Positions 1 to 64,000 of a stretch of 64,000 bases of DNA are shown here, piece after piece. A program made the translations under genes and the position numbers. The stretch comes from Clostridia bacterium (GTDB lineage Bacteria; Bacillota; Clostridia; Oscillospirales; CAG-272). The notes beneath the pieces are model-generated. The model did not search any database. It saw only the letters and a list, made by a program, of their open reading frames with translations, and was not told the origin of the DNA. The stretch covers positions 59,478 through 123,477 of the forward strand of contig JAFURQ010000027.1 in NCBI GenBank assembly GCA_017471825.1, in the 5' to 3' direction. Positions within the stretch are counted from its first letter, which is position 1. Each line of letters opens with the position of its first letter.

Positions 1-758
1 GAGTGAGTCGGATTGCTTTCGGTGATTCCCGTGCCTGCAAAGATGTCGTTGATTTTGCCGACGGAAATAACCTGAAGTCCGTTCTCCTTCAGTGCATCAA
101 GTATGCTTTTTTTAGGAGGCGCGAGCGAAAAATCGCGTCTGTTAGCCGTGCGCTTATACACTCCGTTATCGTCGGTAAAGGGGCGCGCAATAACTCTGCC
201 CACGCCGTGCTTTCCCGTGAGAATCTCTCTTGCCTTGCGGCAATACTCATAAAGGGTATCAAGAGGCACTACGTCCTCGTGTGCGGCAATTTGAAAAACG
301 CTGTCTGCGGAGGTATAGACGATGAGCGCTCCTGTTTTTACGTGCTCGTCGCCATAGTCGCGAATAACGTCGGTGCCCGAATAGGGCTTGTTACATATAA
401 CGCGCCTGCCGGTTGCCGCCTCAAACGCCTTTATAATCTCGGCGGGGAATCCGTTTGGGTAAGTGGGTAGGGGCTCCTTTGATACTATTCCGGCAATCTC
501 CCAGTGTCCGATTGTCGTATCCTTACCCATGCTCATTTCGCGGAGGCGTGCAATGCTCGCGGTGTGAGAGGGAGGGCAATCGAGGTAATCCACTCCGTCG
601 ATGCTTCCTATGCCGAGCTTTATGAGGTTTGGTATATTGAATTTTTCGGAGTGGCTGATTCGCATAAGCGTATTTGCGCCAACGTCTCCGAAAAGGTGAG
701 CGTCAGGCTCGTATCCGATTCCCAGTGAATCGAGGACTATAAGGAAAACTCTTTTCAT
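1..758 (-). CDS. deoB: phosphopentomutase, partial (C-terminus lies outside the window)
   Basis: The reverse-strand translation from the ATG at 758 reads MKRVFLIVLDSLGIGYEPDA...GKDTTIGHWEIAG...VISVGKINDIFAGTGITES, which is typical of DeoB. Its ATG overlaps the deoD stop (ATGA). It is absent from the ORF track because it runs off the window edge. The plus-strand ORFs 3..470 and 504..728 are shadows of it. Confidence 0.85.
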   Translation of the reverse strand, partial: MKRVFLIVLDSLGIGYEPDAHLFGDVGANTLMRISHSEKFNIPNLIKLGIGSIDGVDYLDCPPSHTASIARLREMSMGKDTTIGHWEIAGIVSKEPLPTYPNGFPAEIIKAFEAATGRRVICNKPYSGTDVIRDYGDEHVKTGALIVYTSADSVFQIAAHEDVVPLDTLYEYCRKAREILTGKHGVGRVIARPFTDDNGVYKRTANRRDFSLAPPKKSILDALKENGLQVISVGKINDIFAGTGITESNPTH

Positions 759-1483
759 TCTTCAAATCTTATAGCGGTGTTAAGCGCTATCTCCATCATT
801 TCTGTAAACGAGCTTCTGCGGCTTTCCGCGTCGAGAGACTCGCCTGTGAAGAGGTGGTCGGAAACGGTGCAGATAGCAAGCGCGCGCTTGCCTGCGTATG
901 CGGCGTTCATATAAAGGGCTGCCGCCTCCATTTCGACACCGAGAATACCCATTCTCTTCCATTTTTTGCTCGCCTCGGGGTCTGCGTTATAGAAAATATC
1001 GGAGGAAAGCAGGTTTCCGACGGCGTAGCTCGCGCCGATTTTATCGGCTTCCTCGATAGCTACCTTCATAAGCTCGTAGCTTGCAATGGGTGCGAACGTA
1101 CCCTCAAGACCGTACTGAACGGCAAAATTGGTGGTGGTGGATGCTCCCTGACCGATGATTATATCGCGAAGCTTTATGCTTTCGGAGATACCGCCGGCAG
1201 AGCCGATTCTGATGATATTGTCTACCCCGAAAAAGTTGTAAAGCTCGTATGAATAAATGCCGATTGAGGGCATACCCATACCGCTCGCCATAACCGAAAC
1301 TCTTTTTCCCTTATACGTGCCTGTGTAGCCCTGTATGCCACGAACGTTGTTAACGAGCTTCGCATCCTCGAGGAAGGTTTCTGCTATGAACTGTGAGCGC
1401 TGGGGGTCGCCGGGCATAAGTACGGTTTTTGCAAAATCCTCGGGAGATGCGTTTATATGCGGTGTGTGAAATTTATTACTCAT
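755..1483 (-). CDS. deoD: purine nucleoside phosphorylase, DeoD type
   Basis: The 242-aa ORF carries VMASGMGMPSIGIYSYEL and GVEMEAAALY motifs and sits in a deo cluster. Confidence 0.9.
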   Translation of the reverse strand: MSNKFHTPHINASPEDFAKTVLMPGDPQRSQFIAETFLEDAKLVNNVRGIQGYTGTYKGKRVSVMASGMGMPSIGIYSYELYNFFGVDNIIRIGSAGGISESIKLRDIIIGQGASTTTNFAVQYGLEGTFAPIASYELMKVAIEEADKIGASYAVGNLLSSDIFYNADPEASKKWKRMGILGVEMEAAALYMNAAYAGKRALAICTVSDHLFTGESLDAESRRSSFTEMMEIALNTAIRFEE

Positions 1484-1497
1484 ATCAATGTCCTTTC

Positions 1498-2166
1498 TTA
1501 ATATCCTGTGATATTGCTTTCTGCTTTTGCTATTTTTACGATTCGGCTTGTGCCGAGTCTTTCTGCGCCGAGGGCTATGAAATCCTCCGCATCCGCAAGC
1601 GAGGATATACCGCCTGCCGCCTTGATTTTGAGCGTAGGAGCGATGTTTTCCGCAAAGAGCTTAACGTCCTCGCGCGTCGCGCCGCCCGTTGAAAATCCTG
1701 TTGAGGTTTTGATGTAATCGGCGCCGGACTCGGATACTATTTTACACATTGCCACCTTTTCCTCGTCGGAAAGAAGGCAGGTTTCGATTATTACCTTTAA
1801 TATTTTGCCCTCGCACGCGGCTCTTATCGCCTTAATTTCGGCGAGAATATCGTCGTATCTCTTATCCTTGAGCATACCGATATTGATTACCATATCAATT
1901 TCGTCCGCTCCGTTTTTCACCGCGTCTGCGGTCTCATATACCTTTGTTGCGGTGGTTGAATATCCGTTGGGGAAGCCGATTACCGTGCAGATGGCAAGCT
2001 TGCCGTCAACATATTCCTTTGCCGCCTTTACGTATGCGGGGGGGATACAAACGGATGCAGTACCGAATTTTATACCGTCATCGCAGATTCCCCGGATTTG
2101 CTCCCAGGTGGCGTTAACTGCGAGCAGGGTGTGGTCGCAGACCTCAAGTATTTTTTTAAGCTCCAT
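1498..2166 (-). CDS. deoC: deoxyribose-phosphate aldolase
   Basis: The sequence [15 protein letters not shown]...IKTSTGF is DeoC-like. The start was moved to the internal ATG at 2166, directly after the tdk stop, because the longer ORF overlaps tdk. Confidence 0.88.
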
Positions 2167-2167
2167 A

Positions 2168-2749
2168 TCAATCGTTTCCTTTCTGTTTCTTTTTTTGCCA
2201 GCACTTATGGCACATGGCAATATATCTGTCGTTACCTCCGAGAAGCACCTGCTTACCGGCGGTAAGAATTTTTCCATCCTTATCTATTCGCGCGTTTACA
2301 ATGGCCTTGGAGCCGCACTCGCATATCGTTTTGATCTCGGATATTGAATCGGCGATTTCAAAAAGGCGAAGGCTTCCCGGGAAGACTCTCGTCATAAAGT
2401 CGGTGCGCAGGCCGAAGCAGAGCACCGGTACGTCAAATTCGTCGACGATTCTGCGCATCTGGTCAACCTGATCGTGAGTGAAGAACTGACACTCGTCGGC
2501 TATAATAACGTCACAGTCGGAGTGCTCCCTTGTAAAAATATCAAAAATGCTTTCATCCTTTAATATAGCATCGCAGGTGGCGGAAAGACCTATTCTCGAT
2601 TTAACCACGGTTTCTCCGTCGCGCACGTCGGTCGCGGGCTTGATAAGCCACACGCGCATTCCGCGCTCCTCGTAGTTGAATTTGGTTATAAGCACCTGTG
2701 CGGTTTTGGATGAGCCCATAGCACCGTATTTAAAATAAAGCTTAGCCAT
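2168..2749 (-). CDS. tdk: thymidine kinase
   Basis: [16 protein letters not shown] is the P-loop, and C-terminal CxxC...CxxC zinc cysteines are present. The start at 2749 has a GGTGA Shine-Dalgarno-like sequence upstream. Confidence 0.9.
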
Positions 2750-2943
2750 TTTTTCACCGTCCATAATAATATATAAATATTATAGCACACTCGCGCGAAA
2801 AATAAAAGAAGGAAAGCGATGTGATTTTTACCAAACTTTTCATTTGTATTTTGTATAAAATTTCACTTTGGGGTGGAAATTTTCAAAAAAGTGTGTTACA
2901 ATATACCGTAATAAATCAAAAACACGGAAAAGGAGGCAGATAA

Positions 2944-5052
2944 ATGGTTCTGATAATCGCGGAAAAGCCGAGCCTTGCGCGTAATATCGTGGCTGGCATA
3001 GGTAAAATGGATAAAAAGGACGGCTATTTTATCAATTCCGATTATATAGTCAGCTGGGCGTTCGGTCACCTGTTTTCGCTCGTCGACGTCGAAACCTATA
3101 CCGGCACCACCGGCACAGGCTGGACCCTTGACACACTGCCTTGCTTTCCCGAAAAATTCAAGTTCGAGCTTAAACGCGGAAATGATAAGAAGGTCGATTC
3201 CGGAGTAAAAAAGCAGTTCTCCGTTATAGAAAAGCTCATCAACCGTCCCGACGTCGATACTGTTGTAAATGCAGGAGACGCGGACCGCGAGGGTGAGATT
3301 ATAGTAAGGCTTTGTATACAAAATTCGCTTAAATCTCCAAAGGAGCAAAAGCGTCTTTGGCTCCCTGACCAGACTCCCGAAACCGTCAGAAAGGCGCTTG
3401 CTGAAATGAAGGACGAGAGTGAGTATAACAGTCTTGCGGAGGAGGGCTTTGCCCGAACCTATATTGACTGGCTGTACGGCGTTAATTTGACACGGTATGC
3501 CACTATTCGCTCGGGACAGCTTCTCAGAGTGGGCAGAGTTATTGTTCCGATAGTCCGCGCAATATACGATAGGGATATAGAAATCAGAAATTTCAAGCCC
3601 GAAATATACTACGCCATACAATCAAGCGCAAAGACTCACGGGCAAAAAATTGACCTTGTAAGTAAACATAAGTTTGCAAAAGACGAGAAAAACAAGGCGG
3701 AAGAGCTCGCAACGCTTTACAATAATACGGGCGCTGTCGTATCTGCCGTTGAAAATAAAAAGGATACGATTTTCCCCGGAAAGCTTTACTCCTTGTCAAC
3801 TCTGCAAAACGTGCTTGGAAAAAAATATAAAATGAGCATGGCTGACAGCCTGAAAATTATACAAAAGCTCTACGAGGAGGGATACCTCACATATCCGAGA
3901 ACCAACTCGGAATACCTTGCAACTGCAGAAAAGGACAAAATGCGCTCGATAATCGCCAACGTTTCAAAGCTTGGATATCCCGTGCGCTTCAAGGACTCGA
4001 AATCAATATTCGATGACTCCAAAATCGAATCGCACTCTGCGCTTACCCCGACATACAAAATCCCCGACGTCAACAAGCTTGATGAAAAGGAAAAGCAGGT
4101 TTATTCCACCGTTTTCCGCAGATTTGTAGCGGTTTTCTGCGCCGAGGAGTGTATTGCGAGCAAGAGCGAGATACGGATAAAGGTTGGCGAGCTCGAGGAA
4201 TTTTCTCTCAAGGGTACGGTAATTCTTGAGCCCGGATGGACGAAATACGATGACTATTCCGGCAAGGATAAGGTCCTGCCCAAGCTTACAGTAGGGGAGT
4301 CGGTTAATATCGATTTCCAACCTACCGAAAAGGAAACCACACCGCCAAAGCATTACACTATCGAGACTCTCAATAAGTACCTTAAGAATCCTTTTAAGGA
4401 CGACAAGGCGAAGGCGCGCGAGCTTGAGGAGGCAGGCGAGGTCGACGATGCCGACGATTACCGCGCAATATTTGAAGGACTCGAGCTCGGCACCGAGGCT
4501 ACCCGTACGGGAATTATAGACAACGCCAGGAAAAGCGGATATATAAATCTCAAAAAGGATGTTTACACTATACTTGGCGGCGGTGAATTTCTTATAGAAT
4601 CGCTTGGACGCCTTGGTATCGCTATGGACAAGTATAAAACCAGCGAGATGGGCAAAGCGCTTAAAAAGGTTTTCCATGGAGAGATGAGCGCTGAAGAGAG
4701 TGTGAAGCTTGCAGAGCGTGAGATTCTCGAAATCTTCAAAAACGGAGGAACGGCGGTTGCTGCGGCGCCCGTACCGACAGGCTCGCTCGGTGAGATAGTC
4801 GGTCCTTGCCCCCTGTGCGGCAAGAACGTTATCAGAGGAAGACAGGGCTACGGATGTATGGGTTACAAGGAGGGGTGCGATTTCAGAATCGGGCTCACCA
4901 TTTGCAAAAAGACTGTACCGATAAATCAAATCCGCGCGCTTCTTGCGACGGGCACGACAGCAAAGCTTCGCGGTTTCATTTCAAAAACGGGAAAAAGCTT
5001 TGACGGAAAGCTGATAATAAAGGATGGAAAGGTTGTTTTTGATTTCAGTTGA
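2944..5052 (+). CDS. topB: DNA topoisomerase III with a C-terminal zinc-finger region
   Basis: MVLIIAEKPSLARNI is the Toprim N-terminus. YLTYPRTNSEYL contains the active-site Tyr region. The C-terminus has CPLCGKNV...GYGCMGYKEGCDF. GGAGG lies upstream of the start. Confidence 0.85.
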   Translation: MVLIIAEKPSLARNIVAGIGKMDKKDGYFINSDYIVSWAFGHLFSLVDVETYTGTTGTGWTLDTLPCFPEKFKFELKRGNDKKVDSGVKKQFSVIEKLINRPDVDTVVNAGDADREGEIIVRLCIQNSLKSPKEQKRLWLPDQTPETVRKALAEMKDESEYNSLAEEGFARTYIDWLYGVNLTRYATIRSGQLLRVGRVIVPIVRAIYDRDIEIRNFKPEIYYAIQSSAKTHGQKIDLVSKHKFAKDEKNKAEELATLYNNTGAVVSAVENKKDTIFPGKLYSLSTLQNVLGKKYKMSMADSLKIIQKLYEEGYLTYPRTNSEYLATAEKDKMRSIIANVSKLGYPVRFKDSKSIFDDSKIESHSALTPTYKIPDVNKLDEKEKQVYSTVFRRFVAVFCAEECIASKSEIRIKVGELEEFSLKGTVILEPGWTKYDDYSGKDKVLPKLTVGESVNIDFQPTEKETTPPKHYTIETLNKYLKNPFKDDKAKARELEEAGEVDDADDYRAIFEGLELGTEATRTGIIDNARKSGYINLKKDVYTILGGGEFLIESLGRLGIAMDKYKTSEMGKALKKVFHGEMSAEESVKLAEREILEIFKNGGTAVAAAPVPTGSLGEIVGPCPLCGKNVIRGRQGYGCMGYKEGCDFRIGLTICKKTVPINQIRALLATGTTAKLRGFISKTGKSFDGKLIIKDGKVVFDFS

Positions 5053-5128
5053 ACCAATTTTTGCCTTCAGCATAGTATAGTATTAGGCGGGCAAGAGCCC
5101 ACCGAAGTAACTCCCGGAGGCAAACATA

Positions 5129-5227
5129 ATGAACAACAACTGCTTGTGCCACATCTTTGATGACAACTGCACTTGGATTGTTATCCTTGCTATCGTTATA
5201 GTTTTCTGTTGCTGCTGCAACAACTAA
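5129..5227 (+). CDS. 32-aa cysteine-rich single-pass membrane peptide, possibly YjcZ-like (tiny sporulation-peptide family)
   Basis: The peptide MNNNCLCHIFDDNCTWIVILAIVIVFCCCCNN was read directly from the DNA. GGAGG lies 9 nt upstream of the ATG, and a strong terminator follows immediately. It is below the 60-aa cut-off of the ORF track. Confidence 0.5.
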   Translation: MNNNCLCHIFDDNCTWIVILAIVIVFCCCCNN

Positions 5228-5240
5228 TCTGTAATGTAAA

Positions 5241-5275
5241 AGCCGATGCGTTTCGCATCGGCTTTTTATTTTTGG
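5241..5275 (+). terminator. rho-independent terminator
   Basis: A perfect 10-bp stem (agccgatgcg ttt cgcatcggct) is followed by TTTTTATTTTT. Confidence 0.75.
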
Positions 5276-5333
5276 CATTATTATTGAACCGTCGGCATAA
5301 GATTAAACAAATAAAAGTATTTTTGGAGGAAAT

Positions 5334-5810
5334 ATGTTTGTATACTCTGTTCGCGCATCAACGGTAAAGTTTTTTGCCGTTATAGCTGTCACGCTTGCCG
5401 TGGTTATAAGTGCGATAGCGATAGGAAATTCAACCGCCGTTACAACCTCTGCGGCAGGTGGGGTTGATTTTAGCGGAATAAAAACGAATGAGGATAGGCT
5501 CGAATTTATTTCTCAATTCGGTATAGAGGTTACGGGAGAGCCAAAGGAAAGCATAAGCTTTGCCGTTCCCGAAAATTTCGATAGCGTTATATCGGGATAT
5601 AATGAAATACAGAAGTCGCAGGGTCTTGATATAAGCAAGTATAAGAATAAAAAGGTTACACGGTACACCTATGAAATAGACGGATACGGGGATTACAGCG
5701 GACCGGTCTACGTTAATCTTATAGTTTATCGTAATACCGTAGTTGCCTGCGACGTGTCCAGCGCAGACCCGTCGGGATTTATCGAGCCCCTTGTCAAGTT
5801 GAACGGTTAA
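5334..5810 (+). CDS. DUF4830-like membrane-anchored protein
   Basis: There is an N-terminal TM helix. The pattern ...RLEFISQFGIEV..EP...F.VPENFD.V...YNEIQKSQGLDISKYKNKKVTRYTY resembles the DUF4830 family as I recall it. Confidence 0.55.
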   Translation: MFVYSVRASTVKFFAVIAVTLAVVISAIAIGNSTAVTTSAAGGVDFSGIKTNEDRLEFISQFGIEVTGEPKESISFAVPENFDSVISGYNEIQKSQGLDISKYKNKKVTRYTYEIDGYGDYSGPVYVNLIVYRNTVVACDVSSADPSGFIEPLVKLNG

Positions 5811-5863
5811 TGCCACCCCGTGTCAAGAAAAACGCCCTCCAAAAGCAATCTGGAGGGCGTTTT

Positions 5864-6805
5864 TTATTCTTCATCTGCTGTATTTTGTACGTTTTCCTTG
5901 CGCTTTGAATACAAAATGAGAGAGAAGGAAAGAGCAAAGCCTATAATAATGAACAGTACGCTGATTATCCAGTACCAAGCATTCGGCATAAGCTCCCCGA
6001 GCGAGAGCCCAGATTCCTTTGCGGTTGATATAAATACGGTCGGAATTGAGCCGACAATGAAGCCGATAATTGCAAAATACGTACCGCGCGGGCATTTTGC
6101 CAGAAGAATCTTCATAATTATGCTGATTATGAAAAATCCAATCACAATTCCGGCGCCCGTTGTTCCGAGCACCGCGATGGAAACGCCGATATCGCGTCCC
6201 TTAAGCAGGTGGTCTGTGGCGATGGATATTATGGGGTTATAGTATCCCAGAATAAGAAGAAGCATGCTTCCCGATATGCCGGGAATGACGAGTGCCGCCG
6301 AGCCGATAAGTCCAACGAGGAACAGAAGCACGTAGCCGCCAAAATTAAGGTTCAGTAAATTTACGTCTGCACTTACCGGTAGGAATGAGAGCGCCAGGGC
6401 GAAAAGAAGGGGGATTATCAAGGCAATAATATTGGTTGCGCTCGGCTTTCCCTTAGTTTTGTCGGTTATGGAGAAAAGTCCGCCGAATGCAAGTCCTACG
6501 AAAATACATACGGTAGGGATGGGAAATGCCTCAAGCGCCCAGCCGAGGGGGAAGAGCAGGGCGAGAACTCCCGCCACCATTCCTATCGCTACGGGCAGAA
6601 GGGTTAAAACGCTTTTCTTAAAATTCTTGAATATGTCTGCAATGGCATCGATAAGCTTCTCATAAATTCCAAGAATCGCAGCTATTGAGCCGCCTGAAAA
6701 TCCAGGGATTATGAAGGCAATGCCGATTAGCATTCCATATATTATATCCGTGAAAAAGGTTTTCACCGCGCAGGATGCGCCAACCTTATTTTCATTCATT
6801 TTCAA
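5864..6805 (-). CDS. DUF368 family polytopic membrane protein (family implicated in undecaprenyl-phosphate recycling)
   Basis: The duplicated IPGFSGGSIAAILGIY / IPGISGSMLLLILGYY motifs are characteristic of DUF368. Confidence 0.75.
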   Translation of the reverse strand: MKMNENKVGASCAVKTFFTDIIYGMLIGIAFIIPGFSGGSIAAILGIYEKLIDAIADIFKNFKKSVLTLLPVAIGMVAGVLALLFPLGWALEAFPIPTVCIFVGLAFGGLFSITDKTKGKPSATNIIALIIPLLFALALSFLPVSADVNLLNLNFGGYVLLFLVGLIGSAALVIPGISGSMLLLILGYYNPIISIATDHLLKGRDIGVSIAVLGTTGAGIVIGFFIISIIMKILLAKCPRGTYFAIIGFIVGSIPTVFISTAKESGLSLGELMPNAWYWIISVLFIIIGFALSFSLILYSKRKENVQNTADEE

Positions 6806-6855
6806 TACTCCTTTTGTTAAGTGTTATTCTGTAATCACGAATAACGTTTGTCGGA

Positions 6856-7701
6856 TTATCTTTTCAATGCTTCAAGCGCATTGAAAAATTCGGTGGGGAC
6901 TGCAAGCGTGCCGCGCCCCGTGCCAAGCTCTATTCCGGGCTTGCGCCAGCCGTGAAAATCGCTTCCGCCGCTTTCAAAAATCCCGTATTCACTTGCAATT
7001 TTTCTTGCAAGAGCCGTTGTTTCATCATCAAATTTAGAATAGAGAGTTTCCATAGCGTGAAGCCCGGCGGCTTTTGCTTTGGGAAGAAATTCGCGTAGCT
7101 CGGGCTCCGAAAGATTAAGGAACGGATGCGCAAGCACAGACACCGCGCCTATGGATTTTATGAATTTGATAACCTCGAACACGTCAAGTCTTTTAGGCTG
7201 TGTGTAAAATTTTCCGTTCTTGCTCAAAAGAGTGTCAAACGCCTCTTCTATGCTCTTAACGTATCCTGCCATCATCAGTTGATGCGCAATATGCGCGCGG
7301 TTTATCTGTCCGCGTGACTCACCGTGCAATTTTTCGAGATCTATGATATAGCCGCCTGCGTTAAGCCGTTCAATAAGCTCAAGGTTGCATTTTTCCTTGC
7401 GTTTTTTCAAATCGTCAACGAGGGCGTTTATCTTTTCGTAGCTTTCTTCTTTTATAAACAGTGCAACTATATGAAGCTCGGTTTCTCCGTAATCGGTTGA
7501 AAATTCAACCCCCGGCACCGCCTTTATCGGCTTTCCTTCGGCGGCGCTTTTAAATTCCGCAAGTCCCGAAATGCAGTTGTGATCGGTGAGCGCAATTGCC
7601 GAAAGACCAAGCCTTACGGCTTCGTCTATCAGCTCAGCCGGGGTGTAGGTTCCGTCGGAAAAATTCGAATGTGTATGCAAATCACAGTAGGGCTTTATCA
7701 T
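6856..7701 (-). CDS. PHP-domain metal-dependent phosphoesterase
   Basis: CDLHTHSNFSDG...ALTDHN is the PHP signature. Confidence 0.8.
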   Translation of the reverse strand: MIKPYCDLHTHSNFSDGTYTPAELIDEAVRLGLSAIALTDHNCISGLAEFKSAAEGKPIKAVPGVEFSTDYGETELHIVALFIKEESYEKINALVDDLKKRKEKCNLELIERLNAGGYIIDLEKLHGESRGQINRAHIAHQLMMAGYVKSIEEAFDTLLSKNGKFYTQPKRLDVFEVIKFIKSIGAVSVLAHPFLNLSEPELREFLPKAKAAGLHAMETLYSKFDDETTALARKIASEYGIFESGGSDFHGWRKPGIELGTGRGTLAVPTEFFNALEALKR

Positions 7702-7728
7702 TTTTCACTCTTTTCGTAGTTTTTATGG

Positions 7729-8727
7729 TTAACGGTATTCATCAAGCACGCTTTTTAATAGCTCGGGGTTATCCGTCATAATGCAGTCACATCCCAGCTC
7801 AATAAGCTCGCGCATTTCATCGGGATCGTTGATAGTCCAATACTGTACCGCAATATTTCTCTTGTGGGCGCGCTTTATGATAGTTTTCTTCGTCAGATTG
7901 AGCTCTATACCGAGATCGTAGCTCATGGGAATCTGAAGGCAGGCAAAATCACTGTTGTCAAAAATATTTACACCAAGAAATTGCGTTATGATAAATTTTG
8001 CGGCGGTGCCTGTGGGGGCACCTCTCAAAAGATCCGGGTATTTAGCCTTCAGCTCATCCTCAATTTCGTCGTGGAAGGTACCGACAACTATCTGATCTCT
8101 GTAATTGGGGTATTGATTAAGCGTAGCGTTTAAAATTTCACACGCCCTGTACCCAAGCTCTCCGTCGTTCTTAATTTCAACGATAAAAAGCAGGTCGGGG
8201 TGGCTCTCGTAAAATTCCGCAAAAAGCTTGTCAACGGTTGCAATCTGAAGCCCTGATTCCTTAAGCTCCACGGCGTCCTTGTGTATTCTTTCTCCGTTTT
8301 CATCCTCAAAGTAGTATCCGAAATTATACTGCTCAAGCTCGGCAAGCGTCATATCCTTTATGTAGTGGCGGTTTGCCTTGTCCTCGCAAAGAGCCTCAAC
8401 CTCCTCGAGCGTGATATCGCCGTTTACGTTGCAGGTTTCATCAATGTACGAGTCGTGGTTGTATACGAGATAGCCGTCCTTCGTGAGATAAAGGTCGCTT
8501 TCTATTATATCTACGCCGATTGTCTTTACGGCTTCTCTGAATGCAAGCATCGTGTTTTCGGGGTTGTTATCACCGCCGCCTCTGTGTGCGGCAATCATAG
8601 GCAGCTCGCCCTCGGCAACAACAAAAGGGTTATTTTCAACGTTTGCTTTTGGCGGAATGAGGTTTATCACCAGCATAAATACTGTGATAACTGCCAGAAT
8701 TATAGCAATAATTTTTAAAGCTTTCAT
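7729..8727 (-). CDS. glycerophosphodiester phosphodiesterase family protein, membrane-anchored
   Basis: There is an N-terminal TM helix, followed by AAHRGGGDNNPENTMLAF...ESDLYLTKDG..V..HD (GDPD motifs). Confidence 0.8.
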   Translation of the reverse strand: MKALKIIAIILAVITVFMLVINLIPPKANVENNPFVVAEGELPMIAAHRGGGDNNPENTMLAFREAVKTIGVDIIESDLYLTKDGYLVYNHDSYIDETCNVNGDITLEEVEALCEDKANRHYIKDMTLAELEQYNFGYYFEDENGERIHKDAVELKESGLQIATVDKLFAEFYESHPDLLFIVEIKNDGELGYRACEILNATLNQYPNYRDQIVVGTFHDEIEDELKAKYPDLLRGAPTGTAAKFIITQFLGVNIFDNSDFACLQIPMSYDLGIELNLTKKTIIKRAHKRNIAVQYWTINDPDEMRELIELGCDCIMTDNPELLKSVLDEYR

Positions 8728-8740
8728 TTTTGCCTCCGAT

Positions 8741-9442
8741 TTATTTGTTCACCGTAAATTTGCAGTTGGGATAGTTTGAGCAGCCGTAAAACTCGCCGTT
8801 TCTTCCGTTTCTCAAAACGAGCTTACCGTTGCATCTGGGGCAGATACCCTTGTCGATTTTCTTCTGATTTTCCTTGATACTCTTCACGTGCTCGCGTGAG
8901 GAAACCGTGCGGCTTGCCGCCGCCTTTAGGGTTTCATATATCCCGTCAATCTCCTTGCGATTATACTTTGTGCCGTCATCGTAATGCGCGAGGTAGTGCT
9001 TCAGGTCGTCAAGGTTGACTACGTATGGCACGTCGATCTTGTCCGCGTTATTCTGCACCATAACTACGAGGGAATTGACCTTGTAGCTCGGGCCGAGCAC
9101 GCGCTCAAGCTGGCGTATGTGAGATTTGTTTTGCCTTATGGGGTTGTTATGCTCGTGCTTCAGATTGCCGAGCACCTGTACCCACTTTTCTCTCTCCTCG
9201 TCGCCGTAAATAATTCCTGCATAGTTTTTCGTTTCTATACAGAAAATTCCGTTGCTTCTGATCTCAACGTGATCGATCTGATGGCTGTTTCCGTATCTGT
9301 CAACAAGCATCAGATTGTTTATCGTTTTGTTGTATGTAGCATCAAAAATCAGGGGATTAAGCTTTGAGTTTACCTTTCTTTCTCCCGCCTTTCCTTTGGC
9401 GTTGTTTACAATGGGTTGTACCATTTTTTTGAAAAATCCCAT
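8741..9442 (-). CDS. NERD-domain protein with a C-terminal topoisomerase-type zinc ribbon
   Basis: GERKV...IDHV..R..GIFCIETKNY is a NERD-like core. The C-terminus carries CPRCNGKLVLRNG..GEFYGCSNYPNC. Confidence 0.65.
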   Translation of the reverse strand: MGFFKKMVQPIVNNAKGKAGERKVNSKLNPLIFDATYNKTINNLMLVDRYGNSHQIDHVEIRSNGIFCIETKNYAGIIYGDEEREKWVQVLGNLKHEHNNPIRQNKSHIRQLERVLGPSYKVNSLVVMVQNNADKIDVPYVVNLDDLKHYLAHYDDGTKYNRKEIDGIYETLKAAASRTVSSREHVKSIKENQKKIDKGICPRCNGKLVLRNGRNGEFYGCSNYPNCKFTVNK

Positions 9443-9491
9443 ACTGTTTCTCCTGTAAAGTGATTTATTTCTAAAGCTTTCAATTTAAATG

Positions 9492-10253
9492 TTAAGAAAA
9501 GGAAATTGTTTTTTTCATCCATACGTGTGGGCGTCCTTGCTCGTATTCTATGCCACCCACTCTTGAATATCCGTTTTTTGCATAGAAATTTTCTGCTGAG
9601 CATTGTGAATGCAATAAAATGCACTTACCGCCCATGCGGTATGCATATTTCTCTGCTTCATTAAGCATACGTCTGCCTACTCCGATTCTGCGATACTCTG
9701 CTAAAACGGCAAACCTGCCCAAGATATAGATATCCGTGTCGTCTTTTTTGAACAAACGGCAGGTGGCAATCGGCTTTTTACCATCCATTAAAAGAAAATG
9801 CTTGGCGCGCTCGTCAATATCATCCCATTCGTCGACTAGCTCTTGCTCTTTTGTAAATACCGTTGTGCGAACGTATTTTGCACCGTCGGGAAGACGGCTG
9901 TAAATTTCAATTTTGCCCTCTCGAGAACCTTCTGTATGTACAGCACTTTTAAAGTATTTCTCTTGAAAGGCTATCCTTTTAGTTATTTCCTCGGCGCTAA
10001 ATTCGACGCCATCGGGAGCGACAACCCATTTTTCTTCAACGTCATCCTCACGGCTAACGGTGGCAATAACGGTTCCGTTAAAGCTTTCGATAGGCTCATC
10101 GACACCCAAAACGTAGGCATCCTGTTCCTCACCGTCGCCTCCGATTATCCCGGGAATGTAGCCATAGTTTACCTCGTAAACTATATTTGCGTGCTCAGGA
10201 TGTACACTTCCGAGTGGTCTGTCGATAACTACGTGAACTCTTTTTCCTATCAT
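9492..10253 (-). CDS. fusion protein: inorganic-pyrophosphatase-like N-domain plus GNAT acetyltransferase C-domain
   Basis: The N-terminus reads VIDRPLGSVHPEH..IVYEVNYGYIPG..GGDGEEQDAYVLG. The C-terminus reads LGRFAVLAEYRRIGVGRRML..AE (GNAT motif A). Confidence 0.65.
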   Translation of the reverse strand: MIGKRVHVVIDRPLGSVHPEHANIVYEVNYGYIPGIIGGDGEEQDAYVLGVDEPIESFNGTVIATVSREDDVEEKWVVAPDGVEFSAEEITKRIAFQEKYFKSAVHTEGSREGKIEIYSRLPDGAKYVRTTVFTKEQELVDEWDDIDERAKHFLLMDGKKPIATCRLFKKDDTDIYILGRFAVLAEYRRIGVGRRMLNEAEKYAYRMGGKCILLHSQCSAENFYAKNGYSRVGGIEYEQGRPHVWMKKTISFS

Positions 10254-10262
10254 AATGCGGCG

Positions 10263-10487
10263 TTATTTTTCCACTTGCTCACTGTCGCACGGCGGATTTT
10301 CATTTTGTGTTATTGCCTCGTCTTGCGCATCCTCAGAGCTTTCTTGTATTTCGCTCATATATCCGGCGGTGATAATACCGGCAGGCAATGCGACTATTGC
10401 AATTCCGAGCACGGAAGAAATCATTGTAATAACCAACGATAAAAATGCACTTCTTGAACCTTCAATAAAAGCATTATTGAGAATACA
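10263..10487 (-). pseudogene. 3' remnant of an ion-transport (K+ channel-like) gene: last TM helix and acidic tail only
   Basis: The reverse frame reads ...SLVITMISSVLGIAIVALPAGIITAGYMSEIQE...EQVEK*, which resembles the post-pore S6 segment of bacterial ion transporters. The frame is closed by TAG at 10488-10490 and no pore or N-terminal part is present. The plus-strand ORF 10255..10545 is a shadow. Confidence 0.45.
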
Positions 10488-10503
10488 CTATTTTTCAATA
10501 TCC

Positions 10504-11238
10504 TTACCAATCGTTTTCTTCTTTAACAACAAATTTCCATCTTAGTTTTTCAGCTCTAATACTGCTATATTTTTTAATATGGTCAAAATCGACCTCATCA
10601 CTGTCTACCCAATAAACCATATCATCTTTAAATATTACACTGGAGGAATATATTCTGTTATATGGTCCAAAGGCAAAGTCGATACAGATACCGCCTTCAA
10701 ATTCTAAAATAGCATCAAACGCTGCTTGTGAGTTGAATTTTAATTGTACTGTAGCTTCTTCTTCGCAACTATAAGGATTTGATTTAGCTGTAATTGAAAT
10801 TAAATACCAATCATGAAATCCACCGGTGTGATTCATCATATCTTCTGCTTCATCTTCGTTAGTTATCTCATTCCATTTGTCAGGATCTATATTAGCATTC
10901 ATTTCTTTAGCTAAAGTTATATATTTTTCATCTACTTGATTAGATTGTTCAATAGCTTTAAATACACTGACGTCTTCAATTAACCAGGGATAACCGGCAC
11001 AACTATCGATTTCGCCCATATTAATTTTTAACTTTGACTTTCTAACAAAACCATCTTCATGTTCATTCATTAAACCAATTTGTCTATGACCGTCACATTT
11101 TGCTGAAAAATAAGCAACAATATCAAACTTTTCATCAATTGGATCATACACAACGTAATGAGGCATATAATCATACTTAAAGTAAGCGAATACATACGAA
11201 TAATAAACTTTACCTTTATACTCTATTCTTGCATACAT
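10504..11238 (-). CDS. hypothetical protein in an AT-rich island; the C-terminal half looks like a polymorphic-toxin immunity protein (speculative)
   Basis: The start was set at MYARIEYK (ATG at 11238) because it is preceded by AAGGAGAG. The longer ORF (to 11355) merely reads through a relic of the rumA 3' end. No family was recognised. Confidence 0.55.
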   Translation of the reverse strand: MYARIEYKGKVYYSYVFAYFKYDYMPHYVVYDPIDEKFDIVAYFSAKCDGHRQIGLMNEHEDGFVRKSKLKINMGEIDSCAGYPWLIEDVSVFKAIEQSNQVDEKYITLAKEMNANIDPDKWNEITNEDEAEDMMNHTGGFHDWYLISITAKSNPYSCEEEATVQLKFNSQAAFDAILEFEGGICIDFAFGPYNRIYSSSVIFKDDMVYWVDSDEVDFDHIKKYSSIRAEKLRWKFVVKEENDW

Positions 11239-11310
11239 AACATTTACGCTCTCCTTGTAAAGAATTTCGCCTGCGGGCGAAAGCGATATTATTTTGCTTT
11301 GCTCAATATA

Positions 11311-11355
11311 GTTTGTCTGACGCGTCAGACAAACGACACTCTCGACGTGGGTCAA
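11311..11355 (-). repeat. displaced copy of the rumA-family 3' end (encodes HVESVVCL), embedded in a 24-nt perfect palindrome
   Basis: Positions 11327-11349 (agacaaacgacactctcgacgtg) match 12872-12894 at 21 of 23 nt, and both encode HVESVVCL. The palindrome gtttgtctgacg/cgtcagacaaac spans 11311-11334. Confidence 0.6.
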
Positions 11356-11358
11356 GAC

Positions 11359-11416
11359 GCCAAAAGGTATATTTTTAGGCTAAAAACAGGGGTTGTAAAG
11401 CCAAAAGGTATATTTT
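11359..11416. repeat. 17-nt perfect direct repeat (gccaaaaggtatatttt) in two copies, 41 bp apart
   Basis: The copies at 11359-11375 and 11400-11416 were read directly. Confidence 0.8.
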
Positions 11417-11473
11417 ATTCTCTCTTTTCCCATTCTTTTGAACTGCGACTTAATTATTTATTTGATCGTTTTG

Positions 11474-12208
11474 TCAATCGCCGATAAACTTCCAATATTT
11501 TTTAGTTATAGCTTCTCTTATCTTATCTTCAAGCATAGCGGCGTGATCGTAATCTCGGCTCTCGTTCCATTCTTGACTACTGTAGCTTGCCGCCATTCTG
11601 CGATACTCCGCCCTTATCACTTCTCTTTGCTCCTCTGTCAGATAGCGAACAGGAGTTTTGCGTATGGTTTCCACATCGCACCCAAGCTCCTCGCCTCTAG
11701 CGCGCATTGTGCTATAATAGTTATCAAGAAGCACATTTTCGTCAATGGGATTTGTAATATCTAAGCTTTTGAGCATTTCGTTTTCACAGGGTGTCATATA
11801 TTCAAACGCGCTTATGTCCGTATAGCTTTTCGAAAAGCTCTCGCCGCGATGTAGAATTCTTTTTGTATCTCCATTCTTTATGTTTGGTGGAAAGTAGGCA
11901 AAGCTACCACTATCCAAGCCATGCTGTCCCCAGCCATAACCAAAAAATTGAAAATCCGGAAATGAATACTTACGGATACATACGTTTTTATCGTTTAGCA
12001 TTTCAATAAAAAGCGACTTTGCCTCGGGGCTTATGGCAACCTTTTCTACGCCGTTAACCTCCGTTTGGTATACAATCGAGTTATAGTTGCCGAATTGCTT
12101 TTTGCCCGCAACAGTGAAAATATATTTGCTATCCTCTTTTGCGGAATCGAAAACGAGCATATCCTCGCCGTTTTCGTCTTTATCAAGGTAAATTTTTATG
12201 TAGATCAT
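11474..12208 (-). CDS. hypothetical protein (244 aa), AT-rich island
   Basis: This is a long ORF with coding-like composition. No family was recognised. Confidence 0.55.
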   Translation of the reverse strand: MIYIKIYLDKDENGEDMLVFDSAKEDSKYIFTVAGKKQFGNYNSIVYQTEVNGVEKVAISPEAKSLFIEMLNDKNVCIRKYSFPDFQFFGYGWGQHGLDSGSFAYFPPNIKNGDTKRILHRGESFSKSYTDISAFEYMTPCENEMLKSLDITNPIDENVLLDNYYSTMRARGEELGCDVETIRKTPVRYLTEEQREVIRAEYRRMAASYSSQEWNESRDYDHAAMLEDKIREAITKKYWKFIGD

Positions 12209-12283
12209 AGTTATTCCTCTCTGTATGTTAAAGATACCGCTATAAAATGAACTTTTGAGTTTTGCTCAAAAGCAATATTGTCC

Positions 12284-12637
12284 TTAACTGTTTTCCTTTG
12301 CAGTGGTGATAGATTTAACTAACATACGGCGGATGATTCCACATTCTTGCAAAAGTTCTTTTGAAATTTGTTCGCTTATTGCATTTGAGCCGACGAGCAT
12401 TTCAATCCAATATTCTGTTTCACCGCACTCTTTTAGTGCAATATGGAATTTGTTTATAAAGTCTGCTTTGCTTACAGCATAGTTAGCCTCATGAATATTT
12501 GCTCCAATAGAGGTTGCACTCCTCACGATTTGATTTACAAGAACACCTCTGCCTTTGCGAGTGTCAACCTCGTCACAGACAGCGATTATGTGTAGAGCAA
12601 GTGCCTTTGCTCTTGTGCGTAATTCGGAATCTTTCAT
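12284..12637 (-). CDS. four-helix-bundle protein (23S rRNA intervening-sequence protein / DGR Avd-like family)
   Basis: The 117-aa protein carries ...QIVRSATSIGANIHEANYAVSKADFINKFHIALKECGETEYWIEML..., a typical TIGR02436/PF05635 pattern. Confidence 0.8.
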   Translation of the reverse strand: MKDSELRTRAKALALHIIAVCDEVDTRKGRGVLVNQIVRSATSIGANIHEANYAVSKADFINKFHIALKECGETEYWIEMLVGSNAISEQISKELLQECGIIRRMLVKSITTAKENS

Positions 12638-12659
12638 ATTCTTCCCCTTTGTGTGGTTG

Positions 12660-12850
12660 GTGAAGTTTTGCTCCTTCGTCGCAAAGTGAAGTTACTCACT
12701 TCGTTCGTAGTGAAGTTGTTCGCTTTGCTCACAGTGAAGTTAAGTTCGCCTCAAAATTACTTCTCACTTGCGCCGCAAGCGACGCAAACTTCACTTCGGC
12801 GGTAGCCGAAACTTCACTGCTTTGCAACTTCACTCGCCGCAGGCGAACTT
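12660..12850. repeat. motif array: GTGAAGT four times in direct orientation (24-26 nt period), then ACTTCAC three times (plus one variant), each separated by a different short hairpin
   Basis: GTGAAGT occurs at 12660, 12686, 12710 and 12734. ACTTCAC occurs at 12788, 12811 and 12827, with the variant acttctcac at 12769. The intervening hairpins are ttcggc-ggta-gccgaa, tgc-ttt-gca and tcgcc-gca-ggcga. A 9-bp pairing aagttcgcc (12742)/ggcgaactt (12842) could close the domain. Confidence 0.7.
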
Positions 12851-14229
12851 AGTTGTCGAGTCTGTCGTTTGAGACAAACGACAGACTCGACGTGTCCTGT
12901 CGCAGGAAAAAGGTCGAAGGGTGTAACTGTGCCGGGGGTATAGCCGAGGTCGGCAAAGAGGCGGCAGTCACGGGCAAGAGTCGTCGGATTGCAGGAGATA
13001 TAGACAATTCGTGAGGGGGAAAGAGATGCCGCAAAGCTTACAAGACGGGCATCGCAGCCCGCACGTGGCGGATCCAGAATTACAACGTCGGGGCGGATGG
13101 TGCGGCCAAGCTCGCGCTCGGCGCGTTCAAGGAGCTTTTCGGTGTCTTTGGCGTCACCCGTGTAAAATTTTGCGTGCTTTATATCGTTGGCGGCGGCGTT
13201 TTCGGTGGCGCATTTTACCGCGCTGTCAATGATTTCTATGCCGATAAGCTCGCCGCACTTGTCAGCCATTGAAAGACCGATTGAGCCTGCGCCGCAGAAA
13301 AGGTCGAGCACGGTGTCAGAGCTCTTTGGAGCGGCGAGCTCGCGTGCCTTGGCGTACAGCATATCCGCCGCCGCGCGGTTTACCTGATAAAACGAGGGGG
13401 CGGTTATCTTCAGCCTTACACCGCCGAGGGTGTCGAAAATGTAATCCCTGCCGAAAAGCGTGCGCCATCCGTTGCCGAGAATTACGTTCGTTGCCGCTGT
13501 GTTGGTATTCAGAAGTATTCCTACTATTTCAGGGTATCTCTCGTTCATTATCCGAACAAGCTCACGCTCGCAGGGAATTGAATCACCGTTTATAACGAGA
13601 GTCAAAAGAACCTCTCGGCTGATTTCGCCGCGGCGTAAATATACGTGCCGCAGGAGCCCTGTGCCGCTCTCTTCATCGTATACCGAAACAGAGTGCTTTT
13701 TGAAGAAGGTGGCAAGCGTGTCAAGAATTTCGCCGAAAATTTCGGGCGCAAGAGGGCAGTGGCGCGCCTCGGTTACCCTGTGCGATTTCGGCGCGTAAAA
13801 GCCTATTACGTAATTGCCATCCTTGCCGATAGCGATGGGGTACTGCGCCTTGTTCCTGTAGCCGACAACCTCGGGGGAGGGAACAGCGGGTGCGATTGCC
13901 ACCTCGCGCAGTCCCTCGTGAGCGAATGCCTCGCGCACGGTTTTCTCCTTCAGCTTCAGCTCATGCTCGTAAGAGATGCTTTTGTATGCACAGCTTTTGC
14001 AAGCCGATATATCGCATCTTCCGTCATGGCGCAAGGGGGATTTTTCTATATATTTCTCTACACGCCCTATGGCGTATGATTTATTTACCTTGATAATTCT
14101 CGAGTCTATAACGTCGCCGCTGATAGCATCCGAAACAAATACTATCTGCCCCTCGTGTCTGCCGACACCGAAGCCGAGATTTGTTATGTCGTTTATTTCG
14201 AGTCTGATAATATCGTTCTTTTTAAGCAT
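12814..14229 (-). CDS. 23S rRNA (uracil-5-)-methyltransferase, RumA/TrmA family (TRAM plus Fe-S plus SAM-methyltransferase domains)
   Basis: There is a TRAM-like N-terminus and a Cys cluster CDISACKSCAYKS. DLFCGAGSIGL, DPPRAGC and YISCNPTTLARD are class-I methyltransferase motifs. The C-terminal tail after HVESVVCL runs into the repeat array. Confidence 0.85.
   Translation of the reverse strand: MLKKNDIIRLEINDITNLGFGVGRHEGQIVFVSDAISGDVIDSRIIKVNKSYAIGRVEKYIEKSPLRHDGRCDISACKSCAYKSISYEHELKLKEKTVREAFAHEGLREVAIAPAVPSPEVVGYRNKAQYPIAIGKDGNYVIGFYAPKSHRVTEARHCPLAPEIFGEILDTLATFFKKHSVSVYDEESGTGLLRHVYLRRGEISREVLLTLVINGDSIPCERELVRIMNERYPEIVGILLNTNTAATNVILGNGWRTLFGRDYIFDTLGGVRLKITAPSFYQVNRAAADMLYAKARELAAPKSSDTVLDLFCGAGSIGLSMADKCGELIGIEIIDSAVKCATENAAANDIKHAKFYTGDAKDTEKLLERAERELGRTIRPDVVILDPPRAGCDARLVSFAASLSPSRIVYISCNPTTLARDCRLFADLGYTPGTVTPFDLFPATGHVESVVCLKRQTRQLSSPAASEVAKQ
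12855..12891. repeat. 16-bp perfect inverted repeat overlapping the last conserved codons of the rumA-family gene
   Basis: The sequence gtcgagtctgtcgttt gagac aaacgacagactcgac was read directly. Confidence 0.85.
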
Positions 14230-14293
14230 TTTTATCCTTTCTGCCTACCCGTGTGAAAAATATCGGCAGATTTAGTAAATAATTATTTACAAA

Positions 14294-15133
14294 TCAAATA
14301 AATCCTTCGCCGAATTTCGAGCGGTATTCCTTTGGCGTCATACCAAATGCCGCCTTGAAGGATTTGGTAAAATACGAGGCATCGGTAAAGCCGCATTCCT
14401 CGGCTATTTCCGCGATTGATTTGTCAGTCAGCTCGAGCATTCTCTTTGCCGCCTTGAAGCGATAGGCAATTATGTACTGCCTCAGCGTTATCCCCTTTTT
14501 TTCCTTCAGCATACGGCTGACGTAGAAGGGGTGATATCCGAATATAGCGCCGATTTCGGTGTTGGAAATCTCCTGGTGCGCGTTTTCCCTTATGTAGCTG
14601 TCGAGAGCCTCGACCATTCGCGCAGGCAGGGCATTTTCGCTCTGCGTTTCCGCGAGCTTCAGAAGCAAGAGCTTCAGCTCCGCTGAAACTTGCGCGCGCC
14701 ACTCGCCCTCAGCCGACGTCGCAACGTTGCACATATTGATTATTTTGTCGCGCTCTCCCTCTGCATCCTCGAGCAAGAGCCACTTGTCAAACGGCTCGAT
14801 ATCGGCAAATACGTGTGCCCTCGCGACGTCAAATTCCTCTGCCGTGCTCGGCATAATTTTCTCTATCGGCTCGGGCATTTCAGCAGTTATATCGAAGGCG
14901 AAAACGCAAGCGCGAAGATATTTGCCCTTTAGCTGATATGCGGTGCCTGCCGGGATGTAGAGAAGGTTTCCTGCTCCGAGGTGGAATTTTTTCTCATTAT
15001 CTATCCCAACCGTAACGTCGCCCGATATCAAATATATCAGCCTCGCATCGTAAGCGCGGCACTTTTTTGTGTTTGTTATTTTTTCATAAATTCCCGCTTC
15101 TCTGACAACGGGATTAAGACGTCTGAAATCCAT
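14294..15133 (-). CDS. AraC-family transcriptional regulator (cupin N-domain plus HTH)
   Basis: The C-terminal SIAEIAEECGFTDASYFTKSFKAAFGMTPKEYR is an AraC HTH. Confidence 0.8.
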   Translation of the reverse strand: MDFRRLNPVVREAGIYEKITNTKKCRAYDARLIYLISGDVTVGIDNEKKFHLGAGNLLYIPAGTAYQLKGKYLRACVFAFDITAEMPEPIEKIMPSTAEEFDVARAHVFADIEPFDKWLLLEDAEGERDKIINMCNVATSAEGEWRAQVSAELKLLLLKLAETQSENALPARMVEALDSYIRENAHQEISNTEIGAIFGYHPFYVSRMLKEKKGITLRQYIIAYRFKAAKRMLELTDKSIAEIAEECGFTDASYFTKSFKAAFGMTPKEYRSKFGEGFI

Positions 15134-15292
15134 AAAAGCTCCGTTTCTGCTGTCAAAATATCATACTCCATACTAATTTTAACACTAAAAACCGAAAAAA
15201 GCAATGCTATTTGCGTCTTTTTTGTTTTTAACCACTTTACAAAATGAATCCCTTGTGATAAAATATTCTCAATTCATTAAAAGAGGCGTCCT

Positions 15293-16300
15293 ATGGAGAA
15301 GATAAATACCAAAAATAACGTTAAGCTTTTTGCTTACGCGGGAATAATATTCGTGGTGCTCGTCTGGGGCTTGGTGCCGCCAACGGTATCCTACATATAT
15401 GATTTTTACTCGGGTGCAGTTTACAGCGCCGCGACCTCTCTTATTGCGGCGGTATCGCTTTTGCTCCTCTCGGTAAAAAAGCTTGATTTACTGACGAATG
15501 ATATGCTCAAAATCGCTATCCCCACGGGAATCTTCAACGGCCTTGCCGACCTCGTGCAAAAAATCGGTCTGCAGTACACCACCCCCACCAAATACGCGTT
15601 TCTTGAAAACCTCTCCTGCGTTGTCGTACCGATACTCCTTTTCATCCTTATCAGAAAAAGGCCCGGAGTTCTTACGATAATTGCAAGCATAGTCTGCCTT
15701 GCAGGCTCGTTTGTGCTCACGGGCATGAATTTTTCCGACGGTGCGGCATCCTTTGGCATAGGAGAAATCCTTTGCGCCCTCGCAGGCTGCTTCTATGGCG
15801 TCAATATCGCCATAACCGGTACGTATGCCAAAAAATTCTACGCTCCCCTCTACGTAATGGTGCAAATCTGGGTGCGCTTCGTTATTTCGAGCGCAACTGC
15901 GGTTGTCCTCAATTTCATAAATATCAACGGTCAACCGATAGAGCAGTTCAAATTTTCCTTTGATATATGGAATCTTCTCGTGCTTTTGGCGCTCGGACTC
16001 GTTTCCAACACGCTCTGCTGGACGATAAGAACCAACGCTATGAAGCACATCTCGCCCAACGCTGTCGCAATCATTATGCCGTTTGCCGCCGTTGTCACAG
16101 GCGTGGCTTCAGTAGCGCTCGGTATGGATGAGCTGACGCCCAATCTCTTGATAGGTGCGGGGCTCGGACTCGCCGCCGCCCTGATGTGCAGTTTTGACGA
16201 TATACTTGAAGGGAAGAAAGCGAATAAAAATAAAAGCTCGGATTCTGACGTTTCAGATTCGACAAACGCAGTTGAAGAAGCAACCGAAAAGATAAGCTAA
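15293..16300 (+). CDS. DMT-superfamily (EamA-like) transporter
   Basis: It has roughly 10 TM helices in two EamA-like halves and is divergent from the AraC regulator. Confidence 0.75.
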   Translation: MEKINTKNNVKLFAYAGIIFVVLVWGLVPPTVSYIYDFYSGAVYSAATSLIAAVSLLLLSVKKLDLLTNDMLKIAIPTGIFNGLADLVQKIGLQYTTPTKYAFLENLSCVVVPILLFILIRKRPGVLTIIASIVCLAGSFVLTGMNFSDGAASFGIGEILCALAGCFYGVNIAITGTYAKKFYAPLYVMVQIWVRFVISSATAVVLNFININGQPIEQFKFSFDIWNLLVLLALGLVSNTLCWTIRTNAMKHISPNAVAIIMPFAAVVTGVASVALGMDELTPNLLIGAGLGLAAALMCSFDDILEGKKANKNKSSDSDVSDSTNAVEEATEKIS

Positions 16301-16302
16301 CA

Positions 16303-16330
16303 AAAAAGCGCCGATGAGGCGCTTTTTTGT
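16303..16330 (+). terminator. rho-independent terminator
   Basis: The stem aagcgcc gatg aggcgctt is followed by TTTTTGTTT. Confidence 0.7.
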
Positions 16331-16363
16331 TTGTAATTAGCGACGAAGAACTCGTGGGAGAAT

Positions 16364-16407
16364 CTGCCCCGTCCTACGAGGCTTCTCACAGAGAAGCGAC
16401 GGGGCAG
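16364..16407. repeat. nested hairpin (10-bp outer stem, 7-bp inner stem) at the 3' end of the 4HB pseudogene
   Basis: The outer stem is ctgccccgtc ... gacggggcag and the inner stem is gcttctc aca gagaagc. Confidence 0.8.
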
Positions 16408-16769
16408 GGATTCGGCCTCCACTTTAGTTTCTTTTCTATCGTGATACAAGATGAGGTAAGCATTCTTTTTATTCTGCCGCAAAGATTACGGAGCGACTTG
16501 AAGGTTTGCTCGTCAATTGCACCCGATGCAAAGATAAGCTTGAGCCAAGACTCTGTTTCTGCACATTCTTTCCTTGCAATTTCGAGCTTGGAATGCATAT
16601 CTGCAAGGCTCTGGGGATATTGCGCCTCGGTAATATTGGCAAATACGCTTGACTAGGATTTCTTGATTTGAAAAACGGTGTTGGAGTCAATTTTGTGCTC
16701 ACTGCAAAGCTTGACAATTTTAACTGCCAATTCTTCGCTATACTCTAAAAGCAAATTGCGTTTTGCCAT
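16386..16769 (-). pseudogene. four-helix-bundle (Avd-like / 23S IVS protein) gene interrupted by an in-frame TAG
   Basis: From the ATG at 16769 the translation reads MAKRNLLLEYSEELAVKIVKLCSEHKIDSNTVFQIKKS*SSVFANITEAQYPQSLADMHSKLEIARKECAETESWLKLI.... The TAG at 16653-16655 sits where the family normally has Gly (G-[TS]-S-[IV]-x-A-N-I). AGGAGAAG lies upstream of the start. Confidence 0.7.
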
Positions 16770-16792
16770 CGTTCTTCTCCTATCCGTCCTAA

Positions 16793-16885
16793 ATCACGGC
16801 AGAGCCGTGATGCCATACGCCCGATGGGCGATTCCATACAATTCGCGAGAGCGAATTGATGCCATGCACAAGACCTTTGGTCTTG
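16793..16885. repeat. motif-hairpin array: GAT(G/T)CCAT(A/G)C three times, alternating with four different short hairpins
   Basis: The hairpins are at 16793-16811 (8 bp), 16819-16829, 16840-16857 (7 bp) and 16869-16885 (7 bp). The linker motifs are at 16809-16818, 16830-16839 and 16858-16867. Confidence 0.7.
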
Positions 16886-16893
16886 AATAAAAA

Positions 16894-16923
16894 AACCTAA
16901 ACCGAAACAATTCGATTTAGGTT
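16894..16923. terminator. bidirectional terminator-like hairpin
   Basis: The 8-bp stem aacctaaa...tttaggtt is flanked by an A-run upstream and a T-run downstream. Confidence 0.5.
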
Positions 16924-16928
16924 GTTTT

Positions 16929-17038
16929 TGGCGCAGAGGGAGGGATTCGATTCTCGCGCGAACTGCGCGCTCGGTCTTCCACGGTCGCGGACGTCCACAG
17001 GAAGTCCGCTCTACACCGTTTCCCCTTCGAATCCCTCC
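16929..17038 (-). other. unassigned 110-nt GC-rich element closed by a perfect 12-bp inverted repeat and ending in ...TCGAATCCCTCCCTCTGCGCCA (tRNA-3'-end-like)
   Basis: ggagggattcga (16939-16950) pairs with tcgaatccctcc (17027-17038). There is an internal 6-bp hairpin gcggac/gtccgc. The minus-sense 3' end resembles a T-loop, acceptor and CCA, but no cloverleaf can be drawn. Confidence 0.3.
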
Positions 17039-17049
17039 TTTTACAAAGC

Positions 17050-17077
17050 AAAAACGTCCGAGCTTTTGCTCGGACGT
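17050..17077 (-). terminator. rho-independent terminator after tRNA-Glu
   Basis: The 10-bp stem acgtccgagc tttt gctcggacgt is followed by a T-run on the minus strand. Confidence 0.7.
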
Positions 17078-17084
17078 CTTTACT

Positions 17085-17159
17085 TGGTGACCCGTGGGAG
17101 AATCGAACTCCCGTTTCAGCCTTGAGAGGGCCGTGTCTTAGCCGCTTGACCAACGGGCC
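17085..17159 (-). tRNA. tRNA-Glu (anticodon CUC)
   Basis: The minus-sense sequence GGCCCGTTGGTCAAGCGGCTAAGACACGGCCCTCTCAAGGCTGAAACGGGAGTTCGATTCTCCCACGGGTCACCA folds into a cloverleaf. The anticodon loop is CT-CTC-AA, the T-loop is TTCGATT, and CCA is encoded. Confidence 0.9.
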
Positions 17160-17178
17160 GTGTCATATTCGCTCGATT

Positions 17179-17207
17179 ATTCTACCACAGTTTTTTTCGT
17201 TTGTCAA
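17179..17207 (-). promoter_or_regulatory. sigma-A type promoter for tRNA-Glu
   Basis: On the minus strand TTGACA is followed by a 17-nt spacer and TAGAAT, which ends about 20 nt upstream of the tRNA 5' end. Confidence 0.55.
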
Positions 17208-17549
17208 GTGTTTTTGGATAACTTTTCAGAAAATTCTCACTTTTGTCTTTTTCGCTTGACGACAGGCAAAATGTAGAAGATGTACGCTTTTATGTATTAT
17301 AAATATAAGGATACTCGGCGAAATGTCTTTTTGCACAAAAAACCTGCGCCAAAATGTTCATTTTGCTACTTTTTTTACAGAAAAGTTAAAAAAATGTGAA
17401 AAACGTTATTGACTTTCATTGTTATATAGAGTAAACTCGACTTACAAGGTTTTGAAACGTGGGCGCTATGGGGAAGCGCCTAAAGCGTTTTTTTGCCCCT
17501 TGTGCAAAATGAATTCTAAAAATTTTTATATGAAAGGAATTTCACTCCA

Positions 17550-20500
17550 ATGAAAAAGTCAATCAAAATTTTGACTCTTGTCCTCGCGTTGGCGTTGATA
17601 TGCGGTGCGCTTGTTGTAAGTGCATTTGCTACTGAAGAAGCGGCTGTAACAGGCGTTACTCAGAGCATACTCATCGACTTCCAGGACTCTCCCACAGAAG
17701 AGGCGTCCTATTTGGACGGCGTTGCTCAATCTGACATTTCAACCGTTCCCACATCTCAGGGCGCAGTTCCTAAGATCGTTTGGAAGGAAACAGGTAAGAT
17801 TAAGATGACTACCTCCGAGTATGACACGGAAAACAAGTACATGCTCTGGACCACGACGGTTGGTGGCAGCACAACCTACATTGACTGTTATCTTCATAGC
17901 AAGCCCTCCGCTTCCGGCGAAGTGCTTAATATGACAGGTAAGGCAGGCACCGATGTAAAATACATCGTTATGGACGTAGACCTTATGCTTCCCACCGAAG
18001 GTGTTGCTCCTAAGAACGCAAACATTCAGTTCCTCAGAAGAACCGTTGCTGACGGCGCTACCGCTAACTCCTTCGTTGATAATGCTACTAAGTACACCGG
18101 TACGGGACTTCCCACAAGCGTTCTGAATATTCAGGCAGACGGTAAGATCAACTGCTATAATTCCGCCGGCGCTTGGGTAGCTAACGGTAAGATCGTCCTC
18201 GGCACCTCTTGGACTCACATTACCGTAGTTCTTGAGAACGAGATTCTTCAGGACGGTGACGGCGTTAATTATGTTAGAACCACCGAGTATTTGTATGCAA
18301 ACGGTGCTCTCGTAGACTCGTTCGTTTGGTTCGATAACAGCGCATGTCCCGACGCATCGGTTTACTGGAATTCAGATAAGACCAACTTCAACTACTGTGA
18401 CGTCAGAGTTAACGTAGCCGGTAACGATACCGAGGCTCAGCTCGCTATCGATAACTTCAACGTTCGTATGCTCAGCAATGAGTACAACGGTAACCTTAAG
18501 ACCGTTCTTACCGACGGCACAAGCATTACCCTCGCTGACGTTAACGTTTACGACCCCGAGAACATGCCCTTCGGTACTCTCGCGGCTACCAACGAAACTC
18601 AGGGCACCTACTACGATAGCTTTAACAAGGCTGTTGCAGCAGCTGCTGATGACGACGTGCTCCTTCTCAACGCTGATCTTACCAAGGACGTAACCCTTGA
18701 TAAGTATCTTGAAATCTACCCCGGCGAATATTCCGTAGGCGATCACCTTAAGGTTGCTGAGGGCTGGCAGGTTGAGTACGATGATGTTGCACTCTGCTAC
18801 TTCACCTCCGAGATTACCGACCCCTACACCGTTACCTGGGGCGCTTGTAACTGCGGACTTGCTGAATGTGATGCAACTCACCCCGGCAACGCTACCTCCG
18901 AGCTCGGTATCGGCGCTAACATCTACGACGCATACGAGCAGGCTGTTGAAAACGGCTACGCTTGGGGCGTTACCGTAGACGGCCGTTACTACTACCTTGC
19001 AGGCTGGACGAACGCTGATACAAGCGAAGAGCTTGCAGCTGACGCTGTAGTAACCGACGAAATGCTCGGCACGAGCGTTACCTACAACCCCATCATCAAG
19101 AGCAAGCTTCCCCTTTACTCTTACGTTGATGCTACCGGCAACGCAGCTATCGGCTTCGACGATAACACTCTTTCTGAGATAGTTGAGCTTGCAAAGCCCA
19201 ACTCCACCATCACCCTTCTTGCTGACGTAGTGATTCCCGATACGGCTCCTATATCAATCAGCAAGAACCTTACCATTGACCTCAACGGTCACGTACTCTC
19301 CGACGTTAAGGTTACCGCTAAGTATGCTACCTTCTCTCCCGGTGCTAACTTCACCATCAAGGGTGACGTAGAAGGCTCTACCGTAGTAAAGGCTCACAAT
19401 ACCAGCGGTACCAACTATCAGGGTGTATTTATTCAGCCCTCTTCTTCATCGGCTGTTATCAATTTCGAGGGTGAAAACCTCGCTGTATTCGTTCCCTGTC
19501 TTGTTGCTTCCTGGGGCACCACCATCAACCTCAACATTGACGGCGGCTACTATGCTAAGGGTAACTCCTCCGACAACGGCGGTTACATGTATGCAAACGC
19601 AAGCGCTAAAACAAACGTTAGCCTTAAGAACGCAACCTTCGGCGATATCCACGGCTTTGATATCTATTATACCAATACCGTGCCTCACACCTTCACGGCT
19701 GATAACTGTATATTCCTTGACTATGTAATTAACGTATTCGTCCCCGGACTTACGGACGCAACTATCACTAACTGCTACATCGCATCGACCGCTAAATTTA
19801 AGTATGAGGCTTCGTGGAAGAACAATGGAAGCCCTGCAGACCTCGGCGGTTCTGCATACCTCGGCGCAGGCAACTGGATTTCAGCCGATGCTGAGATCTC
19901 GCTTCTCAAATACTCAGAGAATATCGATGCTTACGATGCAGCTAACAGCATAGTTGTTCCCGTACAGAAGATCACCTTCTCGACCACTAACGGTGTTGTA
20001 AGCTACGCTATAGCTACTACCGAAACCACCTACACATTCCAGAAGTACACTGCAGACTCTTCCAAGCTTGCTAACGTTACCTGGTATGACACCGACGGCA
20101 CTACCGTTCTCGGCACTACCGTAGGTATCCCCGGTCTTAACGCTTCTGCTCCCGGCGTTCCTGTTGCTGACGGTTGGGTAAATGCTCATTACACCGATTG
20201 GACCAACGCTAACGGCGAGAAGACCACTCTCGTTCCCACCGATGCAACCGAGGTTGCCTTCACTCTCGTTGCGGGCTCCGCGGCTGATTACACCGTAGGT
20301 AAGGTTCCGCTCTGGATGAACTGGGCATATCTCTCTCACTCCAGCATTAACGTTTACGTTCCCGCAAACGCTCCCGCAGGTGTAACTCTCACCGACGCGA
20401 GCCTTAACGGAACCAACCGTTGGGCTAACCTTAACGCTAACACCGGATACACCGTTGCTGACACTGCAGTTAACTGCATGTCCGTATGGCCTCAGATCCA

Positions 20501-21152
20501 TCAGGTTGACAACGGTATTTCCGTTTCCGTAACCTTTACCTACGAGGGCAAAACTCTCACCTATGCTATTACTGCAAACGTAGCAAACTACGTTCAGAGA
20601 GTTCTTGAGAACAACCACAGCCAGGCACAGAAGGAAGCTATCGCAGCTTGGGCAGGCTACGTTATTGCAGCTAACAATGCTGCAGGCGAAACTACCACCG
20701 ATGCCTTCCTTGCAGTTTACAACGGCATAGCTCAGGAATATCTTCCCGAGGCTCGTGAGCTTGGCGTAACCGCAGCTCCTGACGTATCCGCTCTCAGCAC
20801 CTACATTGAATCTGTAACCGGTGCAGTCGGCGCAGACAGCCTTGGCTCCTTCGTGTTCAAGATTACTCCTAAGGCAGCTCTCACCGAGGCAGGCTACACC
20901 ATCACTTGCTCGGTTGCAACTCCCGCGAAGAAGTCCGACGGTAACTATTATATTCAGAACGCTAATGCTCACTACCTTGACAACGAGTTTACTATCAAGG
21001 TTATGAACGGTGAAGAGGTTGTTGCACAGGCTAACTACTCTCTTGCAGGTTACCTCTACTCCATTCAGGGTCAGACCGGCACCACCCTCACTGAGCTTGC
21101 TGAGGCTGCTTGGCTCTACTTCGGCGCAGTATCCGCTATTAAGAATTATTAA
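17550..21152 (+). CDS. large secreted protein (1200 aa) with a signal peptide; candidate surface or S-layer-like protein
   Basis: The N-terminus MKKSIKILTLVLALALICGALVVSAFA is a signal peptide. The composition is rich in Thr, Ala, Asn and Val. Segments such as NLTIDLNGHVL resemble beta-helix/adhesin repeats. Codon choice visibly resembles that of the ribosomal genes. No LPXTG, SLH or other anchor motif was recognised. Confidence 0.75.
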   Translation: MKKSIKILTLVLALALICGALVVSAFATEEAAVTGVTQSILIDFQDSPTEEASYLDGVAQSDISTVPTSQGAVPKIVWKETGKIKMTTSEYDTENKYMLWTTTVGGSTTYIDCYLHSKPSASGEVLNMTGKAGTDVKYIVMDVDLMLPTEGVAPKNANIQFLRRTVADGATANSFVDNATKYTGTGLPTSVLNIQADGKINCYNSAGAWVANGKIVLGTSWTHITVVLENEILQDGDGVNYVRTTEYLYANGALVDSFVWFDNSACPDASVYWNSDKTNFNYCDVRVNVAGNDTEAQLAIDNFNVRMLSNEYNGNLKTVLTDGTSITLADVNVYDPENMPFGTLAATNETQGTYYDSFNKAVAAAADDDVLLLNADLTKDVTLDKYLEIYPGEYSVGDHLKVAEGWQVEYDDVALCYFTSEITDPYTVTWGACNCGLAECDATHPGNATSELGIGANIYDAYEQAVENGYAWGVTVDGRYYYLAGWTNADTSEELAADAVVTDEMLGTSVTYNPIIKSKLPLYSYVDATGNAAIGFDDNTLSEIVELAKPNSTITLLADVVIPDTAPISISKNLTIDLNGHVLSDVKVTAKYATFSPGANFTIKGDVEGSTVVKAHNTSGTNYQGVFIQPSSSSAVINFEGENLAVFVPCLVASWGTTINLNIDGGYYAKGNSSDNGGYMYANASAKTNVSLKNATFGDIHGFDIYYTNTVPHTFTADNCIFLDYVINVFVPGLTDATITNCYIASTAKFKYEASWKNNGSPADLGGSAYLGAGNWISADAEISLLKYSENIDAYDAANSIVVPVQKITFSTTNGVVSYAIATTETTYTFQKYTADSSKLANVTWYDTDGTTVLGTTVGIPGLNASAPGVPVADGWVNAHYTDWTNANGEKTTLVPTDATEVAFTLVAGSAADYTVGKVPLWMNWAYLSHSSINVYVPANAPAGVTLTDASLNGTNRWANLNANTGYTVADTAVNCMSVWPQIHQVDNGISVSVTFTYEGKTLTYAITANVANYVQRVLENNHSQAQKEAIAAWAGYVIAANNAAGETTTDAFLAVYNGIAQEYLPEARELGVTAAPDVSALSTYIESVTGAVGADSLGSFVFKITPKAALTEAGYTITCSVATPAKKSDGNYYIQNANAHYLDNEFTIKVMNGEEVVAQANYSLAGYLYSIQGQTGTTLTELAEAAWLYFGAVSAIKNY

Positions 21153-21253
21153 TCTCGGTAACTGATAAAGTAAATAAATGGTGTTCCTAAAGGAACGAAA
21201 CAAATTTTAATTTAATAACACGAATAAAGCATTAGATTGATTGATTGACATTA

Positions 21254-21283
21254 AAGGCGCGGGCAACCGCGCCTTTTCTGTTT
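21254..21283 (+). terminator. rho-independent terminator
   Basis: The stem aaggcgcgg gcaa ccgcgcctt is followed by TTCTGTTT. Confidence 0.7.
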
Positions 21284-21411
21284 GTTCCTTACCTTTCCTC
21301 ATTTACCATATATTTTGCATTGCTATTTATGCATAGGCTGTGATACAATATTTCACATAGCGGGTACGGGGCCACTGCCGTGCCTGCAATACAAGGAAAG
21401 GAAGGTAATGA

Positions 21412-22353
21412 ATGAATAAAAAGCTAACGAAAATTTGTGCTGTAATATGTATTGCCGCGGCGCTTACGGGATTCACCGTACCGTCATCTGCGGCAGGTAG
21501 TAGCGATGCTTACGGACAAGCCGCGGCGGCAGAGGCACGGGTAGCCGATGCAAGAGCGATTGAGCGAGAATACAGCTTATCCACGGTTTCACAGAAATCC
21601 GTGTACGCATATTCCGCGAGTGATGTCTACCTCGGCTCACAAAATCTCGGCGGCATCGGCAGGGTGATAAACGGCGAGGTGTACATACCTATAAGACAGT
21701 TTATAAGCTCGGTATCATCGCTCTCGGTGAACTATAATTCGAGCTCCCGCACCATAACCGTTACCGGCGGCGGTCACAACGTATCCGTATCGGACGGGGC
21801 ATACGCCCTGTATGCAAACGGCAGGGTGTTTTTCTCCTCCACACCGTCTGTTATTCTTTCAAACGGAAGAATGTACGTGCCTGCAAGGACCCTTGCGCGT
21901 GCGTTTTCATTGACTCTTACGCAGGATGGCAGTGCGGCAAGGCTTACGGGCAATATAGCACCCGTTAAGAGCGGCGCGAGCTTTTACGATGCGGATGCGG
22001 TCTACTGGCTTTCGCGAATTATAAGCGCGGAGAGCAGGGGAGAGCCGCTCATAGGTCAGATAGCCGTTGGCAACGTAGTGCTCAACCGCGTGCGCTCGAG
22101 CGCGTTTCCAAACACTATATGGGGCGTCATATTTGACAGAAAATACGGCGTTCAGTTCAGCCCCGTAGCAAACGGAACGATATATCAGGCACCTACGGCA
22201 AGCGCGGTTTTAGCGGCAAAAATATGCCTTGACGGCTTCTCCGTATCTCCTGATGCGTTATACTTTTTGCGCCCCTCCGCCTCCGAATCGTCGTGGATAG
22301 TGAAAAACAGGGAATATCTGTTCACCATAAGAAATCATTATTTCTTTGCCTAA
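21412..22353 (+). CDS. cell-wall hydrolase, SleB-like (copper-amine-oxidase-N-like stalk plus Hydrolase_2 domain)
   Basis: There is a signal peptide. VYIPIRQFISS / MYVPARTLARAF repeats are present. The C-terminus reads YWLSRIISAESRGEPLIGQIAVGNVVLNRV...FP..I..VIF....QFSPV. Confidence 0.75.
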   Translation: MNKKLTKICAVICIAAALTGFTVPSSAAGSSDAYGQAAAAEARVADARAIEREYSLSTVSQKSVYAYSASDVYLGSQNLGGIGRVINGEVYIPIRQFISSVSSLSVNYNSSSRTITVTGGGHNVSVSDGAYALYANGRVFFSSTPSVILSNGRMYVPARTLARAFSLTLTQDGSAARLTGNIAPVKSGASFYDADAVYWLSRIISAESRGEPLIGQIAVGNVVLNRVRSSAFPNTIWGVIFDRKYGVQFSPVANGTIYQAPTASAVLAAKICLDGFSVSPDALYFLRPSASESSWIVKNREYLFTIRNHYFFA

Positions 22354-22473
22354 TAAAAAGGGTGACTCCGTATTTGCGGTGTCATCCTTTTTATTTTTAT
22401 TTGCGTAACACTTGCTTTTTTTCCTTTTTTATTATATACTATATATGTAAGTTAATTAAAAGAGGTTTTTGAC

Positions 22474-23025
22474 ATGGTTTATACTATTAAGGTAGCGGGG
22501 CTCGAGCGCGATCTTCCTCTTTGCCCCATTTCAGGCGCACTTAACATAGGTGCATTTATTCTTTTTGGCGACGTGGAGCTGACAGAGCGCTGTGCCGAGG
22601 AGCTTAACAAGCTCGCACCCGAGCACGACGTTATGATTACCGCGGAATCGAAGGGTATTCCTCTCATTCACGCAATGTGCCGCTATTCGGGTAAGAACAG
22701 ATACGTTCTCGCTCGCAAATCGGTCAAGCTCTATATGCGCGACGTGGTAAAGTGCGAAACGCAGTCCATCACCACCGCGGCAAAGCAGACACTTTATATC
22801 AACGGTGACGATGCCGAATTTATGAAGGGCAAGCGTGTTCTTATAGTTGACGACGTAATCAGCACGGGCGGCTCGCTTCTTTCGCTTGAAAACCTTGTAA
22901 AGCAGTCCGGCGGCGAGGTCGTTGGTAAAATGGCAATACTCGCAGAGGGCGAGGCGGCTGAAAGAGAGGATATAATATATCTTGAAAAGCTTCCTCTTTT
23001 TGACAACGAGGGTCACGCGCTTTAA
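22474..23025 (+). CDS. phosphoribosyltransferase family protein
   Basis: VLIVDDVISTGGSL is the PRPP-binding motif. Confidence 0.7.
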   Translation: MVYTIKVAGLERDLPLCPISGALNIGAFILFGDVELTERCAEELNKLAPEHDVMITAESKGIPLIHAMCRYSGKNRYVLARKSVKLYMRDVVKCETQSITTAAKQTLYINGDDAEFMKGKRVLIVDDVISTGGSLLSLENLVKQSGGEVVGKMAILAEGEAAEREDIIYLEKLPLFDNEGHAL

Positions 23026-23064
23026 TTTGAAGTGAAATTATTTACATAAAGAAAGGACTTTATT

Positions 23065-23679
23065 ATGGCAGATCTTTTAAATACAGTAACCTCGGCGATT
23101 GATTCGCTTGGCGGCGGCTCGATTCCGATTCTTATCGCTATCGCGGCGGCTTGCATAGCCTTTGCGCTCTTCGGATACCAGATTTTCAGAATACTTCTCG
23201 GCGTTGTCGGCGCATTCCTCGGCGTCTGGGGCGGAATTTTTATATGCAACCTGTTTGAGATAAATAACCTTATAGCAAAGGTTGTTATATGTATTATTCT
23301 CGCAATAGTCGTTGCTGTTCTTATGCTCGGCATATACAAGCTTGCGCTTTTCTTGAGCGGTATGGCGGCAGGCGCTATGCTCGGCTCGTTTGTTAACGGA
23401 CTGGTTGTAGCGGCAGGCTACGAAATGTTCGCCGAGATGCCTATGAACCTCATCATTCCCATCGTTCTCGGCATTATTATAGGTATTCTTCACGTTGTTC
23501 TTTTCAGAATCCTGTTCATTATTGAAACGAGTATTGGTGGAATGGTAGCCGCTATGTATATCATTATGGTTATGATTTGCGGTCTTGCTAACCTCTGGGT
23601 TCCTCTTGCTGTCGGTGTGGTTCTCGGCATTGGCGCGTGCGTTTTCCAGTTTACGTTTGGCAAAAAGGACACGGATTAA
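23065..23679 (+). CDS. polytopic membrane protein of unknown function
   Basis: It has 5-6 hydrophobic helices. No catalytic motif was recognised. Confidence 0.6.
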   Translation: MADLLNTVTSAIDSLGGGSIPILIAIAAACIAFALFGYQIFRILLGVVGAFLGVWGGIFICNLFEINNLIAKVVICIILAIVVAVLMLGIYKLALFLSGMAAGAMLGSFVNGLVVAAGYEMFAEMPMNLIIPIVLGIIIGILHVVLFRILFIIETSIGGMVAAMYIIMVMICGLANLWVPLAVGVVLGIGACVFQFTFGKKDTD

Positions 23680-23689
23680 AAAAATAATA

Positions 23690-23717
23690 AAAAAACGCCC
23701 GTTGGGGCGTTTTTTTA
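23690..23717. terminator. bidirectional terminator
   Basis: The stem acgccc gttg gggcgt is flanked by an A-run and a T-run, and lies between convergent genes. Confidence 0.7.
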
Positions 23718-24494
23718 TTGCATATAGCGGCGCAGCTTCTCGATAGCACCCTTTTCAAGACGTGATACCTGAGCCTGACTGATACCTATCTCGTCGGCGA
23801 TTTCCATTTGTGTTTTGCCCTTGTAAAATCTGCGCGAGATTATATTCATCTCACGTGAGCTGAGCTTTTTGAGCGCCTCTCTTAGTGTTATGCTTTCAAC
23901 CCAATCGCCGTCCGTGTCCGAATCCATCGTCAGCTTATCAATTACGAACATACTGTCCTCGCCGCCATCCGAAAAAACCGAGTCATAAAGTGACACGGGC
24001 TCGACTATTGCTTCCATAGCCGCGCCTACGGCGCGCTCACTTTCGCCGAGGATTTCGGCAATTTCGGCAAGGGTTGCATCTCTTTGCTTCGTTGCGGAGA
24101 TTTCCTCCTTCACCTGTAGCGCACGGTAGGCAAGGTCTCTCATACTGCGCGAAATACGCACCGAATTATTATCACGCAGGTGTCTGCGCACCTCACCGAT
24201 TATCATTGGCACCGCGTAGGTGGAAAATTTAACGTCAAGTTCGAGATTAAAATTATCAATAGCCTTTATAAGTCCTATACACCCTACTTGGAAAAGGTCG
24301 TTTGCACTGTCGTTTTTTGAGGAAAACTTGCTTATAACGCTCAAAACAAGCCGTAGATTACCAACGATAAGCTCCTCGCGCGCCGCCATGTCGCCCTCCT
24401 TTGCCCGCTCCAAAAGCTCACGCTTTTTCGCCTCGGAGAGCGTTGTCAGGCTTGACGTATCAACACCGCATATCTCCACGTAATTTTTTCTCAT
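23715..24494 (-). CDS. sigG: sporulation sigma factor SigG
   Basis: VEICGVDTS..L..L...GNLRLVLSVI.KF...DLFQVGCIGLIKAIDNF...VKFSTYAVPMIIGEVRRHLRDNN..R.SRS.RD.AY.ALQV closely matches Bacillus SigG as remembered. SigF cannot be fully excluded. Confidence 0.8.
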   Translation of the reverse strand: MRKNYVEICGVDTSSLTTLSEAKKRELLERAKEGDMAAREELIVGNLRLVLSVISKFSSKNDSANDLFQVGCIGLIKAIDNFNLELDVKFSTYAVPMIIGEVRRHLRDNNSVRISRSMRDLAYRALQVKEEISATKQRDATLAEIAEILGESERAVGAAMEAIVEPVSLYDSVFSDGGEDSMFVIDKLTMDSDTDGDWVESITLREALKKLSSREMNIISRRFYKGKTQMEIADEIGISQAQVSRLEKGAIEKLRRYMQ

Positions 24495-24681
24495 ATCAAC
24501 ACCCCGAAAAATTCTGTTAAGGCGTTTTTGCCTCTATGTTAGAATTATCTCCAAAAGAGGTGAAAATACACACTAAAATAGGGGGCGTGTAACTTTTTAG
24601 AGCAAAAATATTTGTTCACGGAGTGAATAAAAAGCAAAGAAACATTTACATATAGGCTTGCCGATTTTTCTCAAAAAGAGT

Positions 24682-24710
24682 TTGACAGAAGAGAAGTTTT
24701 ACTGTATAAT
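24682..24710 (+). promoter_or_regulatory. consensus sigma-A promoter upstream of nrdG
   Basis: TTGACA (24682-24687) is followed by a 17-nt spacer and TATAAT (24705-24710). Confidence 0.6.
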
Positions 24711-24740
24711 ATATACATCAAGAATATCACGGAGACAGTA

Positions 24741-25427
24741 ATGGTAATTAAAGGACTTCAAAAGCTGACACTGCTTGATTATCCCGGCAAAATCGCCGCA
24801 ACGGTTTTTCTTGGCGGCTGTAATTTCCGTTGCCCGTTTTGTCACAACGGCTCTCTCGTTCTTGGCGACGGGGCAGAGGGGATAAGCGAGGGGGAGCTTT
24901 TCGCTTTTCTTGAATCAAGGCGTGGTAAGCTCGGCGGAGTTTGCATATCCGGTGGCGAGCCGACTCTTTACAAGGAGCTGCCCGAGCTTATAGTAAAAAT
25001 CAAGGAAATGGGCTTTGCGGTAAAGCTTGACACCAACGGTACAAATCCCAAAATGATAAAGGAGCTTGTTGCAGCAGGGCTTGTTGATTATATCGCGATG
25101 GATATAAAAAGCTCGCCTGCGGGCTACGCGCGCGCCTCCGGAATAAGCGGTCTTGACTTGTCTGCAGTGTCCGAGAGCGTTGATTTTTTGCTTTCCGGTG
25201 CGGTGGAGTATGAATTCAGGACGACCGTTGTGCGTGAGCTTCATACAAAAGAGGATTTTTTGGAAATCGGCAGATGGATACGGGGAGCACGTGCATATTT
25301 TCTTCAACCGTATAAGGACTCCGAGGACGTCATTGAGCATGGTTTTTCGAGTTATTCCGAGGCAGAAATTTCGGCACTTCTCGACGTCGTTTTTGCGTAT
25401 GTACCAAATGCACAAATAAGGGGATAG
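24741..25427 (+). CDS. nrdG: anaerobic ribonucleoside-triphosphate reductase activating protein (radical SAM)
   Basis: It carries the CNFRCPFCHN cluster and is adjacent to nrdD. Confidence 0.85.
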   Translation: MVIKGLQKLTLLDYPGKIAATVFLGGCNFRCPFCHNGSLVLGDGAEGISEGELFAFLESRRGKLGGVCISGGEPTLYKELPELIVKIKEMGFAVKLDTNGTNPKMIKELVAAGLVDYIAMDIKSSPAGYARASGISGLDLSAVSESVDFLLSGAVEYEFRTTVVRELHTKEDFLEIGRWIRGARAYFLQPYKDSEDVIEHGFSSYSEAEISALLDVVFAYVPNAQIRG

Positions 25428-25428
25428 G

Positions 25429-25475
25429 CATACTATATATTGTGACAAAAATCAAAGAAAACACAATATTTTGAT
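25429..25475 (+). promoter_or_regulatory. two candidate NrdR boxes
   Basis: catactatatattgtg (25429-25444) and aacacaatattttgat (25460-25475) are both AT-rich imperfect palindromes of the acaC-TATATA-gtgt type. Their centres are about 31 bp apart. Confidence 0.45.
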
Positions 25476-25484
25476 TTTTTATTA

Positions 25485-25513
25485 TTGACAAAGGTCGGTG
25501 GATATACTATACT
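25485..25513 (+). promoter_or_regulatory. sigma-A type promoter upstream of nrdD
   Basis: TTGACA is followed by a 17-nt spacer and TATACT. Confidence 0.5.
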
Positions 25514-25582
25514 AATAGTACGCCGACTTTTTTGTTTCGGCATTTTTTGACAATAAAATTACAATGTATATAGGAGAGCAAA

Positions 25583-27961
25583 ATGTACACAGTTTTAAAA
25601 AGAGACGGAAAAATCGCTGACTTTGACATTCAGAAGATAGCAAAAGCGATTTCCCTTGCGTTTGACGCGCAGGAAAGGGATTACAATCAGAACATCATCG
25701 ATTTCCTCGCTTTGAAGGTTACGGCAGATTTTGAGCCTAAGATTAAGGATCATCACATTGCCGTTGAGGACATTCAGGACAGCGTTGAGTCGGTTCTCAT
25801 ACAGGCAGGCTATGATGACGTTGCAAAGGCGTACATTCTTTACCGCCGCCAGCACGAAAAAATGCGTAACCTTAAATCAACTATTCTCGACTATAAGGAA
25901 ATAGTTGACAGCTACGTAAAGGTTACAGACTGGAGAGTAAAGGAAAATTCCACCGTTACCTATTCGGTTGGCGGACTTATTCTTAACAACTCCGGCGCAA
26001 TCACCGCAAACTACTGGCTCTCCGAGGTTTACGATGATGAAATAGCAAACGCGCACAGAAATGCCGATATACATATTCACGACCTAGCTATGCTTACGGG
26101 CTACTGTGCAGGCTGGTCGCTTAAGCAGCTCATTCAGGAGGGACTCGGCGGAGTAACGGGCAAGATCACCTCGGCTCCCGCGAAGCACCTCGCAACCCTT
26201 TGTAACCAGATGGTAAACTTCCTCGGTATTATGCAGAACGAGTGGGCAGGTGCGCAGGCATTCTCCTCCTTTGACACCTACCTCGCTCCCTTCGTTAAGG
26301 CCGATAATCTTTCCTATGACGCGGTTAAGAAGTGCATTGAGTCATTCATCTACGGCGTTAACACTCCGTCAAGATGGGGAACACAGGCCCCCTTCTCGAA
26401 CATAACTCTTGACTGGACCGTGCCTGCCGATCTCGCAGAGCTTCCCGCAATTGTAGGCGGCAAGGAAATGCCCTTCAAGTATAAGGACTGTAAGGCAGAG
26501 ATGGATATGGTAAACCGCGCCTTTATTGAAACTATGATAGAGGGCGATGCTAACGGCAGAGGCTTCCAGTATCCTATTCCCACCTATTCCATAACCGCAG
26601 ATTTCGACTGGTCAGAAACCGAGAACAACAAGCTTCTCTTTGAGATGACCTCGAAGTACGGAACCCCCTACTTCTCCAACTACATCAACAGCGATATGGA
26701 GCCCAGCGACGTGCGCAGTATGTGCTGCCGTCTTCGTCTCGACCTCCGCGAGCTCCGCAAAAAGTCGGGCGGCTTCTTTGGAAGCGGTGAAAGCACCGGC
26801 TCGGTGGGCGTTGTTACGATCAATATGCCCAGAATTGCATATCTCGCAGGCGATAAGGAGGATTTCTACAAGCGCCTCGATCATATGATGGACATTGCGG
26901 CTCGCTCCCTCAAAATCAAGCGTACCGTTATCACCAAGCTTCTTGACGAGGGCCTCTATCCCTATACCAAGCGCTATCTCGGCACCTTTGCAAACCATTT
27001 CTCCACCATCGGTCTTGTAGGTATGAACGAGGTTGGACTCAATGCGAAGTGGCTCGGCAACGATATGACCGATCCCGCAACGCAGGAATTTACCAAGGAA
27101 GTGCTCAACCATATGCGCGAGCGCCTCTCCGACTATCAGGAGGAGTACGGCGATCTTTACAACCTTGAGGCAACTCCCGCAGAGTCTACGTCCTACCGTC
27201 TTGCAAAGCACGACGTCCGCCGCTATCCCGCAATCAAAACCGCATCGGATCCTCAGAAAAACGAGACTCCCTATTACACCAACTCCTCGCATCTTCCCGT
27301 TGGCTATACCGACGACATCTTTGCCGCACTCGATATTCAGGACGAGCTCCAGACTCTTTATACCTCGGGTACGGTATTCCACGCATTCCTTGGCGAAAAG
27401 CTTCCCTCGTGGAAGAGCGCCGCAACTCTTATCCGTACTATCGCGGAGAATTATAAGCTTCCGTATTACACCCTCTCGCCCACATACTCCGTATGTAAGA
27501 GCCACGGCTATATAGCAGGCGAGAAGTATACCTGTCCTACCTGCGGCGAAAAAACCGAGGTTTACAGCCGTATCACAGGCTACTACCGCCCCGTTCAGAA
27601 CTGGAACGACGGTAAGAGCCAGGAGTTCAGAGATAGAAAGGTATATGCTAAATCCAAGCTCACAGGCAAATCTCCGCTCAATCTCTCGAAGGTTGTTGAC
27701 GAGGAAAAGCTGATGGAGGCAGATACTCTTGAGGAAAAGGTTCTTCTTTTTGCAACTCCCACCTGCCCCAACTGTAAGGCGGCTACACTCTTCCTTGAAA
27801 AAGCAGGAATCCCCTATGAAAAGCTGATGGCGGCAGACCACCCCGAGCTTACCGAAAAATACGGAGTCCGTCAGGCTCCCACTCTTATCAGCATAAGCGG
27901 CGGTAAGGTTGAGAAGATAGTAAATCTCTCCAATATCAAAGCATTTACCGAGCGTAAATAA
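25583..27961 (+). CDS. nrdD: anaerobic (class III) ribonucleoside-triphosphate reductase with a fused C-terminal thioredoxin/glutaredoxin-like domain
   Basis: There is an ATP-cone N-terminus and the glycyl-radical motif SRITGYYRPV. A zinc site CPTCGEK is present. A roughly 100-aa extension follows, containing TCPNC in a thioredoxin-fold context. Confidence 0.9.
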   Translation: MYTVLKRDGKIADFDIQKIAKAISLAFDAQERDYNQNIIDFLALKVTADFEPKIKDHHIAVEDIQDSVESVLIQAGYDDVAKAYILYRRQHEKMRNLKSTILDYKEIVDSYVKVTDWRVKENSTVTYSVGGLILNNSGAITANYWLSEVYDDEIANAHRNADIHIHDLAMLTGYCAGWSLKQLIQEGLGGVTGKITSAPAKHLATLCNQMVNFLGIMQNEWAGAQAFSSFDTYLAPFVKADNLSYDAVKKCIESFIYGVNTPSRWGTQAPFSNITLDWTVPADLAELPAIVGGKEMPFKYKDCKAEMDMVNRAFIETMIEGDANGRGFQYPIPTYSITADFDWSETENNKLLFEMTSKYGTPYFSNYINSDMEPSDVRSMCCRLRLDLRELRKKSGGFFGSGESTGSVGVVTINMPRIAYLAGDKEDFYKRLDHMMDIAARSLKIKRTVITKLLDEGLYPYTKRYLGTFANHFSTIGLVGMNEVGLNAKWLGNDMTDPATQEFTKEVLNHMRERLSDYQEEYGDLYNLEATPAESTSYRLAKHDVRRYPAIKTASDPQKNETPYYTNSSHLPVGYTDDIFAALDIQDELQTLYTSGTVFHAFLGEKLPSWKSAATLIRTIAENYKLPYYTLSPTYSVCKSHGYIAGEKYTCPTCGEKTEVYSRITGYYRPVQNWNDGKSQEFRDRKVYAKSKLTGKSPLNLSKVVDEEKLMEADTLEEKVLLFATPTCPNCKAATLFLEKAGIPYEKLMAADHPELTEKYGVRQAPTLISISGGKVEKIVNLSNIKAFTERK

Positions 27962-27973
27962 TAGGAGACATCA

Positions 27974-28888
27974 ATGTACGATATTATAATAGTTGGTGCC
28001 GGCCCTGCAGGTCTTACCGCGGCGCTCTATGCGCGCCGCGCAGAAAAGACCGCGCTTCTGATTGAAAGGTCCACCTTCGGCGGTCAGATTACCCATTCTC
28101 CGAGAGTCGAAAATTACCCCGGCTTTCTTGCAATGAGCGGCAATGAGTTCGCTGAAAAGTTGCTTGAACAGGTAATAACCCACGGCGTAGAAATTGAGCT
28201 TGATGAGGTCAAATCAGTTGAAAAAAGTGACACGGGGTACCTCGTTATCACCGAAAACAATGCGTTTGAGGCAAAAAGCGTTATAATTGCGACAGGCTCG
28301 CGCCACCGTCCTCTCGGCATTGAGCGCGAGGATGAGTTTGTCGGTGAGGGTATATCCTATTGTGCAGTATGTGACGGAGCCTTCTATAAGGGCAAAACCG
28401 TTGCTATAATCGGTGGCGGCAACACCGCACTTCAGGAAGCCGTGCTACTTTCGGAAACCGCCAAAAAGGTCTACGTTATCCAAAACCTCGCATTTTTCAC
28501 AGGTGAGGAAAGCTTAATCAATAACATCAAGGCTCGCGCAAACGTCGAGATAATTCTCTCGCACACCGTTGCTCGCCTCGTTGGTGATTCGGAGATCAAA
28601 GGCATCGTTATAAAAAATGAGCTCGGTGCCGAGCGCGAAATATCTGTTGACGGAATATTTGTCGCAATCGGTCAAATCCCGGAAAACACCCCTTTCGCTC
28701 CTCTCGTTGAGCTTGACGAGTGCGGATACATAGTTTCCGGCGAGGACTGCCTTCCCAAAACCGCGCAAAACGGAATATTCGTTGCCGGTGACTGCCGTAC
28801 AAAATCCGTGCGTCAGGTAACAACAGCGACGGCAGACGGCGCAGTAGCGGCATTATCTGCTTGCAGATATATAGATTCTCTTAACTAA
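27974..28888 (+). CDS. trxB: thioredoxin-disulfide reductase
   Basis: IIIVGAGPAGLTAALYA is the FAD-binding motif. CAVCDG is the redox-active disulfide. GGGNTALQEA is the NADPH site. Confidence 0.85.
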   Translation: MYDIIIVGAGPAGLTAALYARRAEKTALLIERSTFGGQITHSPRVENYPGFLAMSGNEFAEKLLEQVITHGVEIELDEVKSVEKSDTGYLVITENNAFEAKSVIIATGSRHRPLGIEREDEFVGEGISYCAVCDGAFYKGKTVAIIGGGNTALQEAVLLSETAKKVYVIQNLAFFTGEESLINNIKARANVEIILSHTVARLVGDSEIKGIVIKNELGAEREISVDGIFVAIGQIPENTPFAPLVELDECGYIVSGEDCLPKTAQNGIFVAGDCRTKSVRQVTTATADGAVAALSACRYIDSLN

Positions 28889-28893
28889 AAATC

Positions 28894-28950
28894 AAACGGT
28901 CTATCCACCTAAAACTCCACACGGGGTAGGGGATAGACCGTTTTTTGTTT
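28894..28950 (+). terminator. terminator-like long hairpin
   Basis: aaacggtctatcc ... ggatagaccgttt forms a 13-bp stem with a large loop and is followed by TTTTTGTTTTTT. Confidence 0.55.
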
Positions 28951-28969
28951 TTTATAACTTTAGAATTAT

Positions 28970-30178
28970 TTAAATGCTTTTTTTCGCAATAGCTGTGAAA
29001 TATGGACGCATATTTTCGAGAATTTCATCCTCAGTTTCAGCCGAGGGACAATCTGTCCAAAGACAGAAACCGGCGCCCTTTACTTTTTCATTTGGGGCAG
29101 AAATAATGTTTCCGGGCATGAACGGAGGAAAAATGTAAGTATTGTCGGTTGTACACTCAGAGTTCTTGGGAGCAAAAATGTAAGGATTCCACTCCTTCAT
29201 AATAGCCTCCGGAGTAACATACGAGGGTGCTTTATCCGGGTAAAGCGTGTAGTAGGTATAAAGCCTTGCAAAATTATATACATTGTGTCCCTTGTCAATA
29301 TAAAATTGCGCTGTGCCCTCGCCGTTATTAGTGTGCGGCGACCAATACTGTATGTCTATCGATTTGTCGATTTCTGCCGCGCATTGCCAGTCCGTATCGG
29401 ATATGCGATAAACGTCATCATTCCACATGCGAACTGATTCGTAGCCGATGCTGCGCAGAAGTGCCGTAATATCGTTCATATAGAGTATGAAGGCATCGTA
29501 TGCAACAGCGTTTTCTTTTCCTGTGCGAACTTTTGCATATTCCTCCCAGTGATCAAGGTTAGACCACTTGGAAACGGTGGGGTCAATAAGCTCCGCGCCT
29601 CCATCCGAGCAGCTCGTCACCTCCGATGTCAAAGCTGCGGCAACCAAGCTCATAAAAGAATTTGCCGTATTCGGTGTATATCTCTCTCGCAAAGGCAACC
29701 GCCTCGGGGTTTGATATATCTATTCCTCGGGAATACAAATTCTGTGATGTTTCGTTGCGTTCGCCTGTTGATTGAACAAGTGAAACCTTTCCGTGCTTGT
29801 GGAAATAGTTGCCGAGGTCAACTCCGTATTTTTGGTGGTATTTTTTTTGTTTTTAGCCTTAAGGTAGCCGTCGTTAAGACAGTTTTCAAGGAAAGGTCTG
29901 TTATCATACCAATACCAATCGTAAATGAATACGTTGATTCCGTGGTTGTAAGCACAGTTGATCTCCATTTCCATAACATCGGGGTTCGCTTCGTTTACGT
30001 ATCCCCATAAAGGCTGCCTGTCCCACACGTAATCAGCAGGCTTGTCGGCGCTGTTCTTTAGAACGTTTTTTACTGTTTACCATTCTCCAAATCCTTCTGG
30101 CCAAAACATTCTTGCACGCAGATCATCACCTGTATATGCCGGCCATACATATGCGGCAACATCATAGTTTTGTTTCAT
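28970..30178 (-). pseudogene. composite decayed glycosidase locus: GH99-like (WbsX-type) N-terminal part joined to a GH20-like part, with one nonsense codon and at least two frameshifts
   Basis: From the ATG at 30178 the translation reads MKQNYDVAAYVWPAYTGDD...GFGEW*TVKN..., with TAA at 30077-30079, then ...PLWGYVNEANPDVMEMEINCAYNHGINVFIYDWYWY. The frame is lost at the A/T tract near 29840. The next frame gives ...SFDIGGDELLGW (GH20 H/D-GGDE-like), with another shift near 29600. The last frame is ORF 28970..29698. Confidence 0.6.
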
Positions 30179-30252
30179 ACGCAACTCCTTACATTGATTG
30201 CTTCAGGTGCTAGTTAATTATAGTTTATCAATGATAAATAGTCAAGTGGTTT

Positions 30253-30274
30253 CTCTCAAATTTTATTTATGCAG
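30253..30274. repeat. 22-nt perfect repeat, copy 1 (ctctcaaattttatttatgcag), covering the stop and flank of spoIVB relic 3
   Basis: An identical 22-mer occurs at 31852-31873. Confidence 0.85.
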
Positions 30275-30388
30275 CTTTTGGTATTACTCCGTTTTGTGCG
30301 CGGTCCCAATCGGTAACGCTTGCAACGTAAATGAGTATAACATGGGTCACCGCGCCGATAAGCTCGCTGTTTTGAATGATATATAAGC
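30267..30388 (-). pseudogene. degenerate relic of the spoIVB 3' end (third copy)
   Basis: The reverse frame reads GLYIIQNSELIGAVTHVILIYVASVTDWDRAQNGVIPKAA*. The intact SpoIVB reads [47 protein letters not shown]. Confidence 0.5.
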
Positions 30389-30417
30389 CATTCCGGTGTG
30401 TAACAAAGATAATAAGT

Positions 30418-30660
30418 TTATTTTATTTCTTGTTCCAGCTTGTTGAATTCTTCGGTGTTGAAAAATTCAATCAGTGTTATTCCAAAACCGTCACAAAGCA
30501 TTTTTAAGGTCACTATTCCGGGATTTTTGCTTTTTCCGTATAAAATATTTTTTATTGACGAGGGAGCGACCGCCGATTCCATAGCAAGCCTGTGTATTGA
30601 CATTTTTCTTTCGCCCAGTAATTGTAATATTCTGTTTTTTACCGTAGTGTAAGTATCCAT
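30418..30660 (-). CDS. XRE-family helix-turn-helix regulator (80 aa)
   Basis: ...ERKMSIHRLAMESAVAPSSIKNILYGKSKNPGIVTLKMLCDGFGITLIEFF is a Cro/CI-type HTH. Confidence 0.8.
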   Translation of the reverse strand: MDTYTTVKNRILQLLGERKMSIHRLAMESAVAPSSIKNILYGKSKNPGIVTLKMLCDGFGITLIEFFNTEEFNKLEQEIK

Positions 30661-30694
30661 TCTTGCTTCTCCTCAAAATACTTTAGTTTAATTG

Positions 30695-30755
30695 TAGCCT
30701 AAACTCCTTGACAAAATGGGCTATATATGATACAATGTAGGCTATAAGTAGCCTT
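30695..30755 (+). promoter_or_regulatory. divergent promoter region with candidate operator half-sites
   Basis: TTGACA (30708-30713) is followed by a 17-nt spacer and TACAAT (30731-30736). TAGGCTA-taag-TAGCCTt forms an inverted repeat at 30738-30755, and another TAGCCTA lies at 30695-30701. Confidence 0.5.
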
Positions 30756-30782
30756 ACGGCTATTGGAAAGGAAGAAGTTAAA

Positions 30783-31724
30783 ATGAATAAACTATCTGTT
30801 ATTAATCCAGAAGATATTAATTCGGAAGACCTTGGTGCGTTGTGGGAGGAAACCAAGAAAAGACAAGCGGAGCTCGTTGCAAAAAGCAACGATTTAGAAT
30901 TAAAAATAAAAAATGAGTGTAAAGAGGTTTATCAAAGAAGCATAACCAATTCTGAAAACCAATTTGCAGCTGCATCAGGAAGAGTTAAAGAAATGATTAA
31001 AAGCAGAAATAAGTGTAGGCGTTCGCTTTCAAAATCGGCAGGTGCGGTTTTTCTTTATGCTTTTATAATTATTTGCTTATCCGTAGTTGTTAATCTGTTC
31101 ATTTTAAAGCTTGAAATAGTAAGTCCCGTGCTTACATATTTAATTTTCGCTGCGGCATCGTTTGTTATTTCCGGAATAACGGTTAAGCTTCGCAATAATC
31201 AACTTAAGAAAAAAATTACACAAATAAATGAAGATGAAGAAATTCTTGAATATGATAGAGCTGAAGCTGAAGCGGGTACACAAATAGAAAGAGAAATTGA
31301 TTACATAGAAAATGAAAAGTATAAGGCTGAAAGAGCAGAAATAGATAGATTGATGAAGGAAAACAACTATGAGGCTGTATTAAACGCTGTAATGAAACAG
31401 AAATACGGCGACACAGTTATGTTTTATTTTAAAAAATTTTCTTCGCTTAGCTATTATGAAATAAAAATGGACGGCGTAGTGTTGTTTAGTTCTAAATCTG
31501 TCAAATATCAACAAGTCAGACTTAATCCCGGTTATCATACAGTAACACTGATTCTTACGACTGAAACAAGTGAAACTATTTACACTAACACATTTACATA
31601 TCAGTATTGTGAAAGTGATTTGCCCGTATTTTTTGTTTGTTCGGAGGTTTGCGGTATAAGCGGCAGATTAAAGCAAGTAGATGCCGAAGCATTCCAAAAG
31701 GAAAGCGGCGTAAACATTTTGTAA
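30783..31724 (+). CDS. hypothetical membrane protein: coiled-coil N-terminus, two TM helices, charged coiled-coil, C-terminal beta-rich domain
   Basis: This 313-aa ORF is divergent from the XRE gene. No family was recognised. Confidence 0.6.
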   Translation: MNKLSVINPEDINSEDLGALWEETKKRQAELVAKSNDLELKIKNECKEVYQRSITNSENQFAAASGRVKEMIKSRNKCRRSLSKSAGAVFLYAFIIICLSVVVNLFILKLEIVSPVLTYLIFAAASFVISGITVKLRNNQLKKKITQINEDEEILEYDRAEAEAGTQIEREIDYIENEKYKAERAEIDRLMKENNYEAVLNAVMKQKYGDTVMFYFKKFSSLSYYEIKMDGVVLFSSKSVKYQQVRLNPGYHTVTLILTTETSETIYTNTFTYQYCESDLPVFFVCSEVCGISGRLKQVDAEAFQKESGVNIL

Positions 31725-31821
31725 TTAGTATTTATTTTTATTGTAATTGTGATACAGTGTAGTTTCTAAGCAATCTGAAAAGTATACATTTTATTGCTCT
31801 CATAGAGCATATAAAGTAAAT

Positions 31822-31856
31822 ACAAAAAGAGAGGGAAGCCTTAGGGCAACCCTCTC
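31822..31856 (-). terminator. rho-independent terminator (minus strand)
   Basis: The 7-bp stem gagaggg...ccctctc is followed by TTTTTG on the minus strand. Confidence 0.6.
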
Positions 31857-31873
31857 AAATTTTATTTATGCAG
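31852..31873. repeat. 22-nt perfect repeat, copy 2 (ctctcaaattttatttatgcag)
   Basis: It is identical to 30253-30274, but here it lies 38 nt downstream of the xylA-fragment stop. Confidence 0.85.
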
Positions 31874-31910
31874 TTGTTTCGCCTTTTGGATAGCAATTTC
31901 AGAGTAGCTT

Positions 31911-32367
31911 TTATCCAAACAGCGTTCTGTTCAGAACGCTCTCCAAATATTCCTGTCTGCCGCTGTTCGGTGTCGGGCAAGTGCGCATTTTTTCCGCGTG
32001 TTCTGCAAGCTCGGCAAGAGTTGTTTTTCCTGCTCTTATCTTCTGTCCAAGCTCGCTGTTAAAGCTCGAGTATTTTTTCTCAACGAACATATCAAGCTCG
32101 CCGTTCTCGATGAGCTCTGCGGCCTTGATAAGACCGAGCGCAAAGGTATCCATACCAAGAATATATGCATAGAACATATCCTCGTAGGTGTTTGAGGGTC
32201 TGCGGTTTTTTGCATCAAAGTTGAGGCCGCCCGTAAGACCGCCTGCCTTAAGCACCTCGTACATGCACATAGTGCTCTCGTATACGTCGTACGGAAACTC
32301 GTCAGTATCCCAACCGAGCAAATAGTCGCCCTGATTTGCATCAATAGATCCAAGCATTGAAAATGGC
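31911..32367 (-). pseudogene. xylA: xylose isomerase, C-terminal fragment only (about 150 aa)
   Basis: GSIDANQGDYLLGWDTDEFP...GGLNFDAKNRRPS...MDTFALGL is the XylA C-terminal third. The upstream part of the frame is unrelated sequence. Confidence 0.75.
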
Positions 32368-32673
32368 TTGTTGCGTGCTATATTTGATTTTATTGATAAC
32401 AATTTTAACAAAAGCTGTACTCTTGAGGATTTGAGTATCGCCATTGGATATAACAGCTCCTATCTCTCCAGATATTTCAAGGAATTTACCAATATGACGT
32501 TTGTTTCCTGCGTCAACCGATACAGAATCAGCAGGGCATGCTATATGTTAAAAAACAGTGATAAAACAGTGCTTGAATGCGCATACGAATGCGGATACAA
32601 ATCCTTGAGGAGCTTTAACAGAAATTTTATGCTGTACGTTGGGGTAACACCAACCGATTATAGAACAAACTAA
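32368..32673 (+). pseudogene. AraC-family HTH domain fragment (no sensor domain)
   Basis: The 101-aa fragment covers only the two-HTH DNA-binding domain (LEDLSIAIGYNSSYLSRYFKEFT..., ...ECGYKSLRSFNRNFMLYVGVTPTDYR). It abuts the xylA fragment head to head. Confidence 0.55.
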
Positions 32674-32685
32674 AACAAATAAAAA

Positions 32686-32728
32686 AGCAAAATCAGACCT
32701 GAAACGGAATGATTTTGCTTTTTATTTT
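32686..32728. terminator. bidirectional terminator-like hairpin
   Basis: The 10-bp stem agcaaaatca ... tgattttgct is flanked by an A-run and a T-run. Confidence 0.6.
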
Positions 32729-32873
32729 ATGCCGCCTTCGGCATAGCATTGAATTCTGCCGCGTTTAGCATATTCTCAATGAAAATTCCATACCCTTCAG
32801 TTGGATTTGCTACCATAACGTGAGTTACAGCGCCGACGAGCTTCCCATCCTGTATGATAGGGCTGCCTGACAC
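32727..32873 (-). pseudogene. displaced relic of the spoIVB 3' end (48 codons plus stop; second copy)
   Basis: It encodes [47 protein letters not shown]. It is colinear with the last 48 codons of the intact gene, but the DNA has diverged by roughly one position in four to five. Homology stops abruptly after atagggctgcctgaca (32857-32872), which is identical to 35618-35633. Confidence 0.75.
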
Positions 32874-32898
32874 GAGTGTGTTCAAGTAGGGACAACAG
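32874..32898 (+). repeat. 22-nt motif copy A (gagtgtgttcaagtagggacaacag), abutting spoIVB relic 2
   Basis: It matches 35312-35334 at 22 of 23 positions. Confidence 0.8.
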
Positions 32899-33082
32899 AT
32901 TTTAACAAATTATTGACATCTTCGACACCATTTATTGAGAAAAAACGTCTTTAGTCGTAGTATTTTAGCATATTTGCCACCCAAACAGCTGATAGCGAAC
33001 TATTTTTCTTGATTTTTTAACGTTTATAAGCGAGGGAATTCATAGGACGATTCCCACCCAAATAATTTTTGTTTCCATTGTT

Positions 33083-33229
33083 TTACTTTGGATTTTTTTG
33101 GGCCTTCTTTGACGATTGTTGATTTTTCTTTTTGTAATAATCCCATATAGCAAACTTCTGTTTGCGGCGGTTTTCGAGTGTTATGTTTTTTGATGGTTTG
33201 CCCTTTTTCAAAAAAGGAGATTTAGGCAT
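33083..33229 (-). CDS. possible 48-aa lysine-rich peptide, translationally coupled to the upstream gene
   Basis: The peptide is MPKSPFLKKGKPSKNITLENRRKQKFAIWDYYKKKNQQSSKKAQKNPK. Its ATG overlaps the upstream stop (ATGCCTAA). It could be a chance ORF in AT-rich DNA. Confidence 0.25.
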   Translation of the reverse strand: MPKSPFLKKGKPSKNITLENRRKQKFAIWDYYKKKNQQSSKKAQKNPK

Positions 33230-34019
33230 TGCTATCACCCCCTAAAATGAAATTTTCTTTTTCGTCAAATTTTCCGTTTTCAACGAGTATGTTTATTTGC
33301 TTGGATATTTCTTCGTTCGGCTCGCGCATTGTTTTCTCAAGTAAAAGTATTTTGCTGACATTGTAAATAGGAATAGAGTACAAAGTGTCAAATTTATCTT
33401 TTTCGAAATATAACAAATACCAATGCTCTTTTTTTACCGAAAACTCAAGCGCTGCGCAAAGAGCGCGTATAACCCTGCCGCCAATGTTAAATTGAAGAAT
33501 AAGCTCGTTCTCTATAGCCTCGTTCAGTTTGTTATACTCCTCGTTAAAGCAAATTCGCTCTTTTTGATATTCGGACTGATTAAAGTATTCGTGAATTAAA
33601 TTGCGAAGATATGCGCTGCGTTTTATTCCTATAGAATCAAGTCTGGCAAACAGCTCTGCATATAAATCTTCGTTTTTAACGTCAAATCGAATATTAATAA
33701 TATCATCGCACTCGTATTCGCTTTCGTCAAAATACAAGTAATCAAATGACTCGGCTAAAAAGTCGAGTATTTTTTCTTGCATTCCTTCAGCTATGCTTGC
33801 TTTAATGTTTTTATCAAGATATTCGCGCAAAAATCCTTTCTTGTAAGCGCGATAAGCAAGCATGTTAGGAAGCATTTTGTTGAAAAATTCATTTTCGTTT
33901 CCAAGTCCGTTTTTCTTAATGAAATTTCTTTTAGAAACTTCAGCGGTCATAAGTCTTGCTAACAAGCTCGGAACACGTAATGTCATTGTTTGTGGGTAAA
34001 ATTTATCTCTCATAATCAT
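33222..34019 (-). CDS. hypothetical protein with a WYL-like C-terminal region (possible ligand-sensing regulator)
   Basis: The segment ...ILQFNIGGRVIRALCAALEFSVKKEHWYLLYFEKDKFDTLYSIPIYNVSKILLLEKT... fits the WYL pattern (x-WYL-x(8-12)-hydrophobic-x-[IL]-x-R/N-[IV]). The N-terminal part is unassigned. Confidence 0.5.
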   Translation of the reverse strand: MIMRDKFYPQTMTLRVPSLLARLMTAEVSKRNFIKKNGLGNENEFFNKMLPNMLAYRAYKKGFLREYLDKNIKASIAEGMQEKILDFLAESFDYLYFDESEYECDDIINIRFDVKNEDLYAELFARLDSIGIKRSAYLRNLIHEYFNQSEYQKERICFNEEYNKLNEAIENELILQFNIGGRVIRALCAALEFSVKKEHWYLLYFEKDKFDTLYSIPIYNVSKILLLEKTMREPNEEISKQINILVENGKFDEKENFILGGDSNA

Positions 34020-34178
34020 AGTATATCATAAATGTAATGCAAAATCAATATATTTTTTGATATATATCAAGTAATATTCACTATTCTTAATAAATAAGTG
34101 TAATACAATATATGAATGCGATTGTATGCTATTATTCTTGTTTTGCTAGTGCTATAATATGAGTGCAATCAAAAAAGA

Positions 34179-34207
34179 TTGACAAATATATGAAAGGATG
34201 TTATAAT
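34179..34207 (+). promoter_or_regulatory. perfect consensus sigma-A promoter
   Basis: TTGACA (34179-34184) is followed by exactly 17 nt and TATAAT (34202-34207). The first ATG of the downstream ORF is at 34211. Confidence 0.6.
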
Positions 34208-34210
34208 TTT

Positions 34211-34702
34211 ATGGGATTAATAAAACTTGTTAATCAGTGGGTATATAAGCACTCTCGAAAGCCGGAGCATTACAAAAGAGTGAAAAATCCGCCAAAAACG
34301 ATTTCCGAAAAGATAAAGCGACCACAAGATGCACGTCAGCAACAGTATAACAATTGGTGCAAAAGATATGGCGTGTATAGCGGTTCATATTTGCCGAAAA
34401 ACCCGGATGCTCTTACGCGAAAAGGGTGGAGAGAAACCACTAATGTGAAAGATAAGACTAAAAAGCATAGGGAATTCCAACGCAAATCAACTTCTCAGAT
34501 GGTTCGATATGATAGCAAAGAGTTCAAAAAAGGGCGATATGAAGATGAACACTACCACTGGGAAAACGCCAAAAGCATTAAAGAAAGAAGAAAGCTTGGC
34601 GAGATGGAAAAATATGTTGATAGGTATGGAAACGTGTGCGCGGATGGCTCCAAGGAGTCGCACTTAGCACCAAAGGACAAAACGTACAACTTTAGGAGAT
34701 GA
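34211..34702 (+). CDS. small, very basic protein resembling a stand-alone polymorphic-toxin C-terminal (nuclease-type) module
   Basis: MGLIKLVNQW...LPKNPDALTRKGWRETTN...HREFQRKSTSQMVRYDSKEFKKGRYEDEHYHWENAK...YVDRYGNVCADGSKESHLAP is Lys/Arg-rich and has His-containing motifs (H-Y-H-W, S-H-L). The start is uncertain: GTG at 34163 or ATG at 34211. No family was assigned with certainty. Confidence 0.5.
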   Translation: MGLIKLVNQWVYKHSRKPEHYKRVKNPPKTISEKIKRPQDARQQQYNNWCKRYGVYSGSYLPKNPDALTRKGWRETTNVKDKTKKHREFQRKSTSQMVRYDSKEFKKGRYEDEHYHWENAKSIKERRKLGEMEKYVDRYGNVCADGSKESHLAPKDKTYNFRR

Positions 34703-35133
34703 TTACAATGAAAAAGCAAGAGTTATTAGATCTGCTTAACAAGGCGGCTGATAGTATAAATTTGCACGATGCAAGCATGTATGGCTTCAAGTGGATAAAC
34801 AGCACCGTTGAGTTTATTATATGTCTTGGCAGCTATCACTATATCATTAACGAGTTAGAAGAACTTGTCGACGATGTAAATAACCGTGTTGTTTTAACCT
34901 TGAAATTTGATGGTATTGAAAATGTTGAATGCGAGTTTTGCGAAGATTTCAGATACGACGATGCTGAAATAATGGAAAATAATCAGCTTGAAAACGGAAC
35001 TTTTGAATTTGTTTTTTTAGAATGCGGTAACCCCGGTAAAATATCATTTAGATATACCAAATTTGAGTGGGATGTTGTTGGTGAATTCGATTATGAGCAA
35101 ATCAAACAGTGGTGTAAAGAAAACGGGCTATAA
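34699..35133 (+). CDS. acidic 144-aa protein, immunity/antitoxin-like partner (speculative)
   Basis: Its start overlaps the upstream stop (ATGA). It is acidic. The pattern LHDASMYGFKWINSTVEF...VVLTLKFDGIENVECEF... resembles immunity proteins of polymorphic toxin systems. Confidence 0.55.
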   Translation: MITMKKQELLDLLNKAADSINLHDASMYGFKWINSTVEFIICLGSYHYIINELEELVDDVNNRVVLTLKFDGIENVECEFCEDFRYDDAEIMENNQLENGTFEFVFLECGNPGKISFRYTKFEWDVVGEFDYEQIKQWCKENGL

Positions 35134-35222
35134 AAAGGAATATATGGATATATCTCTTGATATAGATATGAACATCACCATAACATAAGTTCTATATGAT
35201 GCGGCATTGTCCAGGGAATACC

Positions 35223-35246
35223 AGTGTGTTATAATAGGGATAACAC
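35223..35246 (+). repeat. 22-nt motif copy B (agtgtgttataatagggataacac), degenerate
   Basis: It shares AGTGTGTT-A-A-TAGGGA-AAC with copies A and C. It is also internally palindromic (gtgttat...ataacac). Confidence 0.65.
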
Positions 35247-35283
35247 AATTACTATTAAAATCGAATAATGCTCGGACGAAAGA

Positions 35284-35297
35284 CTGTTGTCCCTATT
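35284..35297 (-). repeat. inverted partial copy of the 22-nt motif (ctgttgtccctatt)
   Basis: It forms a perfect 12-bp inverted repeat with 35323-35334 (aatagggacaac) across a 25-nt spacer. Its 12 nt ctgttgtcccta are the exact reverse complement of tagggacaacag at 32887-32898. Confidence 0.8.
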
Positions 35298-35311
35298 ATA
35301 ACTCACTCGTG

Positions 35312-35334
35312 GAGTGTGTTCAAATAGGGACAAC
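35312..35334 (+). repeat. 22-nt motif copy C (gagtgtgttcaaatagggacaac)
   Basis: It matches copy A at 22 of 23 positions. Confidence 0.8.
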
Positions 35335-35340
35335 TTTTTC

Positions 35341-35470
35341 TATAATCAAGCGAAGCGAATCGACAAGCTTGATTGTCAGCAAGCGAGCGCAGATTGCCCC
35401 GCGAGCGCTCCGTAAACGGAGCAATACACGAAGTGCCGCCGCTCGAGCGGCGAAGCTCGCAAGGAGTATA
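35341..35470. repeat. GC-rich cluster of short palindromes just downstream of the spoIVB stop
   Basis: The palindromes are aatcaagc...gcttgatt (8 bp), gcgagcgc in two direct copies, ctccg-taaa-cggag, and the 16-nt perfect palindrome cgccgctcgagcggcg. Confidence 0.7.
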
Positions 35471-35487
35471 ATTTCACTTTTTCCTCA

Positions 35488-36627
35488 TTACGCCGCCTTT
35501 TGCTGCACCTGACTTTCTGCCGCGTTTAACATATTCTCTATAAAAATCCCGTATCCTTCCGTTGGGTCAGCAACCATCACGTGGGTGACCGCTCCAACTA
35601 ATTTCCCATCTTGTATAATAGGGCTGCCTGACATTCCGCGGACGATGCCGCCCGTGAGGGCTATCAGGGTTGGGTCGGTGACCTTGATTTTGAAGGATTT
35701 TGAGCCGGTTGAGGAGTAGTCAACGTCCTTGATTTCGACGTTGAATATACCGCGCTTGCCGTTCTTGACTGTTGAAATTATTTGTGCCGCGCCGCATTTT
35801 ACCTCGTTGCTTTTTGCGGCGGGCATCAGCTTGTCGCAATAGTCGGGTAGGGTATCGAGCGTACCGAAAACGCCGCACTCGGAATTTTTGGCAATAGAGC
35901 CGAGTGTTGCTTGCTTCAGCACTCCCGTAAGCTCGCCTGCGTGTCCGACCTCGCCCTTCTTACAGCCGCCGAGAGTTACAGAGTTAACCGTGCCGCTTCT
36001 GACGCTGACGTAGCCTGTTCCGTCTGCGGCGGAGACCCCGTGACCAAGACCGCCAAAGGCGAGCGTTTCGGGATCGATAAACGTGACAGTGCCAATGCCT
36101 GCGGTGTGAGCGCGAAGATTTACGCCGAGCTTGTAGACTCCGTCACAGAGCTTGGGTACGGCGGTTACGTTAAGTATTTCTCCGCCTCGAATTATTTCAA
36201 GCTCAAGCTTTTTACCGCCGGAATTTTTCACCGCATCCTCCACCTCGGAGCATTCGTGGACATCTTTACCGTTTACCTTTAATATTCTGTCACCGACAAG
36301 GAGCACGCGTGAGGAGGAGCCGCTTGTCACGGATACGCCGTCCTCGTTAATTATAAGCCCAAAGGCAGAGCCGCCGGGGTATAGCATAATAGCCTCGTCG
36401 TCTTTCCTTTTACCGCCGAAGAAGAGCTCGTAGATTCTTGAGGAAACCTCAACGTTTTTTGATACCGCAGCAACGCCGCCGTCGCTTAAGGTGGCAGGCG
36501 TGTAACATTTTTCACTGTATAAATCGGCAAAACCTGCTGATGCAGAACCGCTGACGGCGGTGCCGAGCAGGCACGCAAGCATACAAACAGCGGTTGTAAA
36601 TTTTAACAATATTTTTCTCATTCCCAT
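35488..36627 (-). CDS. spoIVB: SpoIVB peptidase (S55 family, PDZ plus serine protease)
   Basis: There is a signal/TM N-terminus and a PDZ-like region. GTVTFIDPETLAFGGLGHGV contains the catalytic His, and GMSGSPI contains the catalytic Ser. Confidence 0.85.
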   Translation of the reverse strand: MGMRKILLKFTTAVCMLACLLGTAVSGSASAGFADLYSEKCYTPATLSDGGVAAVSKNVEVSSRIYELFFGGKRKDDEAIMLYPGGSAFGLIINEDGVSVTSGSSSRVLLVGDRILKVNGKDVHECSEVEDAVKNSGGKKLELEIIRGGEILNVTAVPKLCDGVYKLGVNLRAHTAGIGTVTFIDPETLAFGGLGHGVSAADGTGYVSVRSGTVNSVTLGGCKKGEVGHAGELTGVLKQATLGSIAKNSECGVFGTLDTLPDYCDKLMPAAKSNEVKCGAAQIISTVKNGKRGIFNVEIKDVDYSSTGSKSFKIKVTDPTLIALTGGIVRGMSGSPIIQDGKLVGAVTHVMVADPTEGYGIFIENMLNAAESQVQQKAA

Positions 36628-36740
36628 TCATCCCATCGTTTTTACTGAATTTATTTTTCCTCGCAATAGCGGTTGTATGAGAAGAAAAAACAGCCAAAAA
36701 AACAGGTATGAAAAAGCTTCATACCTGTGATTTGTTTTTA

Positions 36741-37232
36741 TTATTCTTCAAAGAAAACCTCTATAAGAGCATTCATAATATGCATCGGACCGGAAGAATA
36801 AATGCACATGTAGCTACTCGTTCTTATCGGGGTATAAAGTTCAATTATTGTACCTGATGGATTTTTCTTGAGCTTAAATCCAGATTGCTCGGCGATTTTA
36901 ATCATTTGAGAAAAATCAACCGATATATCGCCGCAATCTACCTTTATTTCAACAAGATCCGGACTGCATTTGATTTTTGCGGATATTTCCGCTTTGGCAT
37001 TAATCTCGGTGAGCAGCATTTTGAGAAAATGCGCAAAGCCCCTTGCCGATACGTCGATATATCCCATCGCATTGTTAGTGATTTCGAGGTCTATCAGCCC
37101 GCGGAAATTTGAGTTTATAAATTTTTCAACGGCACTTGTAAATTCAAGGGACGAAAACGTAACTATACGGCATTCGGACGGTGAGGTATCTATTACCCTC
37201 GGGATTTTTGTGCCAAGCTTTTGGGGTTTCAC
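36741..37232 (-). CDS. hypothetical protein (163 aa)
   Basis: The ORF overlaps the upstream gene by 4 nt. No family was recognised. Confidence 0.5.
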   Translation of the reverse strand: MKPQKLGTKIPRVIDTSPSECRIVTFSSLEFTSAVEKFINSNFRGLIDLEITNNAMGYIDVSARGFAHFLKMLLTEINAKAEISAKIKCSPDLVEIKVDCGDISVDFSQMIKIAEQSGFKLKKNPSGTIIELYTPIRTSSYMCIYSSGPMHIMNALIEVFFEE

Positions 37233-38305
37233 TGCATTGATATAGATGCGCGGTCAAAGGCTTCAAAGCCGTTTGCAAATTCAGCGCTTACCAGAAGCGC
37301 CACCTTGACTGCATCGATTTCCTTTCCAATAGTATTCTGGATATAAACCGCTTCTATTTCATCGTAAGCATTTTCAAAATGCTCAGGTGATTTATCGGCA
37401 ATATACAGGATGTAATAGCCGTCGTTCATGCCCGTAACTACCTTAATTACATCAGTGGTTCCGTAGAGCTGAGTCGAGAATGCCGCATCGGTGTACCTTT
37501 CGTAATATATCGGGTCGAGCGCGTATTTTCCTATTACAACGCCGTTACGAAGGCTTTCGGAGGCGGTGGAGTTGGCTATCATATACGTAGCAACGTCCTC
37601 CTCGTTACTTTGATTTGATACGCCGTCGCGTATCTCACCAACGCGCTCCTCTGTGAAATATTTGTCCGAAAAGAAGATTTGGAGTGCTCTTACACATTCG
37701 TTACTGTTGTAAAACGCCTCAACATCCTCGCGCATAAATCTTATGACCTCGCCGTTTGCGCTCTTGTCCGCATAATAATTGTCAAGAAGCTCGGAGCAAA
37801 CCGAATATCTGAACATAAGCTCTTGCACGGAGTAGTTCATATTCATATTTTTCAGATATTCAAGATAGGCGTCGTAATCACCGCCAAAGCCCTCGAGAAG
37901 CATACCGTCAACGCTTCCGCCCTCGATGCTTGCCGTGATATAGTCATCGATTGATTCTTCGACAATATCTGAATAAATATCAATGCCCACCTTTTTACAA
38001 AGATGAAAAACGGCATAAATATCAGAAATATGCTTAAAAATAATTTCATCTATGCGCCGGATATACGTTTGCTTGTTTTCTCCGCTCCAAACGCTTTCGT
38101 CACCGCCGTCTATCACGCTTTTATATTGCAAAAACAGCGCGCGGTAGAGCTCGTAGCGTATCTCATACGTTTCACCGTCTGCTTCTATTGTAATGACGGT
38201 TTTTGCTTCTTCCTCGGTGCTTTCAACAGGGGGATAATCCTCGCCGCAAGCGATAAGTGAAAAGCATAACGTTATCAGTAAAATAACGGCAATCAGTTTT
38301 TTCAT
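37229..38305 (-). CDS. putative lipoprotein
   Basis: MKKLIAVILLITLCFSLIACGED is a lipobox. The start was moved to 38305. Confidence 0.6.
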   Translation of the reverse strand: MKKLIAVILLITLCFSLIACGEDYPPVESTEEEAKTVITIEADGETYEIRYELYRALFLQYKSVIDGGDESVWSGENKQTYIRRIDEIIFKHISDIYAVFHLCKKVGIDIYSDIVEESIDDYITASIEGGSVDGMLLEGFGGDYDAYLEYLKNMNMNYSVQELMFRYSVCSELLDNYYADKSANGEVIRFMREDVEAFYNSNECVRALQIFFSDKYFTEERVGEIRDGVSNQSNEEDVATYMIANSTASESLRNGVVIGKYALDPIYYERYTDAAFSTQLYGTTDVIKVVTGMNDGYYILYIADKSPEHFENAYDEIEAVYIQNTIGKEIDAVKVALLVSAEFANGFEAFDRASISMQ

Positions 38306-38485
38306 TTTATCAAAATACTCCGCATCAATAATATAAATATATTTTATCAAATAAAAGAAGAAAAATCAATACCGAAAAAATATATGAGAAATTTTTAGAA
38401 AAGGTTTGCATTATTTCGGCTTTTGTGTTAGAATAAATTGAAAATGCTTTTGATGTTGCCGCACGGCGACAGAATGGAGATTATT

Positions 38486-39418
38486 ATGGAAGAAAACTAT
38501 AAGGTAGCGATGTCGAGGATAATCGATCAGTTCAACCTTGAAACGATTTATTTGCCCGACCTGCCGGAAAATATAGAAATATGCTGCTCGCGCGTTAACC
38601 GCCCGGGGCTTCAGCTTGTTGGCTTTTACGACCATTATGAGCAGGCACGAATTCAGATTGTCGGTAAGGTTGAAAATCTTTTCCTTACACAGCTTGATCC
38701 CGAGGAGCGCCATCGCAGGCTGGAGGACTTTTTCCGCTCTGCGCCTGTCGGTGTTATCGTTACGTCCTCGATAGAAATCGATCCCGCCACGGTTGAGATT
38801 GCGGAAAAATACAAGGTACCGCTCCTTCGCACGAGCGAGCGCACCTCAGAATTTATGGCTGCTCTTATCGCCTTCCTGAACGTTCAGCTCGGCCCCCGCA
38901 TCACCCGACACGGAGTTTTGGTTGAGGTTTACGGCGAGGGTATTCTCCTTATAGGAGATTCGGGCATAGGTAAAAGCGAAACGGCAATAGAGCTTGTAAA
39001 ACGCGGTCACCGTCTTATAGCCGATGATGCAGTTGAGATTAAAAAGGTTTCCGCGACAACGCTCGTCGGACGTGCCCCCGATCTCATTCGTCACTACGTT
39101 GAGCTTCGCGGTATAGGCATAGTTGACGTTCGCCGCCTTTTCGGTATGGGTGCCGTTAAGGAGAGCGAGAAAATCGACCTCGTAATCAATCTTGAGAACT
39201 GGCAGCAGGGTAAAATGTATGACCGTCTCGGACTTGAGGCAGAGACCGTGGACATACTCGGTATCAGGGTGCCGAGCATAGTTCTTCCCGTATGCCCCGG
39301 TAGAAACCTTTCGGTAGTTATCGAGGTTGCGGCAATGAACAACCGCCAGAAGAGAATGGGCTATAACACGGCAGAGGAATTTAATAAAAGACTCATGGAA
39401 TCTATGGGTATGCAATAA
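38486..39418 (+). CDS. hprK: HPr kinase/phosphorylase
   Basis: GVLVEVYGEGILLIGDSGIGKSETAIELVKRGHRLIADD is the Walker A and signature region. The start at 38486 has GGAG 8 nt upstream. Confidence 0.9.
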   Translation: MEENYKVAMSRIIDQFNLETIYLPDLPENIEICCSRVNRPGLQLVGFYDHYEQARIQIVGKVENLFLTQLDPEERHRRLEDFFRSAPVGVIVTSSIEIDPATVEIAEKYKVPLLRTSERTSEFMAALIAFLNVQLGPRITRHGVLVEVYGEGILLIGDSGIGKSETAIELVKRGHRLIADDAVEIKKVSATTLVGRAPDLIRHYVELRGIGIVDVRRLFGMGAVKESEKIDLVINLENWQQGKMYDRLGLEAETVDILGIRVPSIVLPVCPGRNLSVVIEVAAMNNRQKRMGYNTAEEFNKRLMESMGMQ

Positions 39419-39524
39419 TCTTAAATATCATAAAAGGAACGCAAGAAGCGTTCCTTTTTCTTTTGTTATGTATATTTTTTGCGTGTCCTTCATAGTATTG
39501 AATGAAAATGCTACGGAGGTGTAT

Positions 39525-41054
39525 ATGAACAAGCAAATAAAAAAAGATATTGAATCGGGGTGCGATTATATTCTACCCGATTATATGGGTGACATCAAAA
39601 AAATACTTTCCGGTAGGGCGCGGTGTGTGCCAAACGGAAAATTCTTGACCGATTCGGGTGTTGAAATTACCGGAGCGGTTGAATACGAGGTGCTTTACGC
39701 AGACTCCGAAAATCGGCTTACCGCCATCAACATAAGCTCGGATTACTCCGCCGTTGTTCCTGCAAACGCAGAGCTCTACGTAGATACATGGGCGGAGGCG
39801 CGAGTTGGTAGCTTCAATATAAGGATAACAGGGCCGCGCAAGATGAGCTTGAAATCGGCGGTTGAGGTAAATGCAACGGTAAGCGAGCACTCGAGCATCG
39901 GTATCGAGGGAGATGCCTTTGAATCAAGCAATTCGGTAGAAAAAATAAGCCGTGTAATAAACGTTGAAAACTCGCTCTACGGAAAAACGCTCGAGAGGGA
40001 ATTTGCCGAGGAGGGAGAAAGACTTCCTAACACACTCCCTGAGGATATTGAGATAATAAGCGCCACCGGCAGTGTCAGAGTCTACGAAACGCGACCCGTA
40101 GATGACGGTGTGGAAATAAAGGGAGAGCTGGTTATCGTTGCGATAGTGCGGACAAATGAGCAGCCCCCATTTGCGATCAGAAGGGCGATTCCGTTTGAGG
40201 AAGTAGTGGAAATTGAGGGAATAACGCGCGATATGCAGGTAATGGGCGACGGCTATATAACGAGCGCCGTTTGCAGTATTGCCGAGGAGATGGAGGAAAG
40301 CGTTATAAACCTGAACGTTATTGCGGAATTTGAGGCATGCGCCTACACAACCGAAGCAATAGACGTGGTAACAGACGCATATCTTAAAGAATCCGAAACC
40401 AAGTGCGCTTATGAGGTGCTTGAGTACCAAACGTCGGGGGCGTGTCAAATTATTGACGCCGTGATTAATGAAAAGGTTGCCCGTGCAGACGTTGCCTGCG
40501 CCGAGGCTCGTGACATTATTTCATTGAATTGTGATGCAAGGGCTTCGGAATGTGCCCTGACCGCATCAGGCGTTGAAATCAGCGGTGAATTAGCGATTAG
40601 TGGGGTAGCGTGTGAAATTAACGTGGATAATACGGAAACCTATATACCCATTAAGATTACAGTACCTTATCACACTAATGTAAACTTAAATTGTCAAATC
40701 ACGGATAAATCGAGAGTTTCCTGCTTTGTTACGCCTGTTCTTTGTGAGGGCTCGTTTGATGCAGAGGATATGTACTTGAAATGCGCGCTCAAGGTGAAGG
40801 TAAAGGTTGATAATATTGAAAGCGTTACAAGGCTTTCGGAGTGCTACGTCGGAGCTGCCGTCACCGAGGTGCCGACCTCTTCGCGCATAACGGTTTATTA
40901 TCCCGATAAGAACGATACGCTTTTTGGAGTTGCAAAGCGCTTTCATACAACGGCGGCAAAGCTTGCGTGTGATAATCCATTACCCGATGAGGCAACCGCG
41001 GCAATTGATGCGGCATCCTCGCTTGCGGGAGTTAAAAAGCTTATAATAAGATAA
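39525..41054 (+). CDS. DUF3794-domain sporulation protein with a C-terminal LysM (SipL/SpoVID-like)
   Basis: ...DYILPDYMGDIKKIL... is the DUF3794 hallmark. The C-terminus ITVYYPDKNDTLFGVAKRFHTTAAKLACDN is LysM. GGAGG lies upstream of the ATG at 39525. Confidence 0.65.
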   Translation: MNKQIKKDIESGCDYILPDYMGDIKKILSGRARCVPNGKFLTDSGVEITGAVEYEVLYADSENRLTAINISSDYSAVVPANAELYVDTWAEARVGSFNIRITGPRKMSLKSAVEVNATVSEHSSIGIEGDAFESSNSVEKISRVINVENSLYGKTLEREFAEEGERLPNTLPEDIEIISATGSVRVYETRPVDDGVEIKGELVIVAIVRTNEQPPFAIRRAIPFEEVVEIEGITRDMQVMGDGYITSAVCSIAEEMEESVINLNVIAEFEACAYTTEAIDVVTDAYLKESETKCAYEVLEYQTSGACQIIDAVINEKVARADVACAEARDIISLNCDARASECALTASGVEISGELAISGVACEINVDNTETYIPIKITVPYHTNVNLNCQITDKSRVSCFVTPVLCEGSFDAEDMYLKCALKVKVKVDNIESVTRLSECYVGAAVTEVPTSSRITVYYPDKNDTLFGVAKRFHTTAAKLACDNPLPDEATAAIDAASSLAGVKKLIIR

Positions 41055-41058
41055 CGGA

Positions 41059-41096
41059 AAAAGCGGAGATTTCATTTGAAATCTCCGCTTTTTTTA
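41059..41096. terminator. bidirectional terminator
   Basis: The 11-bp stem agcggagattt...aaatctccgct is followed by a T-run. Confidence 0.75.
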
Positions 41097-41570
41097 TAAA
41101 ATAGCTTCCATAACAGTTTTTTGCGGGACAAGTCCCATTTTTTCGTAGAATCTTTTTGCGCCGGGATTGCATTCCCAGACGTTAAGGGTGAGATTATAGC
41201 ATCCAATGCTCTTTGCATACTCTTTTACGTACGTGTAAAGCATTTTTCCTATGCTTGCGCCGCGTTCGTTTTCGTCAACACAGAGGTCGTCAATGTACAA
41301 AGTTTTCATATCGCAGAGTATATTGTCACCCTCGGTCAATTTTATTACGCAAAAGGCGTATCCCACGACCCGTGTCGCATTTTCGGCAACGAAAATCGGG
41401 GTTTTATCATCTGAAATTATGCTTTTCAGCTCGTTATCCGTATATTTTCTGCAATTCGGTTTAAAAACGTCGGGTCTGCCGTTATGGTGTACGGTCAGCA
41501 CCTGCTCGAGCAGATTGCAGATGGCGCTCATATCCGACGCGGTGGCGCGTCTGATTGAAATTTCCGTCAT
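41094..41570 (-). CDS. GNAT-family N-acetyltransferase
   Basis: ...LCVDENERGASIGKMLY... is motif A. Confidence 0.75.
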   Translation of the reverse strand: MTEISIRRATASDMSAICNLLEQVLTVHHNGRPDVFKPNCRKYTDNELKSIISDDKTPIFVAENATRVVGYAFCVIKLTEGDNILCDMKTLYIDDLCVDENERGASIGKMLYTYVKEYAKSIGCYNLTLNVWECNPGAKRFYEKMGLVPQKTVMEAIL

Positions 41571-44113
41571 ATAACCACCTCATCCTGCTCAAGCCAATTT
41601 TTACCGGAGCTTACGTCAACGGTGAGCGGAACAGAAAGCTGCGCGGCGCCCTCCATCTCGGTTTTTACTATTCGCGCGCATCTTTCCACATCCTCGTCGC
41701 GAACCTCAATAACAAGCTCGTCGTGGACTTGCATAACTATTTTTGCATCGGGAAGCTCGTTTTTCAGCGCATTGAATACTCGAATCATCGCGAGCTTCAT
41801 TATATCCGCCGCGGCGCCCTGTATCGGTGCGTTCATAGCCACTCGCTTTCCAAACGCACGCATATTGCCGTTCGTTGAGGCGAGCTCGGGTATATATCTG
41901 CGTCTGCCCATAGGTGTGGAGGTATATCCGTTCTCGGTCGCATTCTTTACCACCTCATCAAGATAACGGTCTATTCCGGGATAATTCATAAGATAATTTT
42001 TAATATATCTTGTAGCTTCCTTGGGGGTAGTTCCTATATCCTTGGAGAGAGAAAAACCGCCGATGCCGTAAACTATACCGAAATTTACTGCCTTTGCACG
42101 CTTTCGCATCTGCTCGGTAACTGCCTCTTCGGGAACTCCGAATACCGCAGACGCCGTCTTCGTGTGTATATCCGCTCCGCTTTTGAACGCCTCGCACATA
42201 TTGTAATCCTCTGAAATATGTGCAAGAATGCGCAGTTCAATCTGGGAGTAGTCGGCGTCAACGAGCGAGTAGCCGTCCTTTGCAATGAAATAGCGTCGCA
42301 TTTCCCGTCCCATTTTGGTTTTTATCGGTATGTTCTGAAGATTCGGGTCTGCGCTTGAGAGCCTGCCCGTTGCGGTGAATGCCTGCTTAAATTCCGTGTG
42401 GATTCTGCCGTTTTCATCGGCAACCGCAGGCATAGCCGCGGCGTACGTATTGCGAAGCTTCGTAACCTGACGGTATTCGAGAATGTCGTCTATAATCGGA
42501 GATTCCGCGCGAAGCTCCTCGAGTGTTTCCGCATCGGTGGAAAATCCGCTCTTCGTTTTCTTTTTGCAGGGAAGGCCAAGCCTTACGAAAAGAACCTCGC
42601 CAAGCTGCTTCGGTGAATTTATGTTAAATTCGCCGCCTGCCTGCATATAGATACACTGCTTCAAACCGTCGGCGAGCTCTGCGAGAGCCTCGGCGTATTC
42701 AAGCATTCCGGAGCAGTTGATTTTGAAGCCCGTCTTTTCAACCTGCGCCAATATGGGCACGAGGGGGAGCTCAAGCTCATCGAGAACCTTGTCCATGCCA
42801 AGCTCGGTGATTTTTTTGCGAAGCTCGGCTTCAAGAGATATGAGCAGAGAAGGGCAGGGAGCACCCTTTGAAACGGTTTTTGAAAGGAACATTGATGCAA
42901 GTGTCTCTATACCTGCGGTGCTTCCGCCCGGATTAAGAAGATAGCCGTACATCATCAGGTCAAGAAAATGCGTGCCCTGCGGCTCTATGCCGTATCCTAA
43001 AAGCGTGTGAATAAGAGACTTTGCATCGTAGCAAATTATTTTTTTGTTATTAAAAATCTCGGAAAGTACAGAAAAATCGCCTGAAAATACAAGGCTTTCT
43101 TCCATTTTGTTACATAAATAGAACTTTTTATCTATGAGCTGTATGGCGAAGGTATCGCCGCATTTTTTTAAGATTTCGTCAGCGCTTGATTCGATGAAGG
43201 TGAATTGCGCCTGCTCGGTTTCCTCGCATTTTTCCTCACCGTCCTGCTTGTCAAGACCGAATTTGGGAATGAAAGAAACAAGCTCAAGCTCCGTGAATTT
43301 TGCATAAAGCCCCGACTTGTCAATGCCACGGTAGCGAAGCTCCTCGAGAGAAAAATCAACCGGCACATCGGTTACAATTTTTGCAAGGCGTTGAGATAGA
43401 TACGCGTTTTCCTTGTCGCGTAAAAGCTTTTCTCTTACACCCTTCGATATCTGCTTGTCGTCAATATTTTCGTAGATTCCGTCAAGCGAGCCAAACGCCT
43501 TTATAAGATTTGCGGCGGTTTTTTCGCCAACTCCGGCAACACCGGGGATATTATCGGAGGAATCGCCCATAAGAGCCTTCATATCCACAAATTGAGAGGG
43601 GAGAATACCGTATTTTTCAACAAACTCCCGCTCCTTCATTGCTACAGTATCGTTATTTGTTGCGAGAAGAACCGTAATTTTCTCATCAATAAGCTGTAAT
43701 AAGTCGCGGTCGCCTGAAAGTATATAGCTCTCGGTCGGCTCGTCACAGCTGTGAGCCATGCTCGCAACCGTTCCTTGAAGGTCATCTGCCTCGTAGCCCG
43801 CGAGCTCAAGCACCTTTATACCCATCAATCGCAGGCACTCCTTAGCATCGTCAAACTGCGACAAGAGCTCGGGCGGCGTGGGATGTCTTCCTGCCTTGTA
43901 CGCATCGTACATCTTGTGGCGGAAGGTGGGAGCCTTGAGGTCAAACGCTACTGCTACGTAAGTTGGGTCGATTGCCTTCATCTGACGGGAAATAATATTT
44001 ATCATGCCGTAGATTGCATTGGTATGTTTTCCGCTCTTTGTTGTGAGTGGACGTATGCCGTAGAAGGCTCTGTTGATTATACTGTTTCCGTCTATTACAA
44101 GTATTTTATTCAT
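41567..44113 (-). CDS. polA: DNA polymerase I
   Basis: There is a 5'-nuclease N-terminus. The polymerase motifs DYSQIELR, RRxAKxxNFGxxYG and QVHDE are present. The protein is 848 aa. Confidence 0.95.
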   Translation of the reverse strand: MNKILVIDGNSIINRAFYGIRPLTTKSGKHTNAIYGMINIISRQMKAIDPTYVAVAFDLKAPTFRHKMYDAYKAGRHPTPPELLSQFDDAKECLRLMGIKVLELAGYEADDLQGTVASMAHSCDEPTESYILSGDRDLLQLIDEKITVLLATNNDTVAMKEREFVEKYGILPSQFVDMKALMGDSSDNIPGVAGVGEKTAANLIKAFGSLDGIYENIDDKQISKGVREKLLRDKENAYLSQRLAKIVTDVPVDFSLEELRYRGIDKSGLYAKFTELELVSFIPKFGLDKQDGEEKCEETEQAQFTFIESSADEILKKCGDTFAIQLIDKKFYLCNKMEESLVFSGDFSVLSEIFNNKKIICYDAKSLIHTLLGYGIEPQGTHFLDLMMYGYLLNPGGSTAGIETLASMFLSKTVSKGAPCPSLLISLEAELRKKITELGMDKVLDELELPLVPILAQVEKTGFKINCSGMLEYAEALAELADGLKQCIYMQAGGEFNINSPKQLGEVLFVRLGLPCKKKTKSGFSTDAETLEELRAESPIIDDILEYRQVTKLRNTYAAAMPAVADENGRIHTEFKQAFTATGRLSSADPNLQNIPIKTKMGREMRRYFIAKDGYSLVDADYSQIELRILAHISEDYNMCEAFKSGADIHTKTASAVFGVPEEAVTEQMRKRAKAVNFGIVYGIGGFSLSKDIGTTPKEATRYIKNYLMNYPGIDRYLDEVVKNATENGYTSTPMGRRRYIPELASTNGNMRAFGKRVAMNAPIQGAAADIMKLAMIRVFNALKNELPDAKIVMQVHDELVIEVRDEDVERCARIVKTEMEGAAQLSVPLTVDVSSGKNWLEQDEVVI

Positions 44114-45162
44114 TCTCCGATATCTTCCTTTTCTTCAGTCTCGGAGCTATCGTCGGGAGCGTCCTCCGTAAAGAAGGTAACAGCCTCTTCCTCTTCTTGC
44201 TCGTCCTCTATATCCATAATCGAAATCTGATTTTCGTCAGGCTCTTCGGCAACTTCTTCGTTGGCGGTAATGGCATCTTCCACTGTTTCCGTGGGCGTTT
44301 CAAGCTCGGCGCTTCTTTCGGCGGAGAGCTTCATAATGCCCTCAACAACAGAGCTCGTTTTGTCCTCGGTGAGATAGCTCGCAAGAAGGAGCTTGAGGGT
44401 AATGAACACAAAGAACATGAGCGTGAGGACGTTTTCGTAGATAGACAGGGAAATTGTCTTTCCCTTTGCGAAATATACTATCAGCGCGGGGATTGACGAA
44501 TAAGCCGAGAGAAGTGCCGCCATAAAGCCAAAGGCGATATACTGCTTCCATCTTTCGCGTCCGAGCGAAAGTCTTATTTCATAAAGGAAGAAGAGCGCTA
44601 TAAACAGATAAGCCATTTCATCGGCTATTTTGTTGGGGGCATTCAAGGGAAGCGACGTGTCGAAATAAATAAACGCGACGTATGCGCAAAGGAACAAAAG
44701 GGTAATGAGGCCGTAATTCGAGCGCTTAATGCTTCTTCTTGATATATAAAGCGCGCTGACAACGAAATATCCGATAGCCAGAAGCGCGAGTATCGCCGCT
44801 ACAAGCGCAAACTTCTGGGTAAAGGTTACAAGCATTTGATTTGAAAATGCAACCGCAAAAAGCTGTACCGAGAGGAAAGCGAGTCCAACGGTTACAAGCG
44901 CACACGGAATATAGTTTGCAGGTGAGGAAAAGGAGGGGATGAGGTTTATCTCCTCGCGCGCACACCATATATATGAAAGGAAGAAAATTATCGCCGCCGC
45001 GGCTATGATGGCGGAAATATTTATAAGAGTAGAGCTTGAAAAATAGTAGCCGTCCTCATCAAGGTAGTTAAGGCAGGCTATGGATCTCAGCACCGTGCAA
45101 GCGGCAGTGAGTAATAAAAATATAGGCAAAAATATGCCGTAAAGCTTCGCTGTTTTCTTCAT
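44110..45162 (-). CDS. polytopic membrane protein with an acidic C-terminal tail, co-transcribed with polA
   Basis: It has 7-8 TM helices and overlaps the polA start by 4 nt. No family was recognised. Confidence 0.55.
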   Translation of the reverse strand: MKKTAKLYGIFLPIFLLLTAACTVLRSIACLNYLDEDGYYFSSSTLINISAIIAAAAIIFFLSYIWCAREEINLIPSFSSPANYIPCALVTVGLAFLSVQLFAVAFSNQMLVTFTQKFALVAAILALLAIGYFVVSALYISRRSIKRSNYGLITLLFLCAYVAFIYFDTSLPLNAPNKIADEMAYLFIALFFLYEIRLSLGRERWKQYIAFGFMAALLSAYSSIPALIVYFAKGKTISLSIYENVLTLMFFVFITLKLLLASYLTEDKTSSVVEGIMKLSAERSAELETPTETVEDAITANEEVAEEPDENQISIMDIEDEQEEEEAVTFFTEDAPDDSSETEEKEDIGE

Positions 45163-45478
45163 TTTCTGTTGCTGTTTCCTTCATTTTATATATTTGTTAT
45201 ATGCGATTACATTATAATCTCAAACAGTATGTAATTATTGTACTACAATATTATTAACAAAATATTACCAAATTAAAATTAGTTAAAAATAGTGCGCAAA
45301 TGCCGAAAATAACCATTAACACGGCTCCGGGTGTTTCAAAAAGAGCGAATCGAGGCGGGGAGAGTGTAGATGCGAAAAAAGCGGAAAAATCCCCATTTTT
45401 GTGAAAAGTGTACAAGCTTGGCAGATAAAATTCGTAAAAATTCATATAAAATTCTCTCTTTTAATTTTGAAAAAAGCC

Positions 45479-45507
45479 TTGATTTTTAAGACATTATAAT
45501 ATATAAT
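45479..45507 (+). promoter_or_regulatory. candidate promoter of the S10 operon
   Basis: TTGATT is followed by a 17-nt spacer and TATAAT. Confidence 0.5.
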
Positions 45508-45767
45508 ATAATAGCTTGAATGCGATGAAGCGGGAGGTGGCTACCCTTGAGGTAGGGAATTTCCGTGGAGCAGTCCGATATATTAACCGGGCGAAAAGAG
45601 AAGTTACGCCTATCCGGGCGTTCTGTGTTCGTTGTCGGTTCCGATAGTCACTGCGGAGACTGTCTGAACTGATTTTGTAAGGGCACAAAAGAAACGCACG
45701 GAGCTGTGTAAAACCTCTTGCCCTTCTTAAAACGGCTTAAGCAATACGTAAAAAGGAGGAAATTATA

Positions 45768-46076
45768 ATGGCACAGGGAAAAATCAGAGTAAGACTCAAG
45801 AGCTACGATGCAGCGATCATCGACGCCGCAGCACAGAAGATAGTTGAAGTAGCAAAGAGAAACGGAAGCAAAGTAAGTGGTCCTATTCCGCTTCCTACCG
45901 ACAAGGAGATCATCACGATCCTCAGAGCGGTTCACAAGTATAAGGACAGCCGTGAGCAGTTTGAAATGCGTACTCACAAGAGACTGATCGACATCCTTGA
46001 CCCCCAGCAGAAGACAGTAGAGGCTCTTATGAGCATCGAGCTTCCTGCAGGCGTTGAGATTGAGATCAAGGCGTAA
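45768..46076 (+). CDS. rpsJ: 30S ribosomal protein S10
   Basis: The sequence is conserved and the gene heads the S10 operon. Confidence 0.95.
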
Positions 46077-46193
46077 GCCGAAAATCGGGAGCTTCAAATC
46101 CCATAATTAACCCACAAGACCTTAGTGGTCAAGTTGGCGATGTCGCGAAAGCGGAAATTCAAACTCGTCAACCAATAACTACATGGAGGAAAA

Positions 46194-46823
46194 ATGAAAA
46201 AAGGCATTATCGGAAAGAAGCTGGGAATGACCCAGATCTTTGACGAAAAAGGCAATGTAATACCCGTAACCCTGATTGAAGCAGGCCCTTGCGTGGTAGC
46301 ACAGAAGAAGACCGTTGAAAATGACGGTTATGAAGCAATTCAGCTTGCTTACGAGGATGCAAAGAAGAAGCACCTCACAAAAGCTGAGCTCGGTCACTTC
46401 GAGAAGGCAGGCATCACCCCAAAGAAGCATCTCAAGGAATTCAGACTTGACGATTGCAGCGCGTATGAAGTAGGCTCCGTGGTAACAGTCGAAACCTTCG
46501 CCAAGGGCGACAAGGTCGACATTACGGGTATCACAAAGGGTTGCGGATATACCGGTTGTGTAAAGAGATGGGGTCACCACATTCTCAGAATGACTCACGG
46601 TACAGGTCCTATCCACCGTCAGCCCGGTTCTATGGGCGTTATTGACCCTGCGAGAATCTTCAAGAACAAGAAGATGCCCGGTCAGTACGGTAACGAGCAG
46701 GTTACCATCCTTAACCTCGTAGCGGTTAAGATTGATGCAGAAAAGAATCTTATCGCAGTAAAGGGTGCGGTTCCCGGTTCCAAGGGCGGCATCGTATTTA
46801 TTCGCGATTCGGTTAAAGCATAA
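46194..46823 (+). CDS. rplC: 50S ribosomal protein L3
   Basis: The sequence is conserved and the position fits the operon order. Confidence 0.95.
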
Positions 46824-46840
46824 CGGAAGGAGGAAACACA

Positions 46841-47467
46841 ATGCCTAATATGAAAGTTGTAGATATGGCAGGCAAGGAAGTAGGCGAAATCACACTGTCC
46901 GACAAGGTTTTTGGTGCAGAAGTGAATGAAGCAATCCTCCACGCCGCAGTAAGAGCATATCTTATGAATCAGAGACAGGGTACACAGTCCACTCTCACTC
47001 GTTCGGAAGTTTCCGGCGGTGGCAGAAAGCCCTGGAAGCAGAAGGGTACAGGCCATGCAAGACAGGGCAGCACTCGTTCTCCTCAGTGGACACACGGCGG
47101 CGTAGCGCTCGGCCCCAAGCCCCGCAGCTACCGCGTAAACCTCAACAAGAGCGCAAAGAGAACTGCACTTTTCAGCGCACTTTCCTCTAAGGTTGAGGCC
47201 GGCGAGATGATCGTTGTTGACAACATCACCGCTACTGAATACAAGACCAAGGCCATGGTTGCGATGCTCGCAGCACTTGGTACTGCAAAGAAGACTCTGA
47301 TCGTTCTCCCCGAGGTTAACAGCTTCGTAATCAAGAGCTGCGCAAACATCGAGGGTGTTAAGACGACTCAGTGGAACACCATTAACGTTTACGATATCCT
47401 CAACTGCGACAGCCTTGTTGTTGCAAAGGATGCGGTAACGAAGATTGAGGAGGTATATGCAAGATGA
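46841..47467 (+). CDS. rplD: 50S ribosomal protein L4
   Basis: The sequence is conserved and the position fits the operon order. Confidence 0.95.
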   Translation: MPNMKVVDMAGKEVGEITLSDKVFGAEVNEAILHAAVRAYLMNQRQGTQSTLTRSEVSGGGRKPWKQKGTGHARQGSTRSPQWTHGGVALGPKPRSYRVNLNKSAKRTALFSALSSKVEAGEMIVVDNITATEYKTKAMVAMLAALGTAKKTLIVLPEVNSFVIKSCANIEGVKTTQWNTINVYDILNCDSLVVAKDAVTKIEEVYAR

Positions 47468-47760
47468 AATCCTATGCAGATATCATTGTAAGACCTCTTA
47501 TCACCGAAAAGAGCATGGACTCTGTTGGCGAGAAGCGTTACAGCTTCGAGGTTGCGAAGGACGCTACCAAGGCAGAAATCGCAGCAGCTGTTGAGGCAAT
47601 GTTCAAGAAGACCAAGGTTGTAAAGGTCAACACCATTAACATGAAGAAGAAGCCCAAGAGATACGGCGTGCACTTCGGTTACACCAGCGAGTGGAAGAAG
47701 GCAATCGTTACTCTTTCCGAGGACTCCGCTCCTATCGCTTTCTTCGATAGCATGAACTAA
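47464..47760 (+). CDS. rplW: 50S ribosomal protein L23
   Basis: The sequence is conserved and the position fits the operon order. Confidence 0.95.
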   Translation: MKSYADIIVRPLITEKSMDSVGEKRYSFEVAKDATKAEIAAAVEAMFKKTKVVKVNTINMKKKPKRYGVHFGYTSEWKKAIVTLSEDSAPIAFFDSMN

Positions 47761-47780
47761 GGGACAGGAGGTAACACAAA

Positions 47781-48611
47781 ATGGCAGTAAAACAGTATAA
47801 GCCGACCACACCGTCGCGCAGAAATATGACCAGCCCTTCCTTCGCTGAGATTACCAAGTTTTCTCCCGAGAAGAGCCTCATAGTTACCAAGAAGAAGAAT
47901 GCCGGCAGAAACAGCTACGGCAAGATCACCGTTCGTCATCACGGCGGCGGAAACAAGCAGAAGTACAGACTTATCGATTTCAAGAGAAATGCTGATGAGA
48001 GCGCAAAGGTTCTCGGTATCGAGTACGACCCCAACAGAACCTCTTACATCGCACTTATCGAGAATGAAGCAGGCAAGAAGAGCTACATCATCGCTCCCGT
48101 AGGCCTTACCGATGGCGACATCGTAACCGCAGGCGCAGATGCAGACATCAAGCCCGGTAACGTTCTTCCTATTTCTCAGATTCCCGTAGGTACTATCATC
48201 CACAACATCGAACTCTACCCCGGTAAGGGCGCACAGCTTGTTCGCTCCGCAGGTGCTTTCGCTCAGCTTATGGCGAAGGAAAACGGCGTTGCACAGGTAA
48301 GACTTCCCTCTGGTGAGGTTCGCATCATTCGCCTCGATTGTAAGGCAACCATCGGTCAGGTAGGTAACCTTGAGCATGAGACCATCAAGCTCGGTAAGGC
48401 AGGTAAGACCCGCCACCTCGGTATCCGTCCTACTGTACGCGGTTCTGTAATGAACCCCTGCGATCACCCCCACGGTGGTGGTGAGGGTAAGTCCCCTGTA
48501 GGCCGTCCCGGACCTGTTACTCCTTGGGGCAAGCCTGCTCTCGGTTATAAGACGAGAAACAAGAAGGCAAGAACCAACAAATTCATTATTAAGCGTAGAA
48601 ACGCGAAGTAA
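47781..48611 (+). CDS. rplB: 50S ribosomal protein L2
   Basis: The sequence is conserved and the position fits the operon order. Confidence 0.95.
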
Positions 48612-48630
48612 TTGAAGAAGGAGAATAACA

Positions 48631-48912
48631 ATGAGCAGAAGCTTAAAGAAAGCACCCTACGTTGAAAAGAAACTTTTCGACCGTATAGTTGCAATGAATG
48701 AAAAGAATGAGAAAAAGGTGCTCAAGACCTGGTCGCGTTCTTCTACTATATTCCCTGAATTCGTAGGTCACACTATCGCCGTTCACGACGGTAGAAAGCA
48801 CGTGCCGGTATACGTAACCGAGGATATGGTAGGACACAAGCTCGGCGAATTTGCACTTACCCGTACCTTTAAGGGTCATGCGGGCTCAAAAACATCGAAC
48901 AACGGAAAATAA
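48631..48912 (+). CDS. rpsS: 30S ribosomal protein S19
   Basis: The sequence is conserved and the position fits the operon order. Confidence 0.95.
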
Positions 48913-48945
48913 TATCGCAAAAAAGCGAGAGGAGGCAATTCCATA

Positions 48946-49287
48946 ATGGAAGCAAAAGCACATCTTAAATATGTGAGAATTTCTCCGCGCAAGGTAAAGA
49001 TCGTACTTGACCTCATCAGAGGTAAGGATACAGACGCAGCAATGGCTATTCTTAAGAATACCAACAAGATCGCTTGCGAATCTCTCATCAAGCTTCTTAA
49101 GAGCGCGGTAGCAAATGCAGAACACAATTTCAACATGGATGCTGGAAACCTCTATGTTTCTGAATGCTTCGTATGCCCCGGACCCACACTTAAGAGGGTT
49201 CAGCCCAGAGCTCAGGGCAGAGCATTCCAGATTCTTAAGAGAACCAGCCACGTAACACTTGTAGTAAAAGAGAAGGAGGTAGGCTGA
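48946..49287 (+). CDS. rplV: 50S ribosomal protein L22
   Basis: The sequence is conserved and the position fits the operon order. Confidence 0.95.
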
Positions 49288-49289
49288 CA

Positions 49290-50057
49290 ATGGGACAGAA
49301 GGTAAATCCCCACGGTCTTCGTGTAGGCGTAATCAAGAACTGGGATTCCAGATGGTTCGTTTCCAAGAAGGAATTCGGTGATACGCTCGTATCAGACCAC
49401 AAGATCAGAGAATACGTTAAGACCAAGCTTCAGGGCGCAGGCGTTCCCAGAATCGAGATCGAGCGTGACAGTGCACGTGTAAGAGTATTTATTCAGTGTG
49501 CAAAGCCCGGTATCGTAATCGGATTCCACGGCGCAGAGATCGAAAAGCTCAGAGCAGAGCTTGAGACTATGGTTGGCCGCCCCGTAGTAGTTAACGTTAT
49601 CGAAATAAAGAACCCCGACGTAAACGCTCAGCTTGTTGCAGAGTCTATCGCTGCTCAGCTTGAGAAGAGAGTTTCCTTCCGCCGCGCAATGAAGCTTGCT
49701 ATCGGCAGAACCATGAGACTCGGCGTTAAGGGTATCAAGGTTTCCTGCGCAGGCCGTCTTGCAGGTGCAGAAATCGCTCGTACCGAGCATTACCATGAGG
49801 GTACTATTCCGCTTCAGACACTCCGTGCCGACATCGACTACGGTTTCTGGGAGGCTAATACCACTTACGGTAAGATAGGCGTTAAGGTTTGGATTTATAA
49901 GGGTGAGGTTTTCGCAGAGAATGCAGCATCCGACAGAAGATCCGACCGTCAGGACAGACGCCCCAGAAGAAACGACAACAATCGCCGCCCTCAGAACAGA
50001 GACGGTCGCCGCGATGGTCGTTCTTTCAGAAAGAACACAGAGGAGGGCAATAAATAA
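49290..50057 (+). CDS. rpsC: 30S ribosomal protein S3, with a roughly 40-aa Arg/Asp-rich C-terminal extension
   Basis: The core is conserved. The tail reads ...[36 protein letters not shown]. Confidence 0.95.
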
Positions 50058-50488
50058 TGTTGATGCCTAAGAGAGTTAAGTTCAGACGCGTTCAGCGCGG
50101 AAGACTTAAGGGTAAAGCTCTTCGCGGCAACACGATATCGAACGGTACGTTCGGTCTTGTTGCTCTCGAGCCCGCTTGGATTACATCCAACCAGATTGAA
50201 GCAGCCCGTATCGCTATGACCAGATACGTAAAGCGTGGCGGTAAGGTCTGGATCAAAATATTCCCCGACAAGCCTATCACGGAAAAGCCCGCTGAAACTC
50301 GAATGGGTTCAGGTAAGGGTTCTCCTGAGTACTGGGTAGCAGTTGTTAAGCCCGGACGCGTTATGTTCGAGATGGACGGCGTTACCGAGGAGCAGGCAAA
50401 GGAAGCAATGCGTCTTGCAGCTCACAAGCTTCCCATCAAGTGCAAGTTTGTTGCAAAGTCGGATATCGAAGCTAAAGAGGAGGTTTAA
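50057..50488 (+). CDS. rplP: 50S ribosomal protein L16
   Basis: The sequence is conserved and the position fits the operon order. Confidence 0.95.
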
Positions 50489-50491
50489 GCC

Positions 50492-50680
50492 ATGAATGCA
50501 AAAGAACTCAGAGAAATGACCGTCGAAGAGCTTACTAAAAAGCTTGGCGAGCTCAAGGAAGAGCTTTTCAATCTTCGTTTTCAGCTTGCAGTCAACCAGC
50601 TTGACAAGCCTCACAAGATCACAGAAGTTAAGCATGACATTGCTCGCGTAATGACAGTTCTTCGCGAGAAGAATGCATAA
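50492..50680 (+). CDS. rpmC: 50S ribosomal protein L29
   Basis: The sequence is conserved and the position fits the operon order. Confidence 0.9.
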   Translation: MNAKELREMTVEELTKKLGELKEELFNLRFQLAVNQLDKPHKITEVKHDIARVMTVLREKNA

Positions 50681-50695
50681 TGGGAGGAAATGAAA

Positions 50696-50956
50696 ATGAC
50701 CGAAACTCGTGAACTCAGAAAAGTAAGAGTTGGTAAGGTAGTAAGCGATAAGATGGATAAGACCATCGTTGTTGCTATCGTTGACAACGTTCGTCACCCC
50801 AAGTATGGCAAGATCATCAAGAGAACCGTGAAGATTCACGCTCACGATGAAGGCAATATCTGCGGTATAGGCGATAAAGTATCTGTAATGGAAACAAGAC
50901 CTCTCTCCAAGACGAAGAGATGGAGACTTGTTGAAATCATAGAAAAGGCAAAATAA
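50696..50956 (+). CDS. rpsQ: 30S ribosomal protein S17
   Basis: The second ATG was chosen because its spacing to GGGAGG is better. Confidence 0.9.
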
Positions 50957-51014
50957 TAAAAATCACTAAACCAGTACGCAGGTTAAAAGCTTGCCGAAAA
51001 AGGAGGAAAAAACA

Positions 51015-51383
51015 GTGATCCAGCAGGAATCGTTAATGAAAGTCGCTGACAACACCGGTGCTAAAGAGCTTCTTTGCATCAGAGTGCTCGGCGGTTCCGG
51101 ACGTCGCTATGCAAGCATCGGAGATATCGTTGTTTGCGCTGTTAAAAAGGCAGCTCCCGGCGGCGTTGTTAAAAAAGGCGATGTTGTTAAGGCAGTTGTA
51201 GTTAGAACTGTTAAAGAGATTCGCCGTGCAGACGGTTCTTACATCAAGTTTGATGAGAACGCTGCAGTTATTATTAAGGAAGATAAGACACCCAAGGGTA
51301 CTCGTATCTTTGGCCCGGTAGCAAGAGAGCTTCGTGAGCATGAGTTCACCAAGATTATGTCTCTTGCACCCGAAGTACTTTAA
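51015..51383 (+). CDS. rplN: 50S ribosomal protein L14
   Basis: The GTG start at 51015 gives (M)[17 protein letters not shown], which is the canonical L14 N-terminus. AGGAGG lies upstream. Confidence 0.92.
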
Positions 51384-51401
51384 TAAAGGAGGAAAACAAT
51401 A

Positions 51402-51728
51402 ATGGAAAAGCTTCATGTAAAAACAGATGATACCGTCGTTGTTATCTCCGGTAATTCCAAGGGTACTCGCGGTAAGGTAATCGCTACCTCTCCTTCCGAG
51501 AAGAAGGTTATCGTAGCAGGTGCAAATATCGTTTCCAAGCACACCAAGGCAAGAAGACAGGGCGAAACCTCGTCCATCGTAAAGACCGAAGGCGCTATGT
51601 ACGCGTGCAAGGTTCAGGTAGTTTGCCCCAAGTGTGACAAGGGCGTTCGTACTAAGGTCGGTTACAAGACCGTAGGCGACAAGCAGGTTAAGGTTCGTCT
51701 TTGCTGCAAGTGCGGCGAAGAAATATAA
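51402..51728 (+). CDS. rplX: 50S ribosomal protein L24, variant with four Cys in a zinc-ribbon-like arrangement
   Basis: The KOW N-terminus is conserved. The C-terminus reads ...[36 protein letters not shown]. Confidence 0.92.
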
Positions 51729-51744
51729 TGAGGAGGAAGCACTG

Positions 51745-52284
51745 ATGTCAAGATTTGCAGAAAAGTATAAGAGCGAAGTTGCTCCCGCACTCATGAAAAA
51801 GTTCAACTATTCTTCGGTAATGCAGATTCCGAAGTTCGACAAAATAGTTATCAACGTAGGCTGTGGCGACGCAAAGGATAACACCAAGATAATTGACAAC
51901 GTTATCGAAGAGATCTCCCTCATCGCAGGTCAGAGAGCAGTTCCCACCTACGCACACAAGTCTGTAGCTAACTTCAAGATCCGTGAAGGTATGAAGATCG
52001 GCGTTAAGGTTACCCTTCGTGGTGAGAGAATGTATGAGTTTATGGATAAGCTCTTCAGCTTCGCTCTCCCCAGAGTTCGTGACTTTAAGGGTATAAACCC
52101 CAACGGCTTCGATGGCAGAGGTAACTATGCTCTCGGTCTTAAGGAGCAGCTCATATTCCCTGAAATCGAGTATGACAAGGTTGACAAGATTCGCGGTATG
52201 GATATCGTATTCGTAACCACCGCAAAGACCGATGCCGAAGCAAAAGAGATGCTCTCCCTTATGGGCGCACCCTTTGCAGAGTGA
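51745..52284 (+). CDS. rplE: 50S ribosomal protein L5
   Basis: The sequence is conserved and the position fits the operon order. Confidence 0.95.
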
Positions 52285-52300
52285 TTAAGGAGGAAAAGAC

Positions 52301-52486
52301 ATGGCTAAGAAGTCAATGATACTTAAGCAGCAGAAGGAACCTAAGTTCTCTACTCGCGCTTACAACAGATGCAAGATCTGTGGTAGACCCCACGCCTACC
52401 TCCGTAAGTACGGAATCTGCCGTATCTGCTTCCGTGAGCTCGCTTATAAGGGTGAGATTCCGGGCGTAAGAAAGGCATCCTGGTAA
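52301..52486 (+). CDS. rpsN: 30S ribosomal protein S14, type Z (zinc form)
   Basis: The protein is 61 aa and carries [20 protein letters not shown]. Confidence 0.92.
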
Positions 52487-52642
52487 TTTAATTTTCACTA
52501 ATTAAATTCTCTAAACTATCGGTAGGAAATTACAAAAAGACCGTTGAAATTTCAAGCGGTACCTTGTGGTTTAACCCCCGATATGCCGCCGCGAAAGCGG
52601 CAGCAAGAATTAAGAAATGCTTGCATATAGGAGGATAAAAAA

Positions 52643-53041
52643 ATGCAGATTTCAGATGTAATCGCAGACATGCTCACAAGAATAAGAAATGCTAATGACG
52701 CAAAGCATGAAACTGTTGATATTCCCGCATCCAACCTTAAGAAGAGCATCGCTCAGATTCTTCTTGAGGAAGGTTATATTAAGAACTACCAGATCGTTGA
52801 AGACGGCAAGCAGGGCATCATAAGAGTAACTCTTAAGTATGCCGCAGGCAAGCAGAAGGTTATTCACGGTCTTCGTAGAGTTTCCAAGCCCGGTCTTCGT
52901 ATTTATTCCAATTGCGAAGATATGCCCAAGGTTATGAACGGTCTCGGTATCGCTATCGTTTCCACCTCTAAGGGCGTTATGACGGACAAGAAGGCAAGAC
53001 AGGCAAACGTCGGCGGCGAGATTCTCGCTTTCGTTTGGTAA
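52643..53041 (+). CDS. rpsH: 30S ribosomal protein S8
   Basis: The sequence is conserved and the position fits the operon order. Confidence 0.95.
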
Positions 53042-53059
53042 GAAAGGGAGGTAACTATA

Positions 53060-53599
53060 ATGTCAAGAATAGGAAGAGAGCCTATTGCGGTTCCCGCAGG
53101 CGTAACAGTCACTATTGCTGACGGTAACGTAGTTACTGTCAAGGGTCCTCTTGGAGAACTCACCCAGACCTTTAGCACGAACATCACTATCGCACAGGAG
53201 GGTGATAAGCTCATCGTAACCCGTCCTAACGATCAGAAGGAAAACCGTTCGCTTCACGGTCTTACCAGAACTCTTCTTAACAACATGGTAGTAGGCGTAA
53301 CCAAGGGCTTCGAGAAAAAGCTCGAGATCGTTGGTGTAGGTTACAGAGTAGAAAAGCAGGGAAGCAAGATCGTTCTTGGTCTCGGCTACTCTCACCCCGT
53401 TGTATTTGAAGAGGCAAACGGCGTTAAGTTTGAGATACCCGATACTACCACTATCATCGTTAAGGGTATCGATAAGCAGGCTGTAGGTCAGGTTGCTGCC
53501 GTTATAAGATCTAAAAGACCTCCTGAACCCTATCTTGGTAAGGGTGTTAAGTATACCGGTGAAAGAATTCGCCGCAAGGCCGGAAAAACCGGTAAATAA
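53060..53599 (+). CDS. rplF: 50S ribosomal protein L6
   Basis: The sequence is conserved and the position fits the operon order. Confidence 0.95.
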
Positions 53600-53617
53600 T
53601 GAAAGGAGATTAGTAAA

Positions 53618-53977
53618 ATGGTCAAGAAAATTGACAGTAACTTACAGCGTCTTAAAAGACACAAGAGAGTTCGCGGTAAGATCTCGGGTACTCCCGAAAG
53701 ACCCCGTCTCGCTGTATATCGCTCGAATATGCACATCTCTGCGCAGATCATCGATGACGTTAACGGCGTAACGCTGGTAAGCGCTAACTCTTATGAAAAG
53801 AGCTTTGAGGGCACCGGCTCCAACAAGGAAGCAGCTCGCAAGGTTGGTAACACTCTCGCACAGAGAGCACTTGAAAAAGGCATTTCCGCAGTAGTATTTG
53901 ACCGCGGTGGCTACATTTATCACGGACGTGTATCAGAATTAGCAGAAGGCGCAAGAGAAGGCGGCCTTAAGTTCTAA
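53618..53977 (+). CDS. rplR: 50S ribosomal protein L18
   Basis: The sequence is conserved and the position fits the operon order. Confidence 0.95.
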
Positions 53978-54030
53978 TCGCTGGTTTGTACACTGTTTCC
54001 ACAAGAAACATCTTATTAAGGAGAAAAAAC

Positions 54031-54534
54031 ATGGCAAAAAGAATCAATGCAGCTGAGCTTGATCTTCAGGAGCAGCTTGTAGTATTAAACCGTGTTTCCA
54101 AGACCGTAAAGGGCGGTAGAATCGCTCGTTTTGCAGCTATCATGGTAGTAGGCGACGGAAATGGACATGTAGGCTTCGGCCTCGGTAAAGCAGCAGAGGT
54201 TCCCGATGCAATCCGCAAGGGAATCGAGGATGCAAAGAAAAATATGATCGAAGTATCGCTTAACGGCTCCACCATACCTCACGAGGTTATCGGTGAGTAC
54301 GGCGCAGGCAGAGTTCTTCTCAAGCCCGCCGGCCCCGGTACCGGTATTATCGCAGGTGGTACTGTTCGTACTATTCTTGCTCTTGCAGGAATTAAGAACA
54401 TTCGTGCTAAGTGCCTTCGTTCTTCTAACCCCACGAACGTAGTTAAGGCTACCTTCGAGGGACTTAAGGCTCTTAAGACTGCTGAAGAAATTGCAGCTCT
54501 GCGCGGTATCAGCGTAGAAGACGTTAAGGCATAA
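54031..54534 (+). CDS. rpsE: 30S ribosomal protein S5
   Basis: The start was set at [14 protein letters not shown] (ATG at 54031), with AAGGAG upstream. Confidence 0.93.
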
Positions 54535-54547
54535 GGGGGTAACGGTA

Positions 54548-54727
54548 ATGGAAAACGTTAAGGTTACACTCGTAAAGAGCCTTATAGCTTGCAAGGCTAA
54601 TCAGATCGCGACTGCAAAGTCGCTCGGTCTTAAAAGACCCGGTGATTCCATCGTATGCGCAAACGACGCAGTTTTGATGGGCAAAATCAAGGTTATTTCA
54701 CACCTTGTAAAAGTTGAAACCGTTTAA
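54548..54727 (+). CDS. rpmD: 50S ribosomal protein L30
   Basis: The 59-aa ORF MENVKVTLVKSLIACKANQIATAKSLGLKRPGDSIVC...KVISHLVKVETV was read from the DNA. It is below the ORF-track cut-off. Its position between rpsE and rplO is canonical. Confidence 0.88.
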   Translation: MENVKVTLVKSLIACKANQIATAKSLGLKRPGDSIVCANDAVLMGKIKVISHLVKVETV

Positions 54728-54751
54728 TCGGAATTGAAAGGAGGATAAAAT

Positions 54752-55195
54752 ATGAAGCTCCATGAACTTTCACCCCAGGAAGGCTCCGTAAAGGCAAGAT
54801 TCCGCAAGGGTAGAGGCGCAGGTTCCGGAAACGGAAAAACAGCAGGTAAAGGTCACAAGGGACAGAACGCTCGCTCCGGCGGCGGTGTAAGACCCGGATT
54901 TGAGGGCGGTCAGCTTCCCCTTTACAGAAAACTTCCCAAAAGAGGATTTAATAACTACAGATTCGGCAAGAAGTATGCCGTAATCAACGTTCAGTCTTTG
55001 AATAACTTCAACAACGGCGACGTAGTTGACTGTGAGGCGCTTCTTGCTACCGGCATCATCAGCAAGTGCTACGATGGTGTTAAGGTGCTTGGCGAGGGCG
55101 AAATCACTAAGGCACTCACTGTTAAGGCAGCAGTCTTCTCGGCAACCGCTAAGGAGAAGATTGAAGCAGTAGGTGGAAAGACTGAGGTGGTATAA
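54752..55195 (+). CDS. rplO: 50S ribosomal protein L15
   Basis: The sequence is conserved and the position fits the operon order. Confidence 0.95.
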
Positions 55196-56647
55196 ATGCT
55201 TCAGACACTTAAGAACGCATGGAAAACAAAGGAAATAAGAGGTAAGATTCTCTTCACTCTCTTCATTCTTTTGATATACCGTATAGGTACAGTTATTCCC
55301 GTTCCTTTCGTCGAGGCAAACAATTTCGCGGGCTCATTCAGCGGAACCATACTTGACCAGATGAACATACTTTCGGGTGGCTCTCTTGGAACGGCAACGC
55401 TTTTTGCTCTCGGTGTATCACCCTACATTAACGCCTCAATTATAATTCAGCTTCTTACCGTCGTATTCCCTAAGCTTGGCGAAATTGGAAAGAACGACAA
55501 AGAGAAGATGAACCTTATTACTAGAATTACAACTGTTGCTCTTGCAATAGTTACCGCAATCGGATACTACTTCCTTCTTAAGAACAACGGCGCGCTTACC
55601 AACGCTGCTACAAGCGCTGATAGCTCGATGGCTTGGTTCTACGGAATAGTAATCGTTGCTTGTTATTGCGCAGGCGCTTCGATCATTATGTGGCTTGGCG
55701 AGCGCATTAACGAGAAGGGTATCGGTAACGGTATTTCAATGATCCTTTTTGCAAATATCATTTCCGTAATTCCTTCCTTCTTCTACAATCTTATCTCTCT
55801 TGTAGCTTCTACCTACAGCTACGAGAAGAACGTTTGGCTTTACGCTATACTTTCTACACTCTTCGCAATCGTTCTTATTGCAGTAATCGTTGCTATGTTT
55901 ATGTTCGTAATCTGGGTAACGGGCTCTGAAAGAAGAATTTCTATTCAGTATGCAAAAAGAGTTGTTGGACGTAAGATGTACGGCGGTCAGAGCCAGAACC
56001 TTCCCATTAAGCTTAATATGACCGGCGTTATGCCCGTTATATTCGCAAGCTCCATCGTATCTCTCGTTCCCACAATCCTCGCACTCTGCGGTGTAACCGA
56101 AGAAACAGAGGGCTTCTGGGGCGGTTGTGCAAGATTCCTTGCTGCCGATGGCGTTATATATCCTATACTTCTGTTCGTTCTTATTATTGCATTCGCATAC
56201 TTCTATACTCAGATCTCCTTTGATCCGGTTGAGGTTGCAAACAATATTAAGAGACAGGGCGGTACTATTCCCGGTATCAGACAGGGTAGACCCACCGCAC
56301 TTTATATCAAGAAGATTCTCGGCAAGGTAACTCTTGTCGGAGCACTCTTCCTTGGTATCGTAGCGGTTCTCCCCGTTGTTGCAGGTCCTCATATTCTCCA
56401 GCATATTATTGCTTGGATAGTAAACGGTTCTCCCGATGCTCTCGCAGCAGAGGAGCTTACCGCACAGGGCATGGGATGGTACGTAACAGGATATCTTGAG
56501 CCTATGCTTGAGCAGCGTGTTTCTTCGCTTACAAGCTCGTTCACCTTCGGTGGTACAACCCTTCTTATTATAGTAGGTGTTGTTCTCGAAACATTCAGAG
56601 AGCTTGAGGCACAACTCACTATGCGTAACTACAAAGGTTTCCTTTAA
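55196..56647 (+). CDS. secY: preprotein translocase subunit SecY (483 aa, longer than usual)
   Basis: The TM topology and motifs are conserved. An extra segment of roughly 45 aa lies before the last TM helices. Confidence 0.93.
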   Translation: MLQTLKNAWKTKEIRGKILFTLFILLIYRIGTVIPVPFVEANNFAGSFSGTILDQMNILSGGSLGTATLFALGVSPYINASIIIQLLTVVFPKLGEIGKNDKEKMNLITRITTVALAIVTAIGYYFLLKNNGALTNAATSADSSMAWFYGIVIVACYCAGASIIMWLGERINEKGIGNGISMILFANIISVIPSFFYNLISLVASTYSYEKNVWLYAILSTLFAIVLIAVIVAMFMFVIWVTGSERRISIQYAKRVVGRKMYGGQSQNLPIKLNMTGVMPVIFASSIVSLVPTILALCGVTEETEGFWGGCARFLAADGVIYPILLFVLIIAFAYFYTQISFDPVEVANNIKRQGGTIPGIRQGRPTALYIKKILGKVTLVGALFLGIVAVLPVVAGPHILQHIIAWIVNGSPDALAAEELTAQGMGWYVTGYLEPMLEQRVSSLTSSFTFGGTTLLIIVGVVLETFRELEAQLTMRNYKGFL

Positions 56648-56670
56648 TTTCTCGCATTGAGGTACGAAAT

Positions 56671-57303
56671 ATGAAGATAATTTTTCTTGGCGCTCCCGGC
56701 GCAGGCAAAGGCACACAGGCGGAGAAAACCTCCGTGCGCCTCGGTATTCCTACAATCTCAACGGGTGCTATCATCCGTGAGGCTGTAAAAACCGGCACTG
56801 AAATGGGACTCAAAGCCAAAAAAAGTATGGAGCAGGGTGCTCTTGTTGAGGATGATGTAGTAATCGGAATCATTAAAGAGCGTCTTGCAAAGTCGGACTG
56901 TGCAAACGGATTCATCCTCGATGGATTTCCCCGTACGGTACCGCAGGCAATAGCACTTGAAAAAATGGGCATCACGCTTGACAAGGTTATCTCGATAGAG
57001 GTTCCCGATGAGGTTATCTCCGCGAGAATGACAGGCAGACGCGTTTGCTCCACTTGCGGCGCATCCTATCACGTTACCGATAACCCCTCGCGTAACGGCG
57101 AAACCTGCGATAAATGCGACACGCCCCTTACCGTAAGGGCTGATGACGCTCCCGAGGTAGTGCTTTCACGCCTTGCAGTATATCACGAAACCACAGAACC
57201 CCTCAAGGATTATTACAAAGCGAAGGGTATGCTTGAAATCGTTGACGGAAACGGTCCTGTGGAGCAGACATCTGCTCGTACTCTTGAAGCAATAGGAAAA
57301 TGA
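56671..57303 (+). CDS. adk: adenylate kinase (zinc-lid type)
   Basis: GAPGAGKGTQ is the P-loop. The lid carries CSTCGASYH...CDKCD. Confidence 0.95.
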   Translation: MKIIFLGAPGAGKGTQAEKTSVRLGIPTISTGAIIREAVKTGTEMGLKAKKSMEQGALVEDDVVIGIIKERLAKSDCANGFILDGFPRTVPQAIALEKMGITLDKVISIEVPDEVISARMTGRRVCSTCGASYHVTDNPSRNGETCDKCDTPLTVRADDAPEVVLSRLAVYHETTEPLKDYYKAKGMLEIVDGNGPVEQTSARTLEAIGK

Positions 57304-58052
57304 TTATTATCAAAAATTCCGAGCAAATTGCTCTTATGAAAAAAGCCGGTCAGATCACGGCAGAGGCGTTGCTACTTGCCCGTGATCTTGTCAGACCGGG
57401 AATCTCGACTAAAGAGATTGATACCAAAATACACGCGTTCATAACGAAATGCGGCGCAGTCCCGTCTTTTCTGGGATACGGCGGATTTCCGGGCAGTGCT
57501 TGTATATCAATCAACGATGAGGTCATACACGGAATACCCTCGGCGAAGAGAATTCTCAATGAGGGTGATATCGTAAAAATTGATGTCGGGGCTCGCTACC
57601 GCGGCTATAATGGCGACAGTGCAAGAACGTTTCCTGTCGGCAAGGTAAGCGATGAGGCCCTGAGGCTTATTTCGGTCACTGAACAAAGCTTCTATGAGGC
57701 GATGAAGTTCGCGAAAGCGGGCAATCGCGTCGGGGACATCGGTTCTGCGGTTGAGAATTTCGTCATTTCAAATGGCTTCTCGGTAGTCAAGGAATACGTC
57801 GGACACGGCGTTGGAGCAGAGCTTCATGAGGATCCCTCGGTTCCCAATTATGGCAAAGCCGGTAAGGGCGCTCGCCTTTATCCCGGCATGACCCTTGCTA
57901 TAGAGCCTATGGTTAATGCGGGTGTCGAAGGAGTTAAGGTACTAAAGGACGGTTGGACGGTGAAAACTCTCGACGGTAAGCTTTCAGCTCACTACGAGAA
58001 CAGCATCCTGATAACCGAAGGAGATCCTATTATGCTTACTGTTGTGAGCTAA
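57300..58052 (+). CDS. map: type I methionine aminopeptidase
   Basis: The metal ligands are conserved and the gene follows adk. Confidence 0.93.
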   Translation: MIIIKNSEQIALMKKAGQITAEALLLARDLVRPGISTKEIDTKIHAFITKCGAVPSFLGYGGFPGSACISINDEVIHGIPSAKRILNEGDIVKIDVGARYRGYNGDSARTFPVGKVSDEALRLISVTEQSFYEAMKFAKAGNRVGDIGSAVENFVISNGFSVVKEYVGHGVGAELHEDPSVPNYGKAGKGARLYPGMTLAIEPMVNAGVEGVKVLKDGWTVKTLDGKLSAHYENSILITEGDPIMLTVVS

Positions 58053-58075
58053 AATATTAAAGAGGAGAAATTGCT

Positions 58076-58297
58076 TTGGCAAAGAACGATCTTATCGAAT
58101 TTGAAGATTGTGTGGTTGTGGAAGTGCTTCCCAATACTGTCTTCAAGGTAAAGCTCCCGAACGGTCACATTGTAACCGCGACAATTTCGGGCAAGCTTAG
58201 AATGAATTATATCAGAATTCTCGTCGGAGATACGGTAACAGTCGAGGTTTCGCCTTACGATATCTCAAAGGGTCGTATCACCTGGAGAAAGAAATAA
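58076..58297 (+). CDS. infA: translation initiation factor IF-1
   Basis: The S1-like fold sequence is present. The apparent start is TTG, with AGAGGAG upstream. Confidence 0.9.
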
Positions 58298-58322
58298 TAT
58301 CTCGAAAGGAAAGGTATTAAAA

Positions 58323-58436
58323 ATGAAAGTTAAGCCTTCCGTCAAAAGAATTTGCGAAAAGTGTAAGATCATTAAAAGACACGGCAAAATAATGGTCATC
58401 TGCGAAAATCCGAAGCACAAGCAGCGTCAGGGCTGA
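58323..58436 (+). CDS. rpmJ: 50S ribosomal protein L36 (zinc form)
   Basis: The 37-aa [40 protein letters not shown] was read from the DNA. Confidence 0.9.
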
Positions 58437-58497
58437 TATTCGGGTAGGAATTACGCAAATCCGACGACATTAAATTTAAAAAGGAGTATATATCGAA

Positions 58498-58866
58498 ATG
58501 GCTCGTATAGCTGGTGTTGATATTCCCAACAACAAGCGCGTTGAAATCGCGCTCACATACATTTACGGTATCGGTCTTAAGAGTTCTCAGGATATCCTTG
58601 CAAAAACAGGTATCAATCCTGACACTCGTGCAAAGGACCTTACCGAAGCTGAAGTAGCCGCGCTCCGTGATGAAATCGAAGCAAACTATCGTGTAGAGGG
58701 TGACCTCCGCCGTGAAGTTGCTCTTAACATCAAGAGCCTGGTTGAAATCAATTGCTATCGCGGTATCAGACACAGAAAGGGTCTCCCTGTAAGAGGTCAG
58801 CGTACCAAGACTAACGCAAGAACAAGAAAAGGTCCCGCAAAGACCATCGCTAATAAGAAGAAATAA
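58498..58866 (+). CDS. rpsM: 30S ribosomal protein S13
   Basis: The sequence is conserved and the position fits the operon order. Confidence 0.95.
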
Positions 58867-58879
58867 GGAGTGAGATAAG

Positions 58880-59272
58880 ATGGCAGTAGCTAAGAAAGTA
58901 ATCAAAAAGCGCCGCGAACGTAAGAACGTTGAAAAAGGCGTAGCACACATCCGTTCCACTTTCAACAACACAATAGTTACTATTTCCGATATGCAGGGCA
59001 ACGTAATTTCCTGGGGTACTGCAGGTGAGATGGGCTTCAAGGGCTCTAAGAAGTCTACCCCCTACGCAGCTCAGACCGCTGCTGAGCATGCAGCAAAGCT
59101 TGCTGTTGATAACGGAATGAAGACTGTTGAGGTTCTCGTAAGAGGTCCCGGAGCAGGTAGAGAATCTGCAATCCGCGCTCTTGCAACCGCAGGTCTTGAG
59201 ATAACTATGATTAAGGACGTAACACCGATTCCTCACAACGGTTGTCGTCCTCCTAAGCGCAGACGCGTTTAA
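58880..59272 (+). CDS. rpsK: 30S ribosomal protein S11
   Basis: The sequence is conserved and the position fits the operon order. Confidence 0.95.
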
Positions 59273-59291
59273 TCAAAGGAGGTAATGTAAA

Positions 59292-59918
59292 ATGGCAAGA
59301 TATACAGGCCCTAACTGTAAGCAGTGCCGTCGTGAAGGTTGCAAGCTCTATCTTAAGGGTGAGCGTTGCACAAACGGCAAGTGCGCATTCGACCACAGAA
59401 GCACCGCCCCCGGTCAGCACGGCGCGGCTCGTAAGAAGGTTGGAGAATACGGCAAGCAGCTTCGTGAGAAGCAGAAGGCAAGACGCTACTACGGCGTACT
59501 TGAAGGACAGTTCAAGCACTACTATGAAATGGCAGAAAAGATGGAAGGTATTACCGGTGAAAACCTCCTTATCCTTCTTGAAAGACGTCTTGACAACGTA
59601 GTGTACAGAATGGGTATGGCAGCATCCAGAAAGGAAGCTCGTCAGCTTGTTCTTCACGCACACTTCACTCTTAACGGTAAGAAGGTAAGCATTCCTTCCA
59701 TTCTCGTTAAGGCCGGTGACGTTATCGCGGTTAAAGAGTCCAGCAAGGAAAGCGTAAAGATCAAGGCTCTTGCAGAGCAGATGGCTACCACCACTACTCC
59801 CAAGTGGCTTGAGAACGATGCAGCTAATCTTACTACCAAGGTTGTAGCTCTTCCCGAAAGAGAAGACATCGACTTCGAGTTCGAAGAGCAGCTTATCGTC
59901 GAGCTCTATTCCAAGTAA
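59292..59918 (+). CDS. rpsD: 30S ribosomal protein S4 (with an N-terminal Cys4 cluster)
   Basis: [31 protein letters not shown]... is followed by the conserved S4 domain. Confidence 0.95.
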
Positions 59919-60041
59919 TCCCTCCGATACGAGCGCAAGAATTTTGGAAGATCTCGCTTCAATGCTACAGTCTTTCACAATTCTTCGCTTCATATCAGTT
60001 TATTTTAATTTAAACAAACACAAACAGGAGGTAATTTTAAA

Positions 60042-61019
60042 ATGATGAACGCAATAGAGAAGTTCAATATTAATGTGGCAAACGTTTCGGAAGATGAAAG
60101 CGAAGCAATATTCGTAGTTGAGCCCCTTGTGCGCGGCTACGGTATTACTCTCGGTAACTCTCTTCGCAGAGTTTTGCTTTCCACCCTCCCCGGCTATGCT
60201 GCAACAAGCATAAAGATTGACGGTGTTCTTCACGAAATCTCCGCTTGTAACGGAGTTAAGGAGGACGTTCCCGAAATCGTGCTTAACGTAAAGGGAATAG
60301 TTGCCAAGGTTGAATCCGAGGGTCCCAAGACCGTTGTAATAGACGTAACGGGTCCTTGCAATGTAACCGCAGGCGATATCACTCCCGATGCCGATCTCAC
60401 CATTCTCAACCCCGACTGGCATATTTGCACAGTATCCGAGAATGCTCGCTTCTATATGGAAATCACCTTTGACGAGGGCCGTGGATACGTTCCCTCCGAT
60501 GTAAACAAGCAGATTTACCTTGCAGAAGCAGGTGCGAACATGGGCGCTCCTATCGGTCTTATCTTCGTTGACTCTATTTTCACACCCGTATATAAGGTTG
60601 AATACAACGTAGAGAACACCCGTGTAGGTAATATTACCGACTATGACAAGCTTACCGTCAAGATAAAGACAAACGGCACAATCTCCGCAAAGGAAGCAAT
60701 CTCCCTTGCCGCCAAGGTTCTCAACGAGCACCTCAAACTCTTCATCGATATGTCAGACGAGGCCAAGAAGGCTGAAGTTATGGTAGAGAGAGCAGAGGTT
60801 AAGAAGGAAAAAGTCCTTGAGATGACCATTGAGGAACTTGATCTGTCGGTTCGTAGCTTCAACTGCTTGAAGCGCGCCGGCATAGATACGGTTGAAGATC
60901 TGATTGAACGTACCGAGGATGATATGATGAAGGTTCGTAACCTCGGCCGTAAGTCCCTTGAGGAAGTTATACAGAAGTTAAGTTCTTTGAACCTCAGTTT
61001 GAAGAAAGACGAAGAATAA
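60042..61019 (+). CDS. rpoA: DNA-directed RNA polymerase subunit alpha
   Basis: The N-terminal and C-terminal domains are conserved, including [17 protein letters not shown]. Confidence 0.95.
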
Positions 61020-61038
61020 GAAACAGGAGGAAACAGAC

Positions 61039-61398
61039 ATGAGAAAACTCGGCAGAACCACCGCTCAGCGTAAGGCTATGCTCAGAGGCATGGTAACTCT
61101 TCTTCTTGAAACCGGCAAGATCGAAACAACATATACCAGAGCGCAGGAAGTATCTGCAAAGGCAGATGAAATGATCACCCTCGGTAAGAAGGGCGACCTT
61201 GCTTCCTATCGCGCGGCTCTTGCTTTTATTACTAAGGAAGATGTTGCTAAAAAGGTATTCAGTGTTATCGCTCCCGCTTACGCAAACGTAAACGGCGGCT
61301 ATACTCAGGTATACAAGATGGGTCCCCGTCGTGGTGACGGAGCTGAAACCGCTATCGTAAAGCTCGTAGCAGTTAAGGCAGAGGAAACCGAAGCATAA
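61039..61398 (+). CDS. rplQ: 50S ribosomal protein L17
   Basis: The sequence is conserved and it is the last gene of the alpha operon. Confidence 0.95.
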
Positions 61399-61419
61399 TA
61401 GCCATTGGCTAAAAAGAAA

Positions 61420-61448
61420 AAGGAATCTCGTATGAGGTTCCTTTTTTG
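61420..61448 (+). terminator. rho-independent terminator of the alpha operon
   Basis: The stem ggaatctc gtat gaggttcc (with one G-U pair) is followed by TTTTTTG. Confidence 0.7.
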
Positions 61449-61553
61449 ATTGAAGAGATTAGTCATGAGGAACAAGATTTCCTTTATACTATTGACAATG
61501 AGAGTTATTTAAACTATAATTGTTTTAGTTAAAATAACTTTTGGAGGCTTATT

Positions 61554-62597
61554 ATGAGCAATATTCCTGTATATTGGAAAACAAGGCTTGACGAGGTTGA
61601 AGAAACCTTGAAGCTCGTAAAAAAGGGCGTTGTAACGCAGCCTGCGGTATCTGCCGGTGGAAGACCTATTTATATGGTTGAGTACGGAAAATCAACTCTC
61701 CCACCTCGTACCGCAAACTGTTCAAGCGCACTCGGTGCCTGCGGTAAAATTGAGTGCTACGCAGATAAGAGCAGCCCTGATTACATTCCCACAGTATTCC
61801 TTTGCGGATGTGTACACGGCGGCGAATTTGAAGGCACGGTTGCTATGCTTAATCTTATAAAGCTTATTGAAACCGGCACAGATTATCGCGGCGAGCGTAA
61901 TGATGAGCTTGTAGAGCTCGCGGAAAAGGTACACCTTATTCTTGTTCCTATGGTTAACCCCGATGGAAGAAGCCACATTCCGTTCGACTCCTTCGTTGGA
62001 AGAACGTTTTATGATCTTCGCTATTATAATCAGGGAACCTGGAAGGACGGCTCGCTTTGTGGCTGGCCCGAATGTAAAATGTTCCATCCGATAAAGGATT
62101 ACGTTGACTATCTCGGCGGATATTTCAATGACGACGGAGTGAATATGATGCACGAGGATTTTATTGGAGGTAAGCTCTCAACAGGAACACAGCTCGTTTT
62201 TGATATATGCCGCGAGCACGCTCCCGATTTTTCCATTCTTCTTCACGGCGGAGATAACTCTTATCCTCACATTCTTCCACCTGATTATGCATCTAAAAAG
62301 GCTAAGCTTGAGGTTCTTGCTGTAATGGATGCGGTGAAGGAAAGAAGTGAAAAGGAAGGAATCGGCTTCAGTCATTTGGGACTCAGAGAATCGGAGAACA
62401 ATCCGAAGCCTCCGTCATTCAATCTTATTTCCGCTATGCACCACTGTTGTTCTGAGCCTGCGATTACGTATGAATCAAATCAAGGTCTTATAGAGCACAG
62501 AGAGCCATGCTATACGCATGACCAAATCTATCTTTCACATATGATTCTTTTTGTTGAAACGTTACGTGTACAGCTGAAACGCTACAACAAGATATAA
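61554..62597 (+). CDS. M14-like zinc carboxypeptidase/deacylase family protein (tentative)
   Basis: VHGGEFEG is an HxxE zinc motif. ...LILVPMVNPDGR is a typical M14-like segment. Confidence 0.45.
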   Translation: MSNIPVYWKTRLDEVEETLKLVKKGVVTQPAVSAGGRPIYMVEYGKSTLPPRTANCSSALGACGKIECYADKSSPDYIPTVFLCGCVHGGEFEGTVAMLNLIKLIETGTDYRGERNDELVELAEKVHLILVPMVNPDGRSHIPFDSFVGRTFYDLRYYNQGTWKDGSLCGWPECKMFHPIKDYVDYLGGYFNDDGVNMMHEDFIGGKLSTGTQLVFDICREHAPDFSILLHGGDNSYPHILPPDYASKKAKLEVLAVMDAVKERSEKEGIGFSHLGLRESENNPKPPSFNLISAMHHCCSEPAITYESNQGLIEHREPCYTHDQIYLSHMILFVETLRVQLKRYNKI

Positions 62598-62689
62598 AAT
62601 TAAAAAAGCATGGGCGTTTGCCTATGCTTTTTTAATTTTATATGATAAAACAAAGAATTTTTCCATCACGGTATGGTAAAAATATAATT

Positions 62690-64000
62690 TTATTCGCCGT
62701 GCTTCTTTCTTAAAAATTCGACGTTCCTATCCACTTGCTTTTTGTGTAGCGGATACCAAAACCACAATATAAGCGACAGGGAACCAAATCCAATTGCGGG
62801 AATAAGCGTAGAGATGTTGAATACACCTTCAAGAACGTCGCGGTTAAATGCCGTCTCTTGCGTATATCCAACAATCGATAACAAAAGTCCCGATAAACCG
62901 GCAGACGCCGCTTGCCCCAGCTTTCTTGCGAAGGAATACATAGCATATATAGATCCGTCCTCGCGTATTCCGTGCTTTATTTCGGAATAGTCGATTACGT
63001 CGGTTATCAATGCCCACGACACCATAGCAAAAATTCCAAGTCCAATCCAGCTTATGAAATTAAGTCCCACGTATACCCAAACGTTTTGCGGTCGCAGAAA
63101 GAAAAGGAGAATGCAAACTCCTGCCGCCAGAAGATTTGACACAACGCTTATTTCCGCCTTTCCAAATCTTCGCGCTATCGGCTTTGCTATTGCGGCGGCA
63201 AAAATCATTCCAAACATCATCGCAAACGTAGAAATTGACTGCGCCGTGGAATTGTTATAATAATTGGGGTAAACGTAGTTCGCCATTGACTGAAGCGTGA
63301 GCTGTGCTAAAAGCATAACCACCGATGCAACTATTATCGAAAGCAGAGCCCTGTTTGATGCTACGTTTTTTAAAAGCTCTCCTACGCTTCCTTGCTTTTT
63401 TTGGCTTTTACTCTCTTCGGGAACAACTCTCTCTGTCACGAGAAAATAGCAAATAACATAGCAAGCTATGGCGAGTATTGAAAATACTCCTGCAATGGTA
63501 GTAAAGGTCTTACCGTCAAGTACGGTGTTTCCTTCTATCTTTTTATAAGCCAAAAGAGGAATTCCTGCGCCTACGATAACTCCCGCGAGCGTACTCCCCA
63601 TTGTTCTGAAGGTGGAAAGCGATTGTCTGTCGTCCGGCTCTCTCGAGATGGCGGATGCCATAGAGCCGTAGGGAATGTTTATAGAGGTATAGAAAATGGA
63701 TCCCCATAATATATACGTTACAGCGAGCCAAACAATTTTGAACCACATTGCCGCATCGGCAAGTGAGCTTTGATATATAAGAAATGAAGCGATAGCAACA
63801 GGACCGCACATTCTTATTATCCAGGGCTTAAATTTGCCGTTTTTTGTTACACGTCCCCTATCGCATATGCGTCCCATTGTAACGTCGGTGAACCCGTCTA
63901 TGAAACGCGCAATCATCATAATAGCGCCGACTATACCGGCGGATACGCCCATTACGTCTGTATAAAATTTCAATAGGAAGCTGGAAGATAAAATGAAGGT
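62690..64000 (-). CDS. glycoside-pentoside-hexuronide (GPH):cation symporter family transporter, partial (N-terminus lies outside the window)
   Basis: ...FYTDVMGVSAGIVGAIMMIARFIDGFTDVTMGRICDR... is the GPH signature region. There are about 11 TM helices. The frame stays open to the window edge. Confidence 0.8.
   Translation of the reverse strand, partial: TFILSSSFLLKFYTDVMGVSAGIVGAIMMIARFIDGFTDVTMGRICDRGRVTKNGKFKPWIIRMCGPVAIASFLIYQSSLADAAMWFKIVWLAVTYILWGSIFYTSINIPYGSMASAISREPDDRQSLSTFRTMGSTLAGVIVGAGIPLLAYKKIEGNTVLDGKTFTTIAGVFSILAIACYVICYFLVTERVVPEESKSQKKQGSVGELLKNVASNRALLSIIVASVVMLLAQLTLQSMANYVYPNYYNNSTAQSISTFAMMFGMIFAAAIAKPIARRFGKAEISVVSNLLAAGVCILLFFLRPQNVWVYVGLNFISWIGLGIFAMVSWALITDVIDYSEIKHGIREDGSIYAMYSFARKLGQAASAGLSGLLLSIVGYTQETAFNRDVLEGVFNISTLIPAIGFGSLSLILWFWYPLHKKQVDRNVEFLRKKHGE

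Follow-up and report, generated by a model that had tools for sequence, protein, structure and literature searches.

Three recombinase-less cassettes behind duplicated gene ends in a Clostridia bacterium: probable non-autonomous integrative elements of two unrelated families

How does a short DNA segment without a recombinase come to lie directly behind an intact conserved gene, bounded on its far side by a second copy of that gene's 3′ end? A 64,000-nucleotide stretch of a Clostridia bacterium genome (the window; GCA_017471825.1, contig JAFURQ010000027.1) poses this question three times, at a rumA-family gene, a tRNA-Glu gene and spoIVB. An initial annotation had treated the three loci as insertion cassettes sharing one theme. 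Our data on this genome consist of this one 64-kb window, and the absence of recombinases holds for the window. The features are collected in Table 1; homologous loci used for comparison are cited by L number.

Table 1. Features of the rumA, tRNA-Glu and spoIVB loci (window coordinates).
Feature	Position	Strand	Basis or remark
ORF past rumA relic	10504..11241	-	ORF; homology searches
Remnant of older GCGATAT-type array: ATATCGC + hairpin	11265..11289	-	Comparison with L006
Relic rumA 3′ end HVESVVCLTRQTN, own palindrome with 12-bp arms (L006 type)	11311..11349	-	
Right end of rumA cassette, 2 x AAAATATACCTTTTGGC, adjoining relic	11359..11416	-	Direct repeat
ORF244, cargo	11474..12208	-	ORF
Avd1, Avd-like four-helix-bundle protein, 117 aa	12284..12637	-	PF05635 + TIGR02436
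Gut-1-like array	12645..12854	-	RF01706 31.8 bits, gathering score 50; fold z = -5.3; alignment + RNAalifold
rumA-family m5U methyltransferase gene	12814..14229	-	Pfam TRAM + tRNA_U5-meth_tr
P0, perfect palindrome, 17-bp arms	12855..12891	.	Inverted-repeat search
Hairpin, then partial direct copy of tRNA-Glu 3′ end (GATTCTCCCACGAGT)	16350..16407	-	
Avd2, Avd-like pseudogene	16386..16769	-	In-frame TAG at 16653-16655
Avd2 leader, cut-down Gut-1 type	16788..16885	-	Comparison with full arrays in L297, L300, L303
Structured unit closed by 12-bp stem	16929..17038	-	Fold z = -7.9
tRNA-Glu(CTC), intact	17085..17159	-	ARAGORN; Rfam 59.9 bits
Native spoIVB terminator, after relic	32677-32728		
Relic (native) spoIVB 3′ end	32727..32872	-	Differences from active copy mostly synonymous
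End motif D, GTTGTCCCTACTTGAACACACTC	32874..32896	-	Meets relic after 'G' + shared TG
o265, cargo without assigned function	33222..34019	-	Pfam, PHROGs, NCBIfam-type searches
Two-gene cargo o179 + o144	34163..35133	+	Consensus promoter 34179-34207
23-nt end motif, 3 copies	35222..35334	.	A + B = palindrome; C ~40 nt off
Putative replacement spoIVB 3′ end, catalytic-serine codons to stop	35488..35633	-	Identical start point in L217, L225, L282, L283
spoIVB, intact	35488..36627	-	Peptidase_S55 231 bits (full match) + PDZ

The anatomy that had been proposed was largely confirmed. All three anchor genes are intact, as judged by the TRAM and tRNA_U5-meth_tr domains of rumA, by ARAGORN and Rfam for the tRNA, and by Peptidase_S55 for spoIVB; a palindrome or hairpin cluster follows each of them immediately, as described; and each has, at the predicted distal border 0.74–2.8 kb downstream, a diverged direct copy of its own 3′ end that exceeds all dinucleotide shuffles. 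The rumA copy (11311–11349 versus 12856–12894, and not near position 10263, where the theme had been taken to begin) is identical at 29 of 35 positions (shuffle maximum 21) and still encodes HVESVVCLTRQ. The tRNA-Glu copy (16350–16364) is identical at 14 of 15 positions (shuffle maximum 12). The spoIVB copy (32754–32872 versus 35515–35633; 119 nt, 82% identity) scores 49/60 against a shuffle maximum of 32 and keeps 41 of the first 42 codons. The cargo had been called AT-rich throughout, which holds at rumA (39.5% GC) and spoIVB (34.7%) but not for the tRNA-Glu cassette (47.3%; window mean 45.6%). The statement that no locus has a recombinase stands for the window: no ORF tested in the 64 kb had a Pfam match to a recombinase or reverse transcriptase, tblastn found no large serine recombinase anywhere in it, and Pfam-type profile searches of the three cassettes found no recombinase, relaxase or transfer domain.

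The crossover in the spoIVB cassette (2.76 kb; family B) lies at the catalytic GM|SGSP codons, and a conserved end motif (GTTGTCCCTA..CACTCGTG) adjoins the relic. The relic starts at the same codon beside this end motif in the window and in L217, L225, L282 and L283. Two of these, L217 and L225, are unrelated metagenome contigs that show the same design with other cargo (LRR and EVE-HNH, respectively). In L282 and L283, three large serine recombinases in tandem (PF00239, PF07508, PF13408) lie ahead of the matching end and relic, with a fourth recombinase gene past the relic in L283; this shared end and relic suggest that the window copy is a non-autonomous (CIME-like) derivative. The 23-nt end motif has four matches versus 0.22 expected, and its A/B/C arrangement is also found in L211 and L205. 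The replacement 3′ end probably arrived with the element, and because the two spoIVB ends differ mostly synonymously, both copies must have evolved as working gene ends. Homology lends no support to the earlier description of the cargo as a toxin/immunity-like pair; o179 is a member of an uncharacterised family of stand-alone 150–190-aa proteins. No paper in the literature searched mentions spoIVB together with a serine recombinase.

The rumA and tRNA-Glu cassettes share a different core (family A). The last 15 codons of rumA run into the inserted element, and relatives align only to about residue 456. The left arm of P0 is formed by rumA codons V-E-S-V-V-C. This palindrome is confined to array-bearing rumA loci, absent from about 60 others, and carries compensatory changes between species; its counterpart in L288 is imperfect, which shows that the element brings the right arm with it. 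The array consists of AACTAAGTT, then four copies of GTGAAGTT, each with a hairpin, then four copies of AACTTCAC with hairpins. Avd1 scores 84.3 bits against PF05635 (cut-off 33.8) and 97.7 bits against TIGR02436 (cut-off 24), and has 7693 homologues, the best 120 clusters of which are 84–97% identical. ORF244 has no match in Pfam, PHROGs, NCBIfam or PDB sequences. The right end has a homologue at the identical junction in L004, with different (restriction-modification) cargo; a scan of viral contigs with this end found nothing. The ORF past the relic probably belonged to the cargo of an earlier cassette. At several rumA loci with arrays, no relic occurs within 10 kb.

At the tRNA-Glu locus, the 3′ arm of the structured unit continues as TCGAATCCCTCCCTCTGCGCCA, which resembles the 3′ end of another tRNA. 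The Avd2 leader has a CAAGACCAAAGGTCTTG hairpin, followed by CATGGCATC, TATGGAATC and TATGGCATC with a hairpin after each; its reverse half is deleted. Avd-like genes with motif-hairpin leaders had been ascribed to two of the three loci, and both are present, but Avd2 (45% identical to Avd1) is a pseudogene; its intact relatives are 90–94% identical to it and carry PF05635. Ends homologous to that of this cassette in L003–L007 covary with the host tRNA. The copies in the window have decayed, as seen in the Avd2 stop codon and in collapsed arrays.

The family A array resembles Gut-1 (RF01706), whose published model covers the forward half only and which was judged a free-standing non-coding RNA without context (Weinberg et al., 2010; PMC2864571). 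The resemblance lies in four GUGAAAU-like motifs (UGAAAU-like linkers in the alignment to the model) and three covarying hairpins, in gut origin, and in the flanks, since Gut-1 seed sequences are preceded by a tRNA or stop codon and followed by reverse arrays. The arrays differ from the model in that the motif sequence varies by lineage and in that those of the window (12783–12855; 31.8 bits) and L006 (34.7 bits) fall below the gathering threshold of 50; RF01706 did not match the leader at either the tRNA-Glu or the spoIVB locus. In an alignment of six arrays, the motifs do not vary, and compensatory changes occur in the hairpins.

The module recurs in other genomes, placed immediately beyond a terminal hairpin of m5U-methyltransferase or tRNA genes. 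Among rumA loci, an array scanner found arrays only directly past rumA, in six distinct relatives (L003, L006, L007, L009, L040, L049) and the window's own strain, plus one past a tRNA-Glu. Relatives of Avd1 lie 180–220 nt past a tRNA_U5-meth_tr gene in all three long contigs, and relatives of Avd2 past tRNA genes in 3/3. The Avd proteins are 87–91% identical between hosts whose methyltransferases are 35–45% identical, and the motif type of the array (GTGAAGTT, ATGAATTG, GCGATAT, TCGATAT or ATGGAATC) follows the Avd lineage. The Avd/array module is horizontally mobile. A circular or tandem form is suggested by a single contig, L293, which could be a misassembly. None of the loci examined ties a recombinase to family A.

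We think it fairly probable that the three loci are small non-autonomous integrative cassettes of two unrelated families, moved by recombinases. Each cassette would enter by recombination within the conserved 3′ portion of the gene that it targets; the incoming element would supply a replacement gene end, and the old end, displaced downstream, would become the relic. Family B would derive from a family of large-serine-recombinase elements and lack a recombinase itself, with crossover at or beside the TG of the Met codon in GMSGSP. The window copy, in which the two junctions and the end motifs of recombinase type survive, would be movable only by a related recombinase in trans, in CIME-like fashion. 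The core of family A is the Gut-1-type array (four copies of a 7–9-nt motif, each with a variable hairpin, then four inverted copies) and the Avd-like gene; this module passes between distant hosts and lands directly 3′ of a hairpin at the end of m5U-methyltransferase or tRNA genes. At rumA, the element provides the right arm of P0, and the gene's last conserved codons the left arm. Family A integration presumably relies on a site-specific recombinase encoded elsewhere and acting in trans, and the array may be an RNA leader bound by a pentameric Avd-like protein.

The initial annotation thus survives in part. The cassettes are real and recombinase-less, but they do not form a single family with one mechanism: the spoIVB cassette has neither ends nor cargo in common with the other two, and 594 kb of spoIVB loci contained no array of the Gut-1 type. 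Service in trans, which it had suggested, can be given an enzyme family for spoIVB (the large serine recombinases of L282 and L283), whereas none was found for family A; nothing found demands the less conventional insertion mechanism that it had offered instead; for the Avd/array module, such a mechanism is conceivable. It had named a lack of further examples as evidence against its reading, and further examples exist at rumA (L004), spoIVB (L217, L225), tRNA-Glu (L003–L007) and other m5U-methyltransferase genes (L288–L290).

As in CIMEs, direct copies of gene ends bound all three cassettes, integration and transfer genes are lacking, and older remnants are stacked alongside (the rumA relic with a collapsed older array; the fourth recombinase gene in L283). 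Known CIMEs, in contrast, come from streptococcal ICEs and IMEs with tyrosine or serine integrases and are usually larger than the 0.7–2.8 kb seen here; only the spoIVB family has recombinase-bearing relatives, and no family A parent is known. Large-serine-recombinase integrative elements include ones that interrupt sporulation genes such as sigK. The spoIVB family resembles these in its sporulation-gene target, its fixed crossover at a short core and its relatives with recombinases beside the end motif; the window copy shares its end and crossover point with recombinase-bearing members. It differs in that spoIVB is regenerated rather than interrupted and in that the window copy lacks a recombinase of its own. 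The spoIVB copy is probably a CIME-like derivative of the serine-recombinase family. IMEX (XerCD), pdif modules and integron cassettes are likewise small recombinase-less cargo modules with palindromic or hairpin borders and often defence- or toxin-type cargo, but the targets here are gene 3′ ends, not dif or attI, and the window yielded no integrase. The Avd-like proteins share PF05635, and the placing of a small four-helix bundle beside a highly structured RNA, with DGR Avd and 23S rRNA intervening-sequence proteins; by contrast, there is no reverse transcriptase, template/variable repeat pair or adenine mutagenesis here, and the genes do not lie inside an rRNA gene.

Rather unlikely, in our view, is that each locus is an immobile leftover from the deletion of most of a larger prophage, ICE or IME that had an integrase, and that the three look alike because site-specific integration in general leaves such traces. 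Just such a route is known from the CIME literature (PMC5704250), spoIVB relatives with recombinases exist, and the window itself shows decay (the in-frame stop of Avd2, collapsed arrays, gene fragments nearby). The annotation had raised decay of this kind against itself; it does not apply in full, and for the window copy of spoIVB it is a live reading. Against it, mini-cassettes of 0.9–3.6 kb with matching ends and unrelated cargo occur in distant hosts (L217, L225, L004), and it is less probable that decay ended repeatedly and independently in one minimal form than that cassettes were mobilised or exchanged cargo. No large parent turned up for family A, whose module is far better conserved (87–91% identity) than the target genes (about 35–45%).

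We consider it improbable that array and Avd are simply a structured RNA and an RNA-binding protein of RNA-modification and tRNA loci, spread by homologous recombination after DNA uptake with the gene end as homology arm. The strict placement past m5U-methyltransferase and tRNA genes would fit, as would the palindrome built on coding sequence with compensatory changes and the gap between rumA and Avd1, in which no promoter-like site was found. The junction positions also vary by subfamily (AAACC|GTCGTG in L290, as against GACC|CACGT in L004 and the window), so that homology-driven integration is possible. The array motif with its hairpin may be similar to the site around U1939 in 23S rRNA on which RumA acts. 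However, the module also lies past a membrane-protein gene that is unrelated (L304), the gene flanked by arrays in L142 is not an Avd gene, the close relatives L004 and L005 lack the module, and relics and direct repeats point to insertion rather than allelic replacement.

A DGR-related retroelement, in which a reverse transcriptase encoded elsewhere and the Avd-like protein copy RNA into the target 3′ end beside the hairpin, is very improbable: the order of target 3′ end, hairpin, avd and second gene-end copy recalls a DGR, and Avd is an obligatory partner of DGR reverse transcriptase that binds stem-loops of RNA (bioRxiv 10.1101/2023.10.23.563531), but neither the window nor any cassette has a reverse transcriptase, the differences between the spoIVB duplicates comprise every type of substitution, are mostly synonymous and lack the adenine bias of a template/variable pair, the rumA duplicate is just 35 nt, and the targets are housekeeping genes and tRNAs rather than variable ligand-binding proteins.

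Returning to recombinase-driven cassettes of two families, one extension for family A is unlikely, though conceivable: array and cognate Avd-like protein could be the self-contained core of an undescribed recombinase-less mobile class that homes 3′ of hairpins at tRNA and m5U-methyltransferase genes, with four or five motifs bound by the pentameric protein and movement through host or trans-acting enzymes, possibly via an RNA or single-strand hairpin intermediate. In a related possibility, the motif-hairpin units would mimic substrates of the neighbouring m5U methyltransferase. The rumA/tRNA-Glu family places the orphan Gut-1 RNA motif in a genomic context for the first time.

The window is a stretch of core chromosome (topA, nrdD, polA, hprK, rpoA and a cluster of ribosomal-protein genes), with the three anchor genes all on its minus strand. 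An S10-Clostridia ribosomal-protein leader fits a Clostridia host. The initial annotation described, past the end of each gene, a cassette bordered by a diverged copy of the gene's own 3' end (the relic). These duplications are real, as each exceeds its best shuffled match, and the rumA relic still encodes HVESVVCLTRQ. The annotated lack of a recombinase also stands: no recombinase or reverse-transcriptase domain was found in any window ORF tested, and tblastn searches of the window with four large serine recombinases gave no match. The cargo described as AT-rich is so at only two of the three loci, since GC content is 39.5% in the rumA cargo and 34.7% in the spoIVB cargo, compared with a window mean of 45.6% and 47.3% in the tRNA-Glu cassette. 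Further examples occur in other genomes and metagenomes (loci and contigs with L numbers): L217 and L225 at spoIVB, L004 and array-bearing loci at rumA, and L003-L007 at tRNA-Glu. The earlier observation is largely right, but the single mechanism proposed for the three loci does not hold: at spoIVB the cassette derives from a serine-recombinase element, whereas the rumA and tRNA-Glu cassettes contain a module of motif arrays and an Avd-like gene for which no recombinase was found in the loci examined.

Coordinates of anchor genes, duplicated gene ends and neighboring features in the window
Feature	Position (nt)	Relic (nt)	Strand	Match or identity	Best shuffle
rumA-family gene	12814-14229		-	TRAM and tRNA_U5-meth_tr domains	
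tRNA-Glu(CTC)	17085-17159		-		
spoIVB	35488-36627		-	Peptidase_S55, full-length	
rumA duplicate	12856-12894	11311-11349		29/35 identical	21
tRNA-Glu duplicate	17090-17104	16350-16364		14/15 identical	12
spoIVB duplicate	35515-35633	32754-32872		119 nt at 82%; best window 49/60	32
Xylose isomerase C-terminal fragment	31911-32444		-		
AraC-type HTH C-terminal fragment	32368-32673		+		
57-aa ORF	10263-10436		-		
1200-aa ORF	17550-21152		+		
Sigma-70 consensus promoter	34179-34207		+	TTGACA, 17 nt, TATAAT, with TG	
S10-Clostridia leader	45517-45594		+	48.8 bits	

The spoIVB duplication begins exactly at the catalytic-serine motif (GM/SGSP). The two copies specify the same residue in 41 of the first 42 duplicated codons and their nucleotide differences are mostly synonymous, indicating that both evolved as working gene ends; a search for adenine bias among the differences found none. 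A clean terminator follows the distal copy, which is the displaced native end. The 23-nt motif GTTGTCCCTACTTGAACACACTC adjoins the relic, and three further copies lie 150-270 nt past the spoIVB stop codon (4 matches observed, 0.22 expected). Among 80 metagenome loci with spoIVB identity of 56% or less, two share this design: the L217 cassette (0.9 kb) encodes a BspA-type LRR protein and the L225 cassette (1.3 kb) an EVE-HNH protein. Their relics begin at the codon where the window relic begins and adjoin the same end motif; the same motif cluster lies 3' of spoIVB in L211 and L205. Two viral-collection contigs, L282 and L283, also carry the end motif and a spoIVB relic, with three tandem large serine recombinases (557, 567 and 538 aa) preceding the motif.

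From the end motif and relic shared with L217, L225 and the recombinase-bearing L282 and L283, we conclude that the window spoIVB cassette is a miniature, recombinase-less member of a serine-recombinase element family targeting spoIVB. As a derivative of such an element it is CIME-like (CIME as defined in PMC5704250). We infer a crossover at the shared TG; a large serine recombinase supplied in trans would act at GTTGTCCCTA-type sites, and the excised circle is predicted to contain the junction ...GTTGTCCCTACTTGAACACACTCG-TG-TCAGGCAGCCCTATTATACAAG.... No paper in the literature searched mentions both spoIVB and a serine recombinase. In L283 a fourth large serine recombinase gene (6843-7871) starts ~140 nt beyond the relic, pointing to a second element stacked at that site. 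In the window, the overlapping xylose isomerase and AraC-type fragments look like the product of a deletion that took both N-termini of a divergent xylA/regulator pair.

The spoIVB cargo genes o179 and o144, initially read as a toxin/immunity-like pair, form a conserved two-gene module (one relative is in a defence island, and a second occupies a short variable interval flanked by core genes) but have no recognisable toxin domain. The real start of o179 is probably the ATG at ~34211, as in its 163-aa homologues. A perfect sigma-70 consensus promoter lies inside the longest o179 reading. Pfam, PHROGs and NCBIfam returned nothing for these two proteins, o265 (also spoIVB cargo), ORF244 (rumA cargo) or the ORF at 10504-11241, and PDB sequences gave nothing significant for ORF244, o265, o179 or o144. 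Cargo across related cassettes includes a restriction-modification system and EVE-HNH, LRR and T5orf172 proteins. Because Avd is the sole conserved protein of the rumA and tRNA-Glu cassette family, and the spoIVB mini-cassettes have no conserved protein in common, the cargo ORFs lacking matches are unlikely to be mobility enzymes.

Reading away from rumA, its cassette consists of a perfect palindrome with 17-bp arms (P0), the left arm being the V-E-S-V-V-C codons; AACTAAGTT; GTGAAGTT four times, with a GC-rich hairpin after each copy; AACTTCAC four times, likewise with hairpins; the Avd-like gene Avd1, a hairpin and ORF244; and two 17-nt repeats (AAAATATACCTTTTGGC) before the relic. An excised circle would have the predicted junction ...ATACCTTTTGGCGTCTTGACC-CACGTCGAGTCTGTCGTTTGTCTCAAACGAC.... 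Against the Rfam family Gut-1, the forward half of this array scores 31.8 bits, under the gathering score of 50; on the opposite strand the reverse half gives a weak match. Gut-1, an orphan motif, has been described from human-gut metagenomes only (PMC2864571). Sequences of its seed alignment are preceded by a tRNA 3' end or a stop codon and followed by arrays of the reverse motif, which is the architecture seen at rumA in the window.

A scanner that does not depend on motif sequence was applied to 80 rumA loci of GTDB genomes; the only arrays it detected lie directly after rumA, in L003, L006, L007, L009, L040 and L049, apart from one after tRNA-Glu(TTC) in L049. A palindrome overlaps the rumA end at array-bearing loci only; its arms vary in sequence by species and keep their complementarity. 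P0 is not a native rumA terminator, being absent from ~60 other rumA loci and lacking a T tract. The array-less L004 has a 3.55-kb cassette (cargo: a C5 methylase and two unknown proteins) and a relic, and its right end and junction are those of the window. In the window itself, an L006-type relic precedes a collapsed GCGATAT-type array, indicating that two elements are stacked at this site. The rumA right end was not found in viral contigs; a loose three-motif-copy search of these gave mostly chance matches and two real arrays, one only in a flank. The insertion or excision polymorphism raised by the initial annotation was not seen at the rumA cassette, where the species' only contigs are identical or broken at the palindrome.

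We take the forward motif and its hairpin (12768-12845 and related arrays; GUGAAGUU, UCGGC..GCCGA) to resemble the RumA-methylated 23S rRNA around U1939 (GCGAAAUUCCUUG, UCGGG..UCCGA); array RNA might thus mimic a substrate of the adjacent methyltransferase. A AGGGACAA core occurs near ends or module borders of rumA cassettes (CAGGGACAAATGTTAC; L004 ~11460 and ~14823, L040 ~11496, window 12270-12283) and within the spoIVB end motif (TAGGGACAAC; window 32874-35334), and may reflect related recombinases or chance. RumA has a conserved C-terminal extension (...LSKLN.KQHIE..DMDEL...) in L005, L008, L014, L018, L021, L027, L045 and L082, ~100 aa long in L005 and L008, the two with downstream sequence read; the extension is another fate of the same gene end. 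The 57-aa ORF, which resembles the C-terminus of a membrane protein of the potassium-channel type, has no Pfam match; it probably represents a gene remnant in the variable stretch that separates the rumA relic from the GNAT gene.

Avd1 has 7693 homologues, the best 120 clusters being 84-97% identical. In each of three long contigs (L288, L289, L290), an Avd1 relative lies 180-220 nt 3' of a tRNA_U5-meth_tr gene, with a host-specific palindrome and a GTGAAGTT array; the methyltransferase genes are different paralogues in different neighbourhoods. Identities to the window for methyltransferase and Avd, respectively, are 36% and 91% (L288), 45% and 91% (L289), 35% and 87% (L290) and 67% and 53% (L003); those between L003 and L049 are 39% and 85%. 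Array motif type tracks Avd lineage, not host. These comparisons indicate that the Avd/array module is horizontally mobile, a unit with a defined landing place and a more novel part of the system than the spoIVB cassette. The literature searched contained no published description of it.

The match of the palindrome arms to host codons could mean that the right arm was copied from the host at insertion. This is weakened by L288, whose right arm is mismatched to the host codons, by L290, where a 1328-bp unit (array, Avd, ORF208) is flanked by a 130-150-nt direct repeat containing the arm, and by L293, where the arm is likewise part of the repeated unit. The L288 mismatch and the L290 repeat argue that the right arm comes with the element. 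The order in L293 (ORF208 end, junction, array, Avd, ORF208 start) fits a tandem or circular form, and misassembly could also produce it. The reading of L292 as a circular molecule was withdrawn, as an assembly break at the direct repeat explains the unit-length contig. A diversity-generating retroelement is discounted, as the window ORFs tested include no reverse transcriptase and the spoIVB duplicates show no adenine bias. Inverted arrays flank Avd in L304 (1400-2120), where the outer AACTAAGTT ends abut hairpins in a transposon-like manner, and a 237-aa non-Avd gene in L142 (5142-6165).

The tRNA-Glu cassette contains a second, widely spread lineage (1491 homologues), represented by the pseudogene Avd2, to which intact relatives show 83-94% identity. 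On three long contigs, a relative sits immediately after the terminator of a tRNA-Glu, tRNA-Met or tRNA-Val gene and is accompanied by a full array (ATGGAATC / GATTCCAT); in the window, the Avd2 leader (16788-16885) retains the forward half of an array of this kind, joined to the final reverse hairpin. Past this same tRNA-Glu, L003-L007 carry non-coding units (~200-310 nt, some in tandem) that each close with a partial duplicate of the tRNA 3' end. Where the tRNA sequence differs (L004, L005) the unit copy matches that differing sequence, and in L004 and L006 an additional inverted copy directly follows the terminator. These units and copies point to a layered hot spot in which the window relic represents an older unit type. 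In a strain (L309) with 99.8% identity to window 12864-17043, the proximal border is different, with the 3' end of another tRNA (GGTTCGAATCCCATCATCTCCACCA; L309 1-120) standing upstream of the structured unit where the window has the tRNA-Glu terminator region, and a hairpin at about 16990-17012 has a compensatory change. Both tRNA-Glu-adjacent Avd-like genes contain an in-frame TAG, at differing positions (Avd2, 16653-16655; L049, gene 12764-13111); close relatives of both are intact, and the TAGs may be coincidental decay. For the adjoining 1200-aa ORF, Pfam gave nothing at E <= 1e-4.

The leaders fold far more stably than shuffled sequences (z = -5.3 rumA, -7.9 tRNA-Glu, -2.2 spoIVB). RNAalifold analysis of six GTGAAGTT arrays paired forward with reverse motifs and supported the local hairpins, with compensatory change in 8 of 45 pairs, and forward/reverse complementarity is kept in all five motif types. 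RNA pairing and inverted protein-binding sites fit this complementarity equally well. Rfam identified no known RNA family in the tRNA-Glu and spoIVB hairpin clusters. By analogy with the Avd of diversity-generating retroelements, a pentamer that binds RNA stem-loops (bioRxiv 10.1101/2023.10.23.563531), we propose that each Avd-like lineage would bind its own array.

Gut-1 has been without organism, context or function since 2010, and the very numerous stand-alone genes for Avd-like proteins (PF05635) have lacked an explanation. In the loci compared here, Gut-1-type array and Avd-like gene make up a single module that is horizontally mobile and lands at a defined place, which opens the way to experiments on protein-RNA binding, excision and target choice. 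A sporulation protease gene, spoIVB, joins the target list of serine-recombinase elements, in a family with miniature derivatives bearing defence-type cargo. These gene ends are integration hot spots, where chimeric C-termini and fragments of relic genes are to be anticipated in annotation.

Follow-up and report, generated by a model that had tools for sequence, protein, structure and literature searches.

A duplicated rumA 3' end brackets a small putative gene cassette in a Clostridia bacterium

The 3' end of rumA is duplicated in a Clostridia bacterium, and the two copies behave like att-type direct repeats around foreign DNA at the 3' end of this gene. We analysed a stretch of 64,000 nt (contig JAFURQ010000027.1, positions 59,478 to 123,477; hereafter the window) and consider the interval between the copies to be probably one cassette of a tandem array that is anchored on the final rumA codons, is site-specific and resembles integrons or CIMEs. 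The original prediction, made from the letters of the window, had described a duplicated rumA end bracketing an AT-rich insert devoid of recombinase; this much holds, but its account of the extent of the insert, of the identity of the distal copy (copy B) and of the repeat array had to be revised. The features concerned, in the direction of rumA transcription, are the following.

12814..14229, minus strand: rumA/rlmD, 23S rRNA (uracil-5)-methyltransferase gene, 471 aa (Pfam tRNA_U5-meth_tr and TRAM)
12872..12894, minus strand: core copy A, HVESVVCL codons closing the intact rumA (sequence comparison)
12855..12891, unstranded: hairpin H0, perfect palindrome with 17-nt arms (12855-12871/12875-12891) and loop TCT (inverted-repeat search)
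12742..12854, minus strand: forward half-array F, Gut-1-like (Rfam Gut-1 RF01706 match), with units AACTAAGT (12847-12854), GTGAAGTT three times (12826-12833, 12810-12817, 12787-12794) and GTGAGAAGT (12759-12767); in its closing helix TAAGTTCGCC (12842-12851) pairs with GGCGAACTTA (12741-12750)
12660..12741, minus strand: reverse half-array R, AACTTCAC four times (12734-12741, 12710-12717, 12686-12693, 12660-12667)
12284..12637, minus strand: four-helix-bundle protein gene, 117 aa (PF05635, 84.3 bits; TIGR02436, 97.7 bits)
12251..12273, minus strand: terminator-like hairpin directly 3' of the four-helix-bundle gene
11474..12208, minus strand: ORF244a, orphan cargo gene, 244 aa (family searches, homologue search)
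11350..11430, minus strand: conserved cassette right end, ~80 nt (direct-repeat search and relatives)
11327..11349, minus strand: core copy B, putative displaced rumA end, HVESVVCL, then TRQTN, then TAT (a stop in relatives)
11311..11334, unstranded: copy B palindrome, perfect, arms 11311-11322/11323-11334 (12 nt), no loop (inverted-repeat search)
11265..11310, minus strand: reverse half-array remnant, GCGATAT family (read directly; compared with the L006 and L117 arrays)
10504..11238, minus strand: ORF244b, second orphan cargo gene, 31% G+C, unrelated to ORF244a
10263..10436, minus strand: short ORF, by eye a C-terminal fragment of an ion-channel gene (translation read only)
7729..10253, minus strand: rest of the variable island (GNAT-domain gene, NERD plus zinc-ribbon gene, GDPD gene)

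The duplication of the HVESVVCL codons in the same orientation is genuine, as originally claimed: the 23-mers CACGTCGAGTCTGTCGTTTGTCT (12872-12894, minus strand) and CACGTCGAGAGTGTCGTTTGTCT (11327-11349, minus strand) are identical at 21 of 23 nt, the Ser codon being TCT in copy A and AGT in copy B, and the repeat search extends the match to 35 nt at 83% identity. This codon pattern occurs twice in the 64 kb against 0.01 expected, and none of 100 shuffles reached two occurrences. No truncated second methyltransferase gene includes copy B, whose 23-mer exactly matches the second rumA-end copy of locus L166. RumA itself is 471 aa long in the window versus 455-460 aa in homologues; its tail continues for 18 residues past HVESVVCL, through the palindrome into the repeat array, with about 12 codons within the array rather than the 20 first reported. 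Among the 120 closest homologues of RumA, at least 58 carry similar C-terminal tails made of translated hairpin and array; the nearest RumA in the protein database is 75% identical. An identical 471-aa RumA is encoded by four contigs of public assemblies, two of which, from different samples, were shown to have the same gene order, and an assembly artefact was consequently rejected as the source of the locus. One of these two contigs, L001, is 100% identical to the window across 6 kb.

Two to three tandem copies of the rumA end were detected in six other Clostridia genomes, the named loci with extra downstream copies, syntenic or related, being L163, L165, L166 (two copies), L004 and L171 (two copies). 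Each of these downstream copies is preceded by the ~80-nt right end, which is conserved among genomes whose RumA proteins are just 63-75% identical. The downstream cores vary in codons where the change is synonymous or conservative (GAG/GAA, TCT/AGT/TCC, GTT/GTG), as expected of former coding ends. Such coding-like variation indicates that gene ends were displaced and would be compatible with site-specific or homology-driven recombination alike. Copy 3 of L166 reads CLTRK and a stop codon followed by a hairpin, and copy 2 of L004 reads CLTKKTQ and a stop codon; judging from these sequences, the last copy in both loci looks like the displaced native rumA end. Cassette content differs among close relatives and is common to distant ones. 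For instance, the flanks of L165 and L166 are 91.8% and 98.6% identical, with non-homologous cassettes of 1.1-1.6 kb between them; the second cassette of L166 consists solely of a ribosome-binding site, an ORF and a right end. The 3.6-kb cassette of L004 contains three ORFs, one of which lies on the opposite strand and reads like a cytosine-5 DNA methyltransferase. Relatives thus do not all have the same arrangement, with both cassette content and copy number being polymorphic.

The 1.5-kb insert delimited by the original prediction is AT-rich as stated, but represents one cassette of a ~5-kb island (12855 to ~7700) rather than the whole insert. The AT-rich stretch runs from ~10450 to 12700 (31-41% G+C versus 50-57% in rumA) and therefore passes copy B and takes in ORF244b (10504-11238), while similarity to relatives picks up again at a PHP gene, ~7689. 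The contents listed for the interval between the copies were all recovered: a four-helix-bundle gene, one orphan ORF, the array, a 17-nt repeat and no recombinase. The orphan, ORF244a, has no match in Pfam, NCBIfam, PADLOC or PHROGs; its 54 homologues come from Clostridia MAGs, and all those with a source name are called 'hypothetical protein'. Cassettes are shared in part between genomes, since positions 12350-11483, i.e., ORF244a and the 3' third of the four-helix-bundle gene, exhibit 84% DNA identity to the third cassette of the L168/L171 rumA array, which is from another organism; the two loci have different arrays and differ in the 5' portion of the four-helix-bundle gene. The direct repeat of 17 nt is exact (AAAATATACCTTTTGGC, at 11400-11416 and 11359-11375) and belongs to the ~80-nt right end found conserved in six genomes, which also holds the spacer TTTACAACCCCTGTTTTT and, adjoining core copy B, GTCTTGACC. 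Beyond copy B, the half-array remnant (11265..11310) reads ATATTGA, then ATATCGC with the hairpin TTTCGCC-CGCA-GGCGAAA, and is followed by the ribosome-binding site of ORF244b, whose closest homologues (83-89% identical) are in some cases located in very AT-rich DNA of other contexts. On its right side the AT-rich block ends in a broken edge, marked by the short ORF at 10263..10436.

Each rumA-end copy lies in a perfect palindrome. At the intact gene the arms of H0 measure 17 nt and not the 16 first claimed, while the 12-nt arms at 11311-11334 were confirmed by the inverted-repeat search. The left arm of H0 corresponds to the rumA codons for VESVVC and the right arm to the reverse copy (complement) of those codons (fold z = -5.3). 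Across 9 genomes, compensatory changes were observed in 9 of the 17 pairs, and the right arm co-varies with the rumA codon usage of each genome. Folding energies range from -25 to -36 kcal/mol for H0 versus -9 to -17 kcal/mol at native rumA ends, where the folding comparison revealed no such hairpin. A complete palindrome is kept at displaced cores, namely copy B of the window and the second palindrome of L049; the centre of the former matches that in L006, and the copy B palindrome is presumably the H0 hairpin of an older cassette.

The repeat array of the original prediction is real, albeit of a different nature: it appears to be an inverted pair of divergent Gut-1 motifs (RF01706), associated with the four-helix-bundle gene beyond rumA as well. 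In the array, AGTGAAGTT occurs in three copies per strand versus 0.59 expected. Every unit of half-array F and every AACTTCAC unit of half-array R is followed by a short hairpin, and the closing helix is a general feature of such arrays. The Gut-1 model matches 12783-12855 (minus strand) over its full length with 31.8 bits (E = 7.7e-4; gathering score 50), and half-array R reads as a Gut-1-like motif on the plus strand, with a weak match at 12631-12721 (16.7 bits). In relatives, the forward half scores 54-80 bits and the reverse half ~50 bits on the opposite strand. Gut-1 was judged to be a likely RNA from covariation by Weinberg et al. 2010 (PMC2864571), being known from human-gut sequence only, with no organism, neighbour gene or function given; the contigs hosting the pairs described here are from Clostridia MAGs. 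As in the Gut-1 RNA motif, the forward half-array alternates conserved (G)UGAAAU-type units with short hairpins; the window copy differs by its GTGAAGTT units and its score under the 50-bit threshold, and diverges from the published motif in forming an inverted pair with a long-range closing helix, located after a hairpin and before a PF05635 gene. The small hairpins of both halves comprise 551 Watson-Crick, 9 G-T and 5 A-C pairs. From two features, the near absence of G-U pairs and the two-strand symmetry, we infer that folded DNA, or both strands, would be the functional form of the array, and not a classical one-strand RNA.

The protein encoded next to the array matches PDB 2rld (E = 6e-21). 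Its initial description as Avd-like reflects a genuine but weak likeness (PHROG Avd, E = 0.011), and no other DGR feature fits. Arrays were found upstream of 52 of 62 such genes at metagenomic loci, compared with 27 of 456 control windows; the upstream neighbour of the module is most often a tRNA gene (23 loci) or rumA (7 loci). Repeat family and protein clade go together, with nearest neighbours sharing a family in 56 of 57 cases versus 46% expected, and the GTGAAGTT family occurs in at least 5 distinct genomic contexts. The four-helix-bundle gene and array of the window belong to this family and have their nearest kin at non-rumA loci, while those of syntenic relatives belong to the ATGAATTG family. 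Duplicated tRNA ends flank a tRNA-adjacent module at one locus, L092, the others being generally devoid of them; consequently, the module may spread differently from the rumA cassettes. The Gut-1 pair and the four-helix-bundle gene form a self-contained, widespread unit of gut Clostridia, a pairing apparently new to the literature. Avd is pentameric and 2rld has five chains; by analogy, the protein is predicted to bind the 'octamer plus hairpin' units, of which each half-array has approximately five.

According to the explanation we favour, a cassette would begin with the rumA-end core (HVESVVCL codons), to which the reverse complement of the core is often appended, allowing the long hairpin H0 to form; its body would consist of one or a few same-strand genes and its right end of the ~80-nt element with two 17-nt direct repeats, adjoining the next core. 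Cassette 1 (12855 to ~11350) would then comprise H0, the inverted Gut-1-like pair, the PF05635 gene, ORF244a and the right end. Copy B would be an earlier rumA end pushed downstream, not the native end, and would head a decayed older cassette of the GCGATAT Gut-1 family followed by the foreign ORF244b; since the window contains no third, native copy, this older cassette has no definable limits. We infer that site-specific recombination inside the core, most likely within the shared stretch GTCGTTTGTCT, moves cassettes in and out, in a process resembling that of integron cassettes or CIME accretion at gene 3' ends. The recombinase would be encoded elsewhere in the genome: none was detected within 10 kb at the window or at the rumA loci of relatives, nor among the 25 Pfam families listed (of 49) for 35 of the larger ORFs of the window, and the search in the species of the window yielded no recombinase, excised circle or empty site.

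Alternatively, an ICE, IME or prophage may have entered rumA by means of a serine or tyrosine integrase and been reduced by deletions to a classical CIME, in which case the small size would result from decay and the cassette itself would not be the mobile unit. As the original prediction noted, rumA is a documented integration target: it receives streptococcal ICEs that encode a single serine integrase and exchange its 3' end upon insertion, and CTn5 of C. difficile can also insert there (PMC4701971). CIMEs and tandem accretion at gene 3' ends are likewise documented, in the ICESt1/ICESt3 family (PMC5704250). The window shares with rumA-targeting ICEs the gene, its 3' part, the replaced C-terminal tail of RumA and the short flanking direct repeats (an identity stretch of 23-35 nt, at or above the 2-21 bp reported; PMC4701971), and with CIME accretion the tandem units at one site and the native gene end displaced to the far side; its direct repeats, foreign composition and lack of recombinase also agree with decay. 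However, rumA ICEs span tens of kb, carry conjugation modules and have their distal repeat inside the integrase gene, whereas the window has no integrase and its distal repeat lies in short non-coding DNA. About a dozen cassettes (0.46-3.6 kb) from six genomes contain no recognisable integrase, relaxase or conjugation fragment, making simple decay of a streptococcal-type ICE unlikely. Unlike CIMEs, these units lack any relic of integration or transfer genes, have a conserved right end in common, frequently along with a structured left end, and form multi-unit arrays that recur in several genomes, more like a cassette system than decay products. Decay would not preserve the right end across such divergent hosts, and this element had no match in the viral contigs scanned. 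Overall, we consider a decayed element unlikely.

It is also improbable, in our view, that the locus lacks dedicated mobility and that the hairpin, the Gut-1 pair and the four-helix-bundle gene are an old vertical partner of rumA, e.g., an RNA-level unit whose hairpin ends or processes the rumA message, with extra copies and variable genes arising from homologous or illegitimate recombination or transformation at a structured region. The co-location of rumA, hairpin, array and four-helix-bundle gene in all syntenic relatives speaks for this, as do the translated tails of many RumA homologues, the covariation of the hairpin with coding sequence, expected of an RNA helix under selection, and the L084 module directly upstream of a rumA-like methyltransferase gene; moreover, rumA-linked modules leave no promoter room between array and four-helix-bundle gene, so that co-transcription with rumA is likely. 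Because the first cassette of every syntenic relative is of the four-helix-bundle type, the locus also fits an ancient module inherited vertically in linkage with rumA, turnover being confined to positions further downstream; RecA-mediated exchange, which needs no dedicated enzyme, could make use of the many conserved patches (cores, right ends, arrays, four-helix-bundle genes). Yet the difference in family (GTGAAGTT in the window, ATGAATTG in its syntenic relatives), together with nearest kin at non-rumA loci, indicates that the module of the window was replaced, not inherited. A vertical partner would leave the conserved right end at each downstream core without a role, and sits poorly with cassette DNA being shared with a genome that otherwise has a different rumA array. 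In addition, no T run follows the hairpin, which is thus not an intrinsic terminator, and most modules lie after genes other than rumA, tRNA genes among them. The notion of a DGR or its relic, with the rumA end as VR plus hairpin, the Avd-like gene as accessory factor and copy B as TR, hardly deserves credence: the order resembles target gene, VR, hairpin, avd and TR in that a PF05635 gene lies by a gene-end repeat with a strong hairpin after the first copy, and the weak PHROG match to Avd adds to it, but no reverse transcriptase was detected within 10 kb or in the Pfam families listed for the larger ORFs, the repeat is 23-35 nt versus ~100 nt or more, and duplicated cores also adjoin cassettes without any four-helix-bundle gene. 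We rejected this reading on the pattern of differences between the rumA-end copies (TCT versus AGT), which is not limited to template adenines.

The favoured cassette array finds partial counterparts in known systems. Integron cassettes form small same-strand arrays of mostly promoterless orphan genes, and attC clusters without integrase are termed CALINs; attC sites are structured and palindromic, with a variable sequence and a conserved fold. The rumA arrays resemble them in their small same-strand cassettes of mostly promoterless orphan genes, in palindromic separators that vary in sequence but keep their fold, and in content differing between close relatives; their hairpins would be accounted for if, as in integrons, recombination acted on a folded single strand. 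They differ in having no IntI-type integrase, no attI beside the array, no R''/L''/L'/R' attC signature recognisable by eye, larger inter-cassette regions (200-400 nt), a housekeeping gene end as anchor and a Firmicute host, integrons being to our knowledge essentially absent from Firmicutes. REP/BIME elements are associated with RAYT genes, and CTX phage attP is a single-strand hairpin attachment site. The former share with the arrays small palindromes of alternating orientation just past gene ends and inverted units flanking a small gene, but the associated protein here is a four-helix bundle, not a HUH or tyrosine transposase, and no solo array was found in the single window examined. The H0 stem reproduces the duplex of its chromosomal target, the rumA end, as in CTX attP, albeit with no sign of Xer recombinases taking part. 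The protein itself belongs to the same family as IVS ORF and Avd proteins (PF05635/TIGR02436), PF05635 being named '23S rRNA intervening sequence protein'. In contrast to DGR Avd genes, that of the window has no reverse transcriptase or template repeat, and unlike IVS ORFs it lies outside any rRNA gene. The genes of the present loci share with IVS ORFs a linkage to stable RNA, their neighbours being tRNA genes, 5S rRNA and an rRNA methyltransferase gene, and in L083, L049 and L117 the inverted half-arrays bracket the gene, as the two strands of a stem bracket the intervening-sequence ORF.

Read along the minus strand, the region that begins with rumA contains the following features.

14229-12814, minus: rumA (rlmD), 471 aa, TRAM and uracil-5-methyltransferase domains
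after the rumA body, minus: core A, the HVESVVCL codons, with the palindrome hairpin H0
12854-12742, minus: forward half-array of repeats
12741-12660, minus: reverse half-array
12284-12637, minus: PF05635 / TIGR02436 four-helix-bundle gene
12273-12251, minus: terminator-like hairpin behind the four-helix-bundle gene
11474-12208, minus: orphan ORF244a
~11430-11350, minus: right end with two direct repeats, between ORF244a and core B
11310-11265, minus: remains of two GCGATAT-family units, reverse type, after the core B palindrome, then a ribosome-binding site and ORF244b
10504-11238, minus: orphan ORF244b, 31% G+C, unrelated to ORF244a
10436-10263, minus: short 57-aa ORF (…GIAIVALPAGIITAGYM…), by eye the C-terminal end (final helix plus tail) of an ion channel that lacks its upstream part
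downstream of the short ORF to the PHP gene at ~7689, minus: three further island genes

The codons for HVESVVCL are duplicated in the same orientation, as originally predicted, at 12872-12894 (core A) and 11327-11349 (core B), with 21 of 23 nt equal and Ser codons TCT and AGT, respectively. Gapless extension lengthens the repeat to 35 nt at 83% identity. Chance is ruled out as its origin, since the codon pattern occurs twice in the 64 kb against 0.01 occurrences expected; no third copy of the rumA end was found in the window. The exact 471-aa RumA is encoded on four contigs of public assemblies, two of them from different samples and with the same gene order, and one is identical to the window over 6 kb: the locus is no assembly artefact. 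Both cores lie in perfect palindromes; the one at rumA (12855-12891) has arms of 17 nt rather than the 16 predicted, with a 3-nt loop, and the one at core B (11311-11334) has the anticipated 12-nt arms and no loop. The interval between the cores holds what had been listed for it, namely the four-helix-bundle gene, one orphan ORF, a repeat array and an exact 17-nt direct repeat, and no recombinase. The AT-rich insert is likewise real but larger than proposed, as the block extends from ~10450 to 12700, past core B, and takes in the second orphan ORF. RumA does read through into the array, with 18 residues after HVESVVCL, but only about 12 of these, not 20, are encoded in the array. A frameshift extending RumA (a 4-nt insertion, CGAC, in the KRQTN-type tail) was first considered and then dropped, because in relatives the full 17-nt right arm is normal and the reading frame is simply set by the junction. 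ORF244a and ORF244b are not mutual duplicates, showing no similarity (E = 0.43).

Core B and its palindrome match the rumA end of locus L006, which carries a GCGATAT-family module, as far as AACTA, and most of the array is missing beyond that point. Core B therefore heads an older decayed cassette and is not the native gene end. The partial ion-channel-like ORF suggests a deletion or insertion edge at ~10440-10500. Within the variable island, a gene at 8741-9442 (minus strand) fuses a NERD nuclease-related domain to a topoisomerase-type C4 zinc ribbon; it was not found in the islands of relatives. The sequence just past the stop codon of the four-helix-bundle gene (TAAGGACAA…CTTTTGAGCAAAACTCA) is conserved between the window (12251-12283) and L003 (9483-9520), and its start resembles a GGGACAAATGTTA box that L163, L166 and L004 have ahead of the cassette right end. 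This sequence may be a sub-boundary at which the four-helix-bundle unit gives way to the cargo ORF.

The nearest RumA in the protein database is 75% identical. As no close relative was available there, the syntenic loci of the three nearest long-contig homologues were compared. All three share a frame made of an AraC-family gene, rumA, a variable stretch and the PHP, VCA0040-like, DUF4830 and topA genes, and in all three a palindrome, a repeat array and the four-helix-bundle gene come after rumA, with differing small orphan genes between that gene and PHP. The comparison with relatives that had been put forward as a check of the original prediction thus shows that these loci are not invariant, both the orphan genes and the number of extra rumA ends being variable. 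One extra copy is located downstream of rumA in L163 and L165 and two in L166 and L171, and the first extra copy in L166 equals core B across the 23-mer. A single extra copy, 3.6 kb downstream, is present in L004, where RumA identity is 63%. The same non-coding element precedes every downstream copy, in the order roughly AAAATATACCTTTTGG, TTTACAACCCCCGTTTTT, a spacer, a second CCTTTTGG, about 10 nt and the core. The 17-nt direct repeat is accounted for by this right end, being the pair of CCTTTTGG-containing boxes conserved in relatives.

These loci contain a recurrent array of units, each bounded by a rumA-end core and a conserved right end, and native-like ends survive as the last copy. In two loci the last copy resembles the native gene end: copy 3 of L166 reads CLTRK and a stop codon, then a hairpin, and copy 2 of L004 reads CLTKKTQ and a stop codon; 23 of the 120 RumA homologues closest to that of the window have short native-like tails. 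The downstream cores vary at synonymous or conservative codons (GAG/GAA; TCT/AGT/TCC/ACT; GTC/ATC; GTT/GTG/GTA), a pattern that would be expected of former real gene ends. The smallest unit, the second of L166, spans 0.46 kb and consists of a ribosome-binding site, one ORF and the right end, and the largest, in L004, spans 3.6 kb with three ORFs, one of which is on the opposite strand and reads like a cytosine-5 DNA methyltransferase. Homologues of ORF244b at 83-89% identity were also found, some in very AT-rich DNA of unrelated contexts; no arrays or cores were seen near them at those loci.

Odd C-terminal tails, a practical point for annotation, are borne by at least 58 of these 120 homologues and are simply the product of read-through into such hairpin and array structures. 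Following HVESVVCL, these 120 proteins (P0001-P0120) fall into the classes KRQIQQ, TRRLDN(ELRERMN), TRTFDN, TRRLDVDMRR, xRQTN, xxSDKAT and short native-like; wherever the DNA was seen, the tails were read-through of hairpin and array. One homologue of 569 aa (P0088) also carries PF04266 (ASCH) and may be a read-through fusion across a hairpin and array region of this type. In L117, the gene behind a second forward half-array looks ASCH-like by eye.

The hairpin at the junction co-varies with the rumA codons. Every rumA end that bears a module has a 3-4-nt loop and behind it 15-18 nt that are reverse-complementary to the VESVVC codons of the same genome, and the consensus fold of H0 (RNAalifold, nine loci) has 17 pairs, 9 of which exhibit compensatory double changes. 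Module-bearing ends fold with -25 to -36 kcal/mol, whereas the range for ends that lack a module, be they native or displaced, is -9 to -17 kcal/mol. The complete palindrome can persist at displaced cores (core B of the window, the second palindrome of L049), which makes the hairpin a part of the cassette left end, the core being its 5' strand. H0 was rejected as an intrinsic terminator, defined by a G+C-rich stem and a T run, since no T run follows it; the palindrome is followed by AACTAAGTTCGCC, and the terminator scan does not call it. Folded single-strand attachment sites are exemplified by attP of CTX phage and attC of integrons. In mirroring the chromosomal target duplex, the H0 stem looks as such a site would, a comparison that we regard as a lead and not as a result.

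The two half-arrays that separate H0 from the four-helix-bundle gene form, together with that gene, the leading module and resemble the Gut-1 motif (RF01706). In a permissive Rfam search, the forward half-array in the window scored 31.8 bits, with E-values of 7.7e-4 (local) and 0.027 (whole window), and the reverse half 16.7 bits on the opposite strand, neither reaching the Gut-1 gathering score of 50 bits. The architecture of Gut-1, a repeated unit alternating with at least three short hairpins, is present and model positions 1-77 of 77 are matched; scores at related loci are higher, 54-80 bits for the forward half and, again on the opposite strand, 47-52 bits for the reverse half. Gut-1, in Rfam since 2010, was reported solely from human-gut sequence with no sequenced organism, and neither a function nor a neighbour gene was given (PMC2864571). 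It can now be assigned to Clostridia as hosts, through MAGs labelled Eubacteriales, Oscillospiraceae or Ruminococcus, and gains a fixed partner gene, a fixed position and a paired two-strand architecture, which render it experimentally testable.

The first unit of the forward half can pair with the array centre in a long-range helix that closes the half-array: an exact complement of at least 9 nt was found in 28 of 35 arrays (median about 12 nt), compared with 4 of 700 shuffles, about 6-7 nt being expected from the unit itself. The short hairpins of both halves comprise 551 Watson-Crick, 9 G-T and 5 A-C pairs without strand bias, and with hardly any wobble pairs they show no G-U strand asymmetry by which RNA could be told from DNA. 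Given these nearly pure Watson-Crick pairs and the two-strand symmetry, a role at the DNA level or on both strands appears to fit better than that of a classical single-strand RNA, though the array may act as RNA. In L083, L049 and L117 a second forward half, 88-98% identical to the first, lies behind the four-helix-bundle gene, so that direct repeats of the forward half bracket the reverse half and the gene. Two complete forward/reverse pairs are in tandem ahead of a single four-helix-bundle gene in L173 (2557-2971), and L095 contains long runs of repeated half-arrays (~3580-4830 and 6122-6430), which indicates that array copy number is variable. The (G/C)GAAAU(U) unit and its hairpin, seen in the window (12742-12854), L088, L092 and L112, recall the U1939 target of RumA in 23S rRNA, which we take to read …GCGAAAUUCCUUG… before a hairpin; the GCGATAT and ATGAATTG families are a poor fit to such a unit. 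If real, this resemblance could link the arrays to m5U methyltransferases.

The four-helix-bundle protein matches PF05635 over residues 3-107 of 117 (84.3 bits, cut-off 33.8), TIGR02436 (97.7 bits, cut-off 24) and PDB 2rld (E = 6e-21), an entry with five chains. Scanning metagenomes with an alignment of five such proteins returned 80 loci, of which 62 have 300 nt or more of upstream sequence. In 52 of these 62, the upstream region contains a 7-mer that occurs two or more times in each orientation, forward and inverted, compared with 27 of 456 control windows; if three or more copies per orientation are required, the counts are 35/62 and 4/456. The repeat family tracks the protein clade, and the repeats of the leading module diverge together with the protein: the nearest neighbour belongs to the same repeat family in 56 of 57 cases (46% expected), and mean identity is 70.8% within families versus 54.6% between them. 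Such a co-diverging array is a direct candidate ligand for the PF05635 family.

On the same strand, the gene next upstream is a tRNA gene in 23 loci, rumA in 7 and one of various protein-coding genes otherwise. Six tRNA-linked loci were read, and in each a uniform hairpin (A-run, stem, T-run) directly follows CCA and precedes the array. Some tRNA-linked modules have a consensus promoter between array and gene, so the array is not always part of the gene's mRNA; no such promoter is present in the window. The GTGAAGTT family to which the window belongs occupies at least five contexts, behind rumA (window), behind another protein-coding gene (L083), behind tRNA genes (L143, L049) and upstream of a rumA-like gene (L084). 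Duplication of a tRNA 3' end around tRNA-linked modules was found only in L092, where (3476-3740) the last 22 nt of tRNA-Tyr recur ~130 nt downstream with one mismatch, before the terminator, array and four-helix-bundle gene. In L084 (4001-5511), the module closest to that of the window (72% protein identity) lies directly upstream of a rumA-like methyltransferase gene with a 4-nt overlap; the latter encodes 384 aa and aligns only from RumA residue 77, providing a second, differently arranged link of these genes with uracil-5-methyltransferases.

Among called genes within 10 kb, no recombinase was found at rumA in the window or at any of the other rumA loci described, nor was one found in the window among the top 25 of 49 Pfam families listed for 35 of its larger ORFs. 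A parent element was sought in two viral-contig scans with right-end patterns, which gave no match; blastn found no match in plasmids and, as to a phage origin, only two short matches, confined to the conserved central part of the four-helix-bundle gene, to faecal 'bacteriophage' records that lack annotation. A related four-helix-bundle gene is present on only 2 viral contigs, both times at the contig end. PADLOC gave no match to a known defence system.

One main alternative, less likely in our view, is decay of a large rumA-targeting element, as in streptococci (PMC4701971; PMC5704250). As in ICEs and IMEs inserted in rumA, direct repeats are present, one of them in the 3' part of rumA, and the RumA C-terminus is replaced; the window interval also has the attL/attR-type flanks and the lack of integration and transfer genes that characterize CIMEs (PMC5704250). 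In elements integrated in rumA by a serine integrase, however, the distal integrase gene contains the distal direct repeat (PMC4701971), whereas here no integrase is present and ~80-130 nt of conserved non-coding DNA precedes that repeat. Another main alternative, likewise less likely, is an old rumA-linked module with homology-driven shuffling. The units turn over, being polymorphic between close relatives and common to distant ones. The flanks of L165 and L166 share 91.8% and 98.6% identity, yet the two loci are non-homologous over the 1.1-1.6 kb from the four-helix-bundle gene to the right flank. Window positions 12350-11483, which cover the 3' third of the four-helix-bundle gene and ORF244a, share 84% DNA identity with L168/L171, from another organism of the same sample series. 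The counterpart there takes third place among the units of a longer rumA array, and the two loci differ in their arrays and in the 5' parts of their four-helix-bundle genes.

A DGR is the remaining main alternative, and we know of no role for PF05635 ('23S rRNA intervening sequence protein') outside DGRs. This reading was rejected. No reverse transcriptase was found beside the four-helix-bundle gene, either among the called genes within 10 kb or among the top 25 of 49 Pfam families listed for 35 of the larger ORFs, and unlike a template/variable pair with adenine-only differences, the copies differ by TC versus AG in one codon of a 23-35-nt repeat. Nor is the gene inserted in a 23S helix, as an intervening sequence would be, there being no rRNA at the locus. 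Integron arrays offer tandem same-strand cassettes with structured recombination sites between them and content that varies among relatives, all of which are seen here; instead of an IntI-type tyrosine recombinase and attI beside the array, a conserved AraC-family gene lies upstream of rumA, and no attC signature (R''/L''/L'/R' with GTTRRRY) was recognised by eye. To our knowledge, integrons are essentially absent from Firmicutes.

We propose that the units enter by site-specific recombination within the core, the identical GTCGTTTGTCT being the likeliest crossover zone, through a recombinase that would be encoded elsewhere. Avd is pentameric; by analogy with it and with the five chains of 2rld, the four-helix-bundle protein may bind roughly five units per half-array. 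A broader reading, which we put forward as a rather unlikely one, is that Gut-1 arrays and PF05635 proteins constitute an unrecognised, recombinase-less and structure-guided cassette system of Firmicutes. Arrays and target-mimicking hairpin would serve as folded-DNA recombination or docking sites, and the co-diverging, probably pentameric protein as specificity factor, each 'octamer plus hairpin' unit being matched by a single subunit. Docking would take place behind hairpins at tRNA, rRNA-related and other gene ends, and integron-like arrays would form on rumA. There is a minority chance that the rumA array is the visible part of such a new system. If so, the orphan 'intervening sequence protein' family would gain a function, and there would be a hint as to how intervening sequences entered 23S rRNA helices. 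Should rumA arrays exchange cassettes without a resident integrase, they would represent an integron-like system in Firmicutes, with a cargo of orphan genes and possibly modification or defence genes. Integration at rumA, tandem arrays of the CIME type, the Gut-1 motif and the PF05635 family are each already known singly. The searchable literature yielded no description of a unit formed by the Gut-1 pair and the four-helix-bundle gene, of its placement behind hairpins at tRNA-gene and rumA ends, of a palindrome co-varying with rumA codons or of a conserved right end defining small recombinase-less rumA cassettes.

A second PF05635 gene lies in the window at 16386-16769 (minus strand), downstream of tRNA-Glu (17085-17159), and is probably a pseudogene given its in-frame TAG at 16653-16655. 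Ahead of it, units of the TATGGCAT type with hairpins make up a half-array (~16770-16870). A tRNA 3'-end-like remnant, ATCGAATCCCTCCCTCTGCGCCA, called by neither ARAGORN nor Rfam, is located at ~16925-17040 (minus strand) and closed as a perfect 12-bp stem (GGAGGGATTCGA / TCGAATCCCTCC). L049 also contains a second four-helix-bundle gene (12764-13111, minus strand), behind a tRNA gene and with GTGAAGT-type arrays, that bears a premature in-frame stop after codon 22. Four-helix-bundle genes with in-frame stops were thus seen twice, in two different genomes.

Follow-up and report, generated by a model that had tools for sequence, protein, structure and literature searches.

As extragenic elements of bacterial chromosomes, the REP/BIME sequences of enterobacteria and the BOX elements of pneumococcus are modular arrays of palindromes that are separated by short conserved linkers and fold in RNA. 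Other repeat RNAs, such as the TRAP-binding trp leader and RsmZ/CsrB, titrate proteins, and the intervening sequences (IVS) of 23S rRNA in Leptospira and Coxiella carry an open reading frame of the PF05635 family. Gut-1 (Rfam RF01706) is a three-hairpin motif that has stood in Rfam without a function since 2010, when it was described as a non-cis-regulatory sRNA found in the human gut only, with no function given (Weinberg et al. 2010, PMC2864571); a search of the literature on Gut-1 found nothing beyond that paper.

Here we describe an array of about 250 bases in a 64-kb stretch of Clostridia DNA (the window), lying between rumA, the gene of a ribosomal-RNA methylase, and a gene for a four-helix-bundle (4HB) protein, both on the minus strand. 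Read on that strand, a hairpin (P0) is followed by a short segment S0, three GUGAAGU units (X), each with a hairpin, a second short segment S0', four ACUUCAC units (X'), a Shine-Dalgarno sequence and the 4HB gene (Table 1). Most likely the array is a structured RNA and a variant of the orphan Gut-1 motif, a family to which the original prediction had not connected it.

Table 1. Features of the array and its surroundings in the window.
Feature	Positions	Strand	Remarks
GTGAAGT copies	12660, 12686, 12710, 12734	+	exact motif match
ACTTCAC copies	12788, 12811, 12827	+	exact motif match
P0 hairpin	12855..12891	-	perfect 17-bp stem, 3-nt loop; then AA, then S0
S0 CUAAGUUCGCC	12842..12852	-	partial X unit and h0 5' arm
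h0 hairpin UCGCC-UGC-GGCGA	12834..12846	-	99.4% of cells paired
First half	12788..12833	-	Gut-1-matching region; X1, h1, X2, h2, X3
X1 GUGAAGU	12833-12827	-	first half
h1	12826-12818	-	first half
X2	12817-12811	-	first half
h2	12810-12795	-	first half
X3	12794-12788	-	first half
h3 hairpin, degenerate X4 and linker	12751..12787	-	read from sequence
h3 hairpin	12787-12768	-	read from sequence
Degenerate X4 GUGAGAAGU	12767-12759	-	read from sequence
S0' GGCGAACUUA	12741..12750	-	copy of h0 3' arm and partial X' unit; long-range partner of S0
Second half	12660..12740	-	X'1, h'1, X'2, h'2, X'3, h'3, X'4
X'1 ACUUCAC	12740-12734	-	second half
h'1	12733-12717	-	second half
X'2	12716-12710	-	second half
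h'2	12709-12693	-	second half
X'3	12692-12686	-	second half
h'3	12685-12667	-	second half
X'4	12666-12660	-	second half
Short tail	12638..12659	-	Shine-Dalgarno-like AAAGGGGAAG at 12650-12641; precedes 4HB ATG at 12637
4HB gene	12284..12637	-	117 aa, PF05635 / TIGR02436; directly downstream of array
Terminator-like hairpin ending the 4HB unit	12251..12273	-	in a segment of ~75 nt conserved 3' of the gene
Right end of cassette 1	11350..11445	-	17-nt direct repeat AAAATATACCTTTTGGC x2; abuts second rumA 3'-end copy
Second rumA 3'-end copy CACGTCGAGAGTGTCGTTTGTCTGACGCGTCAGACAAAC (reads HVESVVCLTRQTN)	11311..11349	-	cassette 2 start; cf. 12894-12856

The motif GTGAAGT/ACTTCAC occurs 11 times in the whole window when both strands are counted (5.65 +/- 2.25 expected), and seven of these 11 sites cluster in 174 nt, forming the one array that the window holds. 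Chance clustering is rejected by these counts, by the recurrence of the array across loci and by the covariation of its hairpins. All seven motif positions given in the original prediction are exact; the variant copy (GTGAGAAGT, minus strand, 12767-12759) and the three small hairpins that it had placed between the inverted copies are present, and so is its long-range pairing, at a length of 11 bp (12741-12751 with 12841-12851) in place of 9 bp. It had overlooked that the spacers between the four plus-strand GTGAAGT copies are hairpins too, that both flanking genes lie on the minus strand, and that a palindrome, P0, is situated inside the last rumA codons. Given the orientation of the genes, the order in RNA is three GUGAAGU followed by four ACUUCAC, so that the reading direction first implied has to be replaced by that of the minus strand. 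The conserved core of the motif is a 9-mer, AGTGAAGTT, longer than the 7-mer.

P0 is counted as part of the element in spite of its position in rumA: its 5' arm consists of the rumA codons VESVVC, and its 3' arm is complementary to the 5' arm. In the window the rumA reading frame extends 13 codons into the array because of a frame difference of 1 nt only, while elsewhere rumA stops at the TAA of CTAAGTT. This overlap is a frame accident; a coding repeat is rejected, and the earlier statement that the array is not coding sequence holds. Tandem G.A/A.G pairs are found in h'1, h'2 and h'3, and triloops predominate in the hairpins (for example GAA closed by C-G, a loop that is very stable in DNA also). 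Among the aligned loci, the length class of the h3/X4/linker segment co-occurs with the CGCC type of S0, and the distance from X'4 to the Shine-Dalgarno sequence is equally short in the other loci compared.

The array layout has been found in about 190 loci of gut Clostridia, drawn from two samples: 80 species-level genome loci fetched through the 4HB protein, and 108 metagenome stretches retrieved by searching for the array (the array-first set). Among the protein-fetched loci, every fully sequenced leader shows at least part of the array, and most of the 80 have the 3 + 4 layout. In an unbiased MAFFT alignment of 61 sequences, 92.7% of hairpin cells are paired (74.4% in shuffles; 24-56% in slid controls), 147 cells are changed on both sides (44 in shuffles), and such both-side changes affect 10 of the 16 hairpin pairs. 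The covariation score, a check that had been proposed with the original prediction, is 0.375 against 0.10, a value reached in 0 of 500 shuffles. Compensatory changes are found in h1 and h2 (pair 54-67 is UA in 23 sequences, CG in 14, AU in 13 and GC in 9) and at column 10-23 of h0 (UA in 39, CG in 21). The unique spacers fold far better than shuffled spacers (p 6e-8 and 8e-23), and they start with T and end with A in 68 of 72 and 156 of 164 cases. The array is built of invariant units of 7-9 nt between flush hairpins closed by U-A, and the sequence of the hairpins is free while their pairing is kept. These comparative data support the structured-RNA reading that had been proposed from the window, with hairpins maintained through compensatory change.

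Covariation extends to the helix that closes the first half. The TAAGTT of S0 is invariant in the 61 aligned sequences, and 99% of the cells of the S0:S0' helix are paired, its variable position being UA in 39 sequences and CG in 21; the closing helix of 9-11 bp suggested originally is one that co-varies across the aligned loci. Taken as a triple, S0/h0/S0' reads T/A/A in 35 sequences, C/G/G in 21 and is mixed in 0, and these states are dispersed across the 4HB tree. S0 co-varies with two partners that exclude each other, one close by (the h0 arm, 12834-12838) and one far off (S0'). At the site of P0 other loci carry hairpins of unrelated sequence (57 distinct), with a hairpin of at least 7 bp in 38 of 72 loci against 20 of 1440 random segments, and in 57 of 103 against 46 of 1030 in the array-first set.

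The folded strand is the sense strand, as marked by its G.U and tandem G.A pairs. The 164 unique spacers of the X' half contain 801 Watson-Crick pairs, 34 G.U, 1 A.C and 45 tandem G.A; G.U pairs are rare in the X half (6 to 2 for G.U against A.C), which gives 40 to 3 for both halves together, and the 45 tandem G.A pairs stand against 0 tandem pyrimidine mismatches. An asymmetry between strands is equally expected from one specific single DNA strand. Folding of both strands, likewise proposed at the outset, favours the sense strand (p 4e-9). Array and downstream gene always have the same orientation, and the array stops a few nt short of the gene's Shine-Dalgarno sequence; in the window it runs directly into that of the 4HB gene with no terminator, whereas 17 of 50 array-first copies are ended by an intrinsic terminator. 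Sigma-70 promoters are predicted just upstream of the array in two loci (12/12 in L077, 11/12 in L057), and where such promoters occur the -10 box shares sequence with the 5' arm of P0, leaving P0 perhaps incomplete in the resulting RNA; within the rumA-4HB interval of the window neither a promoter nor a terminator was found. A functional single-stranded structure of the sense strand is very strongly indicated, and the strand that folds is very probably RNA, to judge from these sequence patterns.

Sister families use other motifs (GCGAUAU, UCGAUAU, AUGAUGU and UGAAUUG), and in every family, whatever the motif, the second-half motif is the reverse complement of the first-half motif; the X/X' pairs are GCGATAT / ATATCGC, TCGATAT / ATATCGA, ATGATGT / CATCAT and TGAATTG / CAATTCA, and a Gut-1 seed sequence has GUGAUAU / AUAUCAC. 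The earlier idea that GTGAAGT pairs with ACTTCAC gains support from this complementarity across sister families, and we consider it probable that X:X' pairing is used, on the basis of between-family complementarity and energy models and not of within-family covariation. One locus (L071) has four X' units that all read ACAUCAC, with just one X unit compensated. In the proposed fold, X units would zip onto X' units to give a ladder in which four-way junctions connect the helices, and the surplus X' unit would permit two registers of near-equal energy; partition functions of 46 leaders give the two ladder registers 0.33-0.36 and 0.40-0.44. The S0:S0' helix, with a predicted probability of ~0 at equilibrium, would be an alternative state, probably co-transcriptional. 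Sequestration of the Shine-Dalgarno sequence by the fold was rejected, the energy models being without clear signal (unpaired probability 0.45). The motif was compared with the RumA target around U1939 and with GUGAAGU at 16S positions 1489-1495; mimicry of rRNA by the array motif was dismissed, and the matches are judged a coincidence because the motifs of sister families are unrelated to it.

The closest solved homologue of the 4HB protein is PDB 2RLD (E 6e-21), listed with five chains; a literature search on the function of PF05635 found little. Four 4HB clades each stand behind arrays with their own motif, a match that might be plain co-inheritance within the cassette. A 4HB gene is present now, or was formerly, in only ~6-10 of 50 array-first copies, and therefore a cis role for 4HB cannot be the general function. 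The impression that arrays always go with a 4HB gene arose from sampling, as loci had been retrieved by way of the protein, and the array-first search dispelled it: the array is an autonomous module, often with its own terminator, and has 4HB downstream in a minority of cases. Its original description as the leader of the 4HB gene is correct for the window and does not extend to arrays generally, many of which stand alone.

With X and X' copies identical within a family while hairpins drift, and with each of four 4HB clades behind its own motif, the fold would most plausibly offer a sequence-specific platform for a trans factor, for which the pentameric 4HB protein would be the best candidate; its binding in the window would feed back on how the 4HB message is processed, how stable it is or how it is translated, and stand-alone arrays would bind the same factor. 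That the 4HB protein is the partner is a tentative proposal, and the odds appear to be against it. We lean, by a little, towards a Gut-1-like module of structured RNA that would act by way of its X:X' fold, a judgement that leaves the identity of the partner aside. The fuller proposal is unlikely: that the array is the RNA half of a new kind of RNA-protein system, an X:X' zipper that folds or multimerises into a ladder of perfect four-way junctions and is read sequence-specifically by pentameric PF05635, each clade of the protein with its own 7-mer. Such a system would supply the missing functional context for the '23S rRNA IVS protein' family and might help very small elements beside hairpins to persist or spread, among them intervening sequences of rRNA, cassettes at the rumA att site and Gut-1 copies that stand alone.

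In the window the array stands at the head of cassette 1 in a tandem series of cassettes, whose anchor is an att site for a serine recombinase within the 3' end of rumA, a known target of serine-recombinase IMEs (PMC5704250); our literature search found no description of a rumA-end tandem cassette array. A copied rumA 3' end opens each of these small cassettes, and their cargo is hypervariable. The junction of right end and rumA copy is found again in many loci, with as many as five copies in L032, and that of L035 is fused to the gene of a large serine recombinase. The rumA CACGTCGAG site and the junction of the right end with CACGT are candidate sites for a serine recombinase of the L035 type. 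No recombinase in cis was found among the window ORFs scanned, and a regex screen of all loci gave only the serine recombinase of L035; tyrosine recombinases or IntI were likewise absent from the ORFs and loci screened. A diversity-generating retroelement is rejected, the ORFs scanned between 755 and 21152 being free of any RT domain and the rumA-end copies being only ~25-35 nt long, as is an integron attC site, since by inspection neither P0 nor S0/S0' fits the R''/R' consensus (RYYYAAC ... GTTRRRY).

Several rival explanations can be weighed against the Gut-1-like RNA module. The array may be a low-copy, modular, possibly mobile repeat of the REP/BIME or BOX type that lands beside hairpins and whose only effect, exerted in RNA, is to block nucleases or insulate at gene ends in a generic way; X and X' would then be constant through recent spread and concerted evolution and not through recognition by a factor. 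Such a repeat would account for the many genomic contexts of the array-first set, for a position always 2-3 nt after a hairpin (often the terminator of an upstream gene or tRNA), for variable module number and order with collapsed and half arrays, for the concerted change of all X' copies in L071 and for two copies in one MAG (L020 and L066, isolate RGIG3901). It accords poorly with hairpins that differ between orthologous copies while pairing is kept, with conserved tandem G.A motifs whose flanks co-vary, with a single array in 64 kb of genome and with the lack of a transposase or RAYT-like gene nearby in the ORFs scanned; moreover, a simple nuclease block needs no three-way covariation of S0. 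We consider this explanation rather unlikely. A lower probability still attaches to a self-assembling or trans-pairing RNA, in which X of one molecule meets X' of another, or of a half-array elsewhere, to form dimers or lattices or to exert antisense control between cassettes: intramolecular pairing is strongly favoured in silico and both halves are in cis in most arrays, against which it can be said that any X can pair with any X' because all copies share one motif, that S0:S0' can close the first half with its X units displayed in a multiloop, and that some leaders have X' only, with an X array 3' of the gene (L070, L073 and L086; the converse in L081 and L084).

Readings at the level of DNA fare worse. 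A single-stranded DNA signal of a mobile cassette, used in recombination, replication or transfer, would suit the att-like junction that adjoins the array in the window, a strand asymmetry that fits one DNA strand too, and the common d(GCGAAGC)-type loops; it is very unlikely given that most cassette junctions lack an array, that most arrays are not in cassettes and have a terminator or Shine-Dalgarno sequence as their boundary, that large serine recombinases act on double-stranded DNA, and that the specific array pattern has 0 matches in IMG/VR. (A phage origin is rejected, as a loose three-motif pattern gave 119 IMG/VR matches, none with S0 or X', and the specific pattern gave 0.) The original prediction had offered an array of protein-binding sites as its alternative. 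As a double-stranded operator, with a protein on seven sites in two orientations, this draws on those two orientations, on the period of ~24 bp and on the family-specific motif beside a family-specific small protein, and leaves unexplained the conserved hairpins, the 40 to 3 excess of G.U over A.C with 45 one-strand tandem G.A pairs, and the terminator-bounded copies; strand asymmetry makes the double-stranded version highly improbable, while an RNA-binding version stays as a candidate. We give hardly any credence to a pair of the type III toxin-antitoxin kind, in which repeat RNA neutralises the small protein encoded downstream. The repeat array does lie directly upstream of a small protein gene, in a cassette setting that suggests accessory genes, but its units are not identical direct repeats of ~36 nt and differ apart from the 7-mer, no terminator separates repeats and gene, the protein is PF05635 and not ToxN/AbiQ (with no PADLOC match), and 4HB genes decay or vanish while arrays persist.

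The module follows an unusual rule, with constant linkers, free hairpins and second-half linkers complementary to those of the first, and its fold prediction is concrete: stacked four-way junctions, two registers and an alternative closing helix. The suggested partner belongs to the PF05635 four-helix bundles, relatives of Avd and of the 23S IVS protein, which have had no function so far outside diversity-generating retroelements. If the array were a nuclease-blocking repeat only, Clostridia would have in it their counterpart of REP/BIME, helpful in annotation and unsurprising.

Among known systems, CRISPR arrays are excluded, as stated originally: against a criterion of identical repeats of at least 23 nt with unique spacers of similar length, the constant unit has 7-9 nt, the spacers are palindromes of 7-19 nt, and the two blocks have opposite orientation. 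The exclusion of REP-type identical palindromes holds as well, since the palindromes differ from one another, with 72 and 164 unique spacers, and the window has one array. REP/BIME and BOX elements resemble it in often following genes and in their variable number of modules; they differ in that their palindromes are conserved, whereas here the linkers are conserved and the palindromes free, the copy number is apparently low, and there are two halves with complementary linkers. The likeness to integron cassettes and to serine-recombinase elements of rumA concerns the surroundings of the array and not the array, which is cassette content and is missing at most junctions; unlike in integrons, there is neither an integron integrase nor an attC consensus, and the cassettes lack a recombinase of their own. 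With the 23S IVS the array shares a PF05635 protein flanked by sequences able to pair across the gene (X'-gene-X and X-gene-X' arrangements both exist among the loci) and an insertion that adjoins or sits inside a host hairpin; by contrast, it lies outside rRNA, its two halves in the window are both upstream of the gene, and any excision by RNase III would be hypothetical. As in the TRAP leader and RsmZ/CsrB, several short constant motifs lie between or on hairpins, and in those systems a ring-shaped or multimeric protein binds them; in the array, unlike in those RNAs, half of the motifs complement the other half.

The Rfam model of Gut-1 aligns with the window at 12855-12783 (31.8 bits, E 1.3e-4) over its full length, model positions 1-77, in the correct order and strand; the gathering threshold of 50 bits is reached neither by the window nor by any of 20 related loci, so the array is a sub-threshold relative. 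Like Gut-1, it has three consecutive hairpins (h0, h1 and h2) with a repeated 7-mer between them and a partial unit in front, its family has covariation-supported hairpins, and it is of gut origin, with relatives from MAGs and metagenomes of ruminant, camel, giraffe and human gut according to their record names. It differs in its linker, GUGAAGU in place of GUGAAAU or GUGAUAU, and in P0, S0:S0', the complementary second half, the link to 4HB and the cassette setting, all absent from the description of Gut-1, of which the Rfam model and the paper (PMC2864571) cover the first half only. At least one Gut-1 seed sequence has a second half in its flank. Most likely, as far as sequence comparison can tell, the array is a larger, two-half and hitherto unrecognised relative of Gut-1, which suggests that the Rfam motif is one half of a larger module widespread in gut Clostridia.

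Re-scanning the window for the array between rumA and the four-helix-bundle (4HB) gene, both on the minus strand, returned all seven originally listed motif positions exactly. GTGAAGT and ACTTCAC occur 11 times in the window (5.65 +/- 2.25 expected), seven of them within 12660-12833, and the conserved unit is really a 9-mer, AGTGAAGTT. Read on the minus strand, the first half carries GUGAAGU (X) and the second ACUUCAC (X'). The long-range closing pairing is present, at 11 bp (12741-12751 with 12841-12851) rather than the 9 bp reported before. Folding predictions are strong for both strands (z of -5.2 and -6.0), as expected of any inverted repeat, and carry low weight alone.

Features of the array and its surroundings, in window positions
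Feature	Position	Strand	Description
rumA/RlmD	14229..12814	-	PF05958 and TRAM; TIGR00479 at 341 bits
P0 (leading hairpin)	12891-12855	-	Perfect 17-bp hairpin: rumA codons VESVVC and their complement; then AA and S0
S0 (partial unit)	after the AA following P0	-	CUAAGUUCGCC; then its local hairpin h0
First half	after h0	-	Three GUGAAGU-hairpin units (X1-X3), then a degenerate fourth
S0' (distal partner of S0)	between degenerate fourth unit and second half	-	GGCGAACUUA
Second half	after S0'	-	Four ACUUCAC units (X'1-X'4), three hairpins between
Tail	between last ACUUCAC and 4HB ATG	-	About 20 nt including Shine-Dalgarno site
4HB gene	12637..12284	-	PF05635; TIGR02436; PDB 2RLD
Gut-1 (RF01706) match	12855-12783	-	Whole model; 31.8 bits (threshold 50), E 1.3e-4
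Cassette ORFs	12208-11474; 11238-10504		244 aa each; no Pfam, NCBIfam or PADLOC match
Decayed leader, start of cassette 2	11230-11310	-	Single AATATCGC unit, hairpin TTTCGCC-CGC-AGGCGAAA; precedes Shine-Dalgarno site of unannotated 244-aa ORF; resembles end of GCGATAT-type arrays of L020
NERD-domain protein	8741-9442	-	Topoisomerase-type zinc ribbon; weak PADLOC matches to PglW and MkoA; a few kb past the cassettes
1200-aa ORF	17550-21152	+	No Pfam match; adjoins tRNA-Glu gene (17085-17159)
S10-Clostridia ribosomal protein leader	45517-45594	+	RF03136, 48.8 bits; 5' of ribosomal protein operon; assigns the organism to Clostridia

Close relatives of the 4HB protein number in the thousands, and the same array lies upstream of its gene in three contigs (exact protein look-up) and 80 species-level genome loci, gut Clostridia MAGs throughout, usually with 3 + 4 exact motif copies. 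When 61 first-half sequences are aligned with MAFFT alone (h0, h1 and h2 scored), 92.7% of hairpin cells are paired (74.4% after shuffling), 147 are altered on both sides (44) and the covariation score is 0.375 (0.10). None of 500 shuffles matched these values, slid controls were 24-56% paired, and single columns hold up to four Watson-Crick pair types; covariation in related genomes, named earlier as a check, is thus found in the hairpin stems. The spacers are hairpins in both halves (72 and 164 unique sequences; compared with shuffled spacers they fold much better, p 6e-8 and 8e-23). A T opens and an A closes 68/72 and 156/164 of them, which leaves no unpaired base between hairpin and motif. 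In the S0:S0' helix, 99% of cells are paired. At its variable base, S0 shows covariation with its partners in both h0 and S0' (35 T/A/A, 21 C/G/G, 0 mixed), in counts whose independent events are not countable because leaders recombine as blocks; the two types occur in differing hairpin backgrounds scattered across the 4HB tree. Having two co-varying and mutually exclusive partners points to alternative structures for S0.

Stem mismatches are strongly asymmetric between strands: the X' half has 34 G.U against 1 A.C and 45 tandem G.A/A.G against 0 tandem pyrimidine mismatches, the X half 6 G.U against 2 A.C. In the X' half the sense strand also gives a better fold than its complement (p 4e-9). 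As judged from sequence comparison, this identifies the folding strand as the one reading like the downstream mRNA, and a conserved sense-strand structure is strongly indicated. The asymmetry excludes function as double-stranded DNA or as a symmetric cruciform, and with it the protein-site array, in its double-stranded form, that the original prediction had offered as an alternative. We infer that the folded strand is RNA, and not one DNA strand, from the constant orientation of the array, its end a few nt 5' of the Shine-Dalgarno site, the near-consensus sigma-70 promoters just upstream of stand-alone 4HB units (12/12 at L077, 11/12 at L057) and the terminators that bound many copies. The window agrees with this: a terminator lies 3' of the 4HB gene, and no promoter or terminator was found between rumA and that gene. 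Two points call for caution: where such promoters occur, P0 is overlapped by the -10 box, and the predominant triloops, such as GAA, suit DNA too.

The suggestion that GTGAAGT pairs with ACTTCAC gained support from sister families with different 7-mers, in which the second-half motif is each time the reverse complement of the first (GCGATAT/ATATCGC in L020, L028 and L030; TCGATAT/ATATCGA in L026 and L314-L319; ATGATGT/CATCAT in L056; TGAATTG/CAATTCA in L016; GUGAUAU/AUAUCAC in one Gut-1 seed sequence), and there S0 and S0' likewise combine the h0 arm with the motif of the family concerned. The two motifs are complementary by rule. In partition-function predictions for 46 leaders, X and X' zip into a ladder of helices with two registers, X1:X'3, X2:X'2, X3:X'1 (probability 0.33-0.36) and X1:X'4, X2:X'3, X3:X'2 (0.40-0.44), in which, because the hairpins are flush, the joints between rungs would be four-way junctions without unpaired bases. 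Loops are pyrimidine-rich in the first half (UUC, UAC, UGC, UUU), and the second half has the complementary, purine-rich ones (GAA, GUA, GCA, AAA, GCAA), which could reflect an inverted-duplication origin or loop-loop contacts.

All these loci had come through the 4HB protein, a sampling bias; a search of metagenome contigs for the S0-h0-X1 pattern gave 108 stretches, only about 10 of them with a 4HB homologue. Among 50 distinct complete arrays with enough 3' sequence, an intrinsic terminator follows 17, a 4HB gene 6, another gene (e.g. S4-domain protein, DNA polymerase I) 4 and unclassified content 23, several of the last keeping the 4HB 3' segment with the gene gone. At L225, L237, L245 and L301, also metagenomic, array and 4HB terminator are kept and the gene is lost. 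rumA adjoins the array in 11/97 cases. Every clade-A 4HB gene sampled (the clade behind GUGAAGU arrays) has an array, whereas most arrays lack a 4HB gene in cis; the census therefore makes the array an autonomous module, and its description as a 4HB-leader feature does not hold generally. A second 4HB clade again lies behind rumA-family genes or within cassettes, with its own motif, and the match of four clades to four motifs is consistent with co-evolution or, equally, co-inheritance. In 57/103 cases (46/1030 random segments) the array follows a hairpin of at least 7 bp at a distance of 2-3 nt; this is either the terminator of an upstream gene or tRNA or a structured type that recurs and varies by compensatory change. 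That type, TTAGCGTGTTATCC-TTAAC-GGAGAACACGCTAA, precedes stand-alone arrays (e.g. L206, L226, L236, L246, L251), conserves a UUAAC/UUAA loop and may be a motif in its own right.

Other arrangements occur at L081, L084, L070, L073, L086, L083 (the 4HB gene flanked by a direct repeat of about 130 bp that comprises P0 and the first half) and L055 (a collapsed leader, S0-h0-ATGAATTTCAC-SD, ahead of the next gene). Deeper in the cassette arrays of L028 (5400-5716) and L030 (about 4270-4400), 4HB paralogues are pseudogenes (internal stop; internal deletion) with largely intact GCGATAT arrays. Public collections contain many predicted 4HB proteins of 150-205 aa instead of about 117 aa, probably because gene callers run the ORF upstream through the array, and the carrying contigs are mostly very short, as if assembly breaks there.

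RumA proteins beside near-identical 4HB cassettes are just 27-64% identical to the window's RumA, and the same P0 sequence follows unrelated rumA bodies, with the His codon of HVE as the precise point where similarity begins. A copy of CACGTCGAG...GTTTGTCT, reading HVESVVCL, opens each cassette (junctions 12894 and 11349; span 12894-10504, minus strand), and a conserved 'right end' of about 95 nt holding two AAAATATACCTTTTGGC repeats closes it; in the window the second rumA 3'-end copy, at 11349, comes directly after such an end. The same junctions recur elsewhere, up to five per locus, with hypervariable genes between (125 ORFs in 101 clusters). At L035 the last codons (..QVETIVCLCKQ*) of a large serine recombinase gene (958-2634; Resolvase, Recombinase and Zn_ribbon_recom) make up the att/P0 sequence (2600-2650), which an array and 4HB cassette directly follows, a junction that points to an att core of CA[CA]|GT[CT]GA. 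Serine-recombinase elements are known to target rumA (PMC5704250). Array and 4HB gene are thus cassette one (12894-11350) in a tandem series at a serine-recombinase att site, P0 joining constant junction sequence to a cassette-encoded complement. GC is low at 10400-12600 (30-40% against 50-58% in rumA), coinciding with the cassettes.

What the module does is the least certain part. We prefer to see the fold as a platform that a trans factor recognises by sequence, a role for which the 4HB pentamer would be the best, if doubtful, candidate; in the window this would tie the 4HB message to that factor. One rival is a cassette signal acting as single-stranded DNA, but most cassette junctions lack an array, which makes the array cassette content and not the recombination site. 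Others are a repeat of the REP/BIME kind, selfish or serving as a nuclease block, and an RNA that pairs in trans or self-assembles. No phage copies of the array were found in IMG/VR. Within a family the X and X' copies are all identical, in contrast to the drifting hairpins. If pairing were one-to-one, copies could diverge pairwise, so identity implies that any X pairs with any X', that a common factor reads each copy, or that copies are homogenised; homogenisation does occur, since at L071 all four X' are changed with compensation in one X only.

At L081 and L084 an X array stands 5' of the 4HB gene and an X' array 3', with the reverse order at L070, L073 and L086; the two arrays could then pair with each other around the ORF, in the manner of rRNA intervening sequences. 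No Rfam family matches the element at its gathering threshold, and that of Gut-1 was reached in 0/20 related loci. As published, Gut-1 consists of three hairpins with GUGAAAU between, and is classed as a non-coding RNA, from human gut metagenomes only, with its function not given (Weinberg 2010, PMC2864571). The match to the full model, below threshold, shows kinship: by sequence the element is a sub-threshold Gut-1 variant, of which the published model spans only the first half and to which the element adds a complementary second half.
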